Part shown: in pieces, positions 1 through 58,886 of the stretch
Layout of the letters: every line of letters starts with the position of its first letter
How positions within the stretch are numbered: the stretch's first letter is position 1
DNA from: Desulfuromonadales bacterium
GTDB lineage: Bacteria > Desulfobacterota > Desulfuromonadia > Desulfuromonadales > UBA2197
Length of the DNA stretch: 58,886 nt
Reading direction: 5' to 3'
Assembly: GCA_034370465.1 (NCBI GenBank)
Contig: JAXMLA010000192.1
Location: 1 to 58,886 of the forward strand
The notes under the pieces: generated by a model
Told to the model about the DNA's origin: nothing
Seen by the model: the letters and a program-made list of their open reading frames with translations, nothing else
Databases searched by the model: none
Translations under genes and position numbers: made by a program

Positions 1-876
1 GGGGAGGGAGAAGATCGGCACCCCCTTCTTGATCGCGAAGGCGAGGGGGCGACCGGGTTTGATATCGACCTTCCAGAAGAGCTGCTTGGCGCCGAGTTCT
101 CCGAGGATTTCGCGCACCAGATCGCGGTCGCCGGCCGAGACCCCGGCCGAGGTGATGAGGAGATCACAGTGAAGGCCGGCGCTGAGTTTGGCGCGCAGCG
201 ATTCGCGGTCGTCGCTGGCAATGCCGAGTTGCACCGGCACGCCGCCGAGTTCGAGGACCGAGGCGGCGAGGGACCAGCTGTTGCTGTTGATGATCCGTCC
301 GGCGGTGAGGGGCTCTCCGAGTTCGATCAGTTCGTCGCCGGTGGAGAGGATGGCGACGCGGGGACGACAATGGACGGCGACATCCATCCGCCCCAGGGAG
401 GCGAGCATGCTGATCTCGGCCGGCCGCAGGATGGTGCCGACCGGGAGGACCTCCTCGCCGCTGCGCACGTCTTCGCCGCGACGACGGATGTGATTGCCGG
501 GAGGAAGGGGGCCACGCAGGGTGACGGTCGCCCCGTCATTCTCGGTCTCTTCGATCGGGACGACGGCGTCAGCCCCCGGCGGCAGCGGCGCCCCGGTCAT
601 GATGCGGACCGCGCACCCCGGCAGGACCGGCGGTTGTTCGGTACTGCCGGCGGCGAGATAGCCGCTGACCGTCAGAGTTTTGCCGGGACCGCTGTCAACA
701 GCGCGCAGGGCATAGCCGTCCATCGCTGAATTATCGAAGTGCGGGAGATCAAAGGGAGCGATCACCCCTACAGCGATCGCCCGCCCGAGGGCTTCGAGGA
801 GCGGGACGGTCTCGGCGGCCAGAGGCTGGATCTGCGCCAGGATCAGTTGCTGCGCATCTTCGTAGCTCAGGGGCAT
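1..876 (-). CDS. moeA: Molybdopterin molybdenum/tungsten transferase MoeA paralog 2, 3' end runs off the window
   Basis: Not in ORF track (no stop in window). Manual translation from ATG at 876: MPLSYEDAQQLILAQIQPL...FDNSAMDGYA...IMTGA...TSAGVSAGDRD...WKVDIKPGRP; clearly paralogous to 867..2108. Confidence 0.92.
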   Translation of the reverse strand, partial: MPLSYEDAQQLILAQIQPLAAETVPLLEALGRAIAVGVIAPFDLPHFDNSAMDGYALRAVDSGPGKTLTVSGYLAAGSTEQPPVLPGCAVRIMTGAPLPPGADAVVPIEETENDGATVTLRGPLPPGNHIRRRGEDVRSGEEVLPVGTILRPAEISMLASLGRMDVAVHCRPRVAILSTGDELIELGEPLTAGRIINSNSWSLAASVLELGGVPVQLGIASDDRESLRAKLSAGLHCDLLITSAGVSAGDRDLVREILGELGAKQLFWKVDIKPGRPLAFAIKKGVPIFSLP

Positions 877-2108
877 GGTTCCCTCCCCTCAAAGGGGTCA
901 AGCATCACCACCTCGTCATTGAGGAGATGGAGGTCGACCTCGCTCCCGGCGGCAAGGACGGTCGCATCCGCGGGAAGGATGGCGAGGCCGTTGGCGCGGA
1001 CCATGGTGCGCAAGGTGCTGGTGCGCTGATCGCCGGAGGTGCTGACCCGAAAGCGCCCCGCCGCCAGGGTCACCTGCACCCGCATGAAGAGGGTTTTTCC
1101 CGCCTCCTTGCGAATCTCTTCCTGGAGGATCGCCTTGAGCAGGGGGCGGAGGACGCGGCGATGCCCCATCATCTGCAACAGCGCCGGGCGGACCAGCTCC
1201 TCGAAGGTCACCATGGTCGAGACCGGGTTGCCGGGGAGGGAGAAGACCGGCACCTGCCCGCGGATGCCGAAGGCGGTCGGCCCCCCCGGTTTCATGGCGA
1301 TCTTCCAGAAGAACTGCTGGACGCCGAGTTCGGCCAGGACCTCACGCACCAGATCGCGATCGCCGGCCGAGACCCCGGCCGAGGTGATCAGTACATCGCA
1401 GTCAAGACCGGCAGAAAAGAGGCGGCGATGGCTGTCGAGATCATCGCGGGCGATGCCGAGGAGGAGCGCTTCTGCGCCGCACTCCTGCACCGCAGCCGCC
1501 AGGGAGTAGGCATTGGAATTGACGATCTGCCCGGCGCTACGCGCCTCCCCCGGTTCGACGAGTTCGTCACCGGTCGAGACGATGGCGACGCGGGGGCGGC
1601 GGTGGACGGCGATCGACAGCCGCCCCAGAGAGGCGAGCATGCTGATTTCCGGCGGGCGGATCAGGGTGCCGCAGGGGATGACGATCGTCCCCTGTGCGAC
1701 ATCTTCACCGCGACGGCGGATGTACTGGTGGCGGCTGACCGGGGTAAGAATCCGCACAAACCCGCCTTCTTCCTGTGTCACCTCCACCGGCACGACCGCA
1801 TCACAACCGGCCGGCAAGGCGGCGCCGGTCATGATCTTGACAGCACTGCCAGCGGTCACCACCGGGGTCGGCGAGCCGCCGGCAGCGATGAAGCCGGTGA
1901 CCCTGAGGAGGGTCCCGGCCTGACAGTCGGCGGCGTGGATCGCATAACCATCCATGGCCGAGACATCACAATCGGGGAGATCGCAGGGGGAGATCACCTC
2001 TTCGGCGAGGATGCGGCCGGCGGCGGCCAGGAGCATCACCCGTTCGACCCCGAGGGTCGGAACCTGCTCGAGGATGAGCTGGCGGGCGTCGCTAAAGGAG
2101 ATCGGCAT
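867..2108 (-). CDS. moeA: Molybdopterin molybdenum/tungsten transferase MoeA paralog 1
   Basis: SAMDGYA, IMTGA, STGDEL, TSAGVSAGDRD, LPGNP motifs; start MPISFSD overlaps the tupC stop (TGATG). Confidence 0.95.
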   Translation of the reverse strand: MPISFSDARQLILEQVPTLGVERVMLLAAAGRILAEEVISPCDLPDCDVSAMDGYAIHAADCQAGTLLRVTGFIAAGGSPTPVVTAGSAVKIMTGAALPAGCDAVVPVEVTQEEGGFVRILTPVSRHQYIRRRGEDVAQGTIVIPCGTLIRPPEISMLASLGRLSIAVHRRPRVAIVSTGDELVEPGEARSAGQIVNSNAYSLAAAVQECGAEALLLGIARDDLDSHRRLFSAGLDCDVLITSAGVSAGDRDLVREVLAELGVQQFFWKIAMKPGGPTAFGIRGQVPVFSLPGNPVSTMVTFEELVRPALLQMMGHRRVLRPLLKAILQEEIRKEAGKTLFMRVQVTLAAGRFRVSTSGDQRTSTLRTMVRANGLAILPADATVLAAGSEVDLHLLNDEVVMLDPFEGREPCP

Positions 2109-2794
2109 CAGTGCGCCTCCAGGACATGGGGAGAGTTGGCAACGAGGGGTGGGCAAAGACGTCCGCGGTCGAGAGTCAGGACGATCCCGTCGAGCCGCCG
2201 CGACTGATCTTTGTCGTGACTGGCGATGACGAGGGTCGTCCCCTGCCCCTTGAGAGTTGCCAGACAAGCTTCAAAGAGGGGGAGAACTTCCCGGTCGAGC
2301 CCGGCGGTCGGTTCGTCGAGGAGGAGGAGTTGCGGCCGCAGCACCATGGCCCGGGCGAGGGCGACGCGGCGACTCTCCCCGCCGGAGAGGGTGCGGACAT
2401 GGCGCTCTTCGAAACCGGCCAGCCCCACCGTCTCCAGAGCCTTGCGGATGCGGCGATCCTGCAGCTCGCCACGCACGTCCCGCAGACGCAGACCAAAGGC
2501 GAGGTTCTGATAGACGCTGGTGGCAAAGAGGTAGGGTTGCTGTTCGACCAGGGTGATGCTCCGGCGCAAGCGCTGCCGCTGCGTTTCTTCCCTGACCACT
2601 TCGCCAGAGAAAGAGATGCTCCCGGCGGTCGGCACCAGCAGCAGGGCGAGGAGATGAAGGAAAGTACTCTTGCCGGCGCCGTTCGTCCCTTCAAGAAGAT
2701 AGATCTGCCCGCTCTCCAGTTCGAGATGGTTTATCGCCAGGCAAAAATCGCCGCGCTGGAAGGTCAGGTCGTGCAAGGTTGCGAAGGGCGCCAT
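2108..2794 (-). CDS. tupC: Tungstate ABC transporter ATP-binding subunit
   Basis: Walker A GTNGAGKS, LSGGE signature, LLLLDEP; follows tupAB. Confidence 0.88.
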   Translation of the reverse strand: MAPFATLHDLTFQRGDFCLAINHLELESGQIYLLEGTNGAGKSTFLHLLALLLVPTAGSISFSGEVVREETQRQRLRRSITLVEQQPYLFATSVYQNLAFGLRLRDVRGELQDRRIRKALETVGLAGFEERHVRTLSGGESRRVALARAMVLRPQLLLLDEPTAGLDREVLPLFEACLATLKGQGTTLVIASHDKDQSRRLDGIVLTLDRGRLCPPLVANSPHVLEAH

Positions 2795-2799
2795 AATCT

Positions 2800-3486
2800 T
2801 TACCTTTGCTGCAGGAGGTTGAGAAAGAGGTTGACGATCAAGGCCACACTCATCAGCACGAGTCCGAGAGCGAGGCCAAAGGCAAACTCCCCTTTGCTCG
2901 TCTCCAGAGCGATGGCGGTGGTCATCGTCCGGGTGCTGCCGCGGATATTGCCGCCGAGCATCATCGCCACCCCGACCTCGGCGATCACCCGGCCGAAGCC
3001 GGCGACGATCGCCGCCATCATCCCGAAACGGACCTCCAAAAGGAGCTGACAGGCGCCGCGCAGTCGGCCGGCGCCGAGAGTCAGGGCGGTCGGCAGGATG
3101 CGCGGATCAGCGCCGGCGACCGCGGCCAGGGTGTAGTTGGCGACGATCGGAACCGCCAGAACCACCTGCCCGGCGATCATCGCCCAGGGAGTAAAGAGGA
3201 GTCCCAGGGGTCCGAGGGGACCCTGGCGACTGAAGAGGCCGAAGAGAACCAGTCCGACCACCACTGTCGGCAACGCCATCAAGGTGTTGAGGAGGGTGGT
3301 GAGAAACCGCTGTCCCGGGAAGCTGCCGAGGCCGATCGCGGCGCCGATCGGAATACCGAGCAGCGCCGCGACGACGATCGCCAGCAGCGAGGTGTAGAGG
3401 GAGACCCAGACCGCACTCGCGACATCCTGGTTCAGGTTGATGATCATGCCGAGCGCCGCGCTCAGCGAGGTGAGCAGGTAGTCCAA
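2800..3486 (-). CDS. tupB: Tungstate ABC transporter permease
   Basis: Hydrophobic; LPTVVVGL, GPLGPLGLLFT, GGNIRGSTRTMTTAIALETSKG typical of TupB; TTG start. Confidence 0.92.
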   Translation of the reverse strand: MDYLLTSLSAALGMIINLNQDVASAVWVSLYTSLLAIVVAALLGIPIGAAIGLGSFPGQRFLTTLLNTLMALPTVVVGLVLFGLFSRQGPLGPLGLLFTPWAMIAGQVVLAVPIVANYTLAAVAGADPRILPTALTLGAGRLRGACQLLLEVRFGMMAAIVAGFGRVIAEVGVAMMLGGNIRGSTRTMTTAIALETSKGEFAFGLALGLVLMSVALIVNLFLNLLQQR

Positions 3487-3498
3487 GCGGATCTCCCC

Positions 3499-4293
3499 TT
3501 ACTTGCTGATGTAGAAGAGTTGATCGCCGTTGATCTTGAAACCGGTGATCAGGCTCTGCCCCTGCTTTGAAGTCAGAAAGTCGATGAACTTCTTCGCCAG
3601 TGCGACCTTGACGTGCGGATGTTTGGCCGGATTGACCATGATCACGCCGTAGGGATTGAAGAGGACGGGGTCCCCTTCGACCGCGACCTTGAGGTTGGTC
3701 TTGCTCTTGTAAGCGAGATAGGTGCCGCGATCGGCGAGGGTGTAGCCGCCGCGCTCGGTCGCCATGGTGATGACCTCGCCCATGCCGAGGCCGGCTTCGA
3801 GATACCAGCTGCCGCTCGGGGTGACACCGGCTGATTTCCAGATCTCCTTCTCCATCTGATGCGTCCCGGAATCGTCGCCGCGGGAGACGAAGGTCGCCTT
3901 TTTGGCGGCGATCCTGGTCAGCGCTGCCGCAACATTCTTCGTCCCGGCGATCCCGGCCGGGTCAGCGCTCGGGCCAAGGAGGACGAAGTCGTTATACATG
4001 ACATCGCGGCGATCGACGCCGAAGCCGGCGGCGACGAACTTGTCCTCGGCCTTGCGGGCGTGGACGAGGACAACATCGACATCGCCGGTCTCGCCCAGTT
4101 TGAGGGCCTTGCCGGTGCCGACGGCGATGACATCGACCTTGCAGTTGTTGGCCGCCTCGAAGGGGGGGAGGAGGTCGGCGAGGAGACCGGAGTTCTCGGT
4201 GGAGGTGGTCGTCGCCAGGCGCAGATGCTCGATGGCAAAAGCCGGTACGGCGAGGAGGATTAACAACAGGGCCGTCACTAAACGCTGCATCAT
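3499..4293 (-). CDS. tupA: Tungstate ABC transporter substrate-binding protein
   Basis: Signal peptide, TupA-diagnostic ATTTS motif, GTGKAL, SRGDDSGTH, NPY. Confidence 0.93.
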   Translation of the reverse strand: MMQRLVTALLLILLAVPAFAIEHLRLATTTSTENSGLLADLLPPFEAANNCKVDVIAVGTGKALKLGETGDVDVVLVHARKAEDKFVAAGFGVDRRDVMYNDFVLLGPSADPAGIAGTKNVAAALTRIAAKKATFVSRGDDSGTHQMEKEIWKSAGVTPSGSWYLEAGLGMGEVITMATERGGYTLADRGTYLAYKSKTNLKVAVEGDPVLFNPYGVIMVNPAKHPHVKVALAKKFIDFLTSKQGQSLITGFKINGDQLFYISK

Positions 4294-4372
4294 GATAGTT
4301 CTCCTTGGGTTGCGAGAGGGGTCTCCCCTTCCCTTTCTTCACTCAATAAAATCTGCTCCGGACCATCCGCAG

Positions 4373-4753
4373 TCAGATAAATACTTCCCGTTTCCTGATC
4401 GTCTTCATCTTCTTGAGGAGCTCCAGACCGACCTGACAGGCGGCAAAGCTGTTGGCACTCGCCTCGGCGCAGACGGCCACCAGGGAGATGATCTCACCAA
4501 CCTCCAGCACTCCGCTGCGCCGTTGCAGCAGCACATCGCTGATCGGCCATCCCGCCCGCAGGATGCTGACGATCTCTTCGAGCTCGGCTTCCGCCCCGGC
4601 TTCGGCCTGATATTCGACGGCGCTGCTCCTCTGCCCGCTGCCGCCATCAGCCTTGACCACGGCAAAATGGAGGAGGATAGAGCCGGCGCGTCCCGGCTGG
4701 AGGAGCTGATAGCTGCGTTGCGGATCGATAGGGTCGGTGACGATCTGGATCAT
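4373..4753 (-). CDS. moaE: MoaE-like molybdopterin synthase large subunit (divergent)
   Basis: MIQIVTDPIDP...GSILLHFAVVK...RSGVLEVGEIISLVAV...FAAC...LKK..RKRE; RBS GGAGG before ATG 4753. Confidence 0.72.
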   Translation of the reverse strand: MIQIVTDPIDPQRSYQLLQPGRAGSILLHFAVVKADGGSGQRSSAVEYQAEAGAEAELEEIVSILRAGWPISDVLLQRRSGVLEVGEIISLVAVCAEASANSFAACQVGLELLKKMKTIRKREVFI

Positions 4754-4795
4754 TTTGGCCTCCGGTTGGGTTGAAAGATTTTGTGCAGGGGCCAT

Positions 4796-4827
4796 AAAAA
4801 AGGTCCCTTTCCAATTGGAAAGGGACC
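4796..4827 (-). terminator. Intrinsic terminator, probable riboswitch expression platform
   Basis: Perfect inverted repeat GGTCCCTTTCCAA/TTGGAAAGGGACC followed by T6 on the minus strand, between the Moco-type aptamer and moaE. Confidence 0.85.
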
Positions 4828-4855
4828 CGAATCCGGCACACCTGGGGCGCGCGGG

Positions 4856-4958
4856 GGGTTCTCCTTTCCAAAAGGGAGGCATGGCCGTTTCCAGCCATAC
4901 CCGTTGGCCGCACGCCCTGGGGATCAACCCGTTAGGCGCTGTGGCTCGGAGAGAGTTT
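4856..4958 (-). ncRNA. Moco/Tuco RNA motif (molybdenum/tungsten cofactor riboswitch)
   Basis: Minus strand CTCCGAGCC...CCTAA...GGCCAACGG-GTATGGCTG GAAA CGGCCATGC-CTCCC TTTTGGAAAGGAG matches the Moco motif hallmarks; lies upstream of moaE-tupABC-moeA. Confidence 0.85.
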
Positions 4959-4973
4959 CAATTGTCGTTGCCT

Positions 4974-5014
4974 CCCCTGCACAGCAGGGGGGGTGCCCAA
5001 AGGGCGGGGGGGTC
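4974..5014. repeat. G/C-rich palindromic dispersed repeat, copy 1
   Basis: CCCCTGCACAGCAGGGGGGGTGCCCAAAGGGCGGGGGGGTC, near-identical to 34844..34882. Confidence 0.7.
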
Positions 5015-5021
5015 CTACCGC

Positions 5022-5840
5022 TTACAGCGGGATTTCCTCGACCTCCATGTCGAGCAGGTTGATATTCAGCTGCCGGTTGCGCAGCAATCGTCCTTGACCA
5101 AGCAGGATCTTGCAGACTTCGGCCACTTGAAAACTGGCCACCACCGCCGGGGTGAAGGCGGGGTTGCCGAGCTGCTGTTCGATCCCCTTGCCGCCGCTCC
5201 AGTGGCGATAGAGTTTGGCCAGGGAACGGTCGCCAGGGAAGATGGTGGTGACGTGGCCATACCAGCCGCCGATGGCGCCGTGCACCAGCGGAACCTGCAG
5301 GCCTTCGCAGAGCTCCTCCAGTTCGAGGCGGGAAGGGACGTTGTCGACCGCATCGACCACACAGTCAGCGCCGGCCAGGAGGCTAACTCCCTGCGCCTTG
5401 TCGAGGCGCGCCTGCACCGCGCGCACCGTCACTGCCGGATTGATCTCGGCGATTCGCTCCGCCGCCACCTCCACCTTGACGCGACCGAGCTTGGCCGGCG
5501 ACGCAAGGAGTTGGCGGTTCAAATTGTGTTCCTCAAAGACGTCATCGTCGATGATGACGATCTGCCCGACGCCGAGGCGCGCCAGCTCTTCGAGGATATA
5601 GCCCCCGAGCCCGCCGGCGCCGACCACCGCCACGCTGCTGCGCAGGAGCCGGAGCTGCTGGGGGGTGGAGATCATCTGCTGGTTGCGCTGGTAACGCGCC
5701 GGCAGCAGGTTGTTCTCTAAAATTCTTCCCTCCACAGCGGCCAATGTCAATTCGAAATCTGCCGCTGCCTGGCACTGGTCCTGCCAGGAGATCAGTCCGG
5801 AGAGAGCCTTAGTCGCGAGGAAAGTAGCCAGCGCCGTCAT
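5022..5840 (-). CDS. ThiF/MoeB/HesA family sulfur-carrier adenylyltransferase
   Basis: RYQRN, VVGAGGLG, DDDVFEEHNLNRQ, VDAVDN; directly after a MoaD-like gene. Confidence 0.9.
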   Translation of the reverse strand: MTALATFLATKALSGLISWQDQCQAAADFELTLAAVEGRILENNLLPARYQRNQQMISTPQQLRLLRSSVAVVGAGGLGGYILEELARLGVGQIVIIDDDVFEEHNLNRQLLASPAKLGRVKVEVAAERIAEINPAVTVRAVQARLDKAQGVSLLAGADCVVDAVDNVPSRLELEELCEGLQVPLVHGAIGGWYGHVTTIFPGDRSLAKLYRHWSGGKGIEQQLGNPAFTPAVVASFQVAEVCKILLGQGRLLRNRQLNINLLDMEVEEIPL

Positions 5841-5841
5841 T

Positions 5842-6066
5842 TCAGCCGCCGCCGACCAGGGGAAAGATCGCCAGCGTTTCGCCATCGACCAGCACCCGAT
5901 CGAGATCAACATGGCGGCTGCTCACCAGCAGGATGCCGAGCTGGGTCCGCGGGAGTTGCAGTTCGCTCACGATCTCGCCGACGGTCGTCCCTTGCGGATA
6001 GGTGCGCTCTTCGATCTCGAAGCGATCTTTACGAAAGGTGGCAAAGAGCTTGACGGTGATCTTCAT
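5842..6066 (-). CDS. moaD: MoaD/ThiS family sulfur carrier protein
   Basis: 74 aa, MKITVKLFATFR...LAIFPLVGGG with C-terminal GG. Confidence 0.9.
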   Translation of the reverse strand: MKITVKLFATFRKDRFEIEERTYPQGTTVGEIVSELQLPRTQLGILLVSSRHVDLDRVLVDGETLAIFPLVGGG

Positions 6067-6674
6067 GCGACCTCCTCTCCGGAATAGACCTTGAGCTTGA
6101 TAACTTCCGTGGCGGCGGGGAGATTCGTCCCGGCGCGGAGCTGATCGACCGGTAACGCCCGGCCGTCCAGCCAATAGCCCCGAACCCGCAATTGCTCCGG
6201 TTGCTGCGTAAGAAACTCCTGCCAGCGCGCTGCGCTGAGGAGGATACCCCGTGATAACAGGCGCGGGCCGAGTTCGGGGAGGAGGAGATTGAAGAGTTTG
6301 AGCTTGATCGTCCCCGATTTCACCTCCGGCGCCGTTGCTTCGTTGCGGTAGGTCATGTTGCCGCGCATCGCCGCGTAAAAACCGCCGCTGCGCATCGTCG
6401 CCCCGACCAGTCCCGGCATCGCGCCGGAGAGGGCGAGGACCGCGCCGTCGTAGATCCGGGCACTATCCATATTGTCGACCGCCCGGTGGTTGACAAAGAC
6501 GGTGGTAATCCGGGTGGAGATATATTCGGCGGCGATGCCGAACTGTTCGATCAAAAGCTCGCGGATAGTGCAACCGGACTTGACTTCCACCTCGACCCCC
6601 TCCTGAAAAAGGGGGAAGAAGATGCGCAGCAGCTCCGGCGCCAATTGCACCTCAATCGATCGACCACCCTGCAT
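6063..6674 (-). CDS. Hypothetical protein with a probable ubiquitin-like (beta-grasp) region
   Basis: TIRELL...TVFVNHRAVD...DGAVLALSGAMPGLVG; sits in the operon between aor and moaD, stop overlaps the moaD start. Confidence 0.7.
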   Translation of the reverse strand: MQGGRSIEVQLAPELLRIFFPLFQEGVEVEVKSGCTIRELLIEQFGIAAEYISTRITTVFVNHRAVDNMDSARIYDGAVLALSGAMPGLVGATMRSGGFYAAMRGNMTYRNEATAPEVKSGTIKLKLFNLLLPELGPRLLSRGILLSAARWQEFLTQQPEQLRVRGYWLDGRALPVDQLRAGTNLPAATEVIKLKVYSGEEVA

Positions 6675-6741
6675 GCGCTCCGGTCCTTTCCAATGACGGG
6701 AGGGGAGACCGGATCCGGCCTCCCCTCCTCTTGACAAAAAC

Positions 6742-8478
6742 CTACCAGTTATAGACCGAATCGAGTTCCTCATCCGTCATCGAGAAGACCTGATTATGAG
6801 GAGCGATCGGGTCGGTGTAGAAGTAGCGCGGCAGCCGGTCGTGCGCCGCGGTGAAGCCGGCCCGGGTATTGAAGTCGCGCTCGGCCGAGAGGACGGTCTT
6901 GCCGAGGGCAACGACGCCGTCGCCGGTGAGCTCGGTGCCGTAGAAGGCATTGAGCATGTCGAGGAGCGCCTGGAAGGTCTCGGGCTGATCGAGGATGGCA
7001 AAGGCGATAAAGAGGCACATGCCGGTGGAGTCGATCGCCGCGGTGGCGATCTGCAGGTTGCGGGAGAGCTCGATCTGTCCTTCGGTCTTGAGCGGATCGA
7101 CATCGCCGCCGACCTTGAGGATGTTGGTGGCGATGGCATAACCGGCAGTGTGGTCGGCGCCCTGGGTGGTGGTGGCGTAGGTGACGCCGATCCCCTGGAT
7201 CGGACGGGGATCGTAAGCCGGCATCGCCTGCCCCTTGACGGTCGGCACCTTCTCGACGCCGAAGACTTTGCCGGTGATATCGGCACCGCTGGCGAGGATG
7301 CGGCCGAGGGGGGTCCCCTTGCCGACTTCCTCCATCAGGCGGATGGCGCCGGCGCGGTCGCCGAACTCGATGAGGCCGGCATCCATGGCGACGCCGATGG
7401 CGACCCCCATGTCGATGGTATCGACGCCGAAGTTGTCATCCATGAAGTCGAGCTGGGCCACGGTGTCGAGATCGTCGATGCCGCAGTGGCCACCGTGCGA
7501 CCAGACCGTCTCATATTCGGGCTGTTTGGTCAGGTAGTTGCCGTCTTTGTCGTTGTAGATCCCCGAACACTGGATGACGCAGCCGCGATGGCAGCCGTGG
7601 GTGGCAGAGCCGCCGCGTTTGATCTCCAGTTCGGCCTGAGCTTCGCCGCTGAGCTTGGCCGACCCTTCGAAGACCCCGGATTTGAAGTTGCGGGTCGGAT
7701 AGCCGCCGGCTTCGTTGAGGACGTTGGTGAGGACGTTGGTGCCGTAGGCCGGCAGCCCTTCGCCGGTGACCGGATGCTTGCGCAGTCCCTCGACGAACTT
7801 GCGGTTGGCGTCGCGATACTTCTCCGGATCCTGCGGCGGCCGCTGCTTGCAGCCGGCATCGTCGAGGATGATCGCCTTGACCCGCTTCGAGCCCATGACC
7901 GCACCGACGCCGCCGCGGCCGCAATGGCGGGTGGGACGGAGTTCTGGATCGGTACAGGCGATGGAGGCGATGTACAATTGCCGCTCACCCGCCGAGCCGA
8001 TCGACATGTATGCGACCTTGTCGCCGTACTCTTCACGCAGTTTGGCAACCAGCGGGTAGTTGTCCATCAACTTCAGACTGTTATCAACGATGACCTTGAC
8101 CCCGTCCTTGCTGACGTGAATCTTGTAAAGGTCATCCCCTTCCGGCTTCCCTTCGAGGACGATGGCGGCGTAGCCGATGCGGGCGAGGACCTGGGCAGCC
8201 TGGCCGCCGGCGTTCGACTCCTTGATCGTCCCGGTGAGCGGGCTCTTGCAGCCGACCGAGAGGCGGCCGGTCATGGCGCCGGTGGTACCGCTAAGCATCC
8301 CCGGAGCGATGACGAGCTTGTTCTCGGCGCCGAGGGGGTGACAAAGCGGATGCACCTCTTTGCTGACCATTAGCGAGGTTACTGCCCGACCGCCAAGACC
8401 GGCGTACTCGCCGACCGGCTCGGTCGTTACTTTCGGGCCACCTTTGGCCCCCATGTCGATTCTGACTATTTTGTCCAT
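6742..8478 (-). CDS. aor: Aldehyde:ferredoxin oxidoreductase, tungsten bis-pterin AOR family
   Basis: KSPLTGTIKESNAGG, GRGGVGAVMGSK, CHRGCVIQC, EYET, DDNFGVDT, YDPR, DSTGMCLF; linked to Tup and pterin genes. Confidence 0.95.
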   Translation of the reverse strand: MDKIVRIDMGAKGGPKVTTEPVGEYAGLGGRAVTSLMVSKEVHPLCHPLGAENKLVIAPGMLSGTTGAMTGRLSVGCKSPLTGTIKESNAGGQAAQVLARIGYAAIVLEGKPEGDDLYKIHVSKDGVKVIVDNSLKLMDNYPLVAKLREEYGDKVAYMSIGSAGERQLYIASIACTDPELRPTRHCGRGGVGAVMGSKRVKAIILDDAGCKQRPPQDPEKYRDANRKFVEGLRKHPVTGEGLPAYGTNVLTNVLNEAGGYPTRNFKSGVFEGSAKLSGEAQAELEIKRGGSATHGCHRGCVIQCSGIYNDKDGNYLTKQPEYETVWSHGGHCGIDDLDTVAQLDFMDDNFGVDTIDMGVAIGVAMDAGLIEFGDRAGAIRLMEEVGKGTPLGRILASGADITGKVFGVEKVPTVKGQAMPAYDPRPIQGIGVTYATTTQGADHTAGYAIATNILKVGGDVDPLKTEGQIELSRNLQIATAAIDSTGMCLFIAFAILDQPETFQALLDMLNAFYGTELTGDGVVALGKTVLSAERDFNTRAGFTAAHDRLPRYFYTDPIAPHNQVFSMTDEELDSVYNW

Positions 8479-8510
8479 TCCTGCTTCTCCTTTACCGTGC
8501 CAAGGTGTAG

Positions 8511-8607
8511 AAGCTCCTTTCCACCAGGGAGGCAGTGCCGTTTCCAGCACCACCCATTGGCCCTTCACCTTGGGGTCATCCCTTTAGGCAACCAGGCTCG
8601 GAGTTTG
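8511..8607 (-). ncRNA. Moco/Tuco RNA motif riboswitch in the aor leader
   Basis: AACTCCGAGCC...CCTAAAGG...GGCCAATGG-GTGGTGCTG GAAA CGGCACTGC-CTCCC TGGTGGAAAGGAGCTT; same architecture as 4856..4958. Confidence 0.85.
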
Positions 8608-8657
8608 TTCCACTTAACTGTGACCAGCCCTCCACGAGGGAGGATATACTCCTTCTG

Positions 8658-8673
8658 TGCAATGCCGATGCCA
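8658..8673 (-). promoter_or_regulatory. sigma54 -24/-12 promoter of the aor operon
   Basis: TGGCAT-CGGCA-TTGCA on the minus strand, upstream of the riboswitch. Confidence 0.85.
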
Positions 8674-8823
8674 TTTCATAAAACATCGGTTTGCAAATTT
8701 TGTCCATAAAATTTCAGCTGCCTAGCGTGCAAATCTCCCGACTTTTACCGACCGCTCAAAGTGCTGTTTTGGGTATTTTCTCCCCACCACTCATTTCCTT
8801 GGCAGGTGGGGGGGAATTATTCC

Positions 8824-8858
8824 TGGGGAATAAATCTACGCCGTGGCAAAACTCCCCA
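8824..8858. promoter_or_regulatory. Paired 16-bp putative enhancer (EBP-binding) sites
   Basis: TGGGGAATAAATCTAC-gcc-GTGGCAAAACTCCCCA, ~150 bp upstream of -24; recurs at the other sigma54 promoters. Confidence 0.65.
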
Positions 8859-8867
8859 TATCTCCTC

Positions 8868-10286
8868 TTATTCGGACTGCAGATCGAGGCGGTAACTGGC
8901 AAAGGTCTTCAGGCGCCAACAACCGCTAAAGGCGCCGCTACCGTAGGCAAGCTGTTCGAGAAAGTAGTAGAAGATAAAGAGCGGCAACGCCAGCCGCGGC
9001 TGACGTACCTGATGATCGACAATCGCCACCCCGCCGAGCGCCAGGAGGACCAGCAGGCCCAAGGGCGGATAAAGGCAGCTGACGACGAGGAGCGGCACCA
9101 GGTAGTAGCGCAGCAGATGGTAACCGAGATAGTAAGCGAGGCTGGCGATCGTCCGGGCGCGGGCGAGGAGGATCTTGCCGCTGGCGAGGGTCACCCCCTG
9201 GGCGCGGATACGGCGCCCGGTCAGGGCGAGATCGCCGAGGAAAAGGAGGAGGGCGGGGAGGAGGGGCCACAGGGAGCGCCCGACCAGCGCCAGGGCGAGG
9301 AGGCCGAGGATCGTTGTCAGCAGCGGCGGCAGCAGCATCTTCTTGCCGCGCACCGGATGGAGCTGCTGCAGCATCCCTTCCGAGGTGCCGTAATCGAAGC
9401 GCCGTTTCATGAAGGGCCAGAGACGGCTGCGGTGGGCATGACAGACCGAGCCATGCGGCAGGTAGACGATGCTGTGGCCGGCGTCGCGCAGCCGCCAGGT
9501 GAGATCGACATCCTCGCCGACCTGCAGTTCGGCGCGAAAACCGCCGGCTGCGACGAAAGCTGCGCGCCGCAGCAGGAGATTACAGGAGGGGAGGTAGAAG
9601 GTATCGCCGCCGGCGCTGCCGCTCATCGCCCGGCGACCGAGGTTGAGGCTCGACATCACCGCTTCGTAGCGATCGAGGGGGACGGACGAGTGCATGCCGT
9701 CGACCCAGCCGCCGATTGCTGCCACCTGCGGCGTCGCAAAGGCCGGCAGGAGTTCGCGCAGCCACGACCTTGAAGCGGTGCAGTCCGAATCGATAAAGGC
9801 GAGAATTTCACCGCTGGCAACTTGCGCGCCGCGGTTGCGGGCCGCGGCCGGGCCGCCGCCGGTCGCCCCGGAATGAACCAGCCGGGCGCCGAGGTCAACG
9901 GCGACCTGCGGGGTGGTGTCGCTGCTGCCGTCGTCGACGACGATGACCTCCAGGCGTTCGGACGGGTAATCGAGGGCGGCAAGGGACTCCAGACAAAGGC
10001 GCAGATCGACGGGGCGGTCCTTGACCGGGATGATGATGCTGACGCGGGGCAACTCGGCTTCGGCCAGCAACGGCCATTCACTGCTGACGAAGCCCCGCTT
10101 GGCGAGTCGCTCTAAAACCGTCGCTTCAGCAGCGGAGGCCGGGGTGACGCTGGCTTGTTGCAGACGGCGGGCGAGGCGGAGCAGGGGTTTGTTCAGCTGG
10201 ACCAGGCGCAGGGGCCGGGAAGCGACGAGGAGTCCGCCGTCCCCCTGCTCCGCGATGGTGATCCCTGGCGCCAGCCGGTAATTCAT
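8868..10286 (-). CDS. mftF: Mycofactocin biosynthesis glycosyltransferase (GT2)
   Basis: N-terminal GGLLVASRPLRLVQLN, VIVVDDGS, GPAAARNRG, FIDSDC, YLPSCNLL, VGEDVDL, YGTSE; last gene of the mft operon. Confidence 0.9.
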   Translation of the reverse strand: MNYRLAPGITIAEQGDGGLLVASRPLRLVQLNKPLLRLARRLQQASVTPASAAEATVLERLAKRGFVSSEWPLLAEAELPRVSIIIPVKDRPVDLRLCLESLAALDYPSERLEVIVVDDGSSDTTPQVAVDLGARLVHSGATGGGPAAARNRGAQVASGEILAFIDSDCTASRSWLRELLPAFATPQVAAIGGWVDGMHSSVPLDRYEAVMSSLNLGRRAMSGSAGGDTFYLPSCNLLLRRAAFVAAGGFRAELQVGEDVDLTWRLRDAGHSIVYLPHGSVCHAHRSRLWPFMKRRFDYGTSEGMLQQLHPVRGKKMLLPPLLTTILGLLALALVGRSLWPLLPALLLFLGDLALTGRRIRAQGVTLASGKILLARARTIASLAYYLGYHLLRYYLVPLLVVSCLYPPLGLLVLLALGGVAIVDHQVRQPRLALPLFIFYYFLEQLAYGSGAFSGCWRLKTFASYRLDLQSE

Positions 10287-11179
10287 GACGATTCGCTGCC
10301 GATCAGGCCGGCGTTGGTGAAGATCTCCAGCAGCCGTTCCACGGTCGCTTCGCACTCGAGGGTCTGGAGTTTCCCGGCGCGAGGCTTGATGCCGCCGGAG
10401 AGGAGAGCGAGGATCCGCTCAAAAGCCGGCAGGTTGGCATCCGGGGTCACGGTCCGTTGCGGGTTGGGGCGGGGAAAGGCGCAAGGCCCCTTGCCGAGCA
10501 GGGCAGCGGCGGCGCCGATTGCACTCGCCGGCAGACCGAGTTCGGGGAGCCCCCAGAGTTCGAGGGGGGCCGCCAGCGCCGCCATCAGCCCCGGTTGATC
10601 GGGATAGCGTGGGGTGCAGCTGTCGGCCTCGATGAGCAGGGCGCAGGGGAGCGCCGCGATGACCTTCTGGCGCGCGCCGCGATCACATTTGCGCAGCGCT
10701 TCGACACCGCGTTCATGATGCCTCAGCTCCACCGTGGCGCTGAGGCAGGGAATGTCGAGGCGGGCCGCGGCCAAAGCCAGGGTCGGATCGTCGCCGCGAT
10801 CGAGGAGACGGCTGCCGGTGAGGATGAGATCCGGCGCCAGGATCTCGAGGATCCGCCCGCTCAGGCGCGCCGCCGAGACCACGTCGCCGCCGGCAAAGGC
10901 CGAGTTCCAGACGCGAATCGCGCGACCGGCGCCCATGGCGAGGGCGATGCGGAGATGATTATCGAGGCGCTGCGGGCCGATGGCGACCGCTATGACTTCA
11001 CCTCGGTGCGCTTCGGCCAGGCGCAGCGCCTGCTCCAGGGCCGCGAGGTCAGCCGGGTTGGCGATGCGGCGCAGGCCGCGTTCACTGACGCTGTAGCCGT
11101 CAGCGGTGAGTTGTACCGGCGGGCGCGGGTCGCAGGTTTCACGCAGCAGAACAACTATTTTTAACGGTTTATCGTTCAT
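10283..11179 (-). CDS. Electron transfer flavoprotein beta subunit / FixA family (divergent)
   Basis: ANPADLAALEQALRL, ALAMGA, PDLILTG, PRY. Confidence 0.85.
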   Translation of the reverse strand: MNDKPLKIVVLLRETCDPRPPVQLTADGYSVSERGLRRIANPADLAALEQALRLAEAHRGEVIAVAIGPQRLDNHLRIALAMGAGRAIRVWNSAFAGGDVVSAARLSGRILEILAPDLILTGSRLLDRGDDPTLALAAARLDIPCLSATVELRHHERGVEALRKCDRGARQKVIAALPCALLIEADSCTPRYPDQPGLMAALAAPLELWGLPELGLPASAIGAAAALLGKGPCAFPRPNPQRTVTPDANLPAFERILALLSGGIKPRAGKLQTLECEATVERLLEIFTNAGLIGSESS

Positions 11180-11191
11180 TGGATGTGCTCC

Positions 11192-11488
11192 CTAGGTCAG
11201 GCGGTAGGAGACGCCAAAGCCGCCTTGGGGGTAGCGCCAGCGGGTGAAGGCGTCGCGGTGGCAGACGACGTAGCAGGTACCACACTCCAGACAGCCATCG
11301 TGGACAAAGGTCAGCTTCTGGCTCGCTGCATCCCAGCTGTAGCAGCGCGCCGGGCAGGCGACCGTGCAGGCCCGCTGCTCGCAGCCGACACAGATCGCGG
11401 TGTCGACAACGATATGCGGCTCGCGATCGATGGCGAAACTGGTGTAGTCAAAAATCTCGTCGGGATTGATCTTCATAGGGCTCTCCAT
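11192..11488 (-). CDS. fixX: FixX-like ferredoxin
   Basis: CVGC...CTVACPARCY, GCLECGTCYVVC, WRYPQGGFGVSY. Confidence 0.9.
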   Translation of the reverse strand: MESPMKINPDEIFDYTSFAIDREPHIVVDTAICVGCEQRACTVACPARCYSWDAASQKLTFVHDGCLECGTCYVVCHRDAFTRWRYPQGGFGVSYRLT

Positions 11489-12771
11489 CCGGCGTAAACA
11501 TCGGCCAGCAGATTCTTCAGGCCGATCTTCTCCTTGGCGGCGCGGAGGACCATTTTGGTCATGGTCTCCTTGGGGGTGCCGTCGATCCGGTAGATCTCGT
11601 CCATCAGACCGCAGATCAGCTCCGGGTATTTATTATAGATCCGGTCGTTATGGAGCATGTGCGGGGTGCGGCGGTACAGGTTGAGATCCTTGAGGACGTA
11701 ACTCTCCTCCAGCTTCCGCCGGTAAATGGCCAGCCCCGTCTTGCTGAAGTTCTTGTTCTGATGCGCGGCAATCACCGCCTGCGCGGCGATAACCCCGGAC
11801 TGGGTGGCGAGGTTGATCCCCTCCAGGTTGAGACCGGTGACGATGCAGAGCGCCGCGGCATCGCCGGCGACGAGGATTCCGTCGCCGACCAGCTCCGGCA
11901 CCATGCCGTACCCCCCTTCCGGAACGAGGTGGGCGGAGTATTCAAGGAGGCGGCCGCCGCGCAGCAGCTTGGCAATCTGCGGCTGCTCCATGAAGTCGTT
12001 GAGGAGGTCATAAGGGGTCTTGCTCCCGGCGCTGAGACTGGAGAGGTGCATGACCAGGCCGAGGGAGAGGGAATCGTAGTTGGTGTAGAGGAAGCCGCCG
12101 CCGCGCACCCCGGCCGTGCAGCCGACGAGCTCGTTGGAGGCCCCCTGATCGCGGACCAGCCCGAAGCGATCGTCGATGACCTCCTTCGGCATATCGATGA
12201 GGGCCTTGACCCCGACTGCCAGATGCGAGGGGTCGAACTTGGGACGGCGCAGTCCCGCCTTCTTGGCGACAAAGGAGAGGACGCCGTCGGCGGCGATCAC
12301 CACCGGCGCCCGCAGCGAAGAGCCGTCGCGCAGCAGGGTCACGCCGACGACCTTCCCTTTCTCGATGATGACATCATCGACGGTGCTGCTGCAGAGGAGC
12401 GTCGCCCCGGCCTTGACCGCTTCTTCGGCGAGCCAGCGGTCGAACTTGGGGCGGCTGATGGTGTAACCGTTGTAGGGGGTGCGGTCCGAGGCGGCGGTGT
12501 CGAAGTTGACGTTGAAACTCGCCTCGCCGGTCATGAAGGTCAGCGATTTCTTGACGATGTGCCGCTCGAGCGGTGCCTGATTCCAGAAATCGGGAAAGAC
12601 CTCTTCAAGGGCGGTGAGGCGGTGCAGGACGCCGCCGAACATATTCTTCTCACCGGGGAAGGAACCGCGCTCGAGAAGAGCGACATCGAGGCCGGCCCGG
12701 GCCATGGTCAAAGCCGCGCTGGAACCGGCCGGACCGGCTCCGACGACGATGGCATCAAATGTACTCTTCAT
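11473..12771 (-). CDS. fixC: FixC-like FAD-dependent ETF:quinone oxidoreductase
   Basis: VVGAGPAG, ERGSFPGEKNMFGG, AADGV, EYSAHLVPEGG, GDAA. Confidence 0.92.
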   Translation of the reverse strand: MKSTFDAIVVGAGPAGSSAALTMARAGLDVALLERGSFPGEKNMFGGVLHRLTALEEVFPDFWNQAPLERHIVKKSLTFMTGEASFNVNFDTAASDRTPYNGYTISRPKFDRWLAEEAVKAGATLLCSSTVDDVIIEKGKVVGVTLLRDGSSLRAPVVIAADGVLSFVAKKAGLRRPKFDPSHLAVGVKALIDMPKEVIDDRFGLVRDQGASNELVGCTAGVRGGGFLYTNYDSLSLGLVMHLSSLSAGSKTPYDLLNDFMEQPQIAKLLRGGRLLEYSAHLVPEGGYGMVPELVGDGILVAGDAAALCIVTGLNLEGINLATQSGVIAAQAVIAAHQNKNFSKTGLAIYRRKLEESYVLKDLNLYRRTPHMLHNDRIYNKYPELICGLMDEIYRIDGTPKETMTKMVLRAAKEKIGLKNLLADVYAGWRAL

Positions 12772-13796
12772 GCGCCACCTCCTTGAGCTGACTTGACCCG
12801 CGCAATCAGTAGCGGCAGCACTTCGCGCAAATCAGCGACGAACCCTTCGTCGGCATTGGGGAAGATCGGCGCCTTGGCGTCGCTGTTGACGGCAATCACC
12901 TTCTTTGCTTCCTTGATGCCGCCGAGATGATGCATCGAACCGGAGATCCCCAGGGCGACATAAAGGCGCGGCGCCACGGTCTCGCCGGTCTGTCCGACCA
13001 TCCGTTCGAAACCGCACCGCCCGAGGTCGTAGACCGGGCGGGTGACGCCGAGGGAGGCGCGCAACAGACGGGTCAACTCTTCGACCTGGGCGAAACCCTC
13101 TTCATTACAACCGAGACCGGCGCTGATGATGACCTCGGCATCGACGACGTCGACGGTCTGCGGATCGGGCGCAATCCGCTCGATGATCCAGGTCGGTCCG
13201 GCGAGGACCGGCTGGGAACTGCGCCAACGTTTCACTTCCGGCACAAAGCGCTGCATGCTCGGCAGGACGACGGTGCTGAGGATGCGGGGATGGATGGTGA
13301 GAATCAGCGGCCCCTGATTCTCCCAGGTTTTGGTCTCGACCACCTGCACGCCGAGAGCGGCGCGCGTCAGGCTCAGGGTCGCATCATCCCGCTGGTAAGC
13401 GAGGGCTTCGGTGAAGAGCGCTCCGGACAACTCCGCCGCGAGGAGCGGCGCCAGCGATGCGCCGAGATCGTTATGCGGCAAGAGGAGGAGGCGGACGCCA
13501 CTGGCCGCAGCGGCGGCGGCGAGGAGCCGCCCTTGCGCTTCCAGGGAGTCAGCAACCTCGGGGCCGGCCTCGATCAGGGTCAAAGTCGGGGTGCCGTAGG
13601 GGGCGAAATCGTTCAGAGGCGGCGCTTCCGCACCGGCAAAGGCGATGGCCGACCATTCCCCGCCGAGAACCCTGGCGAGGCGCGCGGCCTCCGAGAGGAT
13701 CCCCTTGCCGGCGTCGTCAAGTTCGCCTTGGGCCAGATCGACGAAGACCAGAACCGTCGGCGGGGCGGCGCTGCTTGGTGAAATTCGGCTGGACAT
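12768..13796 (-). CDS. Electron transfer flavoprotein alpha subunit / FixB family
   Basis: GVTRPVYD, MVGQTG, LGISGSMHHLGG, AVNSDAKAPIF. Confidence 0.9.
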   Translation of the reverse strand: MSSRISPSSAAPPTVLVFVDLAQGELDDAGKGILSEAARLARVLGGEWSAIAFAGAEAPPLNDFAPYGTPTLTLIEAGPEVADSLEAQGRLLAAAAAASGVRLLLLPHNDLGASLAPLLAAELSGALFTEALAYQRDDATLSLTRAALGVQVVETKTWENQGPLILTIHPRILSTVVLPSMQRFVPEVKRWRSSQPVLAGPTWIIERIAPDPQTVDVVDAEVIISAGLGCNEEGFAQVEELTRLLRASLGVTRPVYDLGRCGFERMVGQTGETVAPRLYVALGISGSMHHLGGIKEAKKVIAVNSDAKAPIFPNADEGFVADLREVLPLLIARVKSAQGGGA

Positions 13797-15757
13797 CAGA
13801 TCTCCCTCCCGACCTGGTGACCTTCCCAGATCGCCATGTCGACACGCCGGGGAGCGACGCAGTCGCCGATGCGGTGGAGTTCCTTGACCTTCCCCTTGAG
13901 GGCGAAGTAGAGATCGTCATCGACCGCCTGGCCCATGGCGAGGACGACGGAGTCAAAGGGGCCCCACTCATCCCACTGGTTGGAGTAGACGTTGAAGCCT
14001 TTGATGACCTTGGCGCCGATCTCGCCGCTCACCTCCATCACCGCGATATCCGGGGTGAAAGAGACCCCTTTGCCGAGGAGGCGCTGGCGGGTGAGATAAA
14101 GGTCCTGGGTCGGGCCGAGTTCGGCGCCGATAAAGAGGCTCGAACAGATGATGTGGACCTTCTTCCCCTGGTTGGCGAGGAATTCGGCGGTGGCGGTGGC
14201 GCGGTGGTGGCCGTCGTAATCGATGAGGCAGACCTTCTGTCCGGCTTCGACCTGCTGATCAAGGATCTGCCAGACGTTGCAGACCCCCGGGCCATCGGCG
14301 CCGCCGACCGGATGGGGCTTCGGCTTGCTGCCGGTGGCGACGATCACCGCATCGGGAGCGGCCGCCAGGACCATCGCCGCCGTTACTTCGACGTTGTGCT
14401 CGACCTTGACCCCGGCCTTGTCGACCTGTTCTTTTTCATTGCGGATGATCACCCCGAACTCGTCGCGCCCCGCCCCCTTCATGGCAGTGCGCACTTGGCC
14501 GCCGAGGGTGTCGTTGCGATCGAGGAGGGTGACATCGTGGCCGCGCCGGCCCGCCATCTTCGCCGCCCACATGCCGCCGGGGCCGCCGCCGATGACCATG
14601 ACCTTCTTGGCGATCGCCGCCGGTTTCAGCGTCCCTTCCCCCCACTTCTTCTCCAGACCGACCGCCGGGTTCTGCACGCAGCCGAGGGAACGGTTGATCC
14701 CCATGCGGCCGATGCACCCCTGATTGCAGGCGATGCAGTAGCGGATATCGTCGAGCCGTCCTTCCTGGGCCTTCTTCGGCAGGAAAGGATCGCAGATCAG
14801 CGCCCGGCACATGCCGATCATGTCGGCCTGGCCGGCGGCGAGGACCTTCTCGGCCATCACCGGATCGTTGATGCGGCCGGTGCAGAAGACCGGAATCTTC
14901 AGCTTCTCGCGCATGCCGGCAGCGAGGGGGATGGTGTAGCCAAGCGGGGTATGCATCGACCCTTCGACGAGGTAAAGGTTGTAGAAGGTGGCGATGGAGA
15001 GATCCATGAAGTCGATGAGACCGCTCGCTTCCAGAAGCGCGCCGATCTCCTGCACCTGGGCAAGATCGAGGCCGCCGGGGATCATCTCGTCGGCGCACAT
15101 GCGCACCCCGAGGGTGAAGTCGTTGCCGACCGCCTTGCGCACCGCGGCGATGAACATCAGCGGCGCGCGCATGCGGTTCTCCAGGGAGCCGCCGAATTCA
15201 TCCTGGCGGTAGTTGGTCAGCGGCGACAGGAACTGCCGCGCCAGGCTCGAATGGCCGAACTGGAGCTCGACGCCGTCGAAACCGCCCTGGCGGACGTGCT
15301 CGGCGCTGATCGCGAAGTAGCGGCAGACCTCCTCGATATCCTCGATCTCCATCGCCTTGGGAGTCTCACGGAAGAGGATATCGGGGACCGGGCTCGGCGC
15401 CCAGACCGGCAGGCGCGAAATGCTGCCGTCGCACTGCTGGCCGTTGTGATTGAGCTGGCAGAACATCTTGGTGTCGTATTGATGGACGAAATCGGTAATT
15501 TTCCGGAAGCCGGGGATGACCTCGGGATGGAAGGCTTCGACCAGCTTTTCATAAGCGGTGTCGGTCGGATGGACGCTCATCTCCTCGGTGGTGATCAGAC
15601 CTGCCCCCCCCTTGGCCCGCTCGCCCCAGTAATGCAGATGCCGTTCACTCGGCAGGCAATTTTCGGCAAAGTTGGTCAGATGCGGCTGGAAAGAGATGCG
15701 GTTTTTCACCGTCACTTTGCCGATTTTCTGTGGAGAGAAGAGATTGGGGAAGATCAT
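13796..15757 (-). CDS. Mycofactocin-system FadH/OYE family FMN/4Fe-4S/Rossmann oxidoreductase
   Basis: OYE barrel (RAKGGAGLI, GFDGVEL, QFLSPLTN-R-DEFGGSLENR), CIACNQGC-X11-C cluster motif, GGGPGG; directly after mftC. Confidence 0.9.
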   Translation of the reverse strand: MIFPNLFSPQKIGKVTVKNRISFQPHLTNFAENCLPSERHLHYWGERAKGGAGLITTEEMSVHPTDTAYEKLVEAFHPEVIPGFRKITDFVHQYDTKMFCQLNHNGQQCDGSISRLPVWAPSPVPDILFRETPKAMEIEDIEEVCRYFAISAEHVRQGGFDGVELQFGHSSLARQFLSPLTNYRQDEFGGSLENRMRAPLMFIAAVRKAVGNDFTLGVRMCADEMIPGGLDLAQVQEIGALLEASGLIDFMDLSIATFYNLYLVEGSMHTPLGYTIPLAAGMREKLKIPVFCTGRINDPVMAEKVLAAGQADMIGMCRALICDPFLPKKAQEGRLDDIRYCIACNQGCIGRMGINRSLGCVQNPAVGLEKKWGEGTLKPAAIAKKVMVIGGGPGGMWAAKMAGRRGHDVTLLDRNDTLGGQVRTAMKGAGRDEFGVIIRNEKEQVDKAGVKVEHNVEVTAAMVLAAAPDAVIVATGSKPKPHPVGGADGPGVCNVWQILDQQVEAGQKVCLIDYDGHHRATATAEFLANQGKKVHIICSSLFIGAELGPTQDLYLTRQRLLGKGVSFTPDIAVMEVSGEIGAKVIKGFNVYSNQWDEWGPFDSVVLAMGQAVDDDLYFALKGKVKELHRIGDCVAPRRVDMAIWEGHQVGREI

Positions 15758-15795
15758 GATCAAGGCTCCTGGAGATATATTTCGGTTTGACCGGG

Positions 15796-16833
15796 TCAGG
15801 CGGCGGCCTTGGCCGCGTCGGCGATGGAGGTGACGCAGCGTTCCAGACACTCGGGATCGCCGCCGCTGAGATCGTTCTTGAGATGCCAGGCGACCGCCGG
15901 ACAACCGCCGTGGCACTGGTCGAAGCGGGTGCACTCCTCACAGGAGTGGATGCGCAGGGAACGGAACGATTCGTAGATCTCCGAGCTGTCCCAGATCTGC
16001 TGAAAACTCTGGTCGCGCAGCGATCCGGCGAGGAAACGGTCGGTCTGCAAAAAGGCACAGGGGTACATGTTGCCGGTCGGGCCGACACAGCAGGTGAGTT
16101 TGGCCGCGCCGCAGAGATTGAGCCCCAGCCCCTGTCGCTCTTGCGAGGTCAGGGAGAAGAAGCTGTCGCCGGTCCGGACATCGCCGCTCTTGGCCAGCCA
16201 GTCGGAAAATTCGAGGAGCTGGCTCGGGGTCGGGCGCAGATCTTCCCAGTTGTCGGCGCCACGGCCCGAGGGACGGAAGCGACTGACCCGCAAGGAGACG
16301 CCGAGGGACTGGGCGAGTTCGTACATCGCCGGAATCTCGCTGGCATTATGGGTGGTCAAAACCGTATTGATGCTCGTCGGGATCGACGAGGCTGCGAGAA
16401 GCTTGACCGCCTCGGTCGCCCGGGCAAAGACTCCCGAGCCGCGCACGGCGTCACAGGTCGAGCTGGTGGCGCCGTCGAGGCTGACCTGGATCGCTACCAG
16501 GCGGGTCTGCGACAAGCGGGCCACGCGCGCCGCATCGAGGAGGGTGCCGTTGGTGGAGATACAGGTCATGATGCCGCGCTGATGGCAGGCGTCGAGGATC
16601 TGCTCGAAGTCGGGGCGCATGAAGGGTTCGCCGCCGCCGAAGTTGATCTGGAAGACTCCGGCCTGATGCACCTCCTCGACCAGAGCGAGGGCCTCGGCAG
16701 TGGTCAATTCGTCCTTTGCCGCTTCCCCGGAAGCGGAGAGACAGTGACTGCAACGCAGATTACAGAGAAGGGAGACCTCCCAGGTCAGATTGACCGGCGA
16801 GCGCAGCCCCTGTTCAACAAAGCGGTTGCTCAC
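15796..16833 (-). CDS. mftC: Mycofactocin radical SAM/SPASM maturase
   Basis: P-NLTWE, CNLRCSHCLS, QINFGGGEP, CGAAKLTC, YPCAF, C-X2-C-X5-CHGGC, DPEC. Confidence 0.95.
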   Translation of the reverse strand: MSNRFVEQGLRSPVNLTWEVSLLCNLRCSHCLSASGEAAKDELTTAEALALVEEVHQAGVFQINFGGGEPFMRPDFEQILDACHQRGIMTCISTNGTLLDAARVARLSQTRLVAIQVSLDGATSSTCDAVRGSGVFARATEAVKLLAASSIPTSINTVLTTHNASEIPAMYELAQSLGVSLRVSRFRPSGRGADNWEDLRPTPSQLLEFSDWLAKSGDVRTGDSFFSLTSQERQGLGLNLCGAAKLTCCVGPTGNMYPCAFLQTDRFLAGSLRDQSFQQIWDSSEIYESFRSLRIHSCEECTRFDQCHGGCPAVAWHLKNDLSGGDPECLERCVTSIADAAKAAA

Positions 16834-17071
16834 GGAGGAACCCCCTTTCCAGTAGTTTGGTCATGAAGTTGCGCAGTACCTCTTCCTGCCGGACGTTCAA
16901 CCCCGGCGGGAGTTCATCCCGGCTGCGGGCTACGGCAAAGAAGTCAGGGGGGAGGAGACTGCCGGTTTCGGCGAAGAGAAGGCGCGGCCCCCGGGAATCA
17001 TAAAACAGGAGGCCGAACCCCTCTTGCCGGACGCGGCAGGCGGGGTGCAGCTGGATGCCTGCCGCCGCCAT
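16814..17071 (-). CDS. mftB: Mycofactocin precursor-binding chaperone (RRE)
   Basis: LHPACRVRQEGFGLLFY...RLLF; lies between mftA and mftC. Confidence 0.9.
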   Translation of the reverse strand: MAAAGIQLHPACRVRQEGFGLLFYDSRGPRLLFAETGSLLPPDFFAVARSRDELPPGLNVRQEEVLRNFMTKLLERGFLREQPLC

Positions 17072-17072
17072 C

Positions 17073-17189
17073 TTAGTAAACTCCGCAGATGCCGTCGATG
17101 GCGAGCTCTTCGACCTGAATCTCGTTCAGAACCAATGCCTCTTCGCATACTTCGTTTGCCTGCACTTCAACCTCACATTTTGTTTCCAT
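17073..17189 (-). CDS. mftA: Mycofactocin precursor peptide, variant type, 38 aa
   Basis: METKCEVEVQANEVCEEALVLNEIQVEELAIDGICGVY; acidic leader plus IDGxCGVY terminus; RBS AAGGAG. Confidence 0.96.
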   Translation of the reverse strand: METKCEVEVQANEVCEEALVLNEIQVEELAIDGICGVY

Positions 17190-17249
17190 GGCTATCTCCT
17201 TCAAGAATTGGTAGCGCCAGCTTATGCTGCGCCCGTTATCCTTAATCTG

Positions 17250-17265
17250 TGCAACGATGATGCCA
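17250..17265 (-). promoter_or_regulatory. sigma54 promoter of the mft operon
   Basis: TGGCAT-CATCG-TTGCA, ~60 bp upstream of mftA. Confidence 0.85.
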
Positions 17266-17393
17266 GACAGAAACAACGGTTTATTGCGGAACTTCGGCAA
17301 GTTACCCTGCACAGCAAGATCAGTGAATCGTCCCATGTGGGTATTTTCTCGCCACCTTCAGACCGGTTTGCGTGCTCGGCAGGGCCTCAAGCT

Positions 17394-17426
17394 GTGGCCA
17401 TTTTCCCCAGTGGGATTTTTTTCTAC
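17394..17426. promoter_or_regulatory. Paired 16-bp putative enhancer sites
   Basis: GTGGCCATTTTCCCCA-g-TGGGATTTTTTTCTAC, ~130 bp upstream of -24. Confidence 0.65.
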
Positions 17427-17549
17427 AAAAAAATCAACCCGTGTTCTGTTGCCCCTGGGCGATTCCCGTCGATTACGGAATAAAAAGTGCAAAATATAGT
17501 TTTTTACGAAACAGACCACCGCGACAGCCTGAAACCGGAAGGAGTCTTG

Positions 17550-18041
17550 ATGAGCGAAGAGCATTCGCACTGTAGTTACTGCGGCGGGAAATTCCGCGCG
17601 GCCGCGCCTTGGCCAAGAACCTGCCCGGCCTGCCACCAAACCAGCTACCGCAACCCCTTGCCGGTGGTCGTCACCCTCTTGCCGATCGACGCCGGACTGG
17701 TGGTGATCCGGAGGAATATCGAGCCGAGCAAGGGGACCCTGACGCTGCCGGGGGGCTATCTCGATATCGGTGAAACCTGGCAAGAGGGGGCACGGCGGGA
17801 GCTGTGGGAAGAGACCGGCATCGCGATTACGGCCGGGGAGCTGACCCTCTACGATGTGCAGAACGGCCTTGATGACACCCTGGTGATCTTCGGACTGGCG
17901 ACCCCGCAACCTCGCGCCGTGCTGAAACCTTTCCGTTCGGAAGAGACTCAGGAAGTCGTCCTGATCGAAACGCCGATAACGCTCGGATTTTCCATGCATA
18001 CCCGCGTCGTCGAAAGATATTTTACCACTCTGCGGCCCTGA
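17550..18041 (+). CDS. NUDIX hydrolase with N-terminal zinc ribbon
   Basis: CSYCG...CPAC and Nudix box GYLDIGETWQEGARRELWEETGI. Confidence 0.9.
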   Translation: MSEEHSHCSYCGGKFRAAAPWPRTCPACHQTSYRNPLPVVVTLLPIDAGLVVIRRNIEPSKGTLTLPGGYLDIGETWQEGARRELWEETGIAITAGELTLYDVQNGLDDTLVIFGLATPQPRAVLKPFRSEETQEVVLIETPITLGFSMHTRVVERYFTTLRP

Positions 18042-18069
18042 TCCGGCGGATGCCAAGGCGGTTCAGCGG

Positions 18070-20052
18070 TCAGCCCCGGCAGATCGGCAGCAGCACGGTA
18101 AATTGCGACCCTTCCCCGTCCCGGCTCTCCAGACGGATCTCACCGCCATGGCGCTTGACGATACTGTAGGTCAGGGCCAGACCGAGGCCGACCCCCTTGC
18201 CGACCTCTTTGGTGGTAAAGAACGGCTCCCAGATCCGGTCGATGATCTGCTCGGACATGCCACAGCCGTTATCCCGGATCAGCACTGAGACCATCTCCGC
18301 ATCGACCTGATCGGTGGTGATCTCCACCAGCCCTTCGCCGCTGAAGGCCTGATGGGCATTGACGAGGAGATTCATGAAGACCTGACGCAATCCCGAGGAG
18401 TCGCCGAGGACGCGGGGGAGGTCGGGCTTGAAGTGGGTGACAACCTGGATCTGCCGGTAGCTCGGCTGGTAGCGGAGGAGCTCAAGGATCTCCTGCAGAA
18501 CCAGATTGACATCGACCTTGACTGCGGCCCCGTCCGATTTCCGGCCAAAGCTGAGGAGATGATCGATAATCCCCTTGCAGCGGTACGACTCCCGGACGAT
18601 GACCTCGAGATAATGCGGGAAGACATCGAGGCGCGGATCCTTTTTCAGGGCCGGTTCATCACGAAAACGCCGCAGCAGGGCTTCAGCGAAGCCGGCCACC
18701 GAGGTGAGCGGGTTGTTGATTTCATGGGCGATGCCGGTGGCGAGGACGCCGATACTCGACATCTTCTCGGTCTGAATCAGATGCATCTCCTGTAGGCGTT
18801 TTTCGGTGACATCGCGAAAGAAGACCAGGGCGCGATTCTTTTCGCCGAGGGCATCCTTGATCGGGGTGGCGGTAATGTCGAGATAGCGGGTCTTTTCCCC
18901 TTCCCGGGCCGAGACCAGCGAGGTATCGACCCGTTCACCGCGCAGCGCCTGTTCGACGGGACAGCCCTGGGACTGGCAAGGCGTGTCGGGATGAAAGATC
19001 TCCCGGCACGAACTTCCCGGCAGGATCTCCTCGGGGAAGAGTTGCGGGCTGATGAGATTGTGGTGCTGCACCCGGCCAGCATGGTCATAGACGGTGATGC
19101 CGTCGCCGATCGAGTCGAAGATGGTCTGCAGTTCGTTGCTTTTGTTGCGCAGATCGACTTCGGCCTGCTTGCGCGCGGTGACGTCCTGGGTCGTGCCGTA
19201 GAGCTTCACCACTTTGCCGGCGCTGTTGACCGAGGGCTCGACGATGGTATCGACCCACTTGGCGCTACCGTCGGCAAAGAGGAGGCGATGTTCGATCTCA
19301 TAACTCTTGCCATGGTCAATGCCGAGACGGAGGTGGTCCATGACGGTGACGAGATCCGCCGGGTGGACGACGCTGGCGAAGGCTTCCTGTGTCATCTCGG
19401 CGCGCGACAGACGCAGGATCCGCAGCAGTTCATCCGAGGCGTTCACTTCGCCGCTGGCAGGATCGAAACTCCAGGAGCCGACATGGGTCATGGCCTGCGC
19501 CTTGGCCAGGTTATATTCGCTTTCGGAGAGCGCCTGTTCGGCCTGCTTCTTCTCGGTGATATCGACGAGGACCGCCAAACACTCCTCCCCGGCTTCGGTC
19601 ACCATCGCCTCGATGCGGACATGCAGGGGCTGATGATGGCCGGTGGCGAGCTGCAGCCGGCAGGTCTCCTTGACATGACTGGCAAAGACCATACGGATGA
19701 AGGCGCTAAAGACGAAGCGGTCTTCGTCAGCGACAAAATCGGCAAAACAGCGCGCGACCAGGTCAGAACGTTCGATGCCGAGCAAACGGACGCCGGTCAG
19801 GTTGACCGAACGGATGTTGCCGTCGTGATCGAAGGTGAAGTAGCCGACCGGAGCGAAATCGTAGAGGAAAGCGTATTTGTTCCGCGAGGCATCCTCTTCG
19901 TCGTGCGACTTGCGCAACGCCTCGATCCTGGTCTCCAACTCCGCCTGGTGAGCCTGACAATCCTGCAGTCGCTTCATGATCCCTGCCTCTGTTTGCGAAA
20001 GGTTGTTGCCGCGCGTCGTCCGGTCATGGCCGAGCCACGGGGAGATCGCCAT
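18070..20052 (-). CDS. Multi-PAS cytoplasmic sensor histidine kinase (start uncertain, 19977-20082)
   Basis: [31 protein letters not shown]-box, NLLVNA, DNGCG, PFFTTK, GLGL. Confidence 0.9.
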
Positions 20053-21154
20053 GTGCCCGCCGATACTCGACGCCGAGAGCATCAGCCGTCCAGATCGCGG
20101 CTTCGACCATGGTCGCGGTCACCGGGAACCAGCTGGCATGAATCGTCTCGCCATCGGCAACCGCTGCCTCTGCAACCATCCGGATCTCTTCCCGGCTGGG
20201 GCTGGGAAGATTCAGCTCCTCCAGAGAGACCGGTAAACCGACGCCGCAGCAGAAATTCTGCACCTCCCGGATATCCCGGAGCGGACGCCCTTCCAGGACC
20301 AGCTGGGCGAGGAGGCCGAACGCAACTTTCTCGCCGTGCAGCTTTTCCCGGGTCGCCGGCAGAACGGTCAGCCCGTTATGAATGGAATGCGCTCCGGCAT
20401 GGCCACCGTTTTCGGAGCTGAGTCCGCTGAGCAGGGTGTTGGCTTCGACGATCGCTTCTACCGCCGGGGTCACCATTTTCCGCTCCACGGCAAGTTTCGC
20501 CTGGTGACCCGATTCGAGCAGGGTTTCATAACAGAGCCGGGAAAGGGCGAGGACCGCCAGAGTCGGAGTCTCCCCGCCGGAAAAAACATTCCTTTTGCCA
20601 CTGCGGGCGCAGGTGCCTGACTCCCAATAGCCGGCGACAGCGTCCCCCATCCCGGCCACGAGAAATTTGACCGGCGAACTGGCGACAACAGCGGTATCGA
20701 CGAGGACGCAGTCGGGGTTGCGGCGCAGAAAGAGATAGCTCTCGAAGACCCCTTCCTCGCTGTAGAGAACCGAGAGGGCGGAACAGGGCGCGTCGGTGGC
20801 GGCGGTGGTCGGAACGACAATAACCGGCAGATTCATCGCGTCGGAAACCGCTTTGCCGGCATCGATCGCGGCGCCGCCGCCGACGGCGATGATCATCTTT
20901 GCCCCCTGGGCCGCAGCCAGGGCGGCAAGACGACTGATCTCCCGGCGGGACGAGATCCCGCGGAAGAGTTCCTGCCCGGAGGTCACTCCTTCTTGCCGCA
21001 GACTGCTTGCAATCTCGTCGCCACAAAGCGCCAAAGCGGTCTTGCCGCCGACAACCAAGGCATGGCTGCCGAGGCGGGCGGCGTGTTGCCCGATTTCAGC
21101 GATGGCGCCGGCTCCCTGGATGTAGCGGCTGGGCGAAAGGAGGATGCGACTCAT
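20024..21154 (-). CDS. gldA: Glycerol dehydrogenase-like (group III metal-dependent ADH)
   Basis: SPSRYIQG, GGGAAID, PTTAATDAPCSALSV, GMGDA, AHSIHNG, HGEKVAFG. Confidence 0.85.
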   Translation of the reverse strand: MSRILLSPSRYIQGAGAIAEIGQHAARLGSHALVVGGKTALALCGDEIASSLRQEGVTSGQELFRGISSRREISRLAALAAAQGAKMIIAVGGGAAIDAGKAVSDAMNLPVIVVPTTAATDAPCSALSVLYSEEGVFESYLFLRRNPDCVLVDTAVVASSPVKFLVAGMGDAVAGYWESGTCARSGKRNVFSGGETPTLAVLALSRLCYETLLESGHQAKLAVERKMVTPAVEAIVEANTLLSGLSSENGGHAGAHSIHNGLTVLPATREKLHGEKVAFGLLAQLVLEGRPLRDIREVQNFCCGVGLPVSLEELNLPSPSREEIRMVAEAAVADGETIHASWFPVTATMVEAAIWTADALGVEYRRAHGDLPVARP

Positions 21155-21188
21155 GGTGTTCTCCTGATAACGCTCCAGATAGGCCTGA

Positions 21189-21965
21189 CTATCCCCGAGC
21201 GAAAGAAATTTCCGGCCTTGCTTCCCGCCGCGGCAGCTTCCCCATCGGGTAGCTGTTAAAACCGAGTCGTGCCGAAATGGACTGCCCGGCAACCTTCAAA
21301 CGCGGAATCAATTCCTGGTCGAGGGTTTCCTGATTGAGGCGAAAGCTCGGCACCACCACACATAAACTGCCGATGACTTCGCCATTGCCGGTAAAGAGCG
21401 GCACGGAGAGACTGCCAAGCCCTTCCATCAGCTGATCCTGATCGACAGAAACACCTTCGCTGCGAACGGTCTTCAGGCGGGAAGATCTTTTTTCCGCTGG
21501 CGAACGGAAAGCGAGAATGACCTCGCCGGCCGAGAACTGTTGCAGAGGGAAGCGTCGGCCGACCAGCGGGATCACCCGCACCTGTTGCGGAGAATCGACC
21601 ATCTCCAGCAACAGCACGTCATTGCCGCCGGGAATCACCAGATAAACGGTCTCGCCGGTCTCTTTCGCCAGACGTTCCATGATCGGCTTGGCCTTTTGCA
21701 ACAACTCCATCTGATGCAGAAACCGGCCGCCGGTTTCGTAGGCCGACAGTCCGGCCCGATAGCGGCCGGAGCCCTCGAAATGCTGAACATAACCGCGCAG
21801 TTCAAAGGTCGCGAGGAGCCGAAAGATATAGCTGCGATCCATCCCCAGCTTGGCACTGAGATGGCTGATGCCGAACTCGCCCGGCTCCTGACTGATCGAT
21901 TCCAAAAGGCAGAGAGCATTTTCTACGGCCTGAATGGCATAGGTGCTGCGATCTTTATGCAACAT
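21189..21965 (-). CDS. IclR family transcriptional regulator
   Basis: N-terminal HTH (IQAVENALCLL...FRLLATFELRGYV), ETGETVYL, C-terminal effector domain. Confidence 0.9.
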   Translation of the reverse strand: MLHKDRSTYAIQAVENALCLLESISQEPGEFGISHLSAKLGMDRSYIFRLLATFELRGYVQHFEGSGRYRAGLSAYETGGRFLHQMELLQKAKPIMERLAKETGETVYLVIPGGNDVLLLEMVDSPQQVRVIPLVGRRFPLQQFSAGEVILAFRSPAEKRSSRLKTVRSEGVSVDQDQLMEGLGSLSVPLFTGNGEVIGSLCVVVPSFRLNQETLDQELIPRLKVAGQSISARLGFNSYPMGKLPRREARPEISFARG

Positions 21966-21967
21966 GG

Positions 21968-22228
21968 CTAGCTTCCCGAGCTGTTCTTCTTTGGCCCGGC
22001 GTGCGGTTTGCCAACCTCATCGAGACTGACCGTGCCGTGGCCGCCTTCAATATTGGGGGCGGTGGCTCCGAGATGAGCCGCGCAGATGTTCTGGATGCTG
22101 TTCGCCCGGGCGCCGCAATGGTGGCATGCGACGGTCGGTTGATCGGCGAGACTGTCGATCAGGTCGTTGCGCCCACGGGCCTTGAGCGCACACATATGCA
22201 TTTGGTGATTTTCACAGTCGCAATTCAT
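21968..22228 (-). CDS. Small Cys/His-rich hypothetical protein
   Basis: MNCDCENHQMHMC...CHHCGA...IC; RBS AAGGAGAAG; fits the operon spacing. Confidence 0.75.
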   Translation of the reverse strand: MNCDCENHQMHMCALKARGRNDLIDSLADQPTVACHHCGARANSIQNICAAHLGATAPNIEGGHGTVSLDEVGKPHAGPKKNSSGS

Positions 22229-22265
22229 CTCTTCTCTTCTCCTTATTCATGTTTGATTCTCCTCA

Positions 22266-23672
22266 TTACCAATGGCTGCGCGCGTCCGGGTCGAATTGGA
22301 ACTCGGTGCTGCCACTCGTCCCCCGGGTGTAATAGTCTTTGGAATCGTAAACTTCTGCGGCCTTGGCTTCGATAATCCGCTTTTTGTCGATGGGATGGGC
22401 ATGGTCGGCATAGATGTCGCGGAGCAGGTCTTCGACGACCAGACTCAAATCCTCGACGGTCTTTACGACTTCCACTTTGTCGCAATAGGATCCATAGATC
22501 TCCATCAGACAGTCCCCGCGCATCCAGGTTTCCCGTTCTTCCGGGGTCAACCAGAGCATGTAGCGGGACTTCTCGCGGATCTCGTCCAGCACCCAGTCGT
22601 TGGCCTCGCCATAGTTGTTGCGGGCGTCGCCGAGGATAATAAAGGCCGGCCGGCCGCGTAAATTCTCCAGATACTTCTTCTTGAAGGTCAGCAAGACCTG
22701 ACCATAGCTGCTGTTCTCATCGAGATCGATGATATCGCCGGTGTCGATGGTCTCCATCAGGTCGTTGAGCGGCATGTTGGCGAGCATCTCGGTGATCTCC
22801 GCCACCTCGCGGTTGAAGATAAAGCTGCGGACATCGAGCATCTGCTGATGCAGGGTATGGAGGAGCAACAGCATGAAACGGGCCGCATGACTCACCGAGA
22901 AGCTGACGTCACAAAGGACGACCAGGCGCGGTTTCTGCCGCCGTTTACGGCGCAGGGCCACCTGGAACGGCACCATGTCGTGACGGTAATTTTTCTGGAT
23001 CGTCCTGATGACATGGAGCTTGCCGCGATGCTGATTATTCTGCATCCGCTTCATGTCTTTGCGCAGCCGCAGCATCATCCGCGCCACCACATCCTGCATG
23101 GCGATCTGCTCTTCCGGGGTAAAGGTGATGCCGCTCTGGGTCGCATTGCTCTTGTTCAGTTCGATCGTCAGCGGATTCTGCGTATAGCGCCGGGTCGGTC
23201 GCGGTCCCTTCGCCTTGCCGCGATACCCTTTCATCTGCACGACAATTTCGTTGCCGTCCGAATCATCGGGGTCGATCTCGGTCAGGCTCTTCAGCTCCTG
23301 CAAATCCTCCGGATTGATCTCGCTGTCGAGTTTGAGCAATGGCCCTTGTTGATCGTGGTCGTCCCCCTGCTGCTGGTTCAGGTAATTGAACTCCCCCTCC
23401 ATCTCGGTGACGGCGGCGTCCATCAGTTCCGGGAGATTGCTCCCTGGGTCGATAAACTGAAAGCGGTTGAAATAGCGATTAAAGACCTCATTAAAGACCG
23501 GAATGTCATTGACATTCTTCACCAGGGTCAGACGCAGCAACTGCCGGGTGGCCTTGCGACTGCTCATACCGCAGAGTCCCAGCGCCTGCACCGCATCAAG
23601 ACTCTCACCGGGAGAGACGCGGATACCGCTGACACGGAGATCGGCAATGAAGCCGGCAATGACCCGTTCCAT
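22266..23672 (-). CDS. VWA (CoxE/MadC-like) domain protein
   Basis: FIADLRVSGIRVSPGE, VVLCDVSFSV MIDAS-like motif, ILGDARNN, WLTPE. Confidence 0.88.
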   Translation of the reverse strand: MERVIAGFIADLRVSGIRVSPGESLDAVQALGLCGMSSRKATRQLLRLTLVKNVNDIPVFNEVFNRYFNRFQFIDPGSNLPELMDAAVTEMEGEFNYLNQQQGDDHDQQGPLLKLDSEINPEDLQELKSLTEIDPDDSDGNEIVVQMKGYRGKAKGPRPTRRYTQNPLTIELNKSNATQSGITFTPEEQIAMQDVVARMMLRLRKDMKRMQNNQHRGKLHVIRTIQKNYRHDMVPFQVALRRKRRQKPRLVVLCDVSFSVSHAARFMLLLLHTLHQQMLDVRSFIFNREVAEITEMLANMPLNDLMETIDTGDIIDLDENSSYGQVLLTFKKKYLENLRGRPAFIILGDARNNYGEANDWVLDEIREKSRYMLWLTPEERETWMRGDCLMEIYGSYCDKVEVVKTVEDLSLVVEDLLRDIYADHAHPIDKKRIIEAKAAEVYDSKDYYTRGTSGSTEFQFDPDARSHW

Positions 23673-23674
23673 GC

Positions 23675-24577
23675 TCAGCTCAATTCCTGCACAGCCAGCT
23701 CCGTGACCTTCTGCAGGTCGGTCTGGTGTTTGGCAATCACCCCGACGGTATTGGCAACGACCTCCGGGGTCAGTTGCGTCACCGTCAGGATCGACAGGAC
23801 CTGGGCCCAGTCGAGAGTTTCGGAGACACTCGGGGGCTTGCGCAGATTGAGTTCGCGGGCCTTGCGGAGGAACTCCACCATCTGCCGGGCAAGGGTTTCG
23901 CAGATCTCGGGGAATTTTTTCCGGACGATGGCGACTTCCCGCTCCAGCTCCGGATAGCCGATATAAAGGTAGAGGCAGCGACGGCGCAGGGCGTCGGAGA
24001 TCATCCGCGTGCCGTTGCTGGTGAGGATGGTCAGCGGCTTGCGCTTGGCCTCGATCACCCCCAACTCGGGGATCGAGACCTGAAAGTCGCTCAGGCACTC
24101 CAAAAGAAGGGCTTCGAACTCGTCGTCGGAGCGGTCGATCTCATCGATGAGGAGGAGGGAGCGTTTTTCCGAAAGGAAACTGCGGAGAATCGGCCGCTGC
24201 ACCAGAAAATTTTTCGAAAAGAAGAGACTCTCTTCCGCGGAAAGACGCTCGACCGCTTCGCGCAGATCGGCCGAGACCGAGAGGTAGGTATCGAGCTGGG
24301 TGCGCAGCAACTGGGTATAGAGGAGCTGTTTACCGTACTCCCAGTCGTAGAGCGCCTTCCCTTCGTCAATCCCTTCGTAGCACTGCAAACGCACCAGGGG
24401 GAAATCGAGAGCCGCGGAGAGGGCTTTGGCCAGGCCGGTCTTGCCGACGCCGGGCGGCCCTTCGATCAGGATCGGCTTCTCCATGTGGAGGGCGAGAAAG
24501 ACGGCGGTGGCGATGGCGTCGTCGGCAATGTAGCCGCTGGTATTGAGCAGATCCTTTACCCCTTGTTCGCTAATCAT
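23675..24577 (-). CDS. MoxR-family AAA+ ATPase (CoxD/MadB-like)
   Basis: EGPPGVGKT, RLQCYEG, LLIDEIDR, ALRRRC, KPPSVSETLDW. Confidence 0.92.
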   Translation of the reverse strand: MISEQGVKDLLNTSGYIADDAIATAVFLALHMEKPILIEGPPGVGKTGLAKALSAALDFPLVRLQCYEGIDEGKALYDWEYGKQLLYTQLLRTQLDTYLSVSADLREAVERLSAEESLFFSKNFLVQRPILRSFLSEKRSLLLIDEIDRSDDEFEALLLECLSDFQVSIPELGVIEAKRKPLTILTSNGTRMISDALRRRCLYLYIGYPELEREVAIVRKKFPEICETLARQMVEFLRKARELNLRKPPSVSETLDWAQVLSILTVTQLTPEVVANTVGVIAKHQTDLQKVTELAVQELS

Positions 24578-24630
24578 GATGGCCTCATATCTTGAATTTT
24601 TGTTTTTTGCTGCGATGTCTCTGCCAGATT

Positions 24631-24665
24631 AAAAAGCCGCTGGCCCCCGGTGAGGCCAGCGGCTT
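24631..24665 (-). terminator. Intrinsic terminator after the ADH gene
   Basis: AAGCCGCTGGCC-loop-GGCCAGCGGCTT followed by a T-run on the minus strand. Confidence 0.8.
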
Positions 24666-24680
24666 ATTGCTCTGGTGGCT

Positions 24681-24731
24681 GTAGGAGCGAGCTCCAGCTC
24701 GCGATCATCGCAGGCTGGAGCTCGCTCTTAC
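24681..24731. repeat. GTAG-type REP inverted doublet
   Basis: GTAGGAGCGAGCTCCAGCTCGCGAT...GCTGGAGCTCGCTCTTAC. Confidence 0.7.
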
Positions 24732-24745
24732 GTTTTATTATTAAA

Positions 24746-25951
24746 TTACATGCACTGCTTGAAGATCCCGATCATGTCCTGCAGACCGGTATCGGTCGGG
24801 TTGCCTTCGGTGCAGATATCGTTGACCGAGAAGCGGGACAGTCCTTCGATATCTTTTTCCAACAGGCCAAGATCCTTGAAGGTCTTGGTGATGCCGAGGT
24901 CGGCTTTCAGTTCCAGGCAGGCATTGATGAAGGCTTCGCCGGCCTTCATGTCGGACATGCCGCAGGTGTCGATACCGGCAGCCTGAGCCATCATCTTGAA
25001 GCGTTCCGGGCAGGCCGGGAGATTGAACTTCATGACCGGGCCGAGACCGATGGCGTTGCAGAGACCATGAGGAGCATCGTAGAGACCGCCCAGGGCATGC
25101 GCCATACTGTGAATCAAGCCGAGACCGGCGCTGTTGAAGCTGTAGGCCGCAGCCATTTCCGCCCAGACCATCGCTTCGACCGCTTTGTCATTGTTACGAT
25201 TCATCGAGGACTGACGGAGGTTGCCGAAGATCAGCGAGATGGCGCTCAGGCCCGGACCGTAGGCAGAGACCACGCCGAGGCGGGAGGTGATCGCTTCGAC
25301 GCCGTGGGCCAGGGCATCCATACCGGTGTAAGCGGCGAGGTCGCCAGGCATACACTGATGGATCAGCGGGTCATTGATCGATTTGCTCGGGGTACAGTTG
25401 GGATCGAAAAGGGCCATTTTGTACTTTTTGTCGGTATGATTGATGATCGAGAAACAGGAGACTTCCGAGCCGGTGCCGGAGGTGGTGTTGATGGCGAGCT
25501 GGGGGATGGTGTTGGCTTTGGTCGCTTTGAATGCCCCTTCGAAGGTGCGGACATCCTGGCCGTCATGGCTGTGGACGAGTTTGATCGCTTTACAGGCGTC
25601 ATGGGAGCTGCCTCCGCCGAGGCTGATGATACCGTCAAACTTGCCCGCGGCCAGAATCTTGGCGCCGGCCATAACTTCATGGTCTTTGGGGTTGGGGGTA
25701 ACGCCGCTGAAGACTTCGGAAGCAACCCCGGCTGCCTTGAGGACACCCTGGATGGTCTCGACAATGCCGGTACCACGCAGGCCGGTGGTGACGATCAAGG
25801 CGTTGGTCATGCCGAGAGCTCTGGCATCATTACCGACCATCGTATGTGCACCCCAGCCGACATTGACGGAAGGATAAGCGTGCATCATTTTGATCGGGTA
25901 TTCCAGTCTTTCATTCTTGAGCATCCGTTTGACATCTTTGTTGTGAGACAT
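24746..25951 (-). CDS. Group III alcohol dehydrogenase, MDO/MNO (methanol:NDMA oxidoreductase)-like
   Basis: YPIKMMHAYP, GWGAH, TTGLRGTGI, NPKD, GGGSSHDACK, HDGQDVRTFEG, metal ligands DALAH/HSMAH/PHG; strong RBS AAGGAGG. Confidence 0.88.
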   Translation of the reverse strand: MSHNKDVKRMLKNERLEYPIKMMHAYPSVNVGWGAHTMVGNDARALGMTNALIVTTGLRGTGIVETIQGVLKAAGVASEVFSGVTPNPKDHEVMAGAKILAAGKFDGIISLGGGSSHDACKAIKLVHSHDGQDVRTFEGAFKATKANTIPQLAINTTSGTGSEVSCFSIINHTDKKYKMALFDPNCTPSKSINDPLIHQCMPGDLAAYTGMDALAHGVEAITSRLGVVSAYGPGLSAISLIFGNLRQSSMNRNNDKAVEAMVWAEMAAAYSFNSAGLGLIHSMAHALGGLYDAPHGLCNAIGLGPVMKFNLPACPERFKMMAQAAGIDTCGMSDMKAGEAFINACLELKADLGITKTFKDLGLLEKDIEGLSRFSVNDICTEGNPTDTGLQDMIGIFKQCM

Positions 25952-26138
25952 GGGTACTACCTCCTTGGGATGGGTGTGAACTGACTTCGGTGATACGAAC
26001 AATCAGGGCTGGTCACCGCGACCAAACCCCGCGCCACTAACCAAAAAACTTTGTTCTAAAAGCTGCTAAATACTTTTGCCGCCGAGCCGGTGAGAAAGAC
26101 TCTTTTAAATCGCGATGTTCTGCTTGACTCTGGTAATT

Positions 26139-26154
26139 AGCAAAGAGGGTGCCA
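26139..26154 (-). promoter_or_regulatory. sigma54 promoter of the ADH gene
   Basis: TGGCAC-CCTCT-TTGCT, perfect consensus. Confidence 0.88.
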
Positions 26155-26284
26155 AACAAAACATCGGTTTGAATCAGGCCATTTATGGCTTCATCGAGGT
26201 TTTACAGGGAAGGGATGGCAGGATTTACGGGGAGTTTTGAAACAGCTTTTCCCGGCAACCTCTGAATCAGGGGGGAGCGAGGGT

Positions 26285-26317
26285 ATGGACATACTCCCCA
26301 GTGGGGAATTTCCCCCC
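26285..26317. promoter_or_regulatory. Paired 16-bp putative enhancer sites
   Basis: ATGGACATACTCCCCA-g-TGGGGAATTTCCCCCC; another copy GTGGCTTTTTTCCCCA at 26537..26552. Confidence 0.62.
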
Positions 26318-26576
26318 GCCCGAGAAGAGAGAAGGGCGGATCAAGGAGGATGCTTTTTTTTGTGAGGAGGAAGAACGGGGCTGCAGGGGCGCGATTCATC
26401 GCGCCCGGCTCTTCGTAGCCATGGCGTTGGAGGACGCCGATGCGTCGCGCCGGCACGTCGAGGAATATTGGAGGGAGGGTTGAACAAAAAGAGCCGGAGG
26501 GAAAAACGGAGGAGAGGGGAGGGATTTCTCTGCACTGTGGCTTTTTTCCCCATATTTTCGGTCGATGACAGGAGGA

Positions 26577-26768
26577 TCAGCCCTGCGCGCCCGGTCCGAG
26601 GACGTCCTTGAGAGTTTGCCGCAACAGGGTGGAAAGATCGACTCCGCTCCTGCTGGTGGCCTTTTTCAGGAGCGTCCACTCTGACTCGTCGACCCGGAAA
26701 GAGAGGACATGTTTTTTGGTCTTTTTGGGGGTCCTGTTGCTCCTGGAGTCAAGCTGCTTCGTCCCCAT
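26577..26768 (-). CDS. Small ribbon-helix-helix DNA-binding protein (HgtR-like)
   Basis: KHVLSFRVDESEWTLLKKATSRSGVDLSTLLRQTL: alternating beta strand followed by two helices. Confidence 0.7.
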   Translation of the reverse strand: MGTKQLDSRSNRTPKKTKKHVLSFRVDESEWTLLKKATSRSGVDLSTLLRQTLKDVLGPGAQG

Positions 26769-27219
26769 CACTGGCCTCCTCCGAGGTCGGCAGGACCTCC
26801 ACGATCGCACCGGCCGCCACTGTACCGCCGCGCAGCACCCGGGCAAAGATCCCTTCCTTGGGCATGACGCAGTCCCCGGCCTGTTGGTAGATCGCGCAAC
26901 GCGTGTGGCATTCCTTACCGATCTGCGTCACTTCGATCAACGCCTCGCCGAGCCGGAGGCGGGTGCCGATCGGCAGGGCGATGAGATCGAGCCCATTGGT
27001 CGTGATATTTTCGGCAAAAGCGCCGGGGTCGAGGGTCAGCCCCAAACGACGCATCTTGTCGATACTCTCCTCGGCGAGCAGACTGAGCTGGCGGTGCCAG
27101 TCGCCGGCGTGAGCATCGCCGACAATGCCGTGATCTTCCTTGAGCTGTACGGAAGGGACGGAGACCTTCTGTTCGCCCTTGTGCAGACTGATATTGACCG
27201 CAACCACTGAAGCTTTCAT
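26749..27219 (-). CDS. MOSC domain protein
   Basis: GIVGDAHAGDWHRQLSLL, GAFAEN, QIGKECH, CVMPKEGIF. Confidence 0.92.
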   Translation of the reverse strand: MKASVVAVNISLHKGEQKVSVPSVQLKEDHGIVGDAHAGDWHRQLSLLAEESIDKMRRLGLTLDPGAFAENITTNGLDLIALPIGTRLRLGEALIEVTQIGKECHTRCAIYQQAGDCVMPKEGIFARVLRGGTVAAGAIVEVLPTSEEASDGDEAA

Positions 27220-27273
27220 TCTTTGAACCTCTCTGTTGTCCTGCTGTTTCCGGATTGTTCTCTGGCAAGAAGC

Positions 27274-28251
27274 TTAACCGCCGATCGCGGCCATGATAAA
27301 GGGGGCATGCTCGGCCTCCTCCGCGTTCATGGCGTGGCGGGCCGGCTTGACCTTGACCAGCCGCCGCAGCTCGGCGTGGAGGGCTGCGGCATCGCCGCTG
27401 GCGAGCAGCGCCCGCAGGTCAAACTCTTCGGCGGCGAAGAGGCAATTGCGCATCTTGCCCGAGGCCGTCATCCTGATCCGGTTGCAGTCCTGGCAAAAAT
27501 GGCCGGAAAGGGCGGTAATCACCCCGATATTTCCTTGGGCGCCGGCGATTTGGAACTCCCGGGCCGGACCGGACAGTTCGCCGCGGATGATCGGGGTGAA
27601 GCGGTAATCCTGGCTCAGCCGGGCGAGGATCTCCTCACCGGGGACGTGCAACGACTGCCAGCCCTCTTCGTTTTTCGTCGGCATATATTCGATAAAGCGG
27701 ACCGAACAGTCCTTCTTCAGGGTCAAGGCGGCAAAGTCGGCGATCTCGTTATCATTGATGCCGCGCATCGCCACCATGTTGATCTTGATCGGCAAGCCGA
27801 CCGCTTCGGCGGCTCGGATCCCGGCGAGAACCTTTTTCAGATCACCACCGCGGGTGATGCGGGCAAAGACCTCGGGACGCAGGGAGTCGAGGCTGATATT
27901 GAGACGCTGCACGCCGGCGCGTTGCAGATCGGACGCCATTCCCGCCAGGAGTTGGCCATTGGTGGTCAGAACCAGCTGCTTAAGGCCGGGAATCGTCGCC
28001 AACCCTTCGAGAAAACTGATGATCCCCTTGCGCACCAGCGGTTCGCCGCCGGTGACCCGGATCTTTTCAATGCCGACCGCAACCGCCGCCGCGGCGAGCT
28101 GGTGCAACGCCTCGTAGCTCAGCACCTCGCAGTGATCGAGCTTGGCAATCCCCTCCGCCGGCATGCAGTAGACGCAGCGCATGTCGCAACGATCGGTGAC
28201 CGAAAGGCGCAGGTAATTGATCCGTCTTCCGTGGTGATCTGTCAGTTGCAT
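27274..28251 (-). CDS. moaA: GTP 3',8-cyclase
   Basis: YLRLSVTDRCDMRCVYC, TGGEP, FCQDCNRIR..CL, C-terminal IGG. Confidence 0.95.
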   Translation of the reverse strand: MQLTDHHGRRINYLRLSVTDRCDMRCVYCMPAEGIAKLDHCEVLSYEALHQLAAAAVAVGIEKIRVTGGEPLVRKGIISFLEGLATIPGLKQLVLTTNGQLLAGMASDLQRAGVQRLNISLDSLRPEVFARITRGGDLKKVLAGIRAAEAVGLPIKINMVAMRGINDNEIADFAALTLKKDCSVRFIEYMPTKNEEGWQSLHVPGEEILARLSQDYRFTPIIRGELSGPAREFQIAGAQGNIGVITALSGHFCQDCNRIRMTASGKMRNCLFAAEEFDLRALLASGDAAALHAELRRLVKVKPARHAMNAEEAEHAPFIMAAIGG

Positions 28252-28261
28252 CCGTCGCTCC

Positions 28262-29628
<1,367 letters not shown>

Positions 29629-29629
<1 letters not shown>

Positions 29630-30840
29630 CACTTGTCCTGACATTGGGAGAGTTTCACGACAAATTCCGTACCTTTCCCGAGTTGGCTCTGCACCTCGAT
29701 CACTCCGTCATGTTTCTTGATGATGTCGTAAGTCACCGCCAGGCCCAGCCCCTGCCCCTTGCCGACGACTTTGGTGGTGAAGAAGGGATTCCAGATCTGA
29801 TCAAGCATCTCGGCAGCGATACCGGTGCCGGTATCGATCACCCGCGCCACCACCTGCGAACCCTCGACATCGGTCTCAACCCGCACCGATCCCTTCCCTT
29901 CAATCGCCTGCAAGGCATTGAGCACCAGATTCAAAAAGACTTGGCGTAGTGCACAGGCGTCTCCAAAAATCGGCGGGAGAGGGACAAAAAGATTCTCTTC
30001 GAGAGCGATGTTCTTGTCCCGACCGAGATGACGGACCAGTTCCAGAACTTCGCTGACAATCTCGTTGAGATCGACCCGACCGAAGGCTCCTTCCGATTTA
30101 CGGCTGAAGCTCAGGAGACTGTCGATGATCCCTTTGCAGCGATAGACCTCGCGGACGATGATCTCCAGATAATGCGGGAAATCGGCCAGACGCGGATCGT
30201 CGCTCAAATCGGCAGCCCCGCGAAAGCGGCGCTGCAGGGCTTCGGCATAACCGGCGACCGAGGTCATCGGATTATTGATTTCATGCGCCACCCCGGCTGC
30301 CAGCATGCCGATGCTCGACAGCTTCTCCGCCTGCAGAAGCTGTAACTCCTGAGCGCGGCGTTCGCTCACATCCCGAATCAACAGGAGGGCTTGATTCCCG
30401 GCCAGGGGGTCGGCAATCGGGGTGGCGGTGACATCAAAAAAGAGATTATTACCGCCACGCTTGGCGATGGAGAAGGACATCTGGCAACTCTCGCCGCGCA
30501 GAGCCCGACCGACCGGACAGCTGGCATGGTCTTCAGGGCGGTCGGGATGGAAAAGGACCCGGCAATCCGTGCCGATCATGCTCTCCTCGGCAAAGAGGCG
30601 GGGCGCCAGCTGGTTGCGATACTGTACCAGACTGTCCCGGTCGTAAATGATCACGCAGTCGCCGATGGCATCGAAGACCGCTTGCAATTCGGACTTCTTG
30701 GTGCGCAGGCTCTGGTTGGCGGCTTCCAGTTCCGCAATCTTCTCCTTGACCTCGGCATAGAAGCCGATCTTGCCGGTCTCGATCCCCATGAGGCTATCGA
30801 GAAACTTGTCGTCGATCGCTGCGGACTTGATCTCTTTCAT
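29629..30840 (-). CDS. PAS sensor histidine kinase (ErcS-like N-terminus)
   Basis: AHEINNPM, NLVLNA, DTGTG, PFFTTK; translationally coupled on both sides. Confidence 0.9.
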
Positions 30841-32000
30841 TAAAACGCTCGTTTCAATAGCGCCAACAGATCGTCTTCGTCCGTCACCCGCGGTGAGGTG
30901 AGGAGACAGACATCCCGGCTGGCGCGCTCCGCCAGCACTGGCAAATCTTCCTCCCTGACCCCGAGATGACGCAGACTCCGCGGCGTGCCGCCGGCTTCGA
31001 GAAGGGTATTGATCGTCTCCTGAGTCATCTCCTCCATCATCCGCGAGTCGCTCTCCGGCCGGTGACCGAGGGCGGCCGCCATCTCCGGCAGTTTTTCCTG
31101 AACGACCGGGAAGTCGTAGCGCAGCACCTCGGGAAGGAGGACAGCGTTGACACTGCCGTGGTTGGCATCGTAAAGCCCGCCGATCGGATGGGCCAGGGCA
31201 TGGCCGATGCCGAGGAGCGAATTCGAGAAGGCCATACCGGCATGGAGACTGGCCCGCGCCAGGTTCTCCAGATCGTGCGGGTTGCGCTCGCGCACCGCCG
31301 GGCCGAGGCTGCGCGTCAACAGGGTCAGGGCGCGCAGGGCGTTGACATCGGTCAGGGTCGAGGACGCCAGGGAGAAATAGGCTTCGACCGCGTGACTGAG
31401 GGAGTCGATCGCCGTCGCTCCGACATGCTCATCAGGGAGGGTACGGAGAGTGTCCGGGTCGGTAAGGCTGATATCCGGGGCGACACAGCGGCTCATGATC
31501 GTGAATTTGCACTGCTCCTGGCTATCGTTGACAATCACGAACTGGGAAACATCCGAGCCGGTGCCGCAGGTCGTCGGGCAAAGGACCAGGGGAGGAAGTG
31601 GACGGTGAATCCGGTCGGTCCCGGCGTATTCCCGAATCTTCCCGCCATTGGAGACGAGGATGGCAATTCCCTTGGCCGCATCCATGGCGCTGCCGCCGCC
31701 GAGGCCGACGATCACATCCGCCCCCTGGGTGATATATTCGCGGGCGCCGGCTTCGATTTCGTAATCCTTGGGATTGGAGGTCACCTGATCAAAATAGACA
31801 AAGGTTAAGCCGGCCGCGAGCAGGCTTTTCATCACCTGGTCGACCAAGCCGGCCGCGAAGAGCCCCTGATCGCTGACCAGAAAGACCTTTTTGCCGCCGA
31901 GCCGGCGGGCACAGACGCCGGCCTGGTCGAGGAGCCCCCGGCCGAAGATGATTTCGGGGACTTCAAATTTACAGTGATGGTGCGGTTCTTCCCAATTCAT
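30840..32000 (-). CDS. Iron-containing ADH family protein, ErcA-like
   Basis: KFEVPEIIFG, GGGSAMD, PTTCGTGSDVSQFVI, AFSNSLLG..HALAH, HG. Confidence 0.85.
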   Translation of the reverse strand: MNWEEPHHHCKFEVPEIIFGRGLLDQAGVCARRLGGKKVFLVSDQGLFAAGLVDQVMKSLLAAGLTFVYFDQVTSNPKDYEIEAGAREYITQGADVIVGLGGGSAMDAAKGIAILVSNGGKIREYAGTDRIHRPLPPLVLCPTTCGTGSDVSQFVIVNDSQEQCKFTIMSRCVAPDISLTDPDTLRTLPDEHVGATAIDSLSHAVEAYFSLASSTLTDVNALRALTLLTRSLGPAVRERNPHDLENLARASLHAGMAFSNSLLGIGHALAHPIGGLYDANHGSVNAVLLPEVLRYDFPVVQEKLPEMAAALGHRPESDSRMMEEMTQETINTLLEAGGTPRSLRHLGVREEDLPVLAERASRDVCLLTSPRVTDEDDLLALLKRAF

Positions 32001-32091
32001 TGAGGCTCTCCAGAGAACGCTGTCATCGTGCGCCAGTTGGTAAGGGGCACTTTCCGCGTTATGCCATGAATAAAACACCTAATGCTGTCTT

Positions 32092-32107
32092 AGCAAAACC
32101 CGTACCC
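32092..32107 (-). promoter_or_regulatory. Probable sigma54 promoter of the ErcA-like/kinase/regulator/moaA operon
   Basis: GGGTAC-GGGTT-TTGCT (GG-N10-GC spacing correct, imperfect -24). Confidence 0.6.
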
Positions 32108-32173
32108 AATATGCAAACATGGTTATATTTATCTTCGCGTTTATAACATGGCCACCTATCCCGGCGAAGTCAG

Positions 32174-32208
32174 GCGGGAGTTTCTCTACGCTGTAGCACC
32201 TTTCCCCA
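32174..32208. promoter_or_regulatory. Paired 16-bp putative enhancer sites in the divergent promoter region
   Basis: GCGGGAGTTTCTCTAC-gct-GTAGCACCTTTCCCCA, same geometry as 8824..8858. Confidence 0.62.
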
Positions 32209-32488
32209 CCTGCCAGTATAACCTATTTCCCCATTCTGGGTACCCCCCCTGCAATCAGCAAAATTATCACATCCACGGATTGTGAAATTCCGCTAACTAT
32301 CAGAAAAACAAAAAGTTTTAAAATATTTGCGACGAAGCAGGCGAGCGCAACTGCGACATAACCCTTTTCTTGCAGATCATGGTCGGAGCCGTGCCCCTAT
32401 CCTCTTTCTCCCCACTTCAAGCCGATTGCCTCGGTCGTTTTGGAAAGAATGGTCCCTTCGGACCAGAAAAAACCACTGTTTTATTCAT

Positions 32489-32504
32489 TGGCACCACGGT
32501 TGCA
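32489..32504 (+). promoter_or_regulatory. sigma54 promoter of the DUF4242/channel/porin operon
   Basis: TGGCAC-CACGG-TTGCA, perfect consensus. Confidence 0.85.
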
Positions 32505-32742
32505 GATTCAGCTGCAACCCGAGAATTCGCTCATTACGCGACAGCAAATGCCCCCTGAGAATCGGGACGTTTGACTGGCAAGCAGCCCAAGAAAGGAGGC
32601 ATAGAAGAATATTCCGGGGAACCGACAGGGATCAGCGCTGATTTCCTGACAGGTTCGTCAGGCCAGAGCAGGGAGCGATTCGTTCAAATAACCTTCTCAA
32701 TTGTGTTCTTCATCCAGGTAGTCATGAAGGAAGGAGTCGAAA

Positions 32743-33018
32743 ATGCCAAAGTTTGTTATCGAGAGGGAGATTTTCGGTGCTGGCCAGCTGAGCGCCAGTG
32801 ACCTGACCGCTATCTCCCAAAAGTCCTGCGGGATCCTGCAACAACTCGGTCCGCAGATCCAGTGGGTGGAGAGCTTTGTCACCGCTGACAAGATTTACTG
32901 TGTGTACATTGCGCCGAGCGCCGAGATGATCCGCGATCACGCCCGCAAGGGGGGATTTCCGGCCAACAGTGTATCGGAAGTGCTGACGATGATCGATCCG
33001 ACCACGTCGGAAGAGTAG
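32743..33018 (+). CDS. DUF4242 family protein
   Basis: MPKFVIEREI.GAG.LS...IQWVESFVT.DKIYCVY.AP...H...GGFPAN. Confidence 0.85.
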   Translation: MPKFVIEREIFGAGQLSASDLTAISQKSCGILQQLGPQIQWVESFVTADKIYCVYIAPSAEMIRDHARKGGFPANSVSEVLTMIDPTTSEE

Positions 33019-33063
33019 TTCACCATTTACGCAGCCGCACCTGAGACTGCAAGGAGGAGTTCC

Positions 33064-33594
33064 ATGACTTTACCATTGCTTTTGCTCATCTGCATGATGT
33101 GGGTCCCCGTCGGTCTTTTTTTTCTCGGCTATGGCGAGGCGAGGAGTACCGCTTTTGTCACCGCCATTGTCGGCACCGTCGTCATTATCGGCGCGATCCT
33201 GCAGGCAGCGATCTTTGCTGACCCCTTTACCGCCGGACTCCTCTTCGTCTTTGGCGTTCTTTATCTGCAGACCGCGCATGCGCTGTGGACGGGATTGACC
33301 GATATGCGTTCGGTCGGCAACGGCGCCCTGGTCGTCGCCATCGTTTGTGCCATGTATGCTTTTCTCTTCTTCACCGGCGGCGGCGTCAAAGCCGATGGCA
33401 GCCCGATCATCGGCATTACCCCCTATCTCGGCTTCATGAACGTGACCTTTGTCGTCATCTGCCTCACCGTGGTCGGTGTGACTTACGGCAAACTCAGCGC
33501 CAAGCTGGCGGCGTATATGTTTCTGGTCCTCAGCTTCACCTGCCTCTTTGTCCCGGCGATCGGGCTTATGGGTTACGGGAAACTTCCCTTTTAA
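33064..33594 (+). CDS. Small polytopic membrane protein, AmiS/UreI channel-like
   Basis: About 6 hydrophobic segments; LLFVFGVLYL and DMRSVGN resemble the AmiS/UreI pattern. Confidence 0.6.
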   Translation: MTLPLLLLICMMWVPVGLFFLGYGEARSTAFVTAIVGTVVIIGAILQAAIFADPFTAGLLFVFGVLYLQTAHALWTGLTDMRSVGNGALVVAIVCAMYAFLFFTGGGVKADGSPIIGITPYLGFMNVTFVVICLTVVGVTYGKLSAKLAAYMFLVLSFTCLFVPAIGLMGYGKLPF

Positions 33595-33657
33595 TCATTG
33601 CCGGCGACGGTCAACGACACGCCACCTCTGACAACTTTCCATGGAAAAGGAGAATTT

Positions 33658-34779
33658 ATGAAATCGCTGCAACGACTCAAAGCTTTGCTCCCCTGCCTGC
33701 TGGTCCTGGCCCTCTGTGTGCCGGCTTCCGCCGCCATCACCCTGTACGACAAAGAGAACACAACCTTCAGCACCGACGGCTCGTTTAACACCTTCTATGT
33801 CTATAGCGACGACGATGCCGGCCAGACTCAATCCCGGGTCAAAATGGGTTTTCTCCCCAACTATATCGGCTTTAATTTCGGCAAGCAGGCCGGCAACCTG
33901 AAACTCGGCGGTCGCTCGTCCTTCTGGGTCACGATCAACGACAGTGATGCGGCCGGCACCTCCACCGGGATCGATGTTCGTCAGTTCTACGGCACCGTCG
34001 ATGCCGACTGGGGCCAGGTCCTCTTCGGCAAAGACTTCACCCTCTTTAACCGCTCCAACATCTTTCTTGACGAGATTCTCCAGGGCTTCGGTAAATCGGC
34101 TGGCGTTCCCGGCATTGATACCGATGGCGTCTCTTTCGGCAATATCGGCTCGGGCTACACCTATCCGCTCCCCTCCGCCCAGATCACTTATCGCACCCCT
34201 GACCTGGCCGGCTTCAAATTGGCGGTCGGCATCATCGATCCCTCCCGCACCTCCGGGGCTGGCGGCGAAGAGACAACACCGCGCATCGAAGGGGAATTGA
34301 CTTTCAACAAAAGCATTGGTCAGGGCTCGGTCACCGCCTGGGGGGGTTTTCTGACCCAGAAATCCGAAAAAGGGGCCAGCGGTGATGTCGATTCGCAAGG
34401 CCTCTCCTACGGTCTCAACGGCAAAATTGCCGGCTTCAGTCTCACCGGTTCCGGTTTCACCGGCAAAGGGATCGGCAAGGTTCTCGGACCTGGTTTAGCT
34501 GTCGATCCGCTCCTTGAAGCCGGGGATGAAGTCGACAGCAATGGTTATCTCGTGCAGGCTTCCTACACCATCGACAAGGTCAAACTGGTCGGTTCCTACG
34601 GCAAGAGCAAGCTTGAGACCGCGGTAGAAACGGAAGACGAAACTATCGTCGGGGCTATTTTTTATTCGATCAATGACTATCTCAAACTCGCCGCTGAATA
34701 TAATGTCCAGACCATCACCACCGGCAGCGTCGACAATGAAATCAATACCGTGGCTTTAGGTGCAATCCTCAACTTCTAG
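33658..34779 (+). CDS. Outer-membrane porin
   Basis: Signal peptide (ASA-A), beta-rich sequence, SRVKMGFLPN, C-terminal Phe. Confidence 0.88.
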   Translation: MKSLQRLKALLPCLLVLALCVPASAAITLYDKENTTFSTDGSFNTFYVYSDDDAGQTQSRVKMGFLPNYIGFNFGKQAGNLKLGGRSSFWVTINDSDAAGTSTGIDVRQFYGTVDADWGQVLFGKDFTLFNRSNIFLDEILQGFGKSAGVPGIDTDGVSFGNIGSGYTYPLPSAQITYRTPDLAGFKLAVGIIDPSRTSGAGGEETTPRIEGELTFNKSIGQGSVTAWGGFLTQKSEKGASGDVDSQGLSYGLNGKIAGFSLTGSGFTGKGIGKVLGPGLAVDPLLEAGDEVDSNGYLVQASYTIDKVKLVGSYGKSKLETAVETEDETIVGAIFYSINDYLKLAAEYNVQTITTGSVDNEINTVALGAILNF

Positions 34780-34843
34780 GCTAAAGATACCCCCCTGCTG
34801 GCAGGGGGACAAAGATAAAGTAAATAGATAAGGTAGAAAGCCC

Positions 34844-34882
34844 CCCCTGCCCAGCAGGGGGGGTGCCCGAAGGGGGGGGGTC
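34844..34882. repeat. G/C-rich palindromic dispersed repeat, copy 2
   Basis: CCCCTGCCCAGCAGGGGGGGTGCCCGAAGGGGGGGGGTC; partial copy at ~34790..34810. Confidence 0.7.
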
Positions 34883-34912
34883 TTTCCCGCCGCCAACGAA
34901 AGGACCACCGTT

Positions 34913-36229
34913 TTGACCATCAATGCAACCAGCGACCATCCCGCCCTCCGTCCTTATCCTTCCAAGCTCTTCGTCGAGATCACCTCGCGCTGCAACCTCG
35001 GTTGCTTCATGTGTGTCAAGCAGACCGGCGGCGGTTGCATTGCCGAGGGGGATCTGAGCGCGGCACACTTCGCGGCTTTGGAACCGGCCTTTCCGACCCT
35101 GGAGGCTTTGCTCCTCAACGGCGTCGGCGAACCCCTCCTCCACCCGCACCTCGAAGCTTTCATCCGTCGCGCCAAAGAGCTGATGCCGACGGGAAGTACC
35201 GTCGGCTTCCAGTCGAACGGTCTCCTCCTCACACCGCAGCGCGCCCTCGCCCTGGCGGAGGCCGGACTTGACCGCATCTGCCTGTCGGTCGATGCCAGCA
35301 CCCCGGAGATCTTCCGCCAACTGCGCCGGGGCGGTGAGCTGCCGGCCATCGACAGAGCCTTTGCCGCTCTGCAGCGCGCCAGGGAAACCAGCGGCCGGGA
35401 TGATCTGCAGGTCGGCGCCGAAGTGGTGGTGATGCGCGACAATCTCTCCGCCCTGCCGGCGACTCTGGAGTGGGCCGCCCAACGCGGCGCCACCTTCGCC
35501 ATCGTCACCCACATCCTCCCCTACGAACAGGCCCACGCCGGTCAGGCTGTCTACGTCCCCTGTACCGATGCCGCCATCGCCCACTTTCAACAGTGGCAGG
35601 AGCGAGCCCGTCTGGAAGGGGTGGCGATGGAGCGCTACTTCGAGATCCTCTTCAAGTTCGCCAAGAATCCGGAAGAGCAGCGGATCATCGCCTTTGTCGA
35701 GCGGATGAAAGCGGCGGCCGAAGAGGAAGGGCTCTTTCTCGACCTTTCCAAACTCTTCTCCATCGATGTCAGCTGGATAACCCATGTCGAAGAGATCTTC
35801 GCCCAGGCGCGCCGCGTCGCCGAACGCAACCACCTCGAACTGCACCTGCCGCAGGTAGCGCCCAAAGCGAAGAGGCTCTGTCACTTCGTCGAAGAAGGCG
35901 GAGCCTTTGTCTCCTGGCAGGGGGAGATCCATCCCTGCTATTTCCTTTGGCATCAGTACAACTGCTTTGCCAGCGGCTGGCAGCAGCCGGTCCGGCCGAA
36001 AATCTTCGGCCATCTTGATCAAAGCGATATTCTCGCGATCTGGAACGATCCTGCTTTTTGCAGCTTCCGCCACAACGTCACAGGTTACGACTACCCCCAT
36101 TGCATCAGCTGCCGCCTTGCCCCCTGCGACTATGTGCAAGCCGAGGAGTTCGAGCAGGACTGCCACGTCAAGGACGAGCCGTGCGGCAGCTGCCTGTGGT
36201 GCATGGGGCTCTTCCAGTGTTTACGTTAA
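34913..36229 (+). CDS. Radical SAM/SPASM putative metalloenzyme (W-oxidoreductase-associated) maturase
   Basis: CNLGCFMC, GVGEPL, CHFVEEG..PCYFLWH, CISCRLAPC, CGSCLWCMGLFQCLR. Confidence 0.85.
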   Translation: MTINATSDHPALRPYPSKLFVEITSRCNLGCFMCVKQTGGGCIAEGDLSAAHFAALEPAFPTLEALLLNGVGEPLLHPHLEAFIRRAKELMPTGSTVGFQSNGLLLTPQRALALAEAGLDRICLSVDASTPEIFRQLRRGGELPAIDRAFAALQRARETSGRDDLQVGAEVVVMRDNLSALPATLEWAAQRGATFAIVTHILPYEQAHAGQAVYVPCTDAAIAHFQQWQERARLEGVAMERYFEILFKFAKNPEEQRIIAFVERMKAAAEEEGLFLDLSKLFSIDVSWITHVEEIFAQARRVAERNHLELHLPQVAPKAKRLCHFVEEGGAFVSWQGEIHPCYFLWHQYNCFASGWQQPVRPKIFGHLDQSDILAIWNDPAFCSFRHNVTGYDYPHCISCRLAPCDYVQAEEFEQDCHVKDEPCGSCLWCMGLFQCLR

Positions 36230-36997
36230 GCAAGGAATTTTCTAGCAAATTGCGTCATTGAACCGATAGGCTCGTTCATGAGGTAACCGCAGCTCGGACA
36301 GGAGCAGACAAGATCATCGCCAACCTGAACCGCAGCCAGCAGATTCTCCATGTTGCATTGAACTTGATCGAGCGTAGCTGTGCGATTCCCTTCCACAAGC
36401 TGCGGCATGCCGCAGCACTGCTGCTTCGGCACATAGACGATTATACCGTTATGTTCCAGGACCTCCACCGTCGCCCGCCCCACTTCGGGGAAGAGATAGC
36501 CAGCTGTGCAGCCGGCAAAGTAGGCGACGTTTCGCCCCCCTTCTCTCCTTCTGGTCAATCCTTTCTTTTCAGCCCACTGAAAGAAATTCTCTTGCGGAAA
36601 GGTAAGGAATTGCCGCTCGGGATGGAGATGGGTCACTTTTTTAATAGTGAGCTGACCATTTTATTTGACTGCAGGGCGTTCATCAGTTGCGGGAAAGTTC
36701 CGCACAGACGGGCGAGGCGGGGAACATCGGTCAAAAGTCGAATCGTCTGGGGAAGCCCTTCCCGATCGATATAACGGCTCTTGGCCGCCATCAAATCGGC
36801 AGGGATGTGGGGACAAGGACACAAACCGCAGAGGGTACAAAGATCTACCAGGCTGCGCAGCTCCGCTTCGTCAATAGGCCTCCCAAGAGACAATCCACAT
36901 CCATGAGTTCACGGCAGGTGTCGCAGTCGGCGCACAACTCCACGACGCTGCGCACTATTTTCTGAGGGGGGCGATCTTTCGAATCAGTCGGCTTCAT
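36226..36997 (-). pseudogene. Degraded (Fe-S)/CCG-domain oxidoreductase (GlpC/HdrD-like)
   Basis: Three frames carry consecutive pieces: CADCDTCR; CTLCGLCPC; YFAGC..QQCCGMP..CSCPSCG; 3'-truncated. Confidence 0.8.
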
Positions 36998-37369
36998 TTG
37001 TCACCTTAATCTGAGGAGGAGAGAAGATGGACCTGGTGCCGGATTCAACGGCAACCGCCACCAGGCCAGACGGCGGCCGGATAACAGTCGCACTCTTTCT
37101 GAGGGTTTTGAAGAATTGGATATGACTTTTTATAGGCGAACTATATCCGCGTATGCGGATCTGTCAAATCTCTGTTTGTCGCTTCTTAACACTGGAGATG
37201 ATTACAGCAGACCTGTTTCTTTCCGGAAAATCTGAAGTGGTTAAACAATCCCGGACCACACAAATTGCAGAAATATGCTCAAAATAGGTGTGTTAACCCT
37301 GGAATTGACGGAAAGTGCTTCTCTGTGAGAAAATAATGATAGAAAGTGGATACAACGTTTAAGCAATAA

Positions 37370-37650
37370 CAGCTGCGTGGGGCGTCTTTCCTTGCGTCCT
37401 CATCGCCAGCGACCGGACCGATCTTGCGCGAGCGGGAGGTCTCCTGCGTTTCCGATATCTGCACCGGCAGCCCACTGAGCGGGATTCATGTAGGACTTTC
37501 GCTGGCACGGGGTGATTACATCTAAGATTTTACGATCTGGTTTGCGTTCGTTACCTCGATGCAGAGACCCTTCGCTCGGCTGCAGCGCAGCGCGCCCTGC
37601 TCAACTCTCAATACCCCGGAGGATCTCCGGCGCATGGACAAGGAGGCACC
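37370..37650 (+). pseudogene. mobA: Degraded molybdenum cofactor guanylyltransferase
   Basis: Manual translation across frameshifts: VFPCVLIASDRTDLARAG / VSDICTGSPLSGIHVGLSLARGDYI* / RFYDLVCVRYLDAETLR..ALLN / LNTPEDLRR; directly upstream of mobB. Confidence 0.78.
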
Positions 37651-38157
37651 ATGGCCCCCCCTGTTGTATCGATCGTCGCCAAGAGCGGCACCGGCAAGAC
37701 CACCCTGCTGGAGAAGCTGATTGTTGAACTTAAAGCGCGCGGCTACCGCGTCGGTGCCGTCAAGCACGACGCCCACAGCTTCAGTATTGACCACGAGGGG
37801 AAGGATTCCTGGCGATTGACCCAGGCCGGCGCCGATACGACGCTGATCACCTCCCCTGCCAAGGTCGCCATGGTCAAGATGAACGTCGGGGAGGAGCCGG
37901 CGCTGTCAGAAACGATTGCGCGCTACTGTGGCGATCTCGACATCGTCTTGACCGAAGGATTCAAACGCAGCACCATGCCGAAGATTGAAGTCCATCGGCA
38001 GGAGCGCAGCAACGCGTTGTTATGTCGCGGTGAAGAGTTCGATCCCCAGCTTTTCGCGGTTGCCTCCGATACTGATCTGCAACTCGATGTGCCGGTCTTC
38101 GATCTCAATGACGCACCCGGCATCTGCGATCTGATTGTCGCTCGGTTTCTGACATAA
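37651..38157 (+). CDS. mobB: Molybdopterin-guanine dinucleotide biosynthesis protein B
   Basis: AKSGTGKTT, AVKHDAH, GKDSWR, EGFK, PKIEV. Confidence 0.93.
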   Translation: MAPPVVSIVAKSGTGKTTLLEKLIVELKARGYRVGAVKHDAHSFSIDHEGKDSWRLTQAGADTTLITSPAKVAMVKMNVGEEPALSETIARYCGDLDIVLTEGFKRSTMPKIEVHRQERSNALLCRGEEFDPQLFAVASDTDLQLDVPVFDLNDAPGICDLIVARFLT

Positions 38158-38608
38158 GTCGTTTGCAGGTGCGCTCGAAAATTTGGCTGGAATTTGACGG
38201 CGAACCATTTCTCGGCGCTGGCCGCGAGCGAATTTTACGCCTCATCCATCAGCGGAACGATCAACGCCGCTGCTCAGGAGTTGGGTCTCTCTTGCCGCAA
38301 GGGCATAGAGCCAGCTTAAAGCCATGACGGTGAAACCGCTCCCCCCGTTGCTGTCCCGCTGACTTCGGCCGCCGGCCGTATCCTCGACACCCCCCTCATT
38401 GCCAGCAGAAATCTGCCGCCGAGTGAGACGGGTATGCCTTCTCTTGGTCCGAAGATATTCTCGAAAAGAAAGCCGTTGGCTGTTATCGATTTTGTTGCCG
38501 CCGGGCACGCCCGCCAGCTTCCGGTTCCCGGCCCGTAGTACGGTCAAGATCATGACGGGTGCCTGGAGGACAATATAATCTTATTCGCCGGGATTTTTCT
38601 GCTGTCCT

Positions 38609-38900
38609 TTATTCTCTAGTCGGACAATCGAAGGAAATATATCCAAGGAAGGTGATGATCAGTGGTTGATAGCGCAGCTCGGGCTCAAGTCCATGCTCCC
38701 AATTCCAGATCGACGAGGTGGTGACGCCGATGATTTTGGCAATGTTTTTCTGGTGCAGACCGAGTTCAAGGCGGCGCCGCCGGAGGTAATCGCCGAGAGT
38801 GATGGGGGTTGGTAAAAGCTCTAAAACATTGGGAATATTCAGTGGAATTGAGAGGTTATAACCAAGACGCTGTTCGTTTAAAAAGTAGGAAAAGCTATAC
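38609..38900 (-). pseudogene. XRE-family HTH remnant with no canonical start codon
   Basis: Manual translation: ...[58 protein letters not shown]...*. Confidence 0.72.
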
Positions 38901-38904
38901 GCAA

Positions 38905-39147
38905 CGCTGTCCCTGCGGCTATCTCGGCGACAGGCACCGCCTCCTCAAACTCGTCACCGAGCGCCTCGGCCTCTCCGCCCGCAGCTATTCGCGCATCCTC
39001 AAGGTCGCACGGACGATTGCCGATCTCGATCGCTCCGAGCATATTCGTGAGCAGCATCTCGCCGAGGCGATTCAGTATCGGAGTCTGGATCGGCGGATGG
39101 GTAATAGACAATCCCATCTTCTGAGTAACTTCAAGCTAACTACCTGA
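38905..39147 (+). pseudogene. comM: ComM/YifB (Mg-chelatase-like ATPase) 3' fragment with internal deletion
   Basis: CPCGYLGD joined almost directly to [21 protein letters not shown]...HLAEAIQYR. Confidence 0.82.
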
Positions 39148-39472
39148 AATCACATATTCAGACAATATGAAGTTTCTCTCTGACGACCAGGCCGGTACGA
39201 GATATAGCGAGATCTACCTTGACGGCTGTGCGCTTAACATGTATTTTTTACACATGAATTTTTCCCCGCAGCCAGTTTCCCCTCCCCGTTCGATCTCTGT
39301 ATTGAAAGATTGCATCGCCGTCAAGCCCCTCTTCCGGCTTCTTCCGCCCTGATCTTCGCAACTAACATACAGTTCCTTCTTACCACTAACGCTATTAATC
39401 CCTCCACCGCTGCGGCGACATGCCCTAGTGGGGCGTGACGCTTTCCTGTTAATTTTTTCTTGAAGGATTCAC

Positions 39473-40954
39473 ATGACACTGCAAAGAATTCGCGCCGATT
39501 GGTTCTCCAATCTGCGCGGCGACGCCCTCGCCGGGATCGTCGTTGCCCTGGCCCTCATCCCCGAAGCCATTGCCTTTTCGATCATTGCCGGGGTGGATCC
39601 CAAAGTCGGTCTTTATGCGTCCTTCTGTATTGCCGTCATCACCGCTTTTGCCGGCGGACGACCGGGGATGATCTCCGCCGCGACCGGCGCCATGGCCCTG
39701 TTGATGGTGCTGCTGGTCAAAAATTATGGTCTGCAGTATCTGCTGGCGGCGACGATCCTGACCGGTGTGCTGCAGATTCTGGCCGGGAGCTTCCGCCTCG
39801 GAGCGCTGATGCGCTTTGTGTCGCGCTCGGTGGTGACCGGCTTCGTCAATGCCCTGGCGATCCTCATCTTTATCGCCCAACTTCCCGAACTCACCAATGT
39901 TGGCTGGCAGGTCTACGCCATGGTCGCGGCCGGGCTCGCCTTGATCTACCTCTTCCCTTATATCTCCAAAGCGATTCCTTCACCCCTGGTCTGTATTGTC
40001 GTCCTGACCGCGATCACGATCTATCTGGGGATTGATATCCGTACGGTCGGGGATATGGGCGCCCTCCCCGACAGCCTGCCGATCTTCCTCCTCCCGGATC
40101 TGCCGCTGAACTTGACCACCCTGGCGATCATCTTCCCCTTTTCCGCGACCTTGGCAGTGGTCGGTCTTTTGGAATCGATGATGACCGCGACCATCATTGA
40201 TGATCTCACCGATACACCCAGCAACAAGAACCGCGAATGTGTCGGTCAGGGCGTCGCCAATATCGCTTCCGGCTTTCTTGGCGGCATGGCCGGGTGTGCG
40301 ATGATCGGGCAATCGGTGATCAATATCAAATCCGGGGGACGCGGGCGAATGTCGACGCTCCTGGCCGGCGTCTTCCTCCTGCTTATGGTCGTCTTTCTCG
40401 GCAATTGGGTGGCGCGCATTCCCATGGCTGCTTTGGTAGCGGTGATGATCATGGTCGCCATCGGTACCTTCAGCTGGGGATCGATTCGCAATCTGCGCAC
40501 CCATCCCAAGAGTTCGAGTATTGTCATGATCTCCACTGTCCTGGTCGTCGTCTCGACGCATGACCTCGCCAAGGGGGTGCTGGTCGGTGTTCTCCTCAGC
40601 GCCCTCTTCTTTGCCCACAAGATCAGCCGGATCTTTTATGTCAGTTCAAGCTTGTGGGACGATGGCCTGACCCGGCATTATGACGTCATCGGTCAGGTCT
40701 TCTTCACCTCGTCCGAACAGTTCATTGCCGCCTTCGACTTCAAGGAAGCGTTGCAAAAGGTGCAGATCGATCTGCGCCGCGCGCATTTTTGGGATATTAC
40801 GGCGATCAGTTCCCTGGATAAGGTGATTCTGAAGTTTCGCCGTGAAGGGACGGAGGTGGAGATTCTCGGGCTCAACGAAGCGAGCGCCACCATGGTCGAC
40901 CGTTTTGCTATTCACGATAAGCCGGATGCGATCGAGCGTCTGATGGGACACTAA
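39473..40954 (+). CDS. SulP family inorganic anion transporter
   Basis: [29 protein letters not shown]-terminal STAS. Confidence 0.95.
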
Positions 40955-40968
40955 CCGGGAGAGAGTGT

Positions 40969-41823
40969 ATGAAGACAACTGTACTGGCTTGTATCGACGG
41001 TTCCACCTATTCTCCGGCCGTCTGTGACTATGCGGCCTGGGCGGCCCTGCGTCTCGACGCCCCCCTGACCTTTTTGCGGGTGATGAACAAAGTGCGCGAT
41101 GATCGCCTGGCCGATCTCAGCGGCAGCATCGGCTTTGGCGCCCAGGAAGCCCTCCTTGAAGAGATGGCTTCGCTCGACGAGCAGCGCGGCAAACTCGCCC
41201 AGGAACAGGGGCGCCAGATGCTGGCCGCGGCCAAAGAGCGCGCCCGCGCCGCCGGAGTTGCCGAGCCCGAAGGACGCCAGCGTCATGGAGAGCTGGTCGA
41301 CACCCTGATCGAACTCGAAGAGGGGATTCGTCTTCTGGTCCTCGGCAAACGCGGCTCCTCGGCGGAGATTGCTGCCGAGCACCTCGGGAGCCATCTCGAA
41401 CGGGTGATTCGCGCCATGCATCGCCCGATCCTGGTGACGACCGCCACCTTCCGCACTCCGCAACGGATCATGCTCGCCTTCGATGGCAGTGCCACCACCC
41501 GCAAAGGGGTCGAGATGGTCGCGGCCAGCCCGATGTTCAAGGGGTTGCCCTGTCATCTGGTCATGGTCGGTGCCGACACGGTCGATGCCCGCGGCCAACT
41601 GGCCCATGCCCGACAAACCCTGGAAGATGCCGGGTTTGCGGCACCGGCCGTGATCCTCCCCGGCGAGGTGGAACAGGTCTTGGCCGCTTACCAGCAAAAG
41701 GAGGAAATTGACCTGATGATCATGGGCGCTTACGGCCATTCACGGATTCGCCAACTCCTGATCGGCAGCACCACCACGGCGATGATTCGTAATTCTACCG
41801 TGCCGCTGCTGTTGCTTCGCTAA
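40969..41823 (+). CDS. Universal stress protein (tandem USP)
   Basis: ACIDGS, VLGKRG, GSHLERV, MGAYGHSRIR..GSTT. Confidence 0.93.
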   Translation: MKTTVLACIDGSTYSPAVCDYAAWAALRLDAPLTFLRVMNKVRDDRLADLSGSIGFGAQEALLEEMASLDEQRGKLAQEQGRQMLAAAKERARAAGVAEPEGRQRHGELVDTLIELEEGIRLLVLGKRGSSAEIAAEHLGSHLERVIRAMHRPILVTTATFRTPQRIMLAFDGSATTRKGVEMVAASPMFKGLPCHLVMVGADTVDARGQLAHARQTLEDAGFAAPAVILPGEVEQVLAAYQQKEEIDLMIMGAYGHSRIRQLLIGSTTTAMIRNSTVPLLLLR

Positions 41824-41867
41824 CGCGACCGTTGTCTGGTTGAGAATGCTCAAGGGGAGAATGAGCC

Positions 41868-42221
41868 ATGCGTGACGATCTCGATCTGAATTTTTTCAAG
41901 CAACTTCTCGAAGAGCGGTTGGCCGCTATTCAAACCGGACGGGCAGCGCAGCAGAAGGAGGGGGCGCCGGTTCCTCTCGATCAATCCTGCGTGGGCCGTT
42001 TATCGCGGATGGACGCCATGCAGCAGCAGGCCATGGCGCAGGCGACCGGACAGCGGACCGAAATCGAGGCGCAACGACTCCGTGCGGCGCTTAGCCGCTG
42101 GCATTCCGGTGAGTACGGTTACTGCGTGCAGTGCGATGAAGAGATTGCCGAAGGACGCCTGCGCAGCGATCCCGGCAATCTGCTCTGTATTGACTGCGCT
42201 CGAAAGACGAAGGGGAAATGA
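41868..42221 (+). CDS. TraR/DksA C4 zinc-finger protein
   Basis: GRLSRMDAMQQQ, YGYCVQC, RL...CIDC. Confidence 0.9.
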   Translation: MRDDLDLNFFKQLLEERLAAIQTGRAAQQKEGAPVPLDQSCVGRLSRMDAMQQQAMAQATGQRTEIEAQRLRAALSRWHSGEYGYCVQCDEEIAEGRLRSDPGNLLCIDCARKTKGK

Positions 42222-42234
42222 TCGACCTTCTTTC

Positions 42235-44322
42235 TCAGCGCGGTAGAAAATCAGACGGCTCATCCGTGTGGGTCAGAACCAGTACGTGCATCGCCCGCGT
42301 GCAAGCAACGTAGAGCATGTTGCGGTCCATCGGGGTGTGGTAGGTGACGGCGCTGACATCCGGCACGATCACGCGATCGAACTCCAGCCCCTTGGCCAGG
42401 TGCGCAGTACAGACGATGATCCCGCCCGAAAACGCGGTGCTCCGCGCATCGAGGAGCCGCACCCGAAACCCCTCCTTATTCAACACCGTCGCAATCTTTT
42501 CAGCCTGCTTCTGGGTCTTGCAGATAATCCCCAGATTATTATGGTTCGAAGCGCGGAATTCCTCAGCCTGCTGCCGGATCGCAGTCATCTCTTCGCCCTT
42601 GCTTTGGCAGGCCAGCACCAGAGGCGGTTGACCCGGCCGTTCCATCGGCACCAAATCCGGATTGAAGCAGATGTGCTGGGCGAATTGCATAATCGGCAAG
42701 GTGGAGCGATAGCTCTTGGTCAAGGTCATGTAGTTGGCGCCGGCGAAGGCTTTTTGGATGTCCTCCGCTCGCGAGGCGCTGTAGGGATTCACCGCTTGCG
42801 TCACATCGCCGAGGATGGTCTTGCGGCAGGCAAAGAGGCGGGCGAGGACCGCATACTGCACCGGCGTGTAGTCCTGCATCTCATCGATGAGCAGGTGCTT
42901 GACCGCCTTGTGCGGGTTGTCAATCCCTTCCAGGCGCAGTTTGAGGTAAATCAGCGGGAAGAGGTCGGCGTATTCGAGCTTGCTCCCCTTGGCGGGCTTG
43001 AAGAGTTCCGGCTGGCCCAGCCAATCATAAAACCCCTTGTAAGTTGTGCGCAGGGTCGAAGTGCGGTGCATCTTCTTGAGAGCTGCCCGCAGCGTCCGGC
43101 GCTCTTCGCTGCTGATATCGTAGTTGTAGTCAATCCCCAGCTTCGTCTCGACCGCCCCGACCACCCGGGTCAGGCGCTCAGGCACAGCCACCCCGCGATG
43201 CCGGGCAAAGGTGTCAGCGATGAAGCTGGCCGGCACGCAGCGGCGGCCGAAGGAAATATCGGCGGCAGTGAAGATCGTCGCTTCGACATGCTCGGCGTAC
43301 GCAGCCAATCTCTTCAGAAAATCGGCCGAGGACTTGACCGCAATGCGCTGCCGCATCGCTGCGTCGTTGGTTTCGAGGAGTAAGGCGATCTGCTCGAAAA
43401 AGGTCTGAAAGGGAACCTTGCGCTCCAGCAGCTCATCAGCAAGCTGTTCCATACCGATCTCGGCCACCGATTCTTCCCCGAGTTCGGGCAGGACGTTGGA
43501 GATGTAGTCGGCAAAGACCCGGTTGGGGGAGAGGATGAGGATATCCCTGGAGCTCAGGGTCTCCTTGAAGCGGTACAACAGGAAGGCAATCCGGTGCAGG
43601 GCGATGGAGGTCTTTCCTGAACCGGCGACCCCCTGGATGATCAGGGTTTGCGCGTCTTCATCGCGAATAATCGCATTCTGGTCACGCTGGATGGTGGCGA
43701 CGATATTCTTCATGCCGTCGTCCGAGGCCTGTGCCAGCTCCTTCTGGAGGACATCGTCAACGATGTTGAGCCCGCTCTCCAGCATGAACTCCATGGCGCC
43801 GTCGCGAATCCGGAATTGACGCTTGAGCGTGACTTCCCCCGGAATCTTCCCGGCCGGGGAGAGATAAGCGGCCGGACCGATCTCGAAATCGTAAAAGAGG
43901 GTGGCGATCGGCGCGCGCCAGTCGAAGACCAGGTGCTCCTTCTCGTGCTCATCGTAGAAGTGGTGCACGCCGATATAGTAAACTTTGCTGGCGGGTTCGC
44001 TGTCTTGGGCAAAGTCGAAGCGGCCGAAATAAGGGGAACGCGCCAGTTTGAGCAGCCGCGTTCTTTGCGCCAGGATGCTATCTCCGGTCATAACCGTCTG
44101 CCCGATCGCCTCACGCGTCGCGATCTTTTCGACGTGATCCATCTCCGAGCGATTTTCCCAGAGATAAGTCTTCTGCTCCTGAATCTCTTGCTGATAGCGC
44201 GAAAGGCGCTTGTCAATCTTTTGCACGGTGTGATGCAGCCGACGCTGCACATCGGCGAGATGGGCGCGTTCCTCTGCCTCGGGGTTCTGTTCTTTGGCTA
44301 TATGGTTACTTGCGGATTTCAT
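42235..44322 (-). CDS. UvrD-like SF1 helicase/ATPase, HelD-like
   Basis: SPYFGRFDF, DWRAP, IVATIQRDQN, QGVAGSGKT..LHR, IDEMQD, KGLEFD, YVACTRA. Confidence 0.88.
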   Translation of the reverse strand: MKSASNHIAKEQNPEAEERAHLADVQRRLHHTVQKIDKRLSRYQQEIQEQKTYLWENRSEMDHVEKIATREAIGQTVMTGDSILAQRTRLLKLARSPYFGRFDFAQDSEPASKVYYIGVHHFYDEHEKEHLVFDWRAPIATLFYDFEIGPAAYLSPAGKIPGEVTLKRQFRIRDGAMEFMLESGLNIVDDVLQKELAQASDDGMKNIVATIQRDQNAIIRDEDAQTLIIQGVAGSGKTSIALHRIAFLLYRFKETLSSRDILILSPNRVFADYISNVLPELGEESVAEIGMEQLADELLERKVPFQTFFEQIALLLETNDAAMRQRIAVKSSADFLKRLAAYAEHVEATIFTAADISFGRRCVPASFIADTFARHRGVAVPERLTRVVGAVETKLGIDYNYDISSEERRTLRAALKKMHRTSTLRTTYKGFYDWLGQPELFKPAKGSKLEYADLFPLIYLKLRLEGIDNPHKAVKHLLIDEMQDYTPVQYAVLARLFACRKTILGDVTQAVNPYSASRAEDIQKAFAGANYMTLTKSYRSTLPIMQFAQHICFNPDLVPMERPGQPPLVLACQSKGEEMTAIRQQAEEFRASNHNNLGIICKTQKQAEKIATVLNKEGFRVRLLDARSTAFSGGIIVCTAHLAKGLEFDRVIVPDVSAVTYHTPMDRNMLYVACTRAMHVLVLTHTDEPSDFLPR

Positions 44323-44361
44323 CGGGCAATATTGTCCTGACACTGATGATAAGGAAAAACT

Positions 44362-45609
44362 TCAAGCCGGCACTTCTGCGGAGACCCCGCCGAGACGCCA
44401 GCGCACGAGAAAACTCACCCCGACCGCCAGCAGACCGAGTCCGGCGCAGCCGGCAACAATGTACGAGAAGGAGACACCGACCTTGAGCAGCCCGCCGAGC
44501 AGCACCGGGCCGAGGGCGGTGGCAAAGACGCCGACCGTCGTTACCGTCCCCTTGGTCGCCCCCAGGGACTTTATCCCGTAAATCTCCGCCCACAGGGAGG
44601 TCATTGTCGGTCCGGCGATCCCTTGACTCACCCCGGCGAGAGTGAGGTAAAGGAGCGCGACCCAGGGCGCCGAGCCCAGAGCCAGGATGACCAGACCGGC
44701 ACAGAGGGGGAGGAGGATAAAGGGAAAGAGAAAGAGAGCTCCGTAGCGATCGATCCACGGACCGACGAGGAGCGAAGCGACCATGCGGGCACCGGCAAAA
44801 CCGATGAACCCCGTCGCCATGATCTGGGTCGTCCAGCCCCGACTCTCCGCCAGCGGCATCTGGTAAAGAAAGAGGGCGGTGAGGACCAGCGGCAAAAAGA
44901 GGTTCCCCGGCAGGAGGGCGTAAAAGCGCCCGTCACGCAGCAGCGCCAAATTGGCCGGAGGGGCCGGATGCTCTTCCGGCGCCGAGTCAGAGTTCTCCGG
45001 CACTGCACGCAGCAGCCAGACGATCGCCGGCAGCAGCACCAGGACGATGACAGCACCAAGGATCGTCCAGCTCAGGCGCCACCCCACGCCATGAACCAGG
45101 AAGACCACGCAGAGGGGAAGAATTCCTTCGCCGAGGGGATAGCCGAGCCCGGAGAGGCTCAGCGCCCGTCCTCGCCCCGACACGAAGAGTCGCGCCATGG
45201 TCGTCGATGCGGTCAGCGTCAACAACCCCTGCCCGGTCAGTCGCAGACCGAGGAGGGCCGCGAAGAGCACCACCACATTCGGGGCCAGCGCCAGGGCCAG
45301 ACAAGAGAGCGCCAGACCCAGTCCTGCCGCCAAAGTGAAACGGCGCAGCGGTACGCGATCGAGAAGGCCCCCGAAATAGGGGAGACAGGTAGCCGACGCC
45401 AGGGTGGCGGCGGCGTACAGCGTTCCAAACTGCGCGGTATCGAGCGCGAAGGTCGTCAGAAACTGGGGGACAAAGACGGAAATCAGAAATGTCTGGCCAA
45501 AACTGGAGAAGAGGGTCAGCAGCAGACCAAAGGACAAGATCTGCGGATGGCGCCGATAAAAAGGGAGATAACCCCAAGGTTCTCTCGTCTGGGGAAGTGA
45601 ACCGATCAA
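44362..45609 (-). CDS. MFS transporter
   Basis: About 12 TM segments, SSFGQTF, GGLLDR, RGRALS. Confidence 0.9.
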   Translation of the reverse strand: MIGSLPQTREPWGYLPFYRRHPQILSFGLLLTLFSSFGQTFLISVFVPQFLTTFALDTAQFGTLYAAATLASATCLPYFGGLLDRVPLRRFTLAAGLGLALSCLALALAPNVVVLFAALLGLRLTGQGLLTLTASTTMARLFVSGRGRALSLSGLGYPLGEGILPLCVVFLVHGVGWRLSWTILGAVIVLVLLPAIVWLLRAVPENSDSAPEEHPAPPANLALLRDGRFYALLPGNLFLPLVLTALFLYQMPLAESRGWTTQIMATGFIGFAGARMVASLLVGPWIDRYGALFLFPFILLPLCAGLVILALGSAPWVALLYLTLAGVSQGIAGPTMTSLWAEIYGIKSLGATKGTVTTVGVFATALGPVLLGGLLKVGVSFSYIVAGCAGLGLLAVGVSFLVRWRLGGVSAEVPA

Positions 45610-45920
45610 AGTTTTACACCACGGAGAGCAAGAGCCTTTTCCAAATCAACGAACTCGATCGACCCCTCCTGTTCCGTTAATTTGCCATCGATGAAGATTG
45701 TCGGCAGAGCCTTGAGCCCTTTGTTCCGTAACAGAACGGCAACACCGGCATGCTCGACAAAGGCCATAGGATTCTGCTCAAACTCATACCGCTGCACTTC
45801 GACGCCAGCCTTTTTAGCCATGAGCAAGAAATACTGCCCCTCGGCCCATTTCAGGGCGGCGGAGGGTGAATCGCTTACCTTGGGATCGTATTTTGCGGAT
45901 TCGAAAATTTCGATTTTCAT
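45606..45920 (-). CDS. ArsD-like protein lacking cysteines
   Basis: MKIEIFE, GVEVQRYEFEQNPMAFVE, GLKALP..IDG resemble the ArsD fold. Confidence 0.65.
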   Translation of the reverse strand: MKIEIFESAKYDPKVSDSPSAALKWAEGQYFLLMAKKAGVEVQRYEFEQNPMAFVEHAGVAVLLRNKGLKALPTIFIDGKLTEQEGSIEFVDLEKALALRGVKL

Positions 45921-46421
45921 GCGTAAAGGCTCCTGATTATAAGAGGGCGGTCAAGAATCGGCTTCGGATGAGACCGTTTTGCCCTCTCGGCAGAAGTGTC
46001 GGCAGCGAGTTTTACAAAAAGATGCGTACAGACTTTACGGGCAGGGAGGTCGGCTTACTGCGGTGAACAGATTTTCAGGGTGGCGTAAGGAGAAGAGCGA
46101 AGAGCGGGTGAGAAAGGAGGATGTTACAGCGGCGATGTAGCGGATTATTCGAGTCCATCATCATAATGGCGCGAATTATAAACAAAAATTTTCAGTATGT
46201 CCACCGCAAAGTTTTTTCGGATCGCTATGGATGGGATATAAACCTTGACGTCTTCGTGGTTTCGCTCCTTGCGTGCTGCTGTTAGAGTACAACTAGAGCA
46301 AAACCGGTGGGAAGGATTTGACGCGGATTAATAGTCGCCGAAAAAAGTCATGATTATGCATGGGGGAGCTGAGATGGGTGACTAAAAAGATACCCCCTTG
46401 CTCGCTTCGCTCGCTTTCGTC

Positions 46422-48056
46422 TTACCCGCCGTGCGCTTCGCGGCCGCTCTTGTGCAGGTAGTAGTCGTAATCCCCTTCATAGATGATCATCTCGCCGTGA
46501 TCGACGACAAAGACGCGGTTGACCAGGGCGCGGAGGAAGTGACGGTCGTGGCTGACGAGGATGACGGTGCCGCCGAAGTCCTGCAGCGCCTGCAACAACA
46601 GTTCGCGCGAGTCGATGTCGAGATGGTTGGTCGGTTCGTCGAGGATGAGGAAGTTCAACGGGCGGGCGAGGAGGGTGGCGAGGACCACCCGGCTCTTCTC
46701 GCCGCCGGAGAGGCGATCGATGCGCTTCTCGGCGGTCTCGCCGCTGAAGAGGAAGGCGCCGCAGAGGTTGTGCACCGCACCGATGGTGGCGTTGGGGAGG
46801 GCATTCTGCACCGTCTCGAAGACGGTGAGCTTGGGGTCGAGGATCTCCATGGCGTGCTGGCTGAAGTAACCGGTCTGCACGCTGGCGCCGATGACGGCGC
46901 TGCCGGCGCTCGGCTCGGTCTGGCCGGCGAGGACCTTGAGGAAGGTCGATTTACCGGCGCCGTTGACGCCGACCACCGCGATCTTTTCGCCGCGCCGGAT
47001 CAGGCCGTTGACGCCGCCGAAGACCGACTTGACGCTGCCGTCCGGGAGTTCCCAGCCCTTGGCGAGGCCTTCGATCTTGACGACATCGTCGCCGCTGCGC
47101 GGCACCGGCGGGAATTCGAACTTGACCTTGCGCTGCGCCGCCGGAATCTCGATGCGCTCGATCTTGTCGATCTTCTTCACCCGCGATTGCACCTGGGCGG
47201 CATGACTGGCGCGGGCGGCAAAGCGGGCGATGAACTCCTCCTCCTTGGCGAGCATCTCCTGCTGGCGACGATGGCTGGCGAGGAGCTGTTCGAGGCGGAT
47301 ATCGCGCTCCCGTTCGTAGTAGTCGTAGTCGCCGGTATAAGTCGTGATCGTCCCGCTTGAGACCTCGATGATCCGTTTCACCGAGCGGTTCATGAACTCG
47401 CGGTCATGGCTGGTCATGAGCAGCGCCCCTTTGAAGTCGGTGGATAGCCACTCTTCGAGCCAGATGATCGATTCGACGTCGAGATGGTTGGTCGGCTCGT
47501 CCAACAGGAGATAGTCGGGGTTGAGGGTAAGGATCTTGGCGAGGGCGATGCGCATCTTCCAGCCGCCACTGAACGACTCAACCGGGCGATCATAGGCGTC
47601 GGGGCCGATACCGAGACCGGTGAGGACCGCCTGGGCGCGGGATTCGAGGTCGTAGCCGCCGCGATTCTCGAATTCGGCCTGGGCCTCACCGTAGCGCTCC
47701 AAAAGCGCGGTCATGACGTCATCATCCAACGGATCGCACATCTGCGCTTCCATCTGTGTCAACTCCTCGCCGAGCTGCACGGTATTGCCGGAAGCGGCCA
47801 TGACCTCGGCCAGAGCGGAGCGACCGCACATGTCGCCGACATCCTGCGAGAAGTAGCCGATCACCGCCCCCTTGGGGATGACGATGTCGCCGCTGTCGAC
47901 CTGTTCTTCGCCGGTGATCAGGCGAAAGACCGTGGTCTTGCCGGCGCCGTTCGGGCCGACCAGGCCGCTGCGGCTGCCGGGAAGGATCTGGGCGGAAGCG
48001 TTTTGAAAAAGGATCTGGCTGCCGTGCTGGCGGCTGATGTTGATGAGCTGAATCAT
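46422..48056 (-). CDS. ABC-F family ATPase
   Basis: Two ABC cassettes, FSGGW/LSGGE, DEPTNHLD x2, no TM domain. Confidence 0.95.
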   Translation of the reverse strand: MIQLINISRQHGSQILFQNASAQILPGSRSGLVGPNGAGKTTVFRLITGEEQVDSGDIVIPKGAVIGYFSQDVGDMCGRSALAEVMAASGNTVQLGEELTQMEAQMCDPLDDDVMTALLERYGEAQAEFENRGGYDLESRAQAVLTGLGIGPDAYDRPVESFSGGWKMRIALAKILTLNPDYLLLDEPTNHLDVESIIWLEEWLSTDFKGALLMTSHDREFMNRSVKRIIEVSSGTITTYTGDYDYYERERDIRLEQLLASHRRQQEMLAKEEEFIARFAARASHAAQVQSRVKKIDKIERIEIPAAQRKVKFEFPPVPRSGDDVVKIEGLAKGWELPDGSVKSVFGGVNGLIRRGEKIAVVGVNGAGKSTFLKVLAGQTEPSAGSAVIGASVQTGYFSQHAMEILDPKLTVFETVQNALPNATIGAVHNLCGAFLFSGETAEKRIDRLSGGEKSRVVLATLLARPLNFLILDEPTNHLDIDSRELLLQALQDFGGTVILVSHDRHFLRALVNRVFVVDHGEMIIYEGDYDYYLHKSGREAHGG

Positions 48057-48086
48057 GGGTTTCCTTGGGAGGTTATTTTTGAATTC

Positions 48087-48171
48087 GTAGGTTGGGTTAG
48101 CCCGCAGGGCGTAACCCAACGTTTTGCGGATTATCGGGATCGTCGGGTTACGCTGCGCTAACCCGACCTAC
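48087..48171. repeat. GTAG-type REP inverted doublet (REPIN-like)
   Basis: GTAGGTTGGGTTAGC..GCGTAACCCAAC-spacer-GTCGGGTTACGC..GCTAACCCGACCTAC. Confidence 0.8.
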
Positions 48172-48176
48172 ATTCT

Positions 48177-49001
48177 TTATCTCCTCATCCGCCACCTACC
48201 CGCCAGCGCCGCCACTACAAAGAGCAGAAACGAAGCGACGATGATCGTCCCGCCGGTCGGCAGATTCAGGGCAAAGGAGGCGAGGATGCCGCTGAGGACC
48301 GAGAGGATGCCGCAGGCAGCAGCCAGCAGGAGGGTCGGCAAAAAACCGCGGCCAAGTTGCAGCGCCGCCACCGGCGGCAGGATGAGGAGGGCGGAGACGA
48401 GCATGATTCCGACCAGCTTCATGGCGAGGACGACGGTGAGGGCGGTGAGGAGCACCAGAATAATATTGGCGCGGCCGGTATTGATCCCCGAGGTGCGGGC
48501 GAGATCTTCATCGAAGGCGACGGCAAAGAAGGCGCGGCCGCGCAGCGCCACCACCGCGATAACGACGATCGCGAGAGCGGCGGTGAGGAGGACATCGTTG
48601 CGGGTGATGATCAGGATATTGCCGAAGAGATAGCTGAAGAGATCGACATTATAGCCGCCGGAAAGACTGGAAAGGATAACGCCGAGAGCGATACCGAGGG
48701 CGGAGACGATGCCGATGGCGGTATCGCCATGAATGCGGGCGCTGGAAGTCAGCTTGAGAATGCCGAGGGCGCCGACCAGGACCAACGGAATCGCCGCATA
48801 AGTCACCCAGTGGGCGCTGACGCCGCAGAGGAGGACGAGGGCGACACTGCCGAAGGTGAAGTGGGCGAGGCCGTCGCCGATCAGGGAGAAGCGGCGCAGC
48901 ACCAAAAAGAGGCCGAGGAGGGCACAGAGGAGACCGATCAGCGTCCCGGCGATCAGGGCGCGCTGGATAAAGCCGTAGCCAAAGATCTCGAAAGTTGGCA
49001 T
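48177..49001 (-). CDS. znuB: Zinc ABC transporter permease
   Basis: SLIGDGLAH, YLFGNIL, VGIMLVSALLILP. Confidence 0.88.
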   Translation of the reverse strand: MPTFEIFGYGFIQRALIAGTLIGLLCALLGLFLVLRRFSLIGDGLAHFTFGSVALVLLCGVSAHWVTYAAIPLVLVGALGILKLTSSARIHGDTAIGIVSALGIALGVILSSLSGGYNVDLFSYLFGNILIITRNDVLLTAALAIVVIAVVALRGRAFFAVAFDEDLARTSGINTGRANIILVLLTALTVVLAMKLVGIMLVSALLILPPVAALQLGRGFLPTLLLAAACGILSVLSGILASFALNLPTGGTIIVASFLLFVVAALAGRWRMRR

Positions 49002-49765
49002 CAGCAGTGGTCTCCGTGATGATGATAGATGGTCTTGTTCGAGTGTTCGCCGAAGAAGCTGGTCATCTCCGCCGACGCGCAGAACTCGGCAAAGGTGCCG
49101 TCAAAGATCACGGTTTTGTCGAGGTAGACAAAGCGCTTGGCATACTGACCGATATTCCAGGTGTCGTGGGTAATGAGGATAATCGCCGTCCCCAGCTCAC
49201 GGTTGAGCTCCTTGACAATGTCGTAGAAATCCTCCCGCGTCTCCGGGTCGAGGGCGGTGGTCGGTTCATCAAGGAGGAGGAGGGCCGGGCGGCCCACCAG
49301 GGCCCGGGCGAGGAGGGCGCGCTGCTGCTGCCCGCCGGAAAGGTGACCGATCAGCTGCTGGCGCAGATCGATAATCCCCATGCGGCTGAGGATCTCTTCG
49401 AGTTGTTTGGCTTCACGGTTGTCGATGCGGCGCTTCGGGCCGTTCTTGTCAATGAAGCCGAGACGGACGATCTCTTCGACGGTGGCGGGGAAGTGGGGGT
49501 TGGCAAAGCTGAGGCGCTGGGGGAGATAGCCGATCTTCTGCCAGTCGTTGAAGAGTGACAACGGTTGTCCAAGGAGGCGGACGGTGCCGGAGGTGACGGG
49601 GACAAGGCCGAGCATCGCCCGGATCAGGGTACTCTTCCCTGAACCGTTGGGGCCGACAATGCCGAGATAGTCGCCGGTCTGCACCTGAAAAGAGATGTCG
49701 CGGAGAATATCGGTACTGCCGTAGGCAATATGCAGTTGTTCGGCTTGGAGGAGGATCATCGGCAT
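49001..49765 (-). CDS. znuC: Zinc ABC transporter ATPase
   Basis: GPNGSGKS, IGYLPQ, LSGGQQQR, His-rich tail. Confidence 0.88.
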   Translation of the reverse strand: MPMILLQAEQLHIAYGSTDILRDISFQVQTGDYLGIVGPNGSGKSTLIRAMLGLVPVTSGTVRLLGQPLSLFNDWQKIGYLPQRLSFANPHFPATVEEIVRLGFIDKNGPKRRIDNREAKQLEEILSRMGIIDLRQQLIGHLSGGQQQRALLARALVGRPALLLLDEPTTALDPETREDFYDIVKELNRELGTAIILITHDTWNIGQYAKRFVYLDKTVIFDGTFAEFCASAEMTSFFGEHSNKTIYHHHGDHC

Positions 49766-50700
49766 TGAAGTCCGATCTGCAGATTCTTCAGGTTGCGCTC
49801 CATGATCTCGACAAAAGTGATCCCCCGCTCAAAGTCGGCTTTGCTGACATTATGGGCGGCACTGAGCAGGAGAACCGATCCGCCTGCTTCTTTGGCAATC
49901 GTCTCCGCCAGCTTGGGCGAGACCAGCTCTTCGCTGAAGAGGTAACGGAGATCTTGGCGGCGCATCTGCTTAACTAGGGCCGCCATCGTCGCCGCCGTCG
50001 GCTCGGCTTCGGGATTGACGGCGGCGGCGGCATGATACTTCAGGCCGTAGCGGGCGGTGAGATAGCCGAGGGCAAAGTGGCCGCCCTGCAACAGTGTCCG
50101 TTTTTTGCAATCGGCAAGGCTGCGGCGGTAATCGGCATCAAGGCGATCAAGACGGCCCCGATACGCCGCGGCATTGGCGAGATAAAGGTCGCGATGCGCC
50201 GGATCTTTGCCGGCCATCGCCTCGGCGATATTGTCGACCATGACCTGCGCGTTGGCAAAGTCGAGCCAGAGGTGGGGATCGATCGCCCCGGCGTTATGAG
50301 CGTGGGCATGGGCATCATGCTCATCCGCATCGCCGCTGCTCGGGCGCAATTGCGCCCCGACGCTGGCATCGACGATCGTCACCTTGGCCGGATCGACGCT
50401 CTTTGCTATCGTCGCCGCCCAGACCTCCATCGCTTTGTGGGTGTAGATGAAGAGACCGGCGCGATTGACGCGGAGGATATCATCGGGTTTCGGGTCGAAA
50501 CTGTGCGCCTCTACCCCCGGCGGCAGGAGCAGGGTGACCTCGACCTGGTCGCCGCCGATTTGCCGGACAAAGTCGTAAAGGGGGAAGAGGGAGGTAACGA
50601 CCTGCAGCTTGGTGGCGGCGGGCGGAGCACTCTCGGGTTTATTGCACGCCGGCAAAAAGAGGCCGCTGAAAAGCAGAATAAGGAGGAGAATCCTGGGCAT
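49756..50700 (-). CDS. znuA: Zinc ABC transporter substrate-binding lipoprotein
   Basis: Lipobox LPAC, EAHSFDP, His-rich loop, DPHLWL. Confidence 0.9.
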   Translation of the reverse strand: MPRILLLILLFSGLFLPACNKPESAPPAATKLQVVTSLFPLYDFVRQIGGDQVEVTLLLPPGVEAHSFDPKPDDILRVNRAGLFIYTHKAMEVWAATIAKSVDPAKVTIVDASVGAQLRPSSGDADEHDAHAHAHNAGAIDPHLWLDFANAQVMVDNIAEAMAGKDPAHRDLYLANAAAYRGRLDRLDADYRRSLADCKKRTLLQGGHFALGYLTARYGLKYHAAAAVNPEAEPTAATMAALVKQMRRQDLRYLFSEELVSPKLAETIAKEAGGSVLLLSAAHNVSKADFERGITFVEIMERNLKNLQIGLQCR

Positions 50701-50714
50701 GGTCAATCGTCCCT

Positions 50715-51134
50715 TCAGGCGTTCTGGCTGCAGCAACGGCGACAGGTACCGAGGGCCTGCATGATCTGGAGTTCGACCTGGCCATCGATCTGGCTCGCCA
50801 GCTCGGCACAGCCGCAGTCGTGGATGTCCTGCACCGTGCGGCAGGCGAGGCAGACAAAGTGATGATGATGTTCGCGATTGGCGCAGTAGTAGTAATAAAG
50901 CTGCCGGTTGGGGTGGAGAATCTTGCTGAGCACCCCCTGGTTGGAGAGTTCTTCGAGGTTGCGGTAGATCGTCGGCAGTCCGACCTTGTTGTCAGCGCGT
51001 AGTTGCAGTTGACTCTGCACCTCCTCGGGGCTGAGATAGGTGGGAGCGGCGCGCATGATATCGAGGATGGCCAGACGCTGCGGCGTCGCCTTGAGTTGCA
51101 GATTTTTAAGGAGTTGGGAAAAATCGCTCGGCAT
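50715..51134 (-). CDS. zur: Fur-family regulator, probably Zur
   Basis: KATPQR, TIYRNL, HHHHFVCLAC, CRRC; first gene of the znu operon. Confidence 0.85.
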   Translation of the reverse strand: MPSDFSQLLKNLQLKATPQRLAILDIMRAAPTYLSPEEVQSQLQLRADNKVGLPTIYRNLEELSNQGVLSKILHPNRQLYYYYCANREHHHHFVCLACRTVQDIHDCGCAELASQIDGQVELQIMQALGTCRRCCSQNA

Positions 51135-51145
51135 GAAGATCTCGT

Positions 51146-51168
51146 TAAATAGAAATGATTTTCATCTA
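51146..51168. promoter_or_regulatory. Putative Zur/Fur box
   Basis: TAAATAGAAATGATTTTCATCTA, 23-bp imperfect palindrome just upstream of zur. Confidence 0.65.
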
Positions 51169-51259
51169 AATAGCCGAGGAAGCACCACTTGTCAAGGCAG
51201 AAGTCGCAGCTCGCAACAGCCGTTGACACTGCCTGAGCAAGCCCGTACACTGCGCAACC

Positions 51260-52618
51260 ATGAAACAAAAGACCCTCTACAATTGTCAGCAATGCGGCTT
51301 CCAGTCGCCCAAATGGCTGGGGCGCTGCCCCGACTGCGGCGCCTGGAACTCTCTCGCCGAAGAGACCGTCACCATCACTGCCAAAGGGAGTACGCCGCGG
51401 ATGACCGCCTCCCTCGGCCGGCCGCAACGCTTGCATGAAGTCGATGCCAGCGAAGAGGATCGGCTCCAGTGCGGCATCAGTGAATTCGACCGCGTCCTCG
51501 GCGGCGGCGTCGTCCCCGGCTCCCTGATCCTCATCGGCGGCGACCCCGGCATCGGCAAGTCGACCCTGCTGTTGCAGGCGGTCGGCCAGCTTGCCGCCAG
51601 CGGCATCGCCCTGTATGTCAGCGCCGAAGAATCGACCAAACAGATCAAGATGCGCGCCGATCGCCTCGGCGTCGCGGACGGGCAGCTCTACCTCCTTGCC
51701 GAGACTGCCCTCGAAGCGATCCTCGACCGGGTGCGCGAACTCAAGCCCGCCTTTCTGGTTATCGACTCGATCCAGACGATCTTCACTGCCGCCCTCGAAT
51801 CCGCCCCCGGCTCGGTCAGTCAGGTGCGCGAATGTGCCGGCCGGCTGATGCAGACCGCCAAGGTCGACGGCATCCCCACCTTCCTTGTCGGCCACGTTAC
51901 CAAGGATGGCGCCATCGCCGGGCCGCGCGTCCTCGAACACCTCGTCGACACCGTTCTTTACTTCGAAGGGAATCCCGGCCATCCCTACCGCATCCTTCGC
52001 GCCGTCAAGAACCGCTTCGGCTCGACCAACGAGATCGGTGTCTTCGAGATGAAGGAATCGGGTCTCAGCGAAGTCGCGAACCCGTCGGAACTCTTCCTCG
52101 CCGAGCGCGCCGAAGGCGCCACCGGCAGCAGCGTCGTCGCTTCTCTCGAAGGGAGCCGGCCGATCCTCGTCGAAGTGCAGGCGCTGGTCTCCGGCTCCTC
52201 CCTCGGTACGCCGCGGCGCACCACCATGGGGATCGACCACAACCGTGTCTCCCTCCTCGTCGCCGTCCTCGAAAAGAAGGTGGGGCTGTCGCTCCTCGCC
52301 CAGGATATCTTTGTCAACGTCGCCGGCGGCGTCAAACTCGACGAGCCGGCCGCTGATCTGGCGGTGATGGCGGCCCTCGCCTCCAGCCACATGAACCGGC
52401 CGATCCCGCCGCGCGCCATCCTCTTCGGCGAAGTCGGCCTCGCCGGCGAAGTCCGCGCCGTCTCCCGCCCCGAACTGCGGGTCAAGGAAGCGGCCCGCCT
52501 CGGCTTTACCCGCTGCCTGTTGCCGCAGGGAAATTTGAAAAATCTCGACGCCCCGCCGGGGATGGAATTGATTGGTGTACGCAGCGCCGCCGAGGCGCTG
52601 GAAGGCTTGTTTGAATGA
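51260..52618 (+). CDS. radA: DNA repair protein RadA/Sms
   Basis: C4 zinc finger, [14 protein letters not shown], Lon-like C-terminus. Confidence 0.97.
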
Positions 52619-52629
52619 TGGAGGTGAAG

Positions 52630-53115
52630 ATGAGTCAGGGATTAACCCATTTCGATAGTGACGGCAAAGCAGTGATGGTCGAGGTCGGCGAGAAGACGCC
52701 GACGCGGCGGGTGGCGGTGGCGAGCGGCGAGGTGCGGATGCGGCCGGCGACATTGCAGCGCATCCTCGACGCCACCATCGAAAAAGGCGACGTATTTGCC
52801 GTCGCCCGCCTCGCCGGGATCATGGCGGCGAAGAAGACGCCCGATCTTATCCCTCTGTGCCATCCCCTCCTCCTCACCGGCATTGCCGTCGACTTTCTCC
52901 CTTATCCCGCCGAGGGGCGAGTGACGATCAGCGCAACGGTGAAGTTGACCGGCACCACCGGGGTGGAGATGGAGGCCTTGACAGCGGTCGCGGTCGCCGG
53001 ATTGACGATTTACGATATGTGCAAAGCGATCGATAAAGAGATGGTGATCGGTGCCATCCAACTTGAAAGCAAAGAAGGCGGGAAGAGTGGCACCTTCCTT
53101 CGCTCGGAGATTTAA
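52630..53115 (+). CDS. moaC: Cyclic pyranopterin monophosphate synthase
   Basis: [27 protein letters not shown]. Confidence 0.95.
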
Positions 53116-53119
53116 AACT

Positions 53120-53629
53120 ATGCAGACCTACCGTATCCGGAATTCTTTCGTCCTCCCTCTCGGCCTCGTCGTCCTCCTTTGTCTGGTCCTCGCAGGGATT
53201 GTCATCATTCAGGAGCAACCTTCCGCTAAGTTGCTGGTGGTCGGTTGTGCCCTCCTCCCCCTCGGCTATCTCCTCTTTGAATGTGTAGCAAGACGGATCG
53301 AAGTCGATAGCGATGGCTTGCGATTGATCCGCCTCGGCCGGGTGCGGGCTTTTCTCTGGAGCGAGATTACGGCGGTGGAGACGGTGCGGGTTCGGCAGCG
53401 GGCCTTCCTGACGATCAATGCCGGCGACGATTTTTTGATTATCGCCAATATGTATGCCGGCTTTGACCGTTTGCTGGGGACGGTGCTGGCGCAAGTGCCG
53501 ACCCCGACAATCAGCGAAGAGACCCGGGCTCTTGCCTCGTCGCCGCCGACGAAACATTCTGATATCGTGATCCTCTGGGGTTTGGCGCTGATGATGGCTT
53601 ATCTGATCTTTGCCCAATTCCCTCGCTAA
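53120..53629 (+). CDS. Hypothetical membrane protein (bacterial PH-like)
   Basis: Two N-terminal TMs, soluble middle region, C-terminal TM; operonic with moaC. Confidence 0.7.
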   Translation: MQTYRIRNSFVLPLGLVVLLCLVLAGIVIIQEQPSAKLLVVGCALLPLGYLLFECVARRIEVDSDGLRLIRLGRVRAFLWSEITAVETVRVRQRAFLTINAGDDFLIIANMYAGFDRLLGTVLAQVPTPTISEETRALASSPPTKHSDIVILWGLALMMAYLIFAQFPR

Positions 53630-53724
53630 TCCTCCTGGTGAAAGAAACACTTTTTTATCTGATTGACCGTAAATGGTTTCTTCTTTATAATCGCCAGCTA
53701 ACCTAAACTGACAAGGGGCTAGCA

Positions 53725-54081
53725 ATGGACCATATCCAGTTGGAAGAACTCAAGAAAACCCTCCATGAGCAGCTTGACACCTTGCTGCGCGATGCCGGCA
53801 GAACCGTCACCGAGATGACGGATGAAAAGACCAATTTCCCTGACCCCACCGACCGTGCCTCTCTCGAATCCGATCGTAACTTCGAGCTGCGAATTCGTGA
53901 CCGCGAGCGCAAACTCATCCTCAAAATTCGTGAAGCTTTAGAGCGTATCGATGACGGAGAGTTTGGCATCTGCGAAAGTTGCGGCGAGGACATCAGCCCG
54001 GCCCGTTTAAAGGCCCGGCCGGTGACGACCCTCTGCATCGATTGCAAAACCGAGCAGGAACGCCAGGAAAAGATCGGCTGA
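53725..54081 (+). CDS. dksA: RNA polymerase-binding factor DksA
   Basis: FPDPTDRASLE, RDRERKL, CESC..RLKARP..CIDC. Confidence 0.93.
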   Translation: MDHIQLEELKKTLHEQLDTLLRDAGRTVTEMTDEKTNFPDPTDRASLESDRNFELRIRDRERKLILKIREALERIDDGEFGICESCGEDISPARLKARPVTTLCIDCKTEQERQEKIG

Positions 54082-54191
54082 TCCCTCCGTCCCTGAGGCC
54101 CAATGCAGCCATCGATTGAGGAGATTTTAAATCCCGCGACCAGCGCCGACCGCTGCGTTATGGTTGCTCCTCTTGCGGAAGGCCCCTGCTG

Positions 54192-55520
54192 ATGGCGACC
54201 AAGCACCTCAACACCTTCAACGCCTATTCCCTCGGGATTCAGCGAACGCAACGGCTCAACGACCTCATCCACTTTTTCCTTTCGGCATTAACCGCCCCGA
54301 GCGGCGGCAATTTTGCGGCGGCAATCCTCCTGCTTTACAACAAGCGCTCACACGTATTGCAAGGGATGCTCGGCATCACCCAAGAGACCGCCGCTTTTGT
54401 CCTCCCCCCTGAAGCCCCCCTCCAAGCCTGGAGTCATCCCCGAGTCACGACCGAGAGTCAGCGCCGGCAACGCGATGAAGACTTTAATCGTGCCGCCATC
54501 CGTCTGCGCTTTCAACTGGCGGCGACAACGTTAATCTCCCAGGCTTGCAAAGAGGGAGTGACCTGCACCCTGCCAGAGACTGAAGAGGAAGATGAAATTA
54601 CCGCCCTCTTTAATCACTTCTTTGCCATCCGGGAGTACGCCTGCATTCCGCTCTGCGGTCGCGAAGGGTTGATCGGTGCCCTGATCCTCACCGGCAGCCC
54701 CGCGTCCCTGCCGACTTCAAGGCTTGCGGAAGCTGAAGCTTATGCGCGTCACGCCGAAGTCGCCATCGATAATGTCATGCTGTTGCGCCGACTGGAAAGT
54801 ACCAATGAAGAGTTGCGCGGGCTTGAGGTGCGGTCGCAACAAGATGAGAAGATGGCCCTTCTCGGCGAACTGGTGGCATCGATTGCGCACGATTTGAAGA
54901 ATCCGATGATCGCCATCGGCGGCTTTGCCCACCGCTTGGAGCGGTTAATCGATAGCGAGGAAGCCCGCTTTTATGTGGAGACGATCAAGCGGGAAGCCCG
55001 TCGCCTCGAAGAGATCGTCGGTGGTATCCTCTCCTTTTCGCGCAAGCAGATGATCTGTTACGATTCCTGCCATCTGCCCGAGTTCATCGGCGCCTTGCTT
55101 GCCAAAGAGGAACAATCGATGGCGCAAGCCAATATCCAGGTCGAGATCAAGGCCGAAGCCGGTCTGCCGGGGGTTTTTGGCGATGCGGTCCGCCTTTCCC
55201 AACTCTTTACCAACCTTATCCAGAACGCGACGCAAGCGATGCCGCAGGGAGGGGACCTGATTCTTCGCTTCAAGGCGGTACGACTGCACGGCGACCGGGC
55301 TGTGCAGGTCGAGATTGAAGATAGCGGCACCGGCATCCCGAAAGAGGTGATCGATAGCATCTTCAAGCCCTTTTTCACCACCCGTGCCGAGGGGACCGGC
55401 CTGGGTCTGGCGATCTGTGCGCGGATTGTCGAGCAGCATCAGGGGAAGATCAAGGCATTGAATTCACCGGCCGGCGGGGCGATCTTCCGCGTCACCCTTC
55501 CCGTGCAGCACCGCCGATAA
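54192..55520 (+). CDS. GAF-domain sensor histidine kinase
   Basis: GAF-like N-terminus, AHDLKNP, NLIQNA, DSGTG, PFFTT, GLGL. Confidence 0.88.
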   Translation: MATKHLNTFNAYSLGIQRTQRLNDLIHFFLSALTAPSGGNFAAAILLLYNKRSHVLQGMLGITQETAAFVLPPEAPLQAWSHPRVTTESQRRQRDEDFNRAAIRLRFQLAATTLISQACKEGVTCTLPETEEEDEITALFNHFFAIREYACIPLCGREGLIGALILTGSPASLPTSRLAEAEAYARHAEVAIDNVMLLRRLESTNEELRGLEVRSQQDEKMALLGELVASIAHDLKNPMIAIGGFAHRLERLIDSEEARFYVETIKREARRLEEIVGGILSFSRKQMICYDSCHLPEFIGALLAKEEQSMAQANIQVEIKAEAGLPGVFGDAVRLSQLFTNLIQNATQAMPQGGDLILRFKAVRLHGDRAVQVEIEDSGTGIPKEVIDSIFKPFFTTRAEGTGLGLAICARIVEQHQGKIKALNSPAGGAIFRVTLPVQHRR

Positions 55521-55544
55521 TTTTCACAAATACCTAAAAAATTC

Positions 55545-55573
55545 TTGACAGTCACGCAGGTATCTACTATAAA
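55545..55573 (+). promoter_or_regulatory. sigma70 promoter of tRNA-Phe
   Basis: TTGACA-17bp-TATAAA. Confidence 0.8.
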
Positions 55574-55586
55574 TCACTGCTCTGAC

Positions 55587-55662
55587 GCCCAGATAGCTCA
55601 GTCGGTAGAGCAGTGGACTGAAAATCCACGTGTCGCTGGTTCGATTCCGGCTCTGGGCACCA
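55587..55662 (+). tRNA. tRNA-Phe(GAA)
   Basis: 76 nt; acceptor stem GCCCAGA/TCTGGGC, anticodon loop CT-GAA-AA, GGTTCGATT T-loop, CCA end. Confidence 0.97.
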
Positions 55663-55670
55663 TAAATTTC

Positions 55671-55705
55671 AAGGGGTTAGCCGTTTGGCTGACCCCTTAT
55701 TTTTT
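55671..55705 (+). terminator. Intrinsic terminator after tRNA-Phe
   Basis: AAGGGGTTAGCC-gttt-GGCTGACCCCTT followed by a T-run. Confidence 0.8.
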
Positions 55706-55986
55706 GTGGTTGACGCGACTTTTGACGCGAATTAACCTCAGGCCTTTGAGTCATCTCAGGCTTTTTCTTATTCGTTTCTTTGTACCATCCTCGCCTTCTC
55801 GCCGTTTTCAGTGATTGACTTGCTCTTCTTACTTGCACTATCCTTATAACTCAAACGCTTTGCTGCCAGCCTTCAGGTAGAAGACGATCATTCTGACAGG
55901 GCCCCGCGTATAAAGAGTCGAGCTGAAGGGGGCGGCAATTTTGCCGCCCTTTCGTTTTTACGAACAAATTCTGGGAGCAACATCTG

Positions 55987-56427
55987 ATGGTAAAAAAAAT
56001 GTCTACCGGTGATATTACCGAGGCGCGCTGTACCCGTTGTCAAGAGGTTATGAACCATACCATCGTTGCCATGGTTGAAGAAAAGATCGTCCGCGTTCAG
56101 TGCAATACCTGTAACGGCGTGCATAATTACCGTAGTCCGCTGCCTGCCAAAAAAGCCGCCGCCCCCAAAGCGGCCTCAGCAACCACCGCCAAGGGTGCTC
56201 CGCGGGTGAGCCGTAAAGACCCGGCGGCCGGAGAAAAGCAGGAGTGGGCCGAGCAGATCGTCAAGATGCAGCCGGAACAGGCGATTGCCTACAGCATGCA
56301 AGGCAAGTACAAGGTCAACAGCCTGGTCAAACATACGACTTTCGGACTCGGTATCGTCAAACGCCAAAGCCCGGGCAAGGTAGAGATGCTCTTTGCCGAC
56401 GGCAAGAAAATGCTGAAAAGCCAGTAG
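55987..56427 (+). CDS. Hypothetical protein with zinc-ribbon N-terminus
   Basis: CTRC..H..CNTC, Ala/Lys linker, H-TFGLG motif; followed by a hairpin and T-run at ~56455..56484. Confidence 0.8.
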   Translation: MVKKMSTGDITEARCTRCQEVMNHTIVAMVEEKIVRVQCNTCNGVHNYRSPLPAKKAAAPKAASATTAKGAPRVSRKDPAAGEKQEWAEQIVKMQPEQAIAYSMQGKYKVNSLVKHTTFGLGIVKRQSPGKVEMLFADGKKMLKSQ

Positions 56428-56533
56428 AATATCCCTAGAGGACGCGTCCCTGCGAGGCGGCCGTCATGGCCGCCTCCCTTTTTTGTGCCACGCGATCCTT
56501 GATCTCCATCTTTTCTGAGAACCCGCAGCGGCC

Positions 56534-58402
56534 ATGCATCTTCATCTTGTCACTCTTCACGTCAAGCCCTCTCCACAGTCGGTCCCCCTTGCTGCCGCCT
56601 TTCTCCATGCCAGTATTGCTTCCCATTTTCATCGAAAAAAAACGGTTAAAGTCACCTTGGGCGACTATCTTTGCGGCACTGCCGTCGCGACGATGGCAAT
56701 GGAGATTGTGCAAACCGGCGCCGGGATCGTCGGTTTTAGTCTTTATGTCTGGAATCGTGCCGAGGTCGTTCTTCTCGTCCAGGAATTGCGCAGACGGTTG
56801 CCGCAGCTGATCCTGTTGTGTGGCGGCGCTGAGGCAACCGCTGATCCGGCCGGCGTGATGGCGGAAGCGCCTTTCGACTTTCTGGTGGTCGGCGAAGGGG
56901 AGGGGACGCTGCCGGAACTCCTGCATCGCCTTCTTTATGCCTTACCCCTCGACGACCTGACCGGCCTGCTTTGCCGGCATTCGGCTGAAATCGTCCCCGC
57001 ACCGCCCCTTTCCCTGGAAAAACTCCCGTCCCCCTGGCTGTCCGGTCAGCTCGATGCCTACATCCCGGACGGGGTTTTATGGCAACTTGCGCGCGGCTGC
57101 TCCTTTGCCTGTGAATTCTGCTTTGATGGTATGGGGACGCGGACGGTGCGGCGCTTCCCCTTGGAGCGGGTTGCAGCGGAACTCGATTATCTCGTGCGCC
57201 ATGGCGTCCGTCAGGTCTTTGTCCTCGACTCCACCTTTAATCAGGATCTCAAGCGGGCCAAGCTCATCCTCAAGATGATCCGGGAGCAAGCGCCGCAGGT
57301 GCACTTCCACTTTGAAGTCCGCTACGAATTTCTCGATGCCGAGTCAGCGCAACTCTTTGCGGAGATCTCCTGCTCTTTGCAGATCGGGCTGCAATCAGCC
57401 TCCCCCCGGGTTCTCGGCATGGTCGGCCGCCGTTTCGACCCCGAAGAGTTCAGGCGCAAGATCGCCCTGTTGAACCACGCCGGTGTCACTTTCGGTTTCG
57501 ATCTGATTTATGGCCTCCCCGGCGACTCGCTGCCGGAGTTCAGAAAGAGTCTCGATTTTGCTTTGCAGCAGTATCCCAATCAGCTCGACATCTTCCCGCT
57601 GGCGATCCTCCCCGGTACCCCCTTGGCGAGCAAAAGCGGAGAGTTGCAGTTGCAGCATGTGCCGCATCCCCCCTACACCATCCAGGCAACGCCGACCTTT
57701 AACGCCCAGGATCTCGCCGCCGCCCGTCGCCTCGCGCAGGCCTGCGACATCTTCTACAGTCGGGGCAAGGCCGTGGCATGGTTTAACTCCATCGCTGCCG
57801 GATTGAAACTCTCCCCTTCTGAGCTTCTTCACACTTTTGCCGATTGGCTTCTGGCGGAGGTTGGTCATGACCCTGAACCCGAGGAGCAGACCGATGAAAC
57901 GATCTGGTCATGGCAGCGGCGCTTTCTCAGTGAGATCTTCCCGCGCCGGAGCGTCGCAAAACTCCTGCCGATGGCCCTCGACCTCGTCGACTACAACTAT
58001 TATCACGCGGCAATTATCCAGTCTCCGTCTCCCCGGAGCCCTAAAACCCGTGACCTGGCTAAGATCGACGCGTTGCGTACCCCGCTGCGGCGCAGTGACT
58101 CTGCCCGCTTCGCGACCTTTCACTATGACATCGAGGAACTTTTGCAGCTCGGGGCACTACAACTCGCCGCGGCAGTGCCCCGGCTCAAAGCGGTCGGCTC
58201 TTTTGCCGTCCTTTATTCCGGACAGGGGGAGGTCTGCACGGAAGTCCTCCCGCAAACGTATTTTCAATTACTGCTGGAGCTCGATGGAAACCGGCCGGCA
58301 GAAAAACTTGCCGCCCGGCTGGGAATCAGCAGCAGCGAGGCCCGGAAATTTTTAAAGATTGCCCTGCAAGAAGGGATCGTCGTTGCCACGCCCAGGGGAT
58401 GA
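56534..58402 (+). CDS. B12-binding-domain radical SAM protein
   Basis: GFSLYVWN, GGAEA, GEGE, RGCSFACEFC, DLIYGLPG. Confidence 0.9.
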   Translation: MHLHLVTLHVKPSPQSVPLAAAFLHASIASHFHRKKTVKVTLGDYLCGTAVATMAMEIVQTGAGIVGFSLYVWNRAEVVLLVQELRRRLPQLILLCGGAEATADPAGVMAEAPFDFLVVGEGEGTLPELLHRLLYALPLDDLTGLLCRHSAEIVPAPPLSLEKLPSPWLSGQLDAYIPDGVLWQLARGCSFACEFCFDGMGTRTVRRFPLERVAAELDYLVRHGVRQVFVLDSTFNQDLKRAKLILKMIREQAPQVHFHFEVRYEFLDAESAQLFAEISCSLQIGLQSASPRVLGMVGRRFDPEEFRRKIALLNHAGVTFGFDLIYGLPGDSLPEFRKSLDFALQQYPNQLDIFPLAILPGTPLASKSGELQLQHVPHPPYTIQATPTFNAQDLAAARRLAQACDIFYSRGKAVAWFNSIAAGLKLSPSELLHTFADWLLAEVGHDPEPEEQTDETIWSWQRRFLSEIFPRRSVAKLLPMALDLVDYNYYHAAIIQSPSPRSPKTRDLAKIDALRTPLRRSDSARFATFHYDIEELLQLGALQLAAAVPRLKAVGSFAVLYSGQGEVCTEVLPQTYFQLLLELDGNRPAEKLAARLGISSSEARKFLKIALQEGIVVATPRG

Positions 58403-58630
58403 AATTTAACTTTGAAAAAAATTTAAAAAAATAGTTGCATTGGCCGAGAAGGACGTGTAATGTTCGCCAGTAAGTTTGTGTAACCTTTTTGTTCAACAAT
58501 TGACAGCGTGTCAGTAAGGAACAGAACACACAGACACCCAGTTTGTGTGTGTTTTTGTTTGTTGTTACAAGAAGTAGAGTTTGCACAACAATTTCAACCG
58601 GCCCCAAGGGGGACGAAAAGGAGCAAGACA

Positions 58631-58831
58631 ATGGCAGAAGGTACAGTCAAATGGTTTAACGACGCCAAAGGGTTCGGATTCATTCAGCAGGACAATGGTC
58701 CGGACGTCTTTGTTCACTTCTCTGAAATTCAGGGTAACGGTTTCAAATCCCTTGCCGAGGGCGATCGTGTAACGTTCGAAGTCGGTCAGGGCCAGAAAGG
58801 CCCCCAGGCCTCGAAAGTCAACAAGATTTAA
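58631..58831 (+). CDS. Cold-shock protein (CspA family)
   Basis: [19 protein letters not shown]; long 5' leader. Confidence 0.96.
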
Positions 58832-58859
58832 TTCTTGTTTGCTGACGCAATGATTAACA

Positions 58860-58886
58860 AAAGCCCCGTGCCTCTGCACGGGGCTT
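58860..58886 (+). terminator. Terminator hairpin after csp, cut by the window end
   Basis: AAGCCCCGTGC-ctct-GCACGGGGCTT. Confidence 0.75.

Follow-up and report, generated by a model that had tools for sequence, protein, structure and literature searches.

A mycofactocin-linked gene island of Desulfuromonadales with a putative role in alcohol oxidation

The mycofactocin operon

The window, i.e., the whole stretch of DNA analyzed here, comprises 58,886 nt of a Desulfuromonadales bacterium, an anaerobe of the metal-reducing type (GTDB lineage UBA2197; GCA_034370465.1, contig JAXMLA010000192.1, positions 1-58,886, forward strand). The island occupies positions 1-38157, and the genes past ~38 kb are unrelated housekeeping genes. 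According to Pfam and NCBIfam profile matches, all components that an earlier sequence-only reading had named for the island are present in their places. Mycofactocin is a RiPP-derived redox cofactor studied in aerobic Actinobacteria, where it serves nicotinoprotein alcohol dehydrogenases (ADHs). The mycofactocin (mft) operon and the gene divergent from it are the following:

17487-18041, + strand: NUDIX hydrolase of the NudC-like type, containing a Zn ribbon and transcribed divergently to mftA (Pfam NUDIX)
17073-17189, - strand: mftA, product ending in IDGICGVY (TIGR03969, 39.5 bits; cut-off 25)
16814-17071, - strand: mftB (TIGR03967, 52.4 bits; cut-off 33)
15796-16833, - strand: mftC (TIGR03962, 355 bits; cut-off 265)
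13796-15757, - strand: OYE2, FMN/[4Fe-4S]/FAD flavoenzyme of the FadH/TMADH class (TIGR03997, 961.5 bits; cut-off 793)
12768-13796, - strand: etfA, ETF alpha-type subunit (Pfam ETF_alpha and ETF; mft_etfA, 137.7 bits, below the cut-off of 240)
11473-12771, - strand: fixC, ETF:quinone oxidoreductase (FixC models, 399 and 394 bits, both below cut-off)
11192-11488, - strand: fixX, ferredoxin-like (FixX model, 53 bits, below cut-off)
10283-11179, - strand: etfB, ETF beta-type subunit (Pfam ETF; top NCBIfam match mft_etfB, 76.8 bits, below the cut-off of 200)
8868-10355, - strand: mftF glycosyltransferase (TIGR03965, 379 bits; cut-off 280)

The overlapping gene order mftA-B-C-OYE2-etfA-fixC-fixX-etfB-mftF, with the EtfA, FixC, FixX and EtfB genes between OYE2 and mftF, is intact in 19 of the 20 fetched genomes of the order. 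The NUDIX gene (top NCBIfam match NAD(+) diphosphatase, 41.8 bits, below cut-off) is kept beside mftA in relatives and in metagenome loci. In a search with NCBIfam-type profiles, mftD, mftE and mftG did not exceed the cut-off in any of five complete genomes, nor in the window's own genome, where absences taken alone are weak evidence because it is a MAG of 91.8% completeness; none of 233 genomes had an mftE match above the cut-off. Neither mftE nor mftG is present in the lineage, and mftD is missing from most of it. In the canonical actinobacterial cluster, mftD-mftE occupy the place where the OYE2/ETF/FixCX module sits here.

OYE2 contains CxxCxxxC..C and one GxGxxG motif. In the alignment its active-site stretch reads GHSSL versus AHSYL in trimethylamine dehydrogenase (TMADH), IVGYL in NCR and SEGYL in FadH, the His-Ser being common to OYE2 and TMADH. 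The third domain of FadH carries a Gly-rich NADPH motif that the third domain of OYE2 lacks, and the FMN-binding Cys of TMADH and other amine dehydrogenases is likewise absent from OYE2. Among solved structures, OYE2 is closest overall to reductases (naphthoyl-CoA reductase, 327 bits; FadH, 257 bits; versus 227 bits for TMADH). For EtfA the closest matches are bifurcating ETFs, and for EtfB a non-bifurcating one, with 1o94_C (the ETF in complex with TMADH) as its top PDB match; FixC matches 7koe_C (T. maritima FixC, 284 bits). Because of the TMADH-like His-Ser and the missing NAD(P)H motif, OYE2 probably feeds electrons through ETF and FixCX to menaquinone. The route to quinone proposed in the sequence-only reading is thus plausible, although the module may instead, or also, serve cofactor maturation as a substitute for MftD.

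Alcohol dehydrogenase neighborhood

24746-26002, - strand: Fe-type ADH, methanol-dehydrogenase-like (Pfam Fe-ADH and ADH_Fe_C; TIGR04266, NDMA-methanol-DH, 302 bits, below the cut-off of 625)
23675-24577, - strand: MoxR-type ATPase (MadB-like, 301 bits, below the cut-off of 475)
22266 to ~23672, - strand: VWA/CoxE-type protein (VWA_CoxE; MadC-like, 154 bits, below the cut-off of 600)
21968-22246, - strand: u92, small Cys/His-rich protein
20024-21965, - strand: gldA glycerol/diol dehydrogenase and IclR regulator, variable insert (gldA NF006941, 457.7 bits, cut-off 336; IclR domains)
18070-20082, - strand: PAS histidine kinase (three Pfam PAS, HisKA, HATPase_c)

Earlier work leaves the locus less novel than first claimed: Geobacter mft loci were already tied to Fe-ADHs by Haft 2011 (PMC3023750), a methanol-oxidation cluster beside mft was described in G. 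pickeringii (Badalamenti & Bond 2015, PMC4358379), and NCBIfam already holds the names "mycofactocin system FadH/OYE oxidoreductase 2" and "mycofactocin-associated ETF alpha/beta". The label "MDO/MNO-like" given to the ADH holds as a resemblance to the NDMA-methanol-DH model and not as membership in that family, given the score. The PDB entry 8zrl, an NAD-dependent methanol dehydrogenase, matches it with 276 bits. Of 233 genomes, 33 have an ortholog of this ADH (at least 73% identity), and 31 of these 33 are mftC-positive. The gldA gene was found in 9 of 20 relatives (in G119 just as a 21% fragment). A start of the VWA gene at 24098 was rejected in favor of one directly after the MoxR stop; in genome G146, the end of the VWA gene adjoins MoxR.

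Tungsten-type oxidoreductase and its cofactor supply

Aldehyde:ferredoxin oxidoreductase (AOR) oxidizes aldehydes to acids with ferredoxin. The island encodes a tungsten-type AOR together with genes of cofactor supply:

8498-8615, - strand: Moco/Wco riboswitch in the AOR leader (Rfam RF01055, 67.4 bits)
6742-8490, - strand: tungsten-type AOR (Pfam AFOR_N, 193 bits; AFOR_C, 262 bits)
6063-6773, - strand: AOR-linked unk236, start likely at residue 34, kept next to AOR in relatives
5022-5912, - strand: moeB/ThiF-type adenylyltransferase (Pfam ThiF, 190 bits)
4845-4963, - strand: Moco/Wco riboswitch before the moaE-tup-moeA operon (RF01055, 66 bits; gathering score 36)
4373-4927, - strand: moaE-like gene (Pfam MoaE, 70.7 bits, residues 63-173)
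2108-4293, - strand: TupABC-like tungstate ABC transporter (ATPase 2108-2794, permease 2800-3486, binding protein 3499-4293)
1-876 (cut by the window end) and 867-2267, - strand: two moeA genes (Pfam MoeA_N, MoCF_biosynth, MoeA_C)
26749-27219, - strand: moaC
27274-28437, - strand: moaA
34913-36229, + strand: radical SAM/SPASM metalloenzyme maturase (TIGR04311, 633.5 bits; cut-off 400)
37651-38157, + strand: mobB (Pfam MobB, 158 bits)

The top PDB matches of the AOR are AOR structures (9mqx, 315 bits; 1aor, 280 bits), with just 149 bits for the FOR 1b25. The protein unk236 has no Pfam or NCBIfam match, and Atlas groups it with hypothetical families of Thermodesulfobacteriota. The transporter carries the Pfam domains ABC_tran, BPD_transp_1 and PBP_like_2, and the top NCBIfam match of its binding protein is TupA (235 bits, below the cut-off of 400). 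The true start of the moaE-like gene probably lies downstream of the riboswitch. The maturase is related to the W-oxidoreductase maturase (TIGR04317, 222.7 bits). A candidate gene u200 (26608-27210, + strand) was rejected, being antisense to moaC.

Sigma54-type promoters and regulators

8659-8673, - strand: sigma54 -24/-12 element for AOR, upstream motif 8843-8858
17251-17265, - strand: element for the mftA operon, upstream motif 17394-17409
26140-26154, - strand: element for ADH, upstream motif 26537-26552
32489-32503, + strand: element for the channel operon, upstream motif 32193-32208
28262-29644, - strand: sigma54-dependent response regulator (Sigma54_activat, 218 bits; Response_reg)
29629-30840, - strand: PAS kinase
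30840-32078, - strand: ErcA-like Fe-ADH-type sensor protein (ErcA model, 406 bits, below the cut-off of 550)
32743-33018, + strand: SCO4226-like protein (Pfam SCO4226-like)
33064-33594, + strand: AmiS/UreI-like channel (Atlas lead to AmiS_UreI, 0.96)
33598-34779, + strand: outer-membrane porin (Pfam Porin_4)

The shared promoter motifs suggested earlier were borne out. Sites of the TGGCAC-N5-TTGC type gave 8 matches versus 3.6 expected, four of them in the AOR, mftA, ADH and SCO4226/porin leaders, and each of these four sites is preceded, at a distance of 145-400 nt, by a TGGGGA-N5-GCCAC motif; of the 6 matches to this second motif (1.6 expected), all three exact ones and one of the three with one mismatch are in the four promoter regions. 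Among assessable genomes of relatives, the sigma54 sites are conserved in 19/19 (mftA), 14/14 (ADH), 10/15 (AOR) and 9/10 (SCO4226). The genome contains rpoN, and the two Moco/Wco riboswitches are a further link between the parts of the island. The trio of ErcA-like protein, kinase and sigma54 regulator is kept in 11 of 20 relatives.

Distribution across genomes and metagenomes

Among 37 mftC-positive genomes of the order, 30 contain OYE2 only, 4 contain both OYE2 and mftD, 3 contain mftD only, and none lacks both. In 30 of the 37, OYE2 and mftC share a contig and are ~300 bp apart at most; in 4 the two genes are on different contigs, and 3 have no OYE2. At E<=1e-150 OYE2 was detected in just four genomes of the order without an over-cut-off mftC (G083, G127, G133, G162). 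In the three genomes with mftD only, mftF directly follows mftC, and for two of the three there are congeners in which the OYE2 module is present and mftD is absent (G146 versus G145; G142 versus G135, G137 and G139).

In another phylum, genomes G360 and G611 have the same gene order along with AOR, the ErcA-like, kinase and sigma54 regulator genes and the SCO4226-like gene; the channel gene is present in G611 and not in G360, and both OYEs of G360 are over the TIGR03997 cut-off. Synteny, conserved promoter sites and recurrence in a second phylum bear out the idea of one co-regulated unit. The ADH ortholog is almost confined to mftC-positive genomes, whereas the AOR clade is not mft-specific: orthologs with at least 76% identity occur in 39 genomes, 26 with mftC and 13 without. 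In 15 of the 20 relatives, no more than ~5 kb separates the AOR gene from mftF.

Nineteen long metagenome loci extended at least 8 kb downstream of mftC. OYE2, etfA and etfB are present in 14 of them, with fixC in 11 of the 14 and a CCG-domain protein in its place in two; 12 of the 19 carry AOR. Four of the 19 contain mftBC and AOR (mftF in two) and have no OYE2/ETF and no mftD within 10 kb.

Possible function of the island

The explanation that we favor, with a probability of roughly 55%, is that of an alcohol-to-acid oxidation island, controlled by sigma54 and W/Mo-cofactor riboswitches and horizontally mobile among anaerobes, in which OYE2/ETF/FixCX would act as an O2-independent dehydrogenase for a mycofactocin-type cofactor. 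This role is proposed because MftE and MftG are absent, MftD is mostly so, and the module occupies the mftD-mftE place. The ErcA-like sensor, kinase and sigma54 activator would switch on the four operons, and a small neutral substrate would enter via the porin and the AmiS/UreI-like channel. The alcohol would then be oxidized by the Fe-ADH, aided by MoxR/VWA, with the hydride passing to the cofactor made by MftA(IDGICGVY)/B/C/F. OYE2, a predicted FMN/[4Fe-4S] dehydrogenase built like TMADH and without an NAD(P)H site, would oxidize the C3 position of the cofactor and pass single electrons through EtfAB and FixCX to menaquinone, while the W-AOR, its cofactor supply encoded alongside, would convert the aldehyde to acid. 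The module would thus stand in for MftG in mycofactocinol recycling, and possibly for MftD in AHDP deamination. According to PMC11778925, MftG is missing from ~25% of the genomes with mftC, and its replacement there is an open question.

Several observations weigh against this explanation. The ADH, both ETF subunits, FixC, FixX, MoxR, VWA and TupA all score below NCBIfam equivalog cut-offs; OYE2 is nearer to reductases than to TMADH and lacks its FMN-binding Cys; OYE2 coexists with mftD in four genomes, as do OYE paralogs with mftD/mftE in Pseudonocardia; four metagenome loci lack both OYE2/ETF and mftD; and AOR occurs in 13 mftC-less genomes.

It is possible, if rather unlikely, that the module is purely biosynthetic: it would deaminate AHDP as an O2-independent premycofactocin synthase, pass the electrons via ETF to quinone and replace MftD only, with the reduced cofactor recycled elsewhere. 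Its location between mftC and mftF, as for mftD-mftE in canonical clusters (metagenome locus L224, mftC-mftD-mftE-mftF), is consistent with this, as are the presence of mftD in all three module-less mftC-positive genomes and its absence from 30 of 34 module-bearing ones; the His-Ser and the missing NADPH motif recall TMADH, and amine dehydrogenases of this class deaminate. However, a stoichiometric respiratory-type ETF and FixCX chain seems heavy for a cofactor of which just traces are produced, and the FMN-binding Cys is lacking. In Pseudonocardia (G235), mftC has near-family OYE paralogs beside it, and mftD and mftE are present as well; therefore the OYE proteins are not simply MftD substitutes, and OYE2 accompanies mftD in four genomes of the order. 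Since MftG is absent too, a recycling route would still be needed.

A catabolic, mycofactocin-independent OYE2 appears improbable. It would be an enoate/enoyl-type reductase or a carbon-substrate dehydrogenase, working with EtfAB/FixCX in the manner of acyl-CoA-dehydrogenase/ETF or bifurcating FixABCX and merely co-transcribed with mft. The nearest solved relatives, NCR and FadH, are substrate reductases, OYE-ETF gene pairs without mftC occur in loci L050, L051, L054 and L080, and EtfA and FixC are nearest to bifurcating ETFs and T. maritima EtfABCX, respectively. Nevertheless, OYE2 adjoins mftC in 30 of 37 genomes and is rare without it, in two phyla the module has biosynthetic genes on either side, NCBI defined the TIGR03997 family on exactly this mft association, and the complementary OYE2/mftD pattern would be left without explanation.

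The [4Fe-4S] cluster of AOR gives single electrons, a mode of transfer that fits ferredoxin better than a keto/hydroxy carrier taking two electrons. That the product serves the W-AOR, e.g., as electron acceptor or activity factor, with the ADH as a lineage add-on, is very unlikely, even though AOR neighbors mftF in most relatives, is present in G360 and G611 and accompanies mftBC in the four OYE2/ETF-less loci, which hold at most a partial Fe-ADH (L190: ErcA-like, covering 44% of the query at 43% identity), as AOR also occurs without mftC, the ADH ortholog tracks mftC far more tightly (31/33), and AOR cassettes with MoaD and MoeB are described in PMC1779556 as a mobile unit in organisms without mft.

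If the favored explanation of an alcohol-to-acid island is true, a mycofactocin-like cofactor would be made in this lineage without three textbook genes and would be wired through a flavoprotein chain to the quinone pool.

Gene Content of the Island

Candidate genes were chosen by GC3-guided ORF selection and then identified by Pfam and NCBIfam profile scans. The island spans base 1 to ~38.2 kb of the window, is dense and lies mostly on the minus strand; the genes beyond 38 kb are unrelated to it. The scans bore out the gene inventory proposed in the sequence-only reading, small boundary corrections aside. In rising coordinates, the island contains the following features:

Low-coordinate end: tungsten/pterin genes (two moeA, a TupABC-like transporter, moaE-like, moeB/ThiF, and unk236, an AOR-linked protein of no known family)
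6742–8490, minus strand: aldehyde:ferredoxin oxidoreductase (AOR)
After a 300-bp gap from AOR: mft operon mftF-etfB-fixX-fixC-etfA-OYE2-mftC-mftB-mftA, transcribed from mftA, with genes overlapping or nearly abutting
13796–15757, minus strand, in this operon: OYE2, an FMN/[4Fe-4S]/FAD flavoenzyme
17487–18041, plus strand: NudC-like NUDIX hydrolase with a Zn ribbon, divergent from mftA
Past the NUDIX gene: PAS kinase
20024–21965, minus strand: gldA (glycerol/diol dehydrogenase) and an IclR regulator
21968–22246, minus strand: small Cys/His-rich protein (u92)
22266–24577, minus strand: VWA protein and MoxR ATPase
24746–26002, minus strand: Fe-type alcohol dehydrogenase (ADH)
Next: moaC and moaA
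28262–32078, minus strand: sigma54-dependent response regulator, PAS kinase and ErcA-like Fe-ADH-type protein (ErcA trio)
32743–33018, plus strand: SCO4226-like "nickel-responsive" protein
Next, plus strand: AmiS/UreI-like membrane protein, porin, TIGR04311 radical SAM maturase (W-oxidoreductase maturase relative) and mobB

MftA, MftB, MftC, MftF and OYE2 all exceed the curated equivalog cut-offs of NCBIfam. For ADH, MoxR, VWA, both ETF subunits, FixC, FixX and TupA, the expected models were the top matches, with scores under the cut-off. The membrane protein was placed with AmiS/UreI channels by Atlas (score 0.96), which is a lead. The candidate gene u200 (26608–27210, plus strand) was rejected as antisense to moaC.

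Several smaller features accompany these genes. The longest VWA frame overlaps MoxR by 423 nt, and in relatives the VWA start lies directly after the MoxR stop; in the related genome G146, 77% of the query is matched, and 8 nt separate the end of the VWA match from MoxR. The protein u92 has no family match, is kept downstream of VWA in many relatives, and may be a metal-handling partner of MoxR/VWA. The gldA gene (over cut-off) and its IclR regulator form a variable insert, with gldA present in 9 of 20 relatives (in one as a 21% fragment), which suggests that some strains include diols among their substrates. A 136-aa CCG-domain fragment at 36226–36636 on the minus strand resembles the middle of GlpC/LdhH-type proteins and is probably a remnant or a small subunit; G146 likewise has a CCG match after the radical SAM maturase.

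The activator of Bacillus methanolicus methanol dehydrogenase is a Nudix protein. Most relatives, and many metagenome loci as well, retain the NUDIX gene beside mftA, and its product may act on the bound nicotinamide cofactor of the ADH. According to passages of Haft's Rhodococcus profiling, an "NADH pyrophosphatase" was flagged there too (PMC3023750).

Mycofactocin Genes Present and Missing

The biosynthetic core is clearly recognizable. MftA scored 39.5 bits with TIGR03969 (cut-off 25) and also passed the variant_MftA model NF040489 (36.3 bits, cut-off 30), and scores for MftB (TIGR03967, 52.4 bits vs. 33), MftC (TIGR03962, 355.2 bits vs. 265) and the glycosyltransferase MftF (TIGR03965, 379.1 bits vs. 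280) were likewise over the cut-offs. The C-terminus of MftA is ICGVY or VCGVY in every anaerobe-type locus with a Val-Tyr core, and one subgroup ends in VDGICGIY. The form IDGMCGVY was found in three loci with canonical mft genes, namely, Pseudonocardia and two metagenome loci, one with mftD and mftE (L224) and the other with mftD only (L223).

Three other mycofactocin genes were sought by profile. In the own genome of the window, a 91.8%-complete MAG, the best match to MftE (TIGR03964) was 109 bits against a cut-off of 172, so this genome is without MftE; none of five complete relatives and none of the 233 species representatives of the order had a match over the cut-off. A creatininase paralog was considered as a hidden MftE and rejected: weak matches, all of them under the cut-off, were found in 120 of the 233 genomes, and mftC-negative members of the genus of the window are among these. 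Since it is present regardless of mftC, this paralog is not a dedicated MftE. For MftD (TIGR03966), the best match in the same MAG was 107.6 bits (cut-off 470.85); no match exceeded the cut-off in five complete relatives, and the order-wide search found MftD in 8 of 233 genomes. MftG (TIGR03970) had no match in the own genome and none over the cut-off in eight relatives searched, four complete ones among them.

OYE2 and the Electron-Transfer Genes

The OYE2 gene adjoins mftC, and its product scored 961.5 bits with TIGR03997 (cut-off 793.15). Its closest solved structures are naphthoyl-CoA reductase (NCR, 327 bits), FadH (257 bits), trimethylamine dehydrogenase (TMADH, 227 bits) and histamine dehydrogenase (216 bits). 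OYE2 retains the CxxCxxxC...C cluster motif and one GxGxxG motif. In the alignment, its active-site stretch reads GHSSL, compared with AHSYL in TMADH, IVGYL in NCR and SEGYL in FadH. As in TMADH, the glycine-rich motif present at the NADPH site of FadH is missing from the third domain, and the FMN-carrying Cys of TMADH is replaced by Leu. From these features, OYE2 is predicted to be a substrate dehydrogenase passing electrons to ETF and not an NAD(P)H-dependent reductase.

The neighbouring ETF subunits are divergent: EtfA scored 137.7 bits with mft_etfA NF038209 (cut-off 240) and EtfB 76.8 bits with mft_etfB TIGR04503 (cut-off 200), yet these were the best-scoring models. By best PDB matches only, EtfB is nearest to the W3A1 ETF, solved with TMADH, and EtfA to the bifurcating ETFs CarE and C. 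difficile Etf. FixC scored 398.7 bits against a cut-off of 466 and 394 bits against 610, and FixX 53.4 bits against 166; FixC matches T. maritima 7koe_C over its full length (284 bits).

Distribution in the Order and Replacement by MftD

Matches to MftC over the cut-off were found in 37 of the 233 species representatives, and at E ≤ 1e-60 in 40 genomes from 22 of 71 genera; mftC is missing from all three further genomes of the genus to which the window belongs. The distribution is patchy. Among the 37 genomes, OYE2 is directly adjacent to mftC on one contig in 30, lies on another (short) contig in four and is absent from three. Synteny was analyzed in stretches of ±20 kb around mftC from 20 genomes, to which the window proteins were aligned by tblastn. 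The full mftB-mftC-OYE2-etfA-fixC-fixX-etfB-mftF run was present in 19 of the 20 genomes; AOR was at most about 5 kb from mftF in 15, the ADH block was within the fetched stretch in 14, and the ErcA trio in 11.

The same 37 mftC-positive genomes were sorted by the presence of OYE2 and mftD: 30 have OYE2 only, four have both, three have mftD only, and none has neither. In the three mftD-only genomes (G142, G146 and G217, each of a different genus), mftF follows mftC directly, which means that the five-gene OYE2/etfA/fixC/fixX/etfB block is missing as a unit. In G142 and G146, mftD is inside the island, and both genomes have congeners with the OYE2 block and without mftD. This pattern suggests that the OYE2 block and MftD can replace each other, with few independent events (about three).

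Strict mutual exclusion was rejected: four genomes have both genes, and Pseudonocardia has near-family OYE paralogs adjoining mftC alongside mftD and mftE. The four genomes with both, Pseudonocardia, and four metagenome loci with neither gene nearby forbid a simple one-for-one reading of OYE2 and MftD. In one complete relative (G043), the OYE2 gene at C11:24605–26551 contains one in-frame TGA, which could be decay or a recoded codon; this genome is without an ADH ortholog and has gldA at the usual position of AOR.

Alcohol Dehydrogenase, AOR and Tungsten Genes

The ADH scored 302.3 bits with TIGR04266, under the cut-off of 625, and nearly equally (299.6 bits) with the ErcA model. The NPKD-type stretch (Haft SIMBAL) was rejected as a discriminator, since both the ADH and its ErcA-like paralog carry it. 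The closest solved relative of the ADH is a methanol dehydrogenase. ADH orthologs (at least 73% identity) were found in 33 of the 233 genomes, 31 of them mftC-positive; the other two are both fragmented assemblies, and one has an OYE2 fragment.

The AOR scored 193 bits with AFOR_N and 262 bits with AFOR_C, and 315 and 280 bits with AORs from the PDB; it is closer to AOR structures than to formaldehyde oxidoreductase. Together with the methanol dehydrogenase as nearest solved ADH, this makes methanol, ethanol or diols the candidate substrates. AOR orthologs (at least 76% identity) occur in 39 genomes, of which 26 are mftC-positive; the 13 others lead to rejection of AOR as an mft-specific gene. 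The gene context, namely, the TupA-like transporter (under cut-off), Moco/Wco riboswitches and the TIGR04311 maturase, fits a predicted tungsten cofactor in this AOR.

Regulation

A search with the sigma54 consensus gave eight matches, compared with 3.6 expected, and four of them are correctly oriented in the leaders of AOR, mftA, ADH and the SCO4226/channel/porin operon. For the motif TGGGGA-N5-GCCAC, six matches were found against 1.6 expected; all three exact matches and one of three one-mismatch matches are in the upstream regions of those four operons, 145–400 nt upstream of the −24/−12 elements. Judged by position, this is where an enhancer-binding protein would sit. The −24/−12 element is kept in relatives before mftA (19 of 19 assessable), ADH (14 of 14), AOR (10 of 15) and SCO4226 (9 of 10). 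The parts expected of a sigma54 regulon were all found: rpoN in the genome, an activator whose AAA+ domain is of the sigma54-interaction type, and −24 GG/−12 GC elements before the operons. In addition, two Moco/Wco riboswitches (Rfam RF01055) were detected on the minus strand, one at 4845–4963 before moaE-tup-moeA (66 bits) and the other at 8498–8615 in the AOR leader (67.4 bits). With the latter, AOR has a predicted sigma54 promoter and, in addition, a riboswitch that senses the cofactor.

The sequence-only reading had joined an MDO-like ADH, variant mycofactocin, ETF/FixCX and a tungsten AOR in one regulon forming an anaerobic alcohol-oxidation pathway. The single regulon is well supported at the sequence level by the four sigma54 leaders, their common upstream motif, the conservation of the −24/−12 elements in relatives and the two riboswitches. 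The expected synteny of the mft-OYE2-ETF-FixCX run and the expected co-occurrence of ADH with mftC were likewise seen. These results argue for the combined pathway in part; on the other side stand the AOR, which is not mft-specific, and the ADH score under the TIGR04266 cut-off.

Other Phyla and Metagenomes

Outside the order, mftC was found in 3 of 401 sampled genomes from the phylum of a Moorellales-type MAG, two of which (G360 and G611) have it on readable contigs. Both encode the ErcA-like protein, PAS kinase, sigma54 regulator, SCO4226-like protein, AOR, mftC, two OYE genes, etfA, fixC, fixX, etfB and mftF, and G611 has the AmiS/UreI-like channel gene as well. In G360, both OYE proteins are over the TIGR03997 cut-off. 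MftG was over its cut-off in neither of the two genomes.

A metagenome scan with the mftC alignment gave 80 loci, 19 of which, with at least 8 kb downstream of mftC, were broken down by content. Fourteen of the 19 contain OYE2, etfA and etfB, accompanied by fixC in 11, by a CCG-domain protein in the place of fixCX in two, and by neither in one. Four loci have mftBC and AOR (two with mftF) without OYE2 or ETF, and one is canonical, with mftD. Such a non-orthologous exchange of FixCX for a different protein that is also a putative ETF-to-membrane oxidoreductase would be expected of a module that delivers electrons to the quinone pool.

In L196 and L203 (and in L047/G234), the gene for the CCG-domain protein separates OYE2 from etfA, fixC and fixX were not found, and there are two OYE paralogs after mftC. 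When genome contigs were scanned with the OYE2 alignment, the matches listed were mostly generic FadH/OYE loci; among them, L045–L047, L076 and L116 contain mftC. A different arrangement occurs at L175:12596–15398, where mftB-mftC-mftF is followed by genes for a LarE-like PP-loop protein, a LarB-like AIR-carboxylase-family protein and the Ni-insertion protein LarC (492 bits), and then by AOR. This locus belongs to the subgroup whose MftA mostly ends in Ile-Tyr, and it hints at a link to the nickel-pincer cofactor in that subgroup.

DNA sequencing runs from groundwater, soil and rhizosphere contain parts of 8400–17400, and the window may stem from one of these runs. In two riverine metatranscriptome runs of one study, contigs of relatives match 13.8–17.2 kb (OYE2, mftC, mftB, mftA) with 90–99% likeness, the data being contigs only; one 636-nt contig from such a run spans the mftC start, mftB and mftA.

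Comparison with Known Systems

The island resembles the actinobacterial mftABCDEF/mftG system with Mno/Mdo in having MftA with a C-terminal Gly-Val-Tyr core, MftB, MftC and MftF over curated cut-offs, and, next to MoxR and VWA genes, an Fe-type ADH that resembles methanol dehydrogenase and co-occurs with mftC. Unlike that system, it is without MftE and MftG and usually without MftD, has OYE2, EtfAB and FixCX inserted in the operon, and carries IDGICGVY instead of IDGMCGVY around the MftA core. Its predicted control is by sigma54, whereas a TetR-type regulator serves the actinobacterial genes; its host is an anaerobe with a W-AOR, and its ADH is under the TIGR04266 cut-off.

The second comparison is with the chain from TMADH or histamine dehydrogenase via ETF to ETF:quinone oxidoreductase. 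Shared features are the three-domain FMN/[4Fe-4S] architecture, the active-site His-Ser, a third domain that is degenerate and has no NAD(P)H motif, adjacent ETF genes with EtfB nearest to the TMADH-complex ETF, and an ETF:quinone oxidoreductase encoded alongside. In contrast to TMADH, OYE2 is without the Cys of 6-S-cysteinyl-FMN and scores higher to naphthoyl-CoA reductase and FadH, and the quinone reductase is of the FixCX type. FixABCX/EtfABCX systems (T. maritima 7koe) similarly have FixC, FixX, EtfA and EtfB homologs in a single operon, whereas the island has the extra dehydrogenase OYE2 and very divergent ETF subunits, and the model proposed for it would need no NADH-dependent bifurcation.

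The tungsten end of the island resembles the AOR-MoaD-MoeB cassette as described in part of PMC1779556, with AOR ahead of a small conserved protein, moeB, moaE, moeA and a tungstate transporter. It differs in being joined to the mft operon and in having a sigma54 promoter with a Moco/Wco riboswitch and a TIGR04311 maturase; unk236 is a candidate for the MoaD-like protein. AOR/MoaD/MoeB cassettes are listed by Iyer, Burroughs & Aravind (2006, PMC1779556) for both Geobacter and Pelobacter.

Geobacter mft loci in print are from the same lineage and show the same mft/Fe-ADH linkage, according to sections of PMC3023750 and PMC4358379. G. uraniireducens and Geobacter sp. M18 are given as mft carriers with Fe-ADH partners, and mftD and mftE as present in "most but not all" species, in sections of Haft 2011 (PMC3023750); methanol-oxidation genes upstream of mft are described for G. 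pickeringii in a section of Badalamenti and Bond 2015 (PMC4358379). The G. pickeringii OYE2 is 82% identical to that of the window. The sections of these two papers do not discuss ETF/FixCX, the missing mftD, mftE and mftG, a sigma54 regulon or a complementary mftD pattern, and PMC3023750 contains no mention of OYE, dienoyl or TIGR03996/7. A literature search that included old yellow enzyme, FadH and Pelotomaculum matched 573 papers, and none of the 20 listed was relevant; in the library searched, no paper was found joining mycofactocin with electron transfer flavoprotein, or MadB and MadC with alcohol dehydrogenase, and the supplementary MftG list of PMC11778925 may already include these anaerobes. 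NCBIfam already has models named for mft-associated OYE and ETF proteins, and much of the mft/OYE/ETF/Fe-ADH association is already annotated. What goes beyond these sources is that the whole unit is conserved across phyla, that sigma54 and riboswitches are predicted to control it, that MftE and MftG are lacking throughout the lineage, and that the OYE2 block and MftD complement each other.

Proposed Mechanism and Significance

MftD uses O2 in vitro. No statement on its electron acceptor was found in PMC8406134. A tentative proposal, to which a probability of roughly one in four is given, is that in anaerobes one TMADH-like OYE2, with its own EtfAB and either FixCX or an ETF:menaquinone oxidoreductase of the CCG type, fills both the role of MftD, i.e., formation of the keto group from AHDP, and that of MftG, i.e., re-oxidation of mycofactocinol in catalysis, tying nicotinoprotein ADHs to menaquinone without NAD or O2. 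In the main mechanism proposed for the island, the ErcA-like/kinase/activator trio would switch on the four sigma54 operons, and the porin and the AmiS/UreI-like channel would let the substrate in. Alcohol oxidation would be the task of the Fe-ADH, aided by MoxR/VWA, and the bound nicotinamide of this enzyme would be re-oxidized by a mycofactocin-type cofactor, as in the actinobacterial model summarized in part of PMC11778925. OYE2 would re-oxidize this cofactor, possibly also forming its keto group from AHDP, and electrons would pass from OYE2 via EtfAB and FixCX to menaquinone, while the aldehyde would be oxidized by AOR.

Mycofactocin has been studied almost solely in aerobic actinobacteria, and for the ~25% of mftC genomes that lack MftG, what takes its place is given as an open question in passages of Graca et al. 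2025 (PMC11778925). The island is a concrete, testable candidate for re-oxidation without MftG, from OYE2 via EtfAB and FixCX or a CCG protein to menaquinone, and the natural "swap" genomes, in which mftD replaces the module, point to a way of testing it. If the genes are only a co-located catabolic module, the island is an ordinary gene neighbourhood that has been annotated already. If the proposed scheme is true, it would explain how anaerobes that reduce iron or metals or live syntrophically could draw the alcohol-to-aldehyde step, which is thermodynamically awkward, forward by coupling to the quinone pool, with the tungsten AOR taking the aldehyde onward.

Follow-up and report, generated by a model that had tools for sequence, protein, structure and literature searches.

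Tandem 17-bp dyads point to one sigma-54 regulon for alcohol dehydrogenase, aldehyde oxidoreductase and mycofactocin genes in a Desulfuromonadales bacterium

Introduction

Are the alcohol dehydrogenase, aldehyde oxidoreductase and mycofactocin genes on one contig of a Desulfuromonadales bacterium (JAXMLA010000192.1; the whole stretch analysed, 58,886 nucleotides, is referred to as the window) switched together, and if so by which protein? An earlier note on this DNA had described five -24/-12 elements together with pairs of a 16-bp motif, and had proposed these as enhancer sites for the sigma-54 activator encoded nearby, and hence co-regulation of mft, adh and aor. Here we follow up that proposal in the window, in the genome and in related genomes.

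Results

Sigma-54 promoters and a promoter-proximal palindrome

All five elements, before aor, mftA, adh, the ErcA-like gene and the DUF4242 gene, indeed exist, with the -24 GG and -12 GC correctly spaced ahead of the target genes and zero to two mismatches to TGGCAC-N5-TTGCW. Transcription start sites (TSS) were estimated by counting 12 nt downstream from the C of the -12 GC.

8658..8673, minus strand: sigma-54 promoter of aor (TGGCATCGGCATTGCA, 1 mismatch; estimated TSS ~8647)
17250..17265, minus strand: sigma-54 promoter of mftA (TGGCATCATCGTTGCA, 1 mismatch; estimated TSS ~17239)
26139..26154, minus strand: sigma-54 promoter of the Fe-alcohol dehydrogenase (adh) operon (TGGCACCCTCTTTGCT, 0 mismatches; estimated TSS ~26128)
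32092..32107, minus strand: sigma-54 promoter of the ercA-like-HK-RR operon (GGGTACGGGTTTTGCT, 2 mismatches; estimated TSS ~32081)
32489..32504, plus strand: sigma-54 promoter of DUF4242-membrane protein-porin (TGGCACCACGGTTGCA, 0 mismatches; estimated TSS ~32515)

At up to two mismatches the consensus occurs 38 times in the window versus 23.8 expected (sd 4.6), a count reached by 0/100 shuffles, and rpoN is found in the genome. The weakest case is the regulator operon's own promoter, with its two mismatches at -24; the -24 of orthologous ercA promoters reads xGGTAC in many regions. A sigma-54 promoter is kept before orthologous genes in 55/55 adh, 61/67 ercA and 6/6 mftA/B regions, the aor orthologues of G005, G067, G093 and G019 have the same promoter, and the divergent DUF4242 promoter is present in all five genomes holding that region. 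Before internal operon genes, used as controls, sigma-54-like sites were absent (moaA 0/37, MOSC 0/25, adh422 0/22). A candidate sixth promoter of the regulon, that of hdrCBA, lies on another contig.

Just upstream of each -24 element we found a second, regulon-specific palindrome, AAACC-N2-TGTTT (AAAC(C)-N2-4-(G)GTTT), lying at ~-32 to -46 and centred ~12-13 nt upstream of the -24 hexamer.

8680..8693, minus strand: promoter-proximal box of aor (CAAACCGATGTTTT, palindrome AAAC-N4-GTTT)
17270..17285, minus strand: promoter-proximal box of mftA (AATAAACCGTTGTTTC)
26158..26171, minus strand: promoter-proximal box of adh (CAAACCGATGTTTT)
32112..32127, minus strand: promoter-proximal box of ercA (TATAACCATGTTTGCA)
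32469..32482, plus strand: promoter-proximal box of DUF4242 (AAAACCACTGTTTT)

The box shows that at least one more putative determinant acts at the regulon promoters.

Target and regulator operons

The genes and leader elements behind the minus-strand promoters, together with the regulator genes, are the following.

6742..8568, minus strand: aor, aldehyde:ferredoxin oxidoreductase (AFOR_N, AFOR_C)
8498..8615, minus strand: Moco/Wco riboswitch, aor leader (67.4 bits against RF01055, whose gathering score is 36)
8868..17189, minus strand: mftA-mftB-mftC-OYE/FadH oxidoreductase-ETF alpha-FixC-FixX-ETF beta-mftF, presumed operon behind the mftA promoter
18070..25952, minus strand: adh-MoxR-like AAA-VWA-orf86-IclR-glycerol-DH-like-PAS kinase hk670, presumed adh operon
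26577..26768, minus strand: small ribbon-helix-helix-like (RHH) ORF, last gene after moaA and MOSC (sub-threshold RHH family matches)
28262..29644, minus strand: response regulator/sigma-54 activator (REC-AAA+-HTH_8, GAFTSA loop), proposed binder of the 17-bp sites
29629..30840, minus strand: cytoplasmic PAS histidine kinase, presumed partner of the activator (best family AtoS; no hydrophobic segment)
30840..32078, minus strand: Fe-ADH-family protein resembling ErcA, encoded first in the regulator operon (likely start ATG near 32000)

The aor riboswitch is a second control layer, separate from the enhancer, and the real aor start is probably downstream of it, near 8493, with orthologue alignments beginning at residues 22-26. 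Operon status of the mft genes was taken from same-strand contiguity. They constitute a mycofactocin system, in which MftA (39.5 bits, NCBIfam cut-off 25) has the family C-terminal motif and MftB (53.3, 33), MftC (355.2, 265) and MftF (379.1, 280) all exceed their cut-offs, as does mycofact_OYE_2 (961.5, 793). In the adh operon the order adh-AAA-VWA-orf86-hk670 is kept in other genomes, the IclR and gldA-like genes being extra here. The adh product (24746-26002) is an Fe-ADH whose nearest family is the NDMA-type nicotinoprotein methanol dehydrogenase, and it scores 299.6 bits against ErcA (NF041833, cut-off 550). ErcA is the best match of the protein called ErcA-like in the earlier note, which at 406 bits nonetheless falls below that cut-off and outside the family. 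The targets are functionally coherent, with mycofactocin genes, a mycofactocin-system OYE and a nicotinoprotein-like adh in one predicted regulon.

The shared upstream motif is a 17-bp dyad

The shared upstream motif is real and far above chance. When all hexamers were counted without bias over the four intergenic regions, TGGGGA/TCCCCA was the most enriched (10 observed versus 1.12 expected, P=3e-7, in 4/4 regions). The 16-mer of the earlier note, TGGGGA-N7-YAC, has five exact matches in the window (8824, 8843, 17394, 26537 and 32193), all inside the four regulatory regions, and its other sites carry one mismatch (26285, 26302) or two (17411, 32174). These sites exist and are non-random, but the 16-mer is a truncated reading of what we take as the binding unit, the 17-bp dyad TGKRGA-N5-TCYMCA, a palindrome of 6-N5-6 geometry. 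Because the dyad had been read as a 16-mer, the pairs had seemed to come in two opposite arrangements, with gaps of 3 bp and 1 bp; the coordinates were correct, but all four pairs have one geometry, two 17-mers separated by 1 bp with their centres 18 bp apart. A motif search on orthologous upstream regions, which the earlier note had suggested as a check, gave the matching dyad, TGTGGA-AATTT-TCCACA being the best-likelihood motif of an EM search (30 random restarts) over 136 upstream regions from other genomes. The sites, with no strand assigned, are as follows.

8770..8786: third, promoter-proximal site before aor (TGGGTATTTTCTCCCCA, centre ~-131; 16.1 bits, other-genome PWM)
8824..8858: tandem pair before aor (8824-8840 and 8842-8858, 1-bp gap; centres ~-185 and -203; 16.1 and 16.8 bits)
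17338..17354: site before mftA (TGGGTATTTTCTCGCCA, centre ~-107; 12.7 bits)
17393..17427: tandem pair before mftA (17393-17409 and 17411-17427; centres ~-162 and -180; 17.4 and 12.0 bits)
26228..26244: weak site before adh (CGGGGAGTTTTGAAACA, centre ~-108; 9.9 bits)
26284..26318: tandem pair before adh (26284-26300 and 26302-26318; centres ~-164 and -182)
26536..26552: distal single site of adh (TGTGGCTTTTTTCCCCA, immediately 3' of the RHH ORF and ~-416 relative to the adh TSS; 18.7 bits, highest-scoring site genome-wide)
32174..32208: tandem pair of ercA/DUF4242 (32174-32190, weak, and 32192-32208; 4.7 and 11.3 bits; centres ~-101 and -119 from the ercA TSS, -333 and -315 from the DUF4242 TSS)
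32217..32233: site in the ercA/DUF4242 region (TATAACCTATTTCCCCA; 9.2 bits)
32398..32414: half-matching weak site, absent from the earlier note (TATCCTCTTTCTCCCCA, ~-109 from the DUF4242 TSS; 4.3 bits)

Each pair is found 100-200 bp ahead of its promoter, in most cases accompanied by a third site 54-56 bp nearer to it; the pairs of aor, mftA and adh stand 160-200 bp upstream of the estimated start and have this third dyad, and that of ercA stands ~100-120 bp upstream. The divergent DUF4242-porin promoter has the ercA sites in common and adds one weak site of its own. The regulator operon's own dyads score weakly (4.7, 11.3 and 9.2 bits).

In a genome-wide scan of the kind that the earlier note had called for (leave-one-region-out PWM, ~3.27-3.28-Mb genome, 31,752 windows), the held-out aor, mftA and adh regions were each the best non-training locus, whereas the ercA/DUF4242 region came only 19th. 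A PWM learnt solely from other genomes gave 16 window matches of at least 9 bits, and 12 of these belong to the four regulatory regions. Pairs at 18 bp with both members at 7 bits or more number only three genome-wide, namely those of aor, mftA and adh, and the 35-bp composite at up to three mismatches likewise has three matches in G000, all in the window, and none when reversed. Across other genomes, 112 pairs have the 18-bp centre-to-centre spacing, followed by 56 bp and 74 bp with 17 each. TGGGGA alone does occur 39 times in the window, and the genome-wide count of 18-bp pairs (3) is no higher than for some other spacings (0-3); the idea that a G-rich hexamer matches by chance in a genome of 60% G+C is nevertheless refuted, to the point of having next to no probability, by the shuffle controls, the leave-one-out ranks, the other-genome motif, the reversed-pattern controls and the conservation across genomes.

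Conservation in related genomes

The architecture is kept in ~80 Desulfuromonadales/Geobacterales loci, and its dyads fit the ~80-200 bp promoter distance expected of the shared upstream sites of an NtrC-class regulon. Pairs at 18 bp precede orthologous genes in 52/55 adh, 44/61 ercA, 5/6 mftA/B and 8/14 DUF4242 regions, and for 41 of the 52 adh pairs the centre of the proximal member falls between -162 and -168. Promoter, box and pair are found in 3/3 aor orthologues of at least 78% identity, and G019 aor also has the architecture; among aor paralogues at 55-56% identity they are found in 0/4.

Such similarity between regions could also arise if duplicated promoter cassettes or a dispersed repeat had been left behind with no present regulatory function, and the identical aor and adh boxes, as well as the single base by which the aor and mftA proximal sites differ, would fit this. 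We hold it to be very improbable, as among the four regions the motif blocks alone align, with spacers and distances varying; the blocks hold their position across loci whose regulators are only 63-87% identical while the flanks diverge; and the genome scan found nothing similar to the blocks elsewhere in the genome.

The activator and its link to the sites

The island encodes no sigma-54 activator other than the protein at 28262-29644, which has Response_reg, Sigma54_activat (6e-65), AAA_lid_14 and HTH_8 domains, thus combining a sigma-54-interaction AAA+ domain with a GAFTGA-type loop and an HTH; its own operon carries dyad sites. Its loop does read GAFTSA instead of GAFTGA, as had been pointed out before, but this is only a clade variant and not distinguishing, because orthologues running the same regulon mostly carry GAFTGA (46 of 80, with 30 GAFTSA and 4 GAYTGA).

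Orthologues of the activator (E<=1e-170, 72-87% identity) are patchily distributed over at least 10 families among the 201 genomes of the order that we searched. The composite matches in 24/27 genomes with an orthologue (58 matches) versus 23/174 without (27 matches), a 2x2 table whose independence is overstated by the relatedness of the genomes. Three of the 27 orthologue-bearing genomes (G038, G076 and G129) lack a composite match, and the same-genus genomes G001-G003 have neither orthologue nor sites. The reversed composite matches in 7/201 genomes, a control rate exceeded by the orthologue-free genomes; some of their matches seem to be real and could stem from regulators that were missed or not assembled. 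The HTH helix EIDRKTLY(T/S)KLERY is, like the motif, invariant among orthologues, which leaves no protein-DNA covariation between the two. As far as sequence can tell, the proposal that these are enhancer sites for the activator, and that mft, adh and aor are hence co-regulated, is supported, because the motif from other genomes recovers the sites, the architecture is conserved and it co-occurs with activator orthologues.

The dyads might instead be functional but bound by another island-inherited protein, the RHH protein (26577-26768) or the IclR protein (21189-21965), or by a sigma-54 activator encoded elsewhere, while the local response regulator binds something else, for example the AAACC-N2-TGTTT box. 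Every promoter has this second regulon-specific palindrome and therefore two elements need binders; in this genome the regulator operon closes with an RHH-like gene, in G005 one follows the regulator, and the genome encodes ~19 activator-type loops. We consider such an exchange of binders improbable, however, given that RHH genes occur in only 16/80 and IclR genes in 4/80 related loci where dyads are near-universal, and that the box, a 5-N2-4-5 palindrome at ~-32 to -46, is too near the promoter for a looping activator. The dyads, for their part, resemble typical NtrC-family enhancers in their 6-N5-6 geometry and in lying at -100 to -200, and the composite co-occurs with orthologues of the local regulator.

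Discussion

Taken together, these results make it very likely that the dyads act as the upstream activator sequences, or enhancers, of a single sigma-54 regulon. Their half-site centres, 11 bp apart, have the geometry expected for a Fis-type HTH dimer of an NtrC/AtoC-class response regulator. We propose that the PAS kinase (29629-30840) would sense how much alcohol or aldehyde is available, or the redox consequence of this, possibly with contributions from hk670, a paralogous kinase, and from the ErcA-like dehydrogenase homologue, and would phosphorylate the regulator (28262-29644), whose dimers would then fill two or three dyads and assemble into an AAA+ hexamer that, via DNA looping, could remodel the closed sigma-54 holoenzyme at -24/-12. 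The Fe-alcohol dehydrogenase, the tungsten/molybdenum aldehyde:ferredoxin oxidoreductase and the mycofactocin operon with its OYE-ETF-FixCX genes would be induced jointly, and so would the porin/membrane-protein operon and, by positive autoregulation, the regulator operon itself. At the level of sequence we regard the elements as established, along with how specific and conserved they are and the fact that they are inherited together with the regulator; from this we infer binding, signal and looping. The 18-bp spacing sets adjacent dimers on different helical faces, and this is difficult to square with any one assembly model.

A dedicated operator right beside a sigma-54 promoter would, to our knowledge, be unusual. 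We offer only as a tentative and rather doubtful idea that the palindrome is the operator of a second protein which touches or blocks the sigma-54 holoenzyme, giving two-input promoters in which activator-dependent transcription is gated. The RHH protein encoded at the activator operon's end would be a candidate for this factor, creating a negative feedback loop, and if the idea is true, alcohol oxidation and mycofactocin synthesis would be gated by a second factor beside the enhancer.

We found no published description of this regulon in the literature. The prediction that one two-component regulator switches alcohol dehydrogenase, tungsten aldehyde oxidoreductase and mycofactocin synthesis together is solid and useful, although the type of switch is conventional; what is new is the regulon-specific palindrome, the Moco riboswitch in the aor leader and the candidate hdrCBA promoter.

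Similar to NtrC at glnAp2, the system combines a REC-AAA+-HTH_8 activator, -24/-12 promoters, 17-bp (6-N5-6) dyads 100-200 bp upstream, several sites per promoter (which fits a hexamer built from dimers) and an autoregulated regulator operon. However, the half-site here is TGKRGA, the predicted targets serve alcohol/aldehyde oxidation and cofactor synthesis rather than nitrogen assimilation, and the sites abut with centres 18 bp apart, whereas the 17-bp dyads of NtrC at glnAp2 lie ~three turns apart; against NCBIfam ntrC the regulator scores 371.6 bits, below the 558.6 cut-off. ErcS'/ErcA/ErdR, which controls ethanol oxidation in Pseudomonas aeruginosa, likewise has an Fe-ADH-family 'regulatory' protein encoded beside a cytoplasmic sensor kinase in an alcohol-oxidation network, but here the part of output regulator falls to a sigma-54 activator that has an enhancer of its own. 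Transcription of mftA-F is also controlled in mycobacteria, there by the TetR-type repressor MftR at a sigma-70-type promoter, in contrast to the sigma-54 promoter and enhancer of mftA here; a scan of the 34 ORFs lying between positions 2800 and 36636 turned up no TetR-family gene.

Within NCBIfam, the regulator and kinase score highest against AtoC and AtoS, respectively, but we reject that identity because the scores fall below the equivalog cut-offs (NF008469, 420.1 versus 714 bits; NF008468, 251.1 versus 646 bits). AtoC of E. coli binds two adjoining inverted 20-bp sites, forming a 40-bp palindrome, upstream of the sigma-54 promoter of the catabolic atoDAEB operon (PMC3118216). This arrangement resembles the 35-bp composite, although here each 17-mer is itself a dyad, and motif and regulon content differ.

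The remaining parallel is DVU2394 (with DVU2395) of Desulfovibrio vulgaris Hildenborough, which DAP-chip showed to be the sigma-54 two-component regulator of the adh-heterodisulfide reductase operon DVU2405-2397, with a validated direct-repeat motif, TGGCATATGTGGCAT, at -319, reported there only in two D. vulgaris strains (PMC3333781). It too has a variant GAFTGA loop, GSFTGA (PMC4641369). Compared by motif and targets, its direct repeat TGGCAT-N3-TGGCAT differs from the tandem 17-bp dyads here, and its reported targets are without mycofactocin or aor; the candidate hdrCBA target, on the other hand, would parallel its adh-heterodisulfide reductase regulon.

Gene content of the island

From sequence comparisons we predict that one two-component sigma-54 activator turns on the mycofactocin genes with their embedded OYE-ETF-FixCX chain, an Fe-alcohol dehydrogenase and a tungsten aldehyde oxidoreductase. 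The island spans 6.7-35 kb of the window, with its genes mostly on the minus strand (Pfam, NCBIfam):

6742-8568, aor, tungsten/molybdenum aldehyde:ferredoxin oxidoreductase (Pfam, NCBIfam)
17189 down to 8868, mycofactocin operon, mftA-mftB-mftC-OYE/FadH oxidoreductase-ETF alpha-FixC-FixX-ETF beta-mftF
divergent, NUDIX gene
25952 down to 18070, adh run, adh-MoxR-like AAA-VWA-orf86-IclR-glycerol-dehydrogenase-like gene-PAS kinase hk670
~32000 down to 26577, regulator operon, ErcA-like Fe-ADH (ercA)-PAS histidine kinase (29629-30840)-response regulator (28262-29644, minus strand)-moaA-MOSC-small RHH ORF
32743-34779, divergent, DUF4242-membrane protein-porin operon

MftA, MftB, MftC and MftF, together with the 'mycofactocin system OYE 2' protein, all score above curated cut-offs (NCBIfam), and adh encodes an Fe-ADH whose nearest family is the NDMA-type methanol dehydrogenase. 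The regulator combines REC, sigma-54 AAA+, AAA-lid and HTH_8 domains (Pfam), and rpoN is encoded in the source genome. Neither the regulator's presumed partner kinase nor hk670 has a hydrophobic segment, so both are cytoplasmic sensors.

Several smaller features of the island deserve mention. The adh run ends with hk670 (18070-20082, minus strand), a paralogue of that kinase to which it is 49-52% identical over tblastn overlaps, and hk670 could feed back on the same regulator. The IclR regulator and the glycerol-dehydrogenase-like gene (20024-21965, minus strand) lie within the adh-AAA-VWA-orf86-hk670 run of the window; both are missing from that position in the seven other genomes that we looked at, and of the 80 regulator loci that we collected from public genomes 4 were found to contain IclR. 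A small RHH-like ORF (26577-26768, minus strand) with sub-threshold NikA-like, DUF6290 and RHH_3 matches terminates the regulator operon; a homologue with 65% identity lies directly 3' of the regulator gene in another genome of our sample, G005, and the family was found in 16/80 loci (jackhmmer). Between DUF4242 and the porin lies a 176-aa protein (33064-33594, plus strand) that is strongly hydrophobic along its whole length (60 windows at Kyte-Doolittle of at least 1.6), for which we found no family match and which is conserved in 57/80 loci.

Five sigma-54 promoters share tandem dyads

An earlier note on this DNA had placed -24/-12 elements before aor (8658), mftA (17250), adh (26139), ercA (32092) and DUF4242 (32489), and we recovered all five, with 1, 1, 0, 2 and 0 mismatches to TGGCAC-N5-TTGCW, respectively. 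The 16-mer TGGGGA-N7-YAC that it had proposed as their shared upstream motif matches exactly at five positions of the 58.9-kb window, all inside four regulatory regions. In a hexamer count made without use of this motif, the strongest enrichment in the four intergenic regions was that of TGGGGA/TCCCCA, with 10 occurrences against 1.12 expected. The two pair arrangements described for it, one with a 3-bp gap and one with a 1-bp gap in opposite orientation, vanish when the pairs are re-read as 17-mers of the form TGKRGA-N5-TCYMCA (dyads). All four window pairs then share one geometry, namely two dyads with a single base pair between them (a 35-bp composite), and what had been read as a 'YAC' tail opens the second half-site, the more degenerate of the two. 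The sites are as follows, with centres counted from estimated start sites, each placed 12 nt past the -12 GC:

aor promoter: pair 8824-8840 / 8842-8858; third site 8770-8786; centres -131, -185, -203
mftA promoter: pair 17393-17409 / 17411-17427; third site 17338-17354; centres -107, -162, -180
adh promoter: pair 26284-26300 / 26302-26318; third site 26228-26244 (weak); centres -108, -164, -182, -416
ercA promoter: pair 32174-32190 / 32192-32208; centres -101, -119, -144
DUF4242 promoter: centre -109 (weak), then the ercA sites at -290 to -333

The third sites of aor, mftA and adh lie 54-56 bp from the nearer pair member. An alignment of the four regions brings the motif blocks into register and leaves the spacers unaligned, which speaks against whole promoter cassettes having been duplicated recently.

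When each region was left out in turn and a matrix from the other three was scanned over 31,752 windows of the 3.28-Mb genome, aor, mftA and adh were each the best locus outside the training set, although the ercA/DUF4242 region ranked only 19th. Site pairs 12-80 bp apart number nine in the genome, seven of them in the window. A matrix learnt solely from other genomes found 16 window matches scoring 9 bits or more, 12 of which are the sites identified here, and rated 32174-32190 (4.7 bits) and 32398-32414 (4.3 bits) as weak. With this matrix exactly three 18-bp pairs in the genome have both members at 7 bits or more, and these are the aor, mftA and adh pairs; three is not above the counts at other spacings (0-3), and the set is distinctive in consisting entirely of these high-scoring sites. 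Of the 30 single sites that reach 14 bits genome-wide, eight fall in these regions.

Promoters and sites are conserved in other genomes

Orthologues of the regulator were collected from a 41-genome sample (seven) and from public genomes (80 loci, mostly Desulfuromonadales/Geobacterales MAGs, plus Geobacter argillaceus and Geobacter sp. OR-1). Using as input 136 regions upstream of sigma-54 promoters of orthologous adh, ercA, mftA/B and DUF4242, we found that the best-likelihood motif (expectation-maximisation, 30 random starts) was a 17-bp palindrome, TGTGGA-AATTT-TCCACA, with the consensus T-G-[T/G]-[G/A]-G-A-N5-T-C-[C/T]-[A/C]-C-A. The most frequent centre-to-centre distance in these regions was 18 bp (112 site pairs), followed by 56 bp and 74 bp (17 pairs each), the latter two pointing to a third site 56 bp to the promoter side.

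A sigma-54-like promoter precedes orthologous adh in 55/55, ercA in 61/67 and mftA/B in 6/6 regions, compared with operon-internal controls at moaA (0/37), MOSC (0/25), adh422 (0/22), hk670 (5/31) and AAA (14/49). The DUF4242 promoter was found in 17/59 regions by a crude gene-anchored search, a low count because gene order in this operon varies, and the divergent promoter is present in all five inspected genomes that hold the DUF4242 region. The 18-bp pair occurs before adh in 52/55, ercA in 44/61, mftA/B in 5/6 and DUF4242 in 8/14 regions, and in 41 of 52 cases the promoter-proximal member of the adh pair has its centre between -162 and -168, as in the window (-164). Since aor lies outside most of the fetched flanks it was searched for directly: orthologues at 78-89% identity (G005, G067, G093) have promoter, box (a promoter-proximal palindrome, see below) and tandem pair in 3/3 cases, as does G019, and these elements were found in none of four aor paralogues at 55-56% identity.

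In seven genomes (G005, G022, G040, G019, G015, G037 and G038; loci L031-L042) the regulator gene is also directly followed on its 3' side by a cluster of two or three strong dyads, which lies 1.2-1.5 kb away from the adh promoter and has no adjoining sigma-54-like promoter (at most 1 mismatch); in G005 a radical-SAM gene comes next. The counterpart of these clusters in the window is the single strong site 26536-26552.

The regulator as the probable dyad-binding protein

The dyads are very probably the sites of the regulator at 28262-29644: the island encodes no other sigma-54 activator, and the regulator's own operon carries dyads. Moreover, in the 6-N5-6 layout of the dyads the two half-site centres are separated by one helical turn, the spacing expected of the dimeric Fis-type HTH of NtrC-family proteins. 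Additional support comes from co-occurrence in 201 genomes of the order, where orthologues (E<=1e-170; 72-87% identity) were found in 27, scattered patchily across ten or more families.

Matches to the 35-bp composite at up to 3 mismatches
27 genomes with orthologue: 24 with a match; 58 matches in total
174 genomes without orthologue: 23 with a match; 27 matches in total
201 genomes, reversed-pattern control: 7 with a match; 7 matches in total

Because related genomes are not independent, this co-occurrence is strong circumstantial evidence and not proof. Some matches in orthologue-negative genomes (G157, G126, G190) are near-identical to genuine sites elsewhere, and probably reflect regulators missed in fragmented assemblies. 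Neither orthologue nor sites were found in three genomes of the same genus (G001-G003), and the scattered distribution suggests that the island was gained by transfer or repeatedly lost. The recognition helix is invariant among orthologues and each locus mixes TGGGGA, TGTGGA and TGTAGA half-sites, so that a test for covariation between HTH and half-site is without power.

The earlier note had also singled out the regulator's loop as GAFTSA instead of GAFTGA. The reading itself is correct, but a functional peculiarity it is not, as the 80 orthologues comprise 46 with GAFTGA, 30 with GAFTSA and 4 with GAYTGA; judged from these sequences, GAFTSA is a clade marker. Variant loops are described as common in related bacteria (PMC4641369).

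A palindromic box upstream of the -24 element

All five promoters carry a palindrome, AAAC(C)-N2-4-(G)GTTT, centred 12-13 nt upstream of the -24 hexamer:

8680-8693 (before aor) and 26158-26171 (before adh), CAAACCGATGTTTT
17270-17285, before mftA, AAACCGTTGTTT
32112-32127, before ercA, TAACCATGTTTG
32469-32482, before DUF4242, AAAACCACTGTTTT

The box occurs at 4 of 63 sigma-54-like sites of the genome, all four in this island, and variants of it are conserved in orthologous promoters. A strict box-plus-promoter pattern gave seven matches in 41 genomes, all of them regulon promoters in three orthologue-bearing genomes, and none in the 33 genomes without orthologue. We considered two possible binders. 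An IHF site was rejected, since by inspection the box does not fit WATCARNNNNTTR, the consensus quoted for IHF (PMC7962754), and is missing from the genome's other 59 sigma-54-like sites. The RHH protein was rejected as a universal binder, given that its family was found in only 16/80 related loci and boxes of the same type occur in loci without it; as a binder of the box it is a weak candidate.

Leaders and a candidate sixth target

A Moco/Wco riboswitch (RF01055, 67.4 bits) lies in the aor leader at 8498-8615 (minus strand), downstream of the aor sigma-54 promoter, so that transcription initiation at aor would answer to the enhancer and a later step to cofactor availability. A second copy (4845-4963, minus strand, 66 bits) precedes moaE and ABC transporter (periplasmic-binding/permease) genes. 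The adh leader (25953-26128, minus strand) is ~176 nt long, and its length stays within 144-191 nt in most of the 55 orthologous regions. A structured RNA was rejected here, as Rfam gave no match and the fold does not outdo those of shuffled sequences (z=0.87).

Elsewhere in the source genome, a sigma-54-like promoter, TGGCGCGACTTTTGCT (contig C19, L130, 3625-3640, minus strand), lies before hdrC-hdrB-hdrA-like genes, and the genome's second best dyad (C19 3767-3783) is centred ~-161. The orthologous hdrCBA of G067 has a promoter and two dyads. Under random placement one such promoter-dyad coincidence has P=0.37 and is not significant alone, and a search at E<=1e-40 recovered no hdrC from G005, G019, G093 or G022; on these grounds we rejected hdrCBA as a proven sixth member of the regulon and regard it as a candidate.

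Significance and comparison with known systems

To our knowledge mycofactocin has been well studied only in actinobacteria, where nicotinoprotein alcohol dehydrogenases use it and a TetR repressor controls it. The regulon provides homology-independent evidence on anaerobic metal-reducing Desulfuromonadia, for which it predicts a physiological role of mycofactocin in anaerobic alcohol oxidation. It yields testable predictions in the form of the 35-bp enhancer, the estimated start sites and the list of target operons, and the system is present in the cultured strains Geobacter argillaceus ATCC BAA-1139 and Geobacter sp. OR-1.

In the open full-text literature that we searched, neither this regulon nor any sigma-54 control of mycofactocin was found to be described. 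In proteomics papers on G. metallireducens, ethanol dehydrogenase and AOR are treated as an ethanol pathway (PMC7324539). The first gene of the regulator operon is similar to Pseudomonas ErcA but, at 406 bits, falls below the family cut-off of 550. The best-scoring curated families for regulator and kinase are AtoC and AtoS, although both scores are well below the equivalog cut-offs; AtoC is reported to bind a pair of inverted 20-bp sites that adjoin each other (PMC3118216). In function, the nearest analogue is DVU2394 of Desulfovibrio vulgaris, reported from DAP-chip to control an adh-heterodisulfide reductase operon (PMC3333781), which the candidate hdrCBA target parallels. However, the validated DVU2394 motif is a direct repeat, TGGCATATGTGGCAT (PMC3333781), so that its cis-element differs from the tandem dyads found here. 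Similar to other members of the NtrC/AtoC class, the system in the window works as a two-component enhancer switch, and the regulon is well supported, biologically useful and mechanistically a conventional enhancer-binding-protein switch.

What the first reader, a model, noticed from the sequence alone, without database searches (positions are those of the whole stretch)
8868..17189. mft operon lacks mftD and mftE; an OYE/4Fe-4S flavoprotein plus FixABCX occupies the slot between mftC and mftF
Seen: order mftA-B-C-OYE-etfA-fixC-fixX-etfB-mftF, mostly with overlapping or near-adjacent junctions; no alpha-hydroxyacid-dehydrogenase-type MftD and no creatininase-type MftE anywhere in the window. 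Established: MftD performs FMN-dependent oxidative deamination of AHDP with O2 as oxidant in vitro; enzymes with this OYE + CX2CX3CX11C architecture (trimethylamine and histamine dehydrogenases) oxidise amines and pass electrons to ETF. Inference: the OYE protein is an O2-independent MftD substitute or the mycofactocinol re-oxidase. Caveat: related OYE proteins also occur in actinobacterial mft genomes that have MftD.
Basis: partly seen in the sequence, partly recalled or inferred. Interest (0 to 1): 0.88.

Follow-up and report, generated by a model that had tools for sequence, protein, structure and literature searches.

The report
Mycofactocin operon with flavoprotein cassette replacing MftD
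A groundwater Geobacter-like bacterium makes the redox cofactor mycofactocin from an operon in which the usual oxygen-using enzyme MftD is replaced by an iron-sulfur flavoprotein wired to the membrane quinone pool, and comparison with other genomes suggests that the two are interchangeable.

Summary
On the minus strand lie mftA-mftB-mftC-OYE_2-etfA-fixC-fixX-etfB-mftF, tightly packed. No MftD, MftE or MftG reaches its family cut-off in the window or in its 92%-complete genome.

The layout is not peculiar to this window. It is the standard mft operon of Desulfuromonadales/Geobacterales: 66 of 80 related loci have OYE_2 right after mftC. The same cassette sits in Streptomyces and haloarchaeal plasmids, where RefSeq already names its genes "mycofactocin system FadH/OYE oxidoreductase 1/2" and "mycofactocin-associated ETF". 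So the cassette is catalogued, but its role is not.

- All four relatives whose mftC abuts mftF have MftD and no OYE_2, against MftD in 5 of 72 OYE_2 genomes.
- Of 12 mftC plasmids, 8 carry the cassette and no MftD, and 4 carry mftD and no cassette.
- Of 28 informative metagenome contigs, none has both.

OYE_2 lacks an NAD(P)H site, and its EtfB is closest to the partner of trimethylamine dehydrogenase. The best reading is an O2-independent dehydrogenase, linked to quinone through ETF, that supplies the MftD step and perhaps mycofactocinol recycling. The loss of MftE is a separate trait of the lineage. Nothing here is biochemically tested.

The parts
17073..17189 (-). mftA, the mycofactocin precursor peptide (38 aa, C-terminus IDGICGVY)
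   Evidence: TIGR03969 38.4 bits against a cut-off of 25. ATG at 17189 preceded by GGAGA.
16814..17071 (-). mftB, the chaperone that binds the precursor
   Evidence: TIGR03967 53.3 bits against a cut-off of 33.
15796..16833 (-). mftC, the radical SAM/SPASM maturase
   Evidence: TIGR03962 355.2 bits against a cut-off of 265. 75-88% identical to 80 Geobacter/Desulfuromonadales loci.
13796..15757 (-). OYE_2: FMN (OYE barrel) / 4Fe-4S / ADP-or-FAD flavoprotein with no NAD(P)H site in its third domain. Proposed dehydrogenase acting at C3 of the mycofactocin core.
   Evidence: TIGR03997 961.5 bits against a cut-off of 793. Solved relatives: 6qkg 'NCR' 330 bits, FadH 261, TMADH 227.5, histamine dehydrogenase 217. 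Residue comparison. Over the cut-off only in mftC-positive genomes, 13 of 401.
12768..13796 (-). etfA/fixB-like large subunit of the electron transfer flavoprotein
   Evidence: Best family is mft_etfA NF038209, 137.7 bits, below its cut-off of 240. Solved relatives: CarE, C. difficile EtfA, T. maritima EtfA.
11473..12771 (-). fixC-like FAD oxidoreductase (ETF:quinone oxidoreductase type)
   Evidence: NF007450 398.7 bits and NF007542 FixC 394 bits, both below their cut-offs.
11192..11488 (-). fixX-like ferredoxin
   Evidence: NF011993 FixX 53.4 bits, below its cut-off of 166.
10283..11179 (-). etfB/fixA-like small subunit of the electron transfer flavoprotein
   Evidence: Best family is mft_etfB TIGR04503, 76.8 bits, below its cut-off of 200. 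Best solved relative is 1o94_C, the ETF beta chain of the trimethylamine dehydrogenase-ETF complex, 95.9 bits. The zipper peptide reads D-R-G-D-D-P-T, not the bifurcating DGDTAQ.
8868..10286 (-). mftF, the mycofactocin glycosyltransferase
   Evidence: TIGR03965 379.1 bits against a cut-off of 280.
17487..18041 (+). NUDIX hydrolase (NAD+ diphosphatase-like), divergent from mftA. Its region is conserved next to mftA in most related loci.
   Evidence: PF00293 48.4 bits. The best NCBIfam hit is NAD(+) diphosphatase, below its cut-off. Its antisense ORF ('unk232') matched the region before mftA in most of the 80 loci. A NUDIX gene also sits beside mftA in L097.
6742..8568 (-). Aldehyde:ferredoxin oxidoreductase (tungsten type) directly downstream of mftF. 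Likely part of the same alcohol/aldehyde module.
   Evidence: PF01314 262 bits and PF02730 193 bits. It follows mftF in 34 of 80 related loci.

Best explanation
The five genes between mftC and mftF form one electron-transfer module.

- OYE_2 is an FMN/[4Fe-4S] flavoprotein. I propose that it removes a hydride from C3 of the mycofactocin core.
- With the MftC product AHDP (3-amino) as substrate, this gives the imine. The imine hydrolyses to the 3-keto compound premycofactocin. This is the reaction that MftD performs elsewhere.
- OYE_2 has no NAD(P)H site. Its electrons leave one at a time through the cluster to a non-bifurcating EtfAB. From there they go through FixCX, an ETF:quinone oxidoreductase type, to menaquinone. 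No O2 is needed.
- Mycofactocinol differs from AHDP only in having OH instead of NH2 at the same carbon. The same enzyme plausibly also re-oxidises the reduced cofactor. That would explain why a whole respiratory-type chain is dedicated to it, and why MftG is absent.

Shown: gene identities, order and conservation; the strict link of OYE_2 to mft genomes; the near mutual exclusion with MftD.

Inferred: the substrate, the direction of electron flow, ETF as the partner, and quinone as the acceptor.
For: 1. Cassette and MftD are alternatives.
- All four Desulfuromonadales loci with mftC directly followed by mftF lie in genomes with MftD (620-667 bits) and no OYE_2.
- MftD is found in only 5 of 72 genomes with OYE_2.
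- In the phylum sample, 0 of 17 mftC genomes have MftD and 13 of 17 have OYE_2 over the cut-off.
- All 8 of the 12 mftC plasmids that carry the cassette have no MftD on the whole plasmid. The other 4 have annotated mftD.
- Within Streptomyces plasmids the two layouts are mftABC-OYE_1-OYE_2-etfA-fixC-fixX-etfB-(SDR)-mftF-mftE and mftR/G + mftABCDEF.
- Among metagenome contigs, 7 have OYE, 21 have mftD and 0 have both.

2. The MftD-only rows sit at separate places on the MftC tree: 5 changes, of which the well-supported branches force at least 3. The swap therefore happened more than once.

3. The cassette sits in the slot between mftC and mftF, where mftD-mftE lie in the canonical order.

4. 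OYE_2 over the cut-off occurs in 13 of 401 genomes of the phylum, and all 13 are mftC-positive.

5. The third domain of OYE_2 reads CLIDYDGHH, with no Gly-rich dinucleotide loop. This is as in trimethylamine and histamine dehydrogenase and unlike FadH, and it is conserved in 72 homologues. The best solved relative of EtfB is the ETF beta chain that docks on trimethylamine dehydrogenase.

6. In other Desulfobacterota families FixCX is replaced by a multihaem cytochrome c plus an FeS/CCG oxidoreductase, still between etfA and etfB. The constant logic is OYE to ETF to a membrane acceptor.

7. MftG is absent from 17 of 17 and 5 of 5 genomes searched. A 2025 paper leaves open what replaces MftG in the roughly 25% of mftC genomes that lack it (PMC11778925, passages seen).
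Against: - Five genomes have both the cassette and MftD. In L044 mftD follows mftF in the same operon, though with a 1-bp deletion in a long-read assembly. The two are therefore not strictly redundant.
- One 100%-complete genome (G369) has mftABCF with neither MftD nor OYE_2. Three fragmented genomes also show neither.
- The phylogenetically paired test was not significant: too few independent pairs, median p = 1.
- The residues that bind amines in trimethylamine dehydrogenase are not conserved. Cys30, Tyr60, Trp264, Trp355 and Asp267 correspond to Leu, Glu, Leu, Met and Val.
- The closest solved enzymes by score, 6qkg 'NCR' and FadH, are reductases of C=C bonds; their activities are recalled, not from a call.
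- A five-gene chain is more than a once-per-molecule biosynthetic step needs.
- The four cassette-less genomes have MftD but no MftG either. Recycling can therefore be done without either the cassette or MftG.
- Chromosomes of the plasmid hosts were not searched.
- Whole actinobacterial genomes, where OYE_2 is said (recalled from the family description) to coexist with MftD, could not be sampled.
- No biochemistry exists.
Confidence: 0.5

Rival explanations
1. The cassette is only a mycofactocinol:quinone oxidoreductase, an anaerobic counterpart of MftG. It re-oxidises reduced mycofactocin and feeds the electrons through ETF and FixCX to menaquinone. AHDP deamination is done by an unidentified enzyme, such as a transaminase or another flavoprotein.
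For: - A dedicated ETF plus quinone-reductase chain suits a high-flux catabolic role. The chain is kept even where FixCX is swapped for cytochrome c plus an FeS/CCG protein.
- MftG is absent in 17 of 17 genomes. No mftG lies within 12 kb of any of the 7 annotated cassette plasmids, whereas 2 of the 4 mftD plasmids carry mftG.
- The operon is flanked by an aldehyde oxidoreductase, a glycerol-dehydrogenase-type Fe-ADH and a sensor kinase.
- The cassette coexists with MftD in 5 genomes.
Against: - It does not explain why MftD, rather than MftG, is the gene that alternates with the cassette inside Desulfuromonadales. The four cassette-less genomes have MftD and still no MftG.
- It leaves 67 of 72 cassette genomes, all 8 cassette plasmids and 13 genomes of the phylum sample with no candidate for the MftD step.
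Confidence: 0.25
2. OYE_2 is a mycofactocin-linked catabolic enzyme for another substrate, for example an enoyl, dienoyl or aryl-CoA type reductase or dehydrogenase. The ETF chain supplies or removes its electrons. The cassette travels with mft genes because it uses the cofactor, not because it makes or recycles it.
For: - The best solved relatives are 6qkg 'NCR' (330 bits) and 2,4-dienoyl-CoA reductase (261 bits); that both reduce C=C bonds is recalled.
- Haft's 2011 analysis found that families depending on mycofactocin co-cluster with its genes (PMC3023750, passages seen).
- Many OYE/FeS paralogues exist in these genomes.
Against: - Dependent dehydrogenases are variable in number and sporadic. 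OYE_2 is single-copy, always inside the biosynthetic operon between mftC and mftF, and alternates with MftD.
- OYE_2 has no NAD(P)H site.
Confidence: 0.12
3. Nothing is missing: canonical mftD and mftE lie in the roughly 8% of this metagenome-assembled genome that was not recovered.
For: The genome is 91.8% complete and in 390 contigs.
Against: - 0 of 17 mftC genomes of the phylum sample have MftD or MftE over the cut-off. These include a single-contig genome and several estimated as 100% complete.
- 67 of 72 close relatives with the cassette lack MftD.
- The weak creatininase homologue is as common in relatives without mftC, 10 of 19.
Confidence: 0.03

Closest known systems
Canonical mycofactocin pathway (mftA-B-C-D-E-F, with mftG for re-oxidation) of Mycobacteriales
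   Same: MftA with the IDGxCGVY end, MftB, MftC and MftF all pass their curated cut-offs. Operon logic and the order of the flanking genes are the same.
   Different: No MftD, MftE or MftG. Five redox genes occupy the mftD/mftE slot. The organism belongs to the anaerobic iron-reducing Geobacter group.
NCBIfam 'mycofactocin system FadH/OYE family oxidoreductase 2' (TIGR03997) with 'mycofactocin-associated ETF alpha/beta' (NF038209, TIGR04503), as annotated on Streptomyces plasmids
   Same: The same cassette in the same slot: mftC-(OYE_1)-OYE_2-etfA-FAD oxidoreductase-4Fe-4S protein-etfB-(SDR)-mftF. The window's OYE_2 passes the family cut-off.
   Different: The window has no OYE_1 and no mftE. 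Its ETF subunits fall below the cut-offs of the mft-ETF families, 137.7 against 240 and 76.8 against 200. The families carry names but no assigned function.
Trimethylamine dehydrogenase with its ETF (Methylophilus methylotrophus W3A1, PDB 1O94) and histamine dehydrogenase
   Same: Three-domain FMN/4Fe-4S/ADP architecture. The C-x2-C-x3-C-x11-C motif. The equivalent of His172. A third domain with no NAD(P)H loop. An ETF gene pair alongside, whose beta subunit is most similar to the W3A1 ETF beta chain.
   Different: No Cys30 for covalent FMN (Leu instead). The aromatic bowl Tyr60/Trp264/Trp355 and Tyr169/Asp267 are not conserved. Overall score is lower than to 6qkg 'NCR' and FadH.
FixABCX / EtfABCX electron-bifurcating complexes (Azotobacter, Rhodopseudomonas, Thermotoga)
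   Same: Four-gene content: EtfA, EtfB, a FixC-like FAD protein and a FixX-like ferredoxin. Quinone is the likely acceptor.
   Different: EtfB lacks the DGDTAQ signature of bifurcating ETFs, reading D-R-G-D-D-P-T (PMC8958531, passages seen). All four proteins are below the curated cut-offs. The gene order etfA-fixC-fixX-etfB places the proposed donor OYE_2 upstream, so NADH is probably not the donor.
MftG, the GMC-family mycofactocinol dehydrogenase that links the cofactor to respiration
   Same: The proposed second role is the same: passing electrons from reduced mycofactocin to the respiratory chain (PMC11778925, passages seen).
   Different: An unrelated fold and unrelated cofactors. MftG is absent here.

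Membership tests
Mycofactocin biosynthetic system | Precursor MftA ending in the conserved C-terminal Val-Tyr core (IDGxCGVY) | tested here: met
   The peptide ends IDGICGVY. TIGR03969 38.4 bits against a cut-off of 25.
Mycofactocin biosynthetic system | MftB, MftC (radical SAM/SPASM) and MftF over curated cut-offs and clustered | tested here: met
   53.3 against 33, 355.2 against 265 and 379.1 against 280.
Mycofactocin biosynthetic system | MftD, the FMN-dependent premycofactocin synthase (TIGR03966) | tested here: not met
   The best hit in the own genome is 107.6 bits against a cut-off of 470.85, and it scores higher as LldD. 0 of 17 mftC genomes of the phylum sample have it.
Mycofactocin biosynthetic system | MftE, the creatininase-family peptidase (TIGR03964) | tested here: not met
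   The best hit is 109 bits against a cut-off of 172, outside the cluster. The same weak homologue occurs in 10 of 19 relatives without mftC.
Mycofactocin biosynthetic system | MftG, the GMC oxidoreductase (TIGR03970) | tested here: not met
   0 of 17 genomes, including the own genome, at E <= 1e-20.
TIGR03997 mycofactocin system FadH/OYE family oxidoreductase 2 | Score over the curated cut-off | tested here: met
   961.5 bits against 793.15. The sister family OYE_1 scores only 348.3 against 627.9.
TIGR03997 mycofactocin system FadH/OYE family oxidoreductase 2 | Occurs only with mycofactocin genes and next to them | tested here: met
   Over the cut-off in 13 of 401 genomes, all 13 mftC-positive. 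Adjacent to mftC in 66 of 80 loci.
Trimethylamine/histamine dehydrogenase family | Cysteine for 6-S-cysteinyl FMN (TMADH Cys30) | tested here: not met
   Leu at that position, in the motif PHLTN, conserved in 72 homologues.
Trimethylamine/histamine dehydrogenase family | Aromatic bowl and catalytic triad (Tyr60, Trp264, Trp355; Tyr169-His172-Asp267) | tested here: not met
   Only the His172 equivalent is kept (Q-x-G-H-S-S). The others read Glu, Leu, Met, Gln and Val in the HMMER alignment. The residue numbers for TMADH are recalled and were counted on that alignment.
Trimethylamine/histamine dehydrogenase family | 4Fe-4S motif C-x2-C-x3-C-x11-C, and a third domain without an NAD(P)H loop | tested here: met
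   CIACNQGCIGRMGINRSLGC. The third domain reads CLIDYDGHH, against VAIIGCGGIG in FadH.
Trimethylamine/histamine dehydrogenase family | ETF as the physiological electron acceptor | not testable with these tools
   There is only gene adjacency, plus the fact that the best solved relative of EtfB is the W3A1 ETF beta chain.
Bifurcating FixABCX/EtfABCX | EtfB zipper signature DGDTAQ (Thr 100% conserved in 216 bifurcating ETFs) | tested here: not met
   The window reads D-R-G-D-D-P-T, with Asp at the Thr position. The signature is taken from PMC8958531.
Bifurcating FixABCX/EtfABCX | FixC and FixX over curated cut-offs | tested here: not met
   FixC 394 bits against 610. FixX 53.4 against 166.
NCBIfam mycofactocin-associated ETF alpha/beta (NF038209, TIGR04503) | Score over the curated cut-off | tested here: not met
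   137.7 against 240 and 76.8 against 200. These are nevertheless the best-scoring families for both subunits.

The most novel reading that the evidence does not exclude
OYE_2 is a bifunctional dehydrogenase acting at C3. It makes premycofactocin from AHDP without O2, replacing MftD. It also re-oxidises mycofactocinol, replacing MftG. Both streams of electrons go through a dedicated ETF and FixCX into menaquinone. Anaerobic iron reducers, some Streptomyces and some haloarchaea would then run a complete, oxygen-independent mycofactocin cycle, with one enzyme in place of two. Where OYE_1 and OYE_2 stand in tandem, the two jobs may be split between them.
Probability: 0.3. Interest if true: 0.8.

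Novelty: new variant of a known kind. Interest (0 to 1): 0.62.

Why it matters
Mycofactocin biochemistry has been worked out almost wholly in aerobic mycobacteria. There, MftD has been shown (as recalled; the paper was not held) to use O2 in vitro, and MftG passes electrons to an aerobic-type respiratory chain.

Two questions are open. How do strict anaerobes finish the cofactor? What recycles it in the roughly quarter of mftC genomes that lack MftG? The second question is stated as open in PMC11778925.

The comparison made here turns a catalogued but unexplained gene cassette into a specific candidate for both jobs. It shows that the cassette and MftD alternate repeatedly in at least three phyla. 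It also names organisms and plasmids in which the idea can be tested directly.

If the idea is right, it adds a new enzyme class for a step in making a peptide-derived cofactor, and a new entry point of electrons into the quinone pool of Geobacter-type bacteria that oxidise alcohols.

Tried and rejected
1. Complex prediction of OYE_2 (alignment A2) with EtfB (alignment A3) gave 'no answer'. The median score was 0.50, but one control reached 0.32. I count this neither for nor against binding.

2. The ORF at 17358-18056 (minus strand, 232 aa) was first taken for a conserved unknown protein. Its translation is of low complexity. The real gene is a NUDIX hydrolase on the plus strand, so the ORF was dropped.

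3. The creatininase homologue on contig C353 was considered as a divergent MftE. It was rejected because 10 of 19 relatives without mftC have the same weak homologue, against 11 of 17 with mftC.

4. The two alpha-hydroxyacid-dehydrogenase-like ORFs on the 2-kb contigs C78 and C2 were considered as a cryptic MftD. They score 98-123 bits against a cut-off of 471, score higher as LldD, and occur only in this genome among the 17. They are unlikely candidates but not excluded.

5. A phylogenetically paired test of OYE_2 against MftD on the MftC tree lacked power: 5 to 8 pairs, median p = 1. L005 was left out of the tree because it is the same contig as L053.

6. Neighbours of the unlinked mftD genes (L101, L102, L105, L097) show no shared partner gene.

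7. Whole genomes of Actinomycetota could not be sampled, because no handle outside the window's phylum was available. Plasmid records and metagenome contigs were used instead.

8. Sequencing runs.
- Small-share holders (under 0.2 of the words) that I did not lay are not used.
- Contigs from RNA libraries of one riverine study lie on mftA-C, OYE_2, etfA and fixC. Two of them bridge the mftC/OYE_2 junction.
- Such contigs do not prove transcription or a single transcript.
- Bins without cover in the RNA runs are not interpreted.

9. Literature.
- No paper in the held library contains 'mycofactocin' together with 'electron transfer flavoprotein', or those two together with 'mftD'.
- Four papers contain 'mycofactocin' and 'Geobacter'.
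- Searches found nothing on the cassette.
- The 2019 review (PMC6449177) and the MftD paper (PMC6716157) are not held. What I say of them is recalled.
- Figure 2 of Haft 2011 could not be seen, only its legend. It shows a Geobacter uraniireducens cluster and may already draw these genes.
- Supplements were not opened.

Full report
**What is in the window**

On the minus strand between 8868 and 17189 lie nine tightly packed genes.
- mftA is 38 aa and ends IDGICGVY.
- mftB, mftC and mftF all score over their curated NCBIfam cut-offs.
- Between mftC and mftF lie five redox genes.

The first redox gene is a 653-aa flavoprotein. It matches TIGR03997, 'mycofactocin system FadH/OYE family oxidoreductase 2', at 961.5 bits against a cut-off of 793. 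It carries the cluster motif C-x2-C-x3-C-x11-C.

It is followed by an EtfA/FixB-like gene, a FixC-like gene, a FixX-like gene and an EtfB/FixA-like gene. These four all score below the cut-offs of every named family, although the 'mycofactocin-associated ETF' families are the best hits for the two ETF subunits.

Junctions are overlaps of 1 to 20 nt or spacers of 1 to 38 nt.

**Is anything missing?**

The window belongs to a metagenome-assembled genome of 390 contigs, 3.28 Mb and 91.8% completeness.
- MftD family model: nothing near the cut-off anywhere in the genome. The best hits are 107.6 and 97.9 bits against 470.85. These two hits are on 2-kb contigs and score better as LldD-type lactate dehydrogenases.
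- MftE family model: nothing near the cut-off. The best hit is 109 bits against 172, on another contig.
- The weak creatininase homologue is found in 11 of 17 mftC genomes. It is also found in 10 of 19 relatives without mftC, so it has nothing to do with mycofactocin.
- MftG is absent as well.

**Whose operon is it?**

A scan of one genome per species found 368 stretches that encode an MftC relative. The best 80 are 75-88% identical, and nearly all are Geobacter, Geomonas, Geobacteraceae or Desulfuromonadales, mostly from metagenome-assembled genomes. They include Geobacter argillaceus, Geobacter sp. OR-1 and Trichlorobacter lovleyi.

Mapping the window's proteins on these 80 loci gave the following:
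- 66 have OYE_2 right after mftC.
- 50 show the whole run through mftF. The other 16 appear to be cut by contig ends, which I did not check contig by contig.
- 10 end just after mftC.
- 4 have mftC directly followed by mftF.
- 34 have the aldehyde:ferredoxin oxidoreductase after mftF, as in the window.

A sample of 401 genomes of the same phylum gave these results:
- 17 have MftC over the cut-off.
- 0 of the 17 have MftD, MftE or MftG over the cut-off.
- 13 of the 17 have OYE_2 over the cut-off, mostly adjacent to mftC. Three of the other four have truncated or near-cut-off copies.
- Across all 401 genomes, OYE_2 over the cut-off occurs only in those 13.

The architecture is thus the norm for this lineage, not an oddity of this window. 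Contigs of an independent groundwater study reproduce the order.

The four loci with mftC abutting mftF (L036, L082, L095, L097) lie in genomes that have no OYE_2. All four have MftD at 620-667 bits.

Over all 80 genomes, MftD passes its cut-off in 10. For the ten loci cut after mftC, whole-genome searches found OYE_2 in six and not in four. The table is then:

| Genomes | Number | With MftD | Which |
|---|---|---|---|
| OYE_2 present | 72 | 5 | L044, L051, L083, L092, L099 |
| OYE_2 not found | 8 | 5 | L036, L082, L095, L097, L093 |

Three fragmented genomes show neither gene.

On a quick maximum-likelihood tree of 96 MftC rows, the MftD-only rows fall at five separate places. Well-supported branches force at least three changes. 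The paired sign test had too few pairs to reach significance.

MftE is over the cut-off in none of the ten MftD-positive genomes. MftG is found in none of five.

**Beyond the phylum**

Twelve plasmids of PLSDB carry mftC.

Eight of them also carry an OYE_2 homologue at 39-46% identity: six Streptomyces, Haloterrigena turkmenica pHTUR01 and Halolamina.
- The seven annotated ones read mftA-B-C-(OYE_1)-OYE_2-ETF alpha-FAD oxidoreductase-4Fe-4S protein-ETF beta-(SDR)-mftF-mftE, or a rearranged version in the two haloarchaea.
- They show no mftD and no mftG within 12-14 kb.
- The MftD model finds nothing on any of the eight whole plasmids.

The other four plasmids are Thermomicrobium roseum, Tsukamurella, Streptomyces sp. 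NBC_00080 and Mycolicibacterium chubuense.
- All four have annotated mftD beside mftC and no OYE gene in the region shown.
- Two of them also carry mftG.

A scan of metagenome contigs centred on the Streptomyces-type MftC returned 80 contigs. Seven have OYE_1 or OYE_2 after mftC, 21 have mftD, none has both, and 52 are too short or carry other genes there.

The chromosomes of the plasmid hosts were not searched, and contigs are short. These are statements about clusters, not about whole genomes.

**What the proteins say**

The best solved relatives of OYE_2 are 6qkg (deposited as 'NCR'; that this is 2-naphthoyl-CoA reductase is recalled), 330 bits; 2,4-dienoyl-CoA reductase, 261; trimethylamine dehydrogenase, 227.5; and histamine dehydrogenase, 217.

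In the alignments:
- The cysteine that binds FMN covalently in the amine dehydrogenases is Leu.
- The aromatic bowl is not kept.
- The His172 equivalent is kept, in a conserved Q-x-G-H-S-S motif.
- The third domain reads CLIDYDGHH where FadH has its Gly-rich NADPH loop. This matches the pattern of the two amine dehydrogenases.

These features hold in 72 close homologues. The absence of the Gly-rich loop also holds in the 18 more distant ones, a mixed set that includes OYE_1-type copies.

The best solved relative of EtfB is the beta chain of the ETF that docks on trimethylamine dehydrogenase. Its 'zipper' peptide is D-R-G-D-D-P-T. This is neither the DGDTAQ of bifurcating ETFs nor the DDDxNQ of canonical ones, as those signatures are given in PMC8958531. 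I therefore do not call this a bifurcating Fix complex.

In other Desulfobacterota families the FixCX pair is replaced by a multihaem cytochrome c and an FeS protein with two CCG domains, between the same etfA and etfB. This keeps the logic 'OYE to ETF to membrane acceptor'.

**Interpretation**

In the canonical pathway MftE releases AHDP, and MftD deaminates AHDP to the ketoamide premycofactocin (PMC11778925, passage seen). That MftD uses O2 in vitro is recalled; the paper was not held.

The cassette and MftD behave as alternatives in the same slot of the operon, repeatedly and in three phyla. Lineages nearly always keep at least one of the two. This is the pattern expected if the cassette can supply the MftD step.

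AHDP and mycofactocinol differ only in having NH2 or OH at C3 (recalled chemistry). A dehydrogenase acting on that carbon could therefore also re-oxidise the cofactor. That would explain the dedicated ETF and quinone-reductase chain and the absence of MftG. I put 0.5 on 'supplies the MftD step, possibly both roles'.

The main rival is a pure re-oxidase, at 0.25. It fits the electron chain well. It does not explain why MftD is the gene that alternates with the cassette while MftG is absent from both kinds of Desulfuromonadales genome.

Against my reading:
- Five genomes hold both. One is L044, where mftD follows mftF in the same operon. That copy differs from a relative's by a 1-bp deletion, which may be a long-read error or recent decay.
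- One complete genome (G369) has mftABCF with neither gene.
- The closest solved enzymes by score, 6qkg 'NCR' and FadH, reduce C=C bonds (activities recalled).
- The paired test was not significant.
- There is no biochemistry.

The absence of MftE is a separate matter. It holds for the whole order whether MftD or the cassette is present, and the cassette coexists with mftE elsewhere. The peptidase for this lineage remains unknown.

**Known or new?**

[quoted passage not shown] It listed Geobacter uraniireducens and Pelotomaculum among mycofactocin species (PMC3023750, passages seen). The figure that draws the Geobacter cluster could not be seen.
- NCBIfam has curated models for OYE_1, OYE_2 and the ETF pair, and RefSeq uses those names. 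The cassette is therefore catalogued.
- I found no paper that links it to MftD or assigns it a function. No paper holds 'mycofactocin' with 'electron transfer flavoprotein'. Four hold 'mycofactocin' with 'Geobacter'. Searches gave nothing relevant.
- The 2019 review of mycofactocin occurrence is not in the library and may bear on this. Supplements were not opened.
- The 2025 MftG paper states that about 25% of mftC genomes lack MftG, and that what replaces it is open.

**Verdict**

- Interest is 0.62. It remains substantial because the anti-correlation test came out positive and makes two open questions directly testable.

Noticed in passing
window 17487-18041 (+): A NUDIX hydrolase (NAD+ diphosphatase-like) lies divergent from mftA, and the region is conserved before mftA in most of the 80 related loci. 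Table 4 of Haft 2011 lists an 'NADH pyrophosphatase' among proteins that co-occur with mycofactocin in Rhodococcus jostii. A link to the non-exchangeable NAD of mycofactocin-dependent dehydrogenases is conceivable.
   Followed up: partly
window 867-8568 (-): Directly downstream of mftF lies a tungsten-type aldehyde:ferredoxin oxidoreductase. It is followed by a conserved 236-aa protein of no known family (6063-6773), ThiF/MoeB, MoaE, an ABC transporter with a PBP_like_2 binding protein, and MoeA. This looks like a cofactor-supply set for the oxidoreductase. The oxidoreductase follows mftF in 34 of 80 related loci.
   Followed up: partly
window 18070-21965 (-) and 28262-32078 (-): Upstream of the operon lie a multi-PAS histidine kinase, a glycerol-dehydrogenase-type Fe-ADH (NF006941, 457.7 bits, over its cut-off) and an IclR regulator. 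Further on lies a second Fe-ADH with a PAS kinase and a sigma-54 response regulator. These are candidate alcohol dehydrogenases dependent on mycofactocin, together with their regulators.
   Followed up: no
L015:14651-17410; also L007, L016, L017: In other Desulfobacterota families the slot between etfA and etfB holds a multihaem cytochrome c and a 646-aa FeS protein with two CCG domains, instead of FixC and FixX. OYE_2 there is preceded by a second paralogue that is 44-46% identical, probably OYE_1.
   Followed up: partly
OYE_2 homologues in related loci (script): Five of 72 close OYE_2 homologues, and several distant ones, have Asp in place of the second cysteine of the 4Fe-4S motif (CVADNQGC). 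This suggests a cluster ligated by Asp, or a 3Fe cluster.
   Followed up: no
L018 (G369:C211:9000-28999): A genome estimated as 100% complete has mftA-B-C-F with neither MftD nor OYE_2. The cluster is flanked by an SDR, LarB-like and LarC-like genes (nickel-pincer cofactor), an Fe-ADH and two DUF362 FeS proteins. How the cofactor is finished there is unexplained.
   Followed up: partly
L044:19047-20200: Here mftD lies directly after mftF, in an operon that also holds the full cassette. It differs from a 90%-identical relative (L101) by a single-base deletion that shifts the frame. This is either a long-read error or a gene caught in decay.
   Followed up: partly
L125:14708-16873; L112 mftF (19760-22111): One ORF of 721 aa on an Actinomycetota-like metagenome contig has the MftF match at residues 211-679. 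An MftE-like match lies just before the MftF match on that contig, so this may be an MftE-MftF fusion; I did not check whether the MftE-like match falls inside this ORF. The Haloterrigena mftF is likewise very long (2352 nt). On that contig OYE_1 and OYE_2 stand with no ETF genes nearby.
   Followed up: no
G000 contigs C78 (L001:744-1760) and C2 (L002:1228-1968): Two short FMN-dependent alpha-hydroxyacid-dehydrogenase-like ORFs sit on 2-kb contigs. Among the 17 mftC genomes of the phylum sample, only this one has them. They are far below the MftD and LldD cut-offs. They may be contamination or a divergent enzyme.
   Followed up: partly
G199 (L010 and L011), G258 (L012): Two genomes of one genus carry two mft clusters each. 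One has the OYE cassette. The other is plain mftA-B-C-F followed by an aldehyde oxidoreductase.
   Followed up: no
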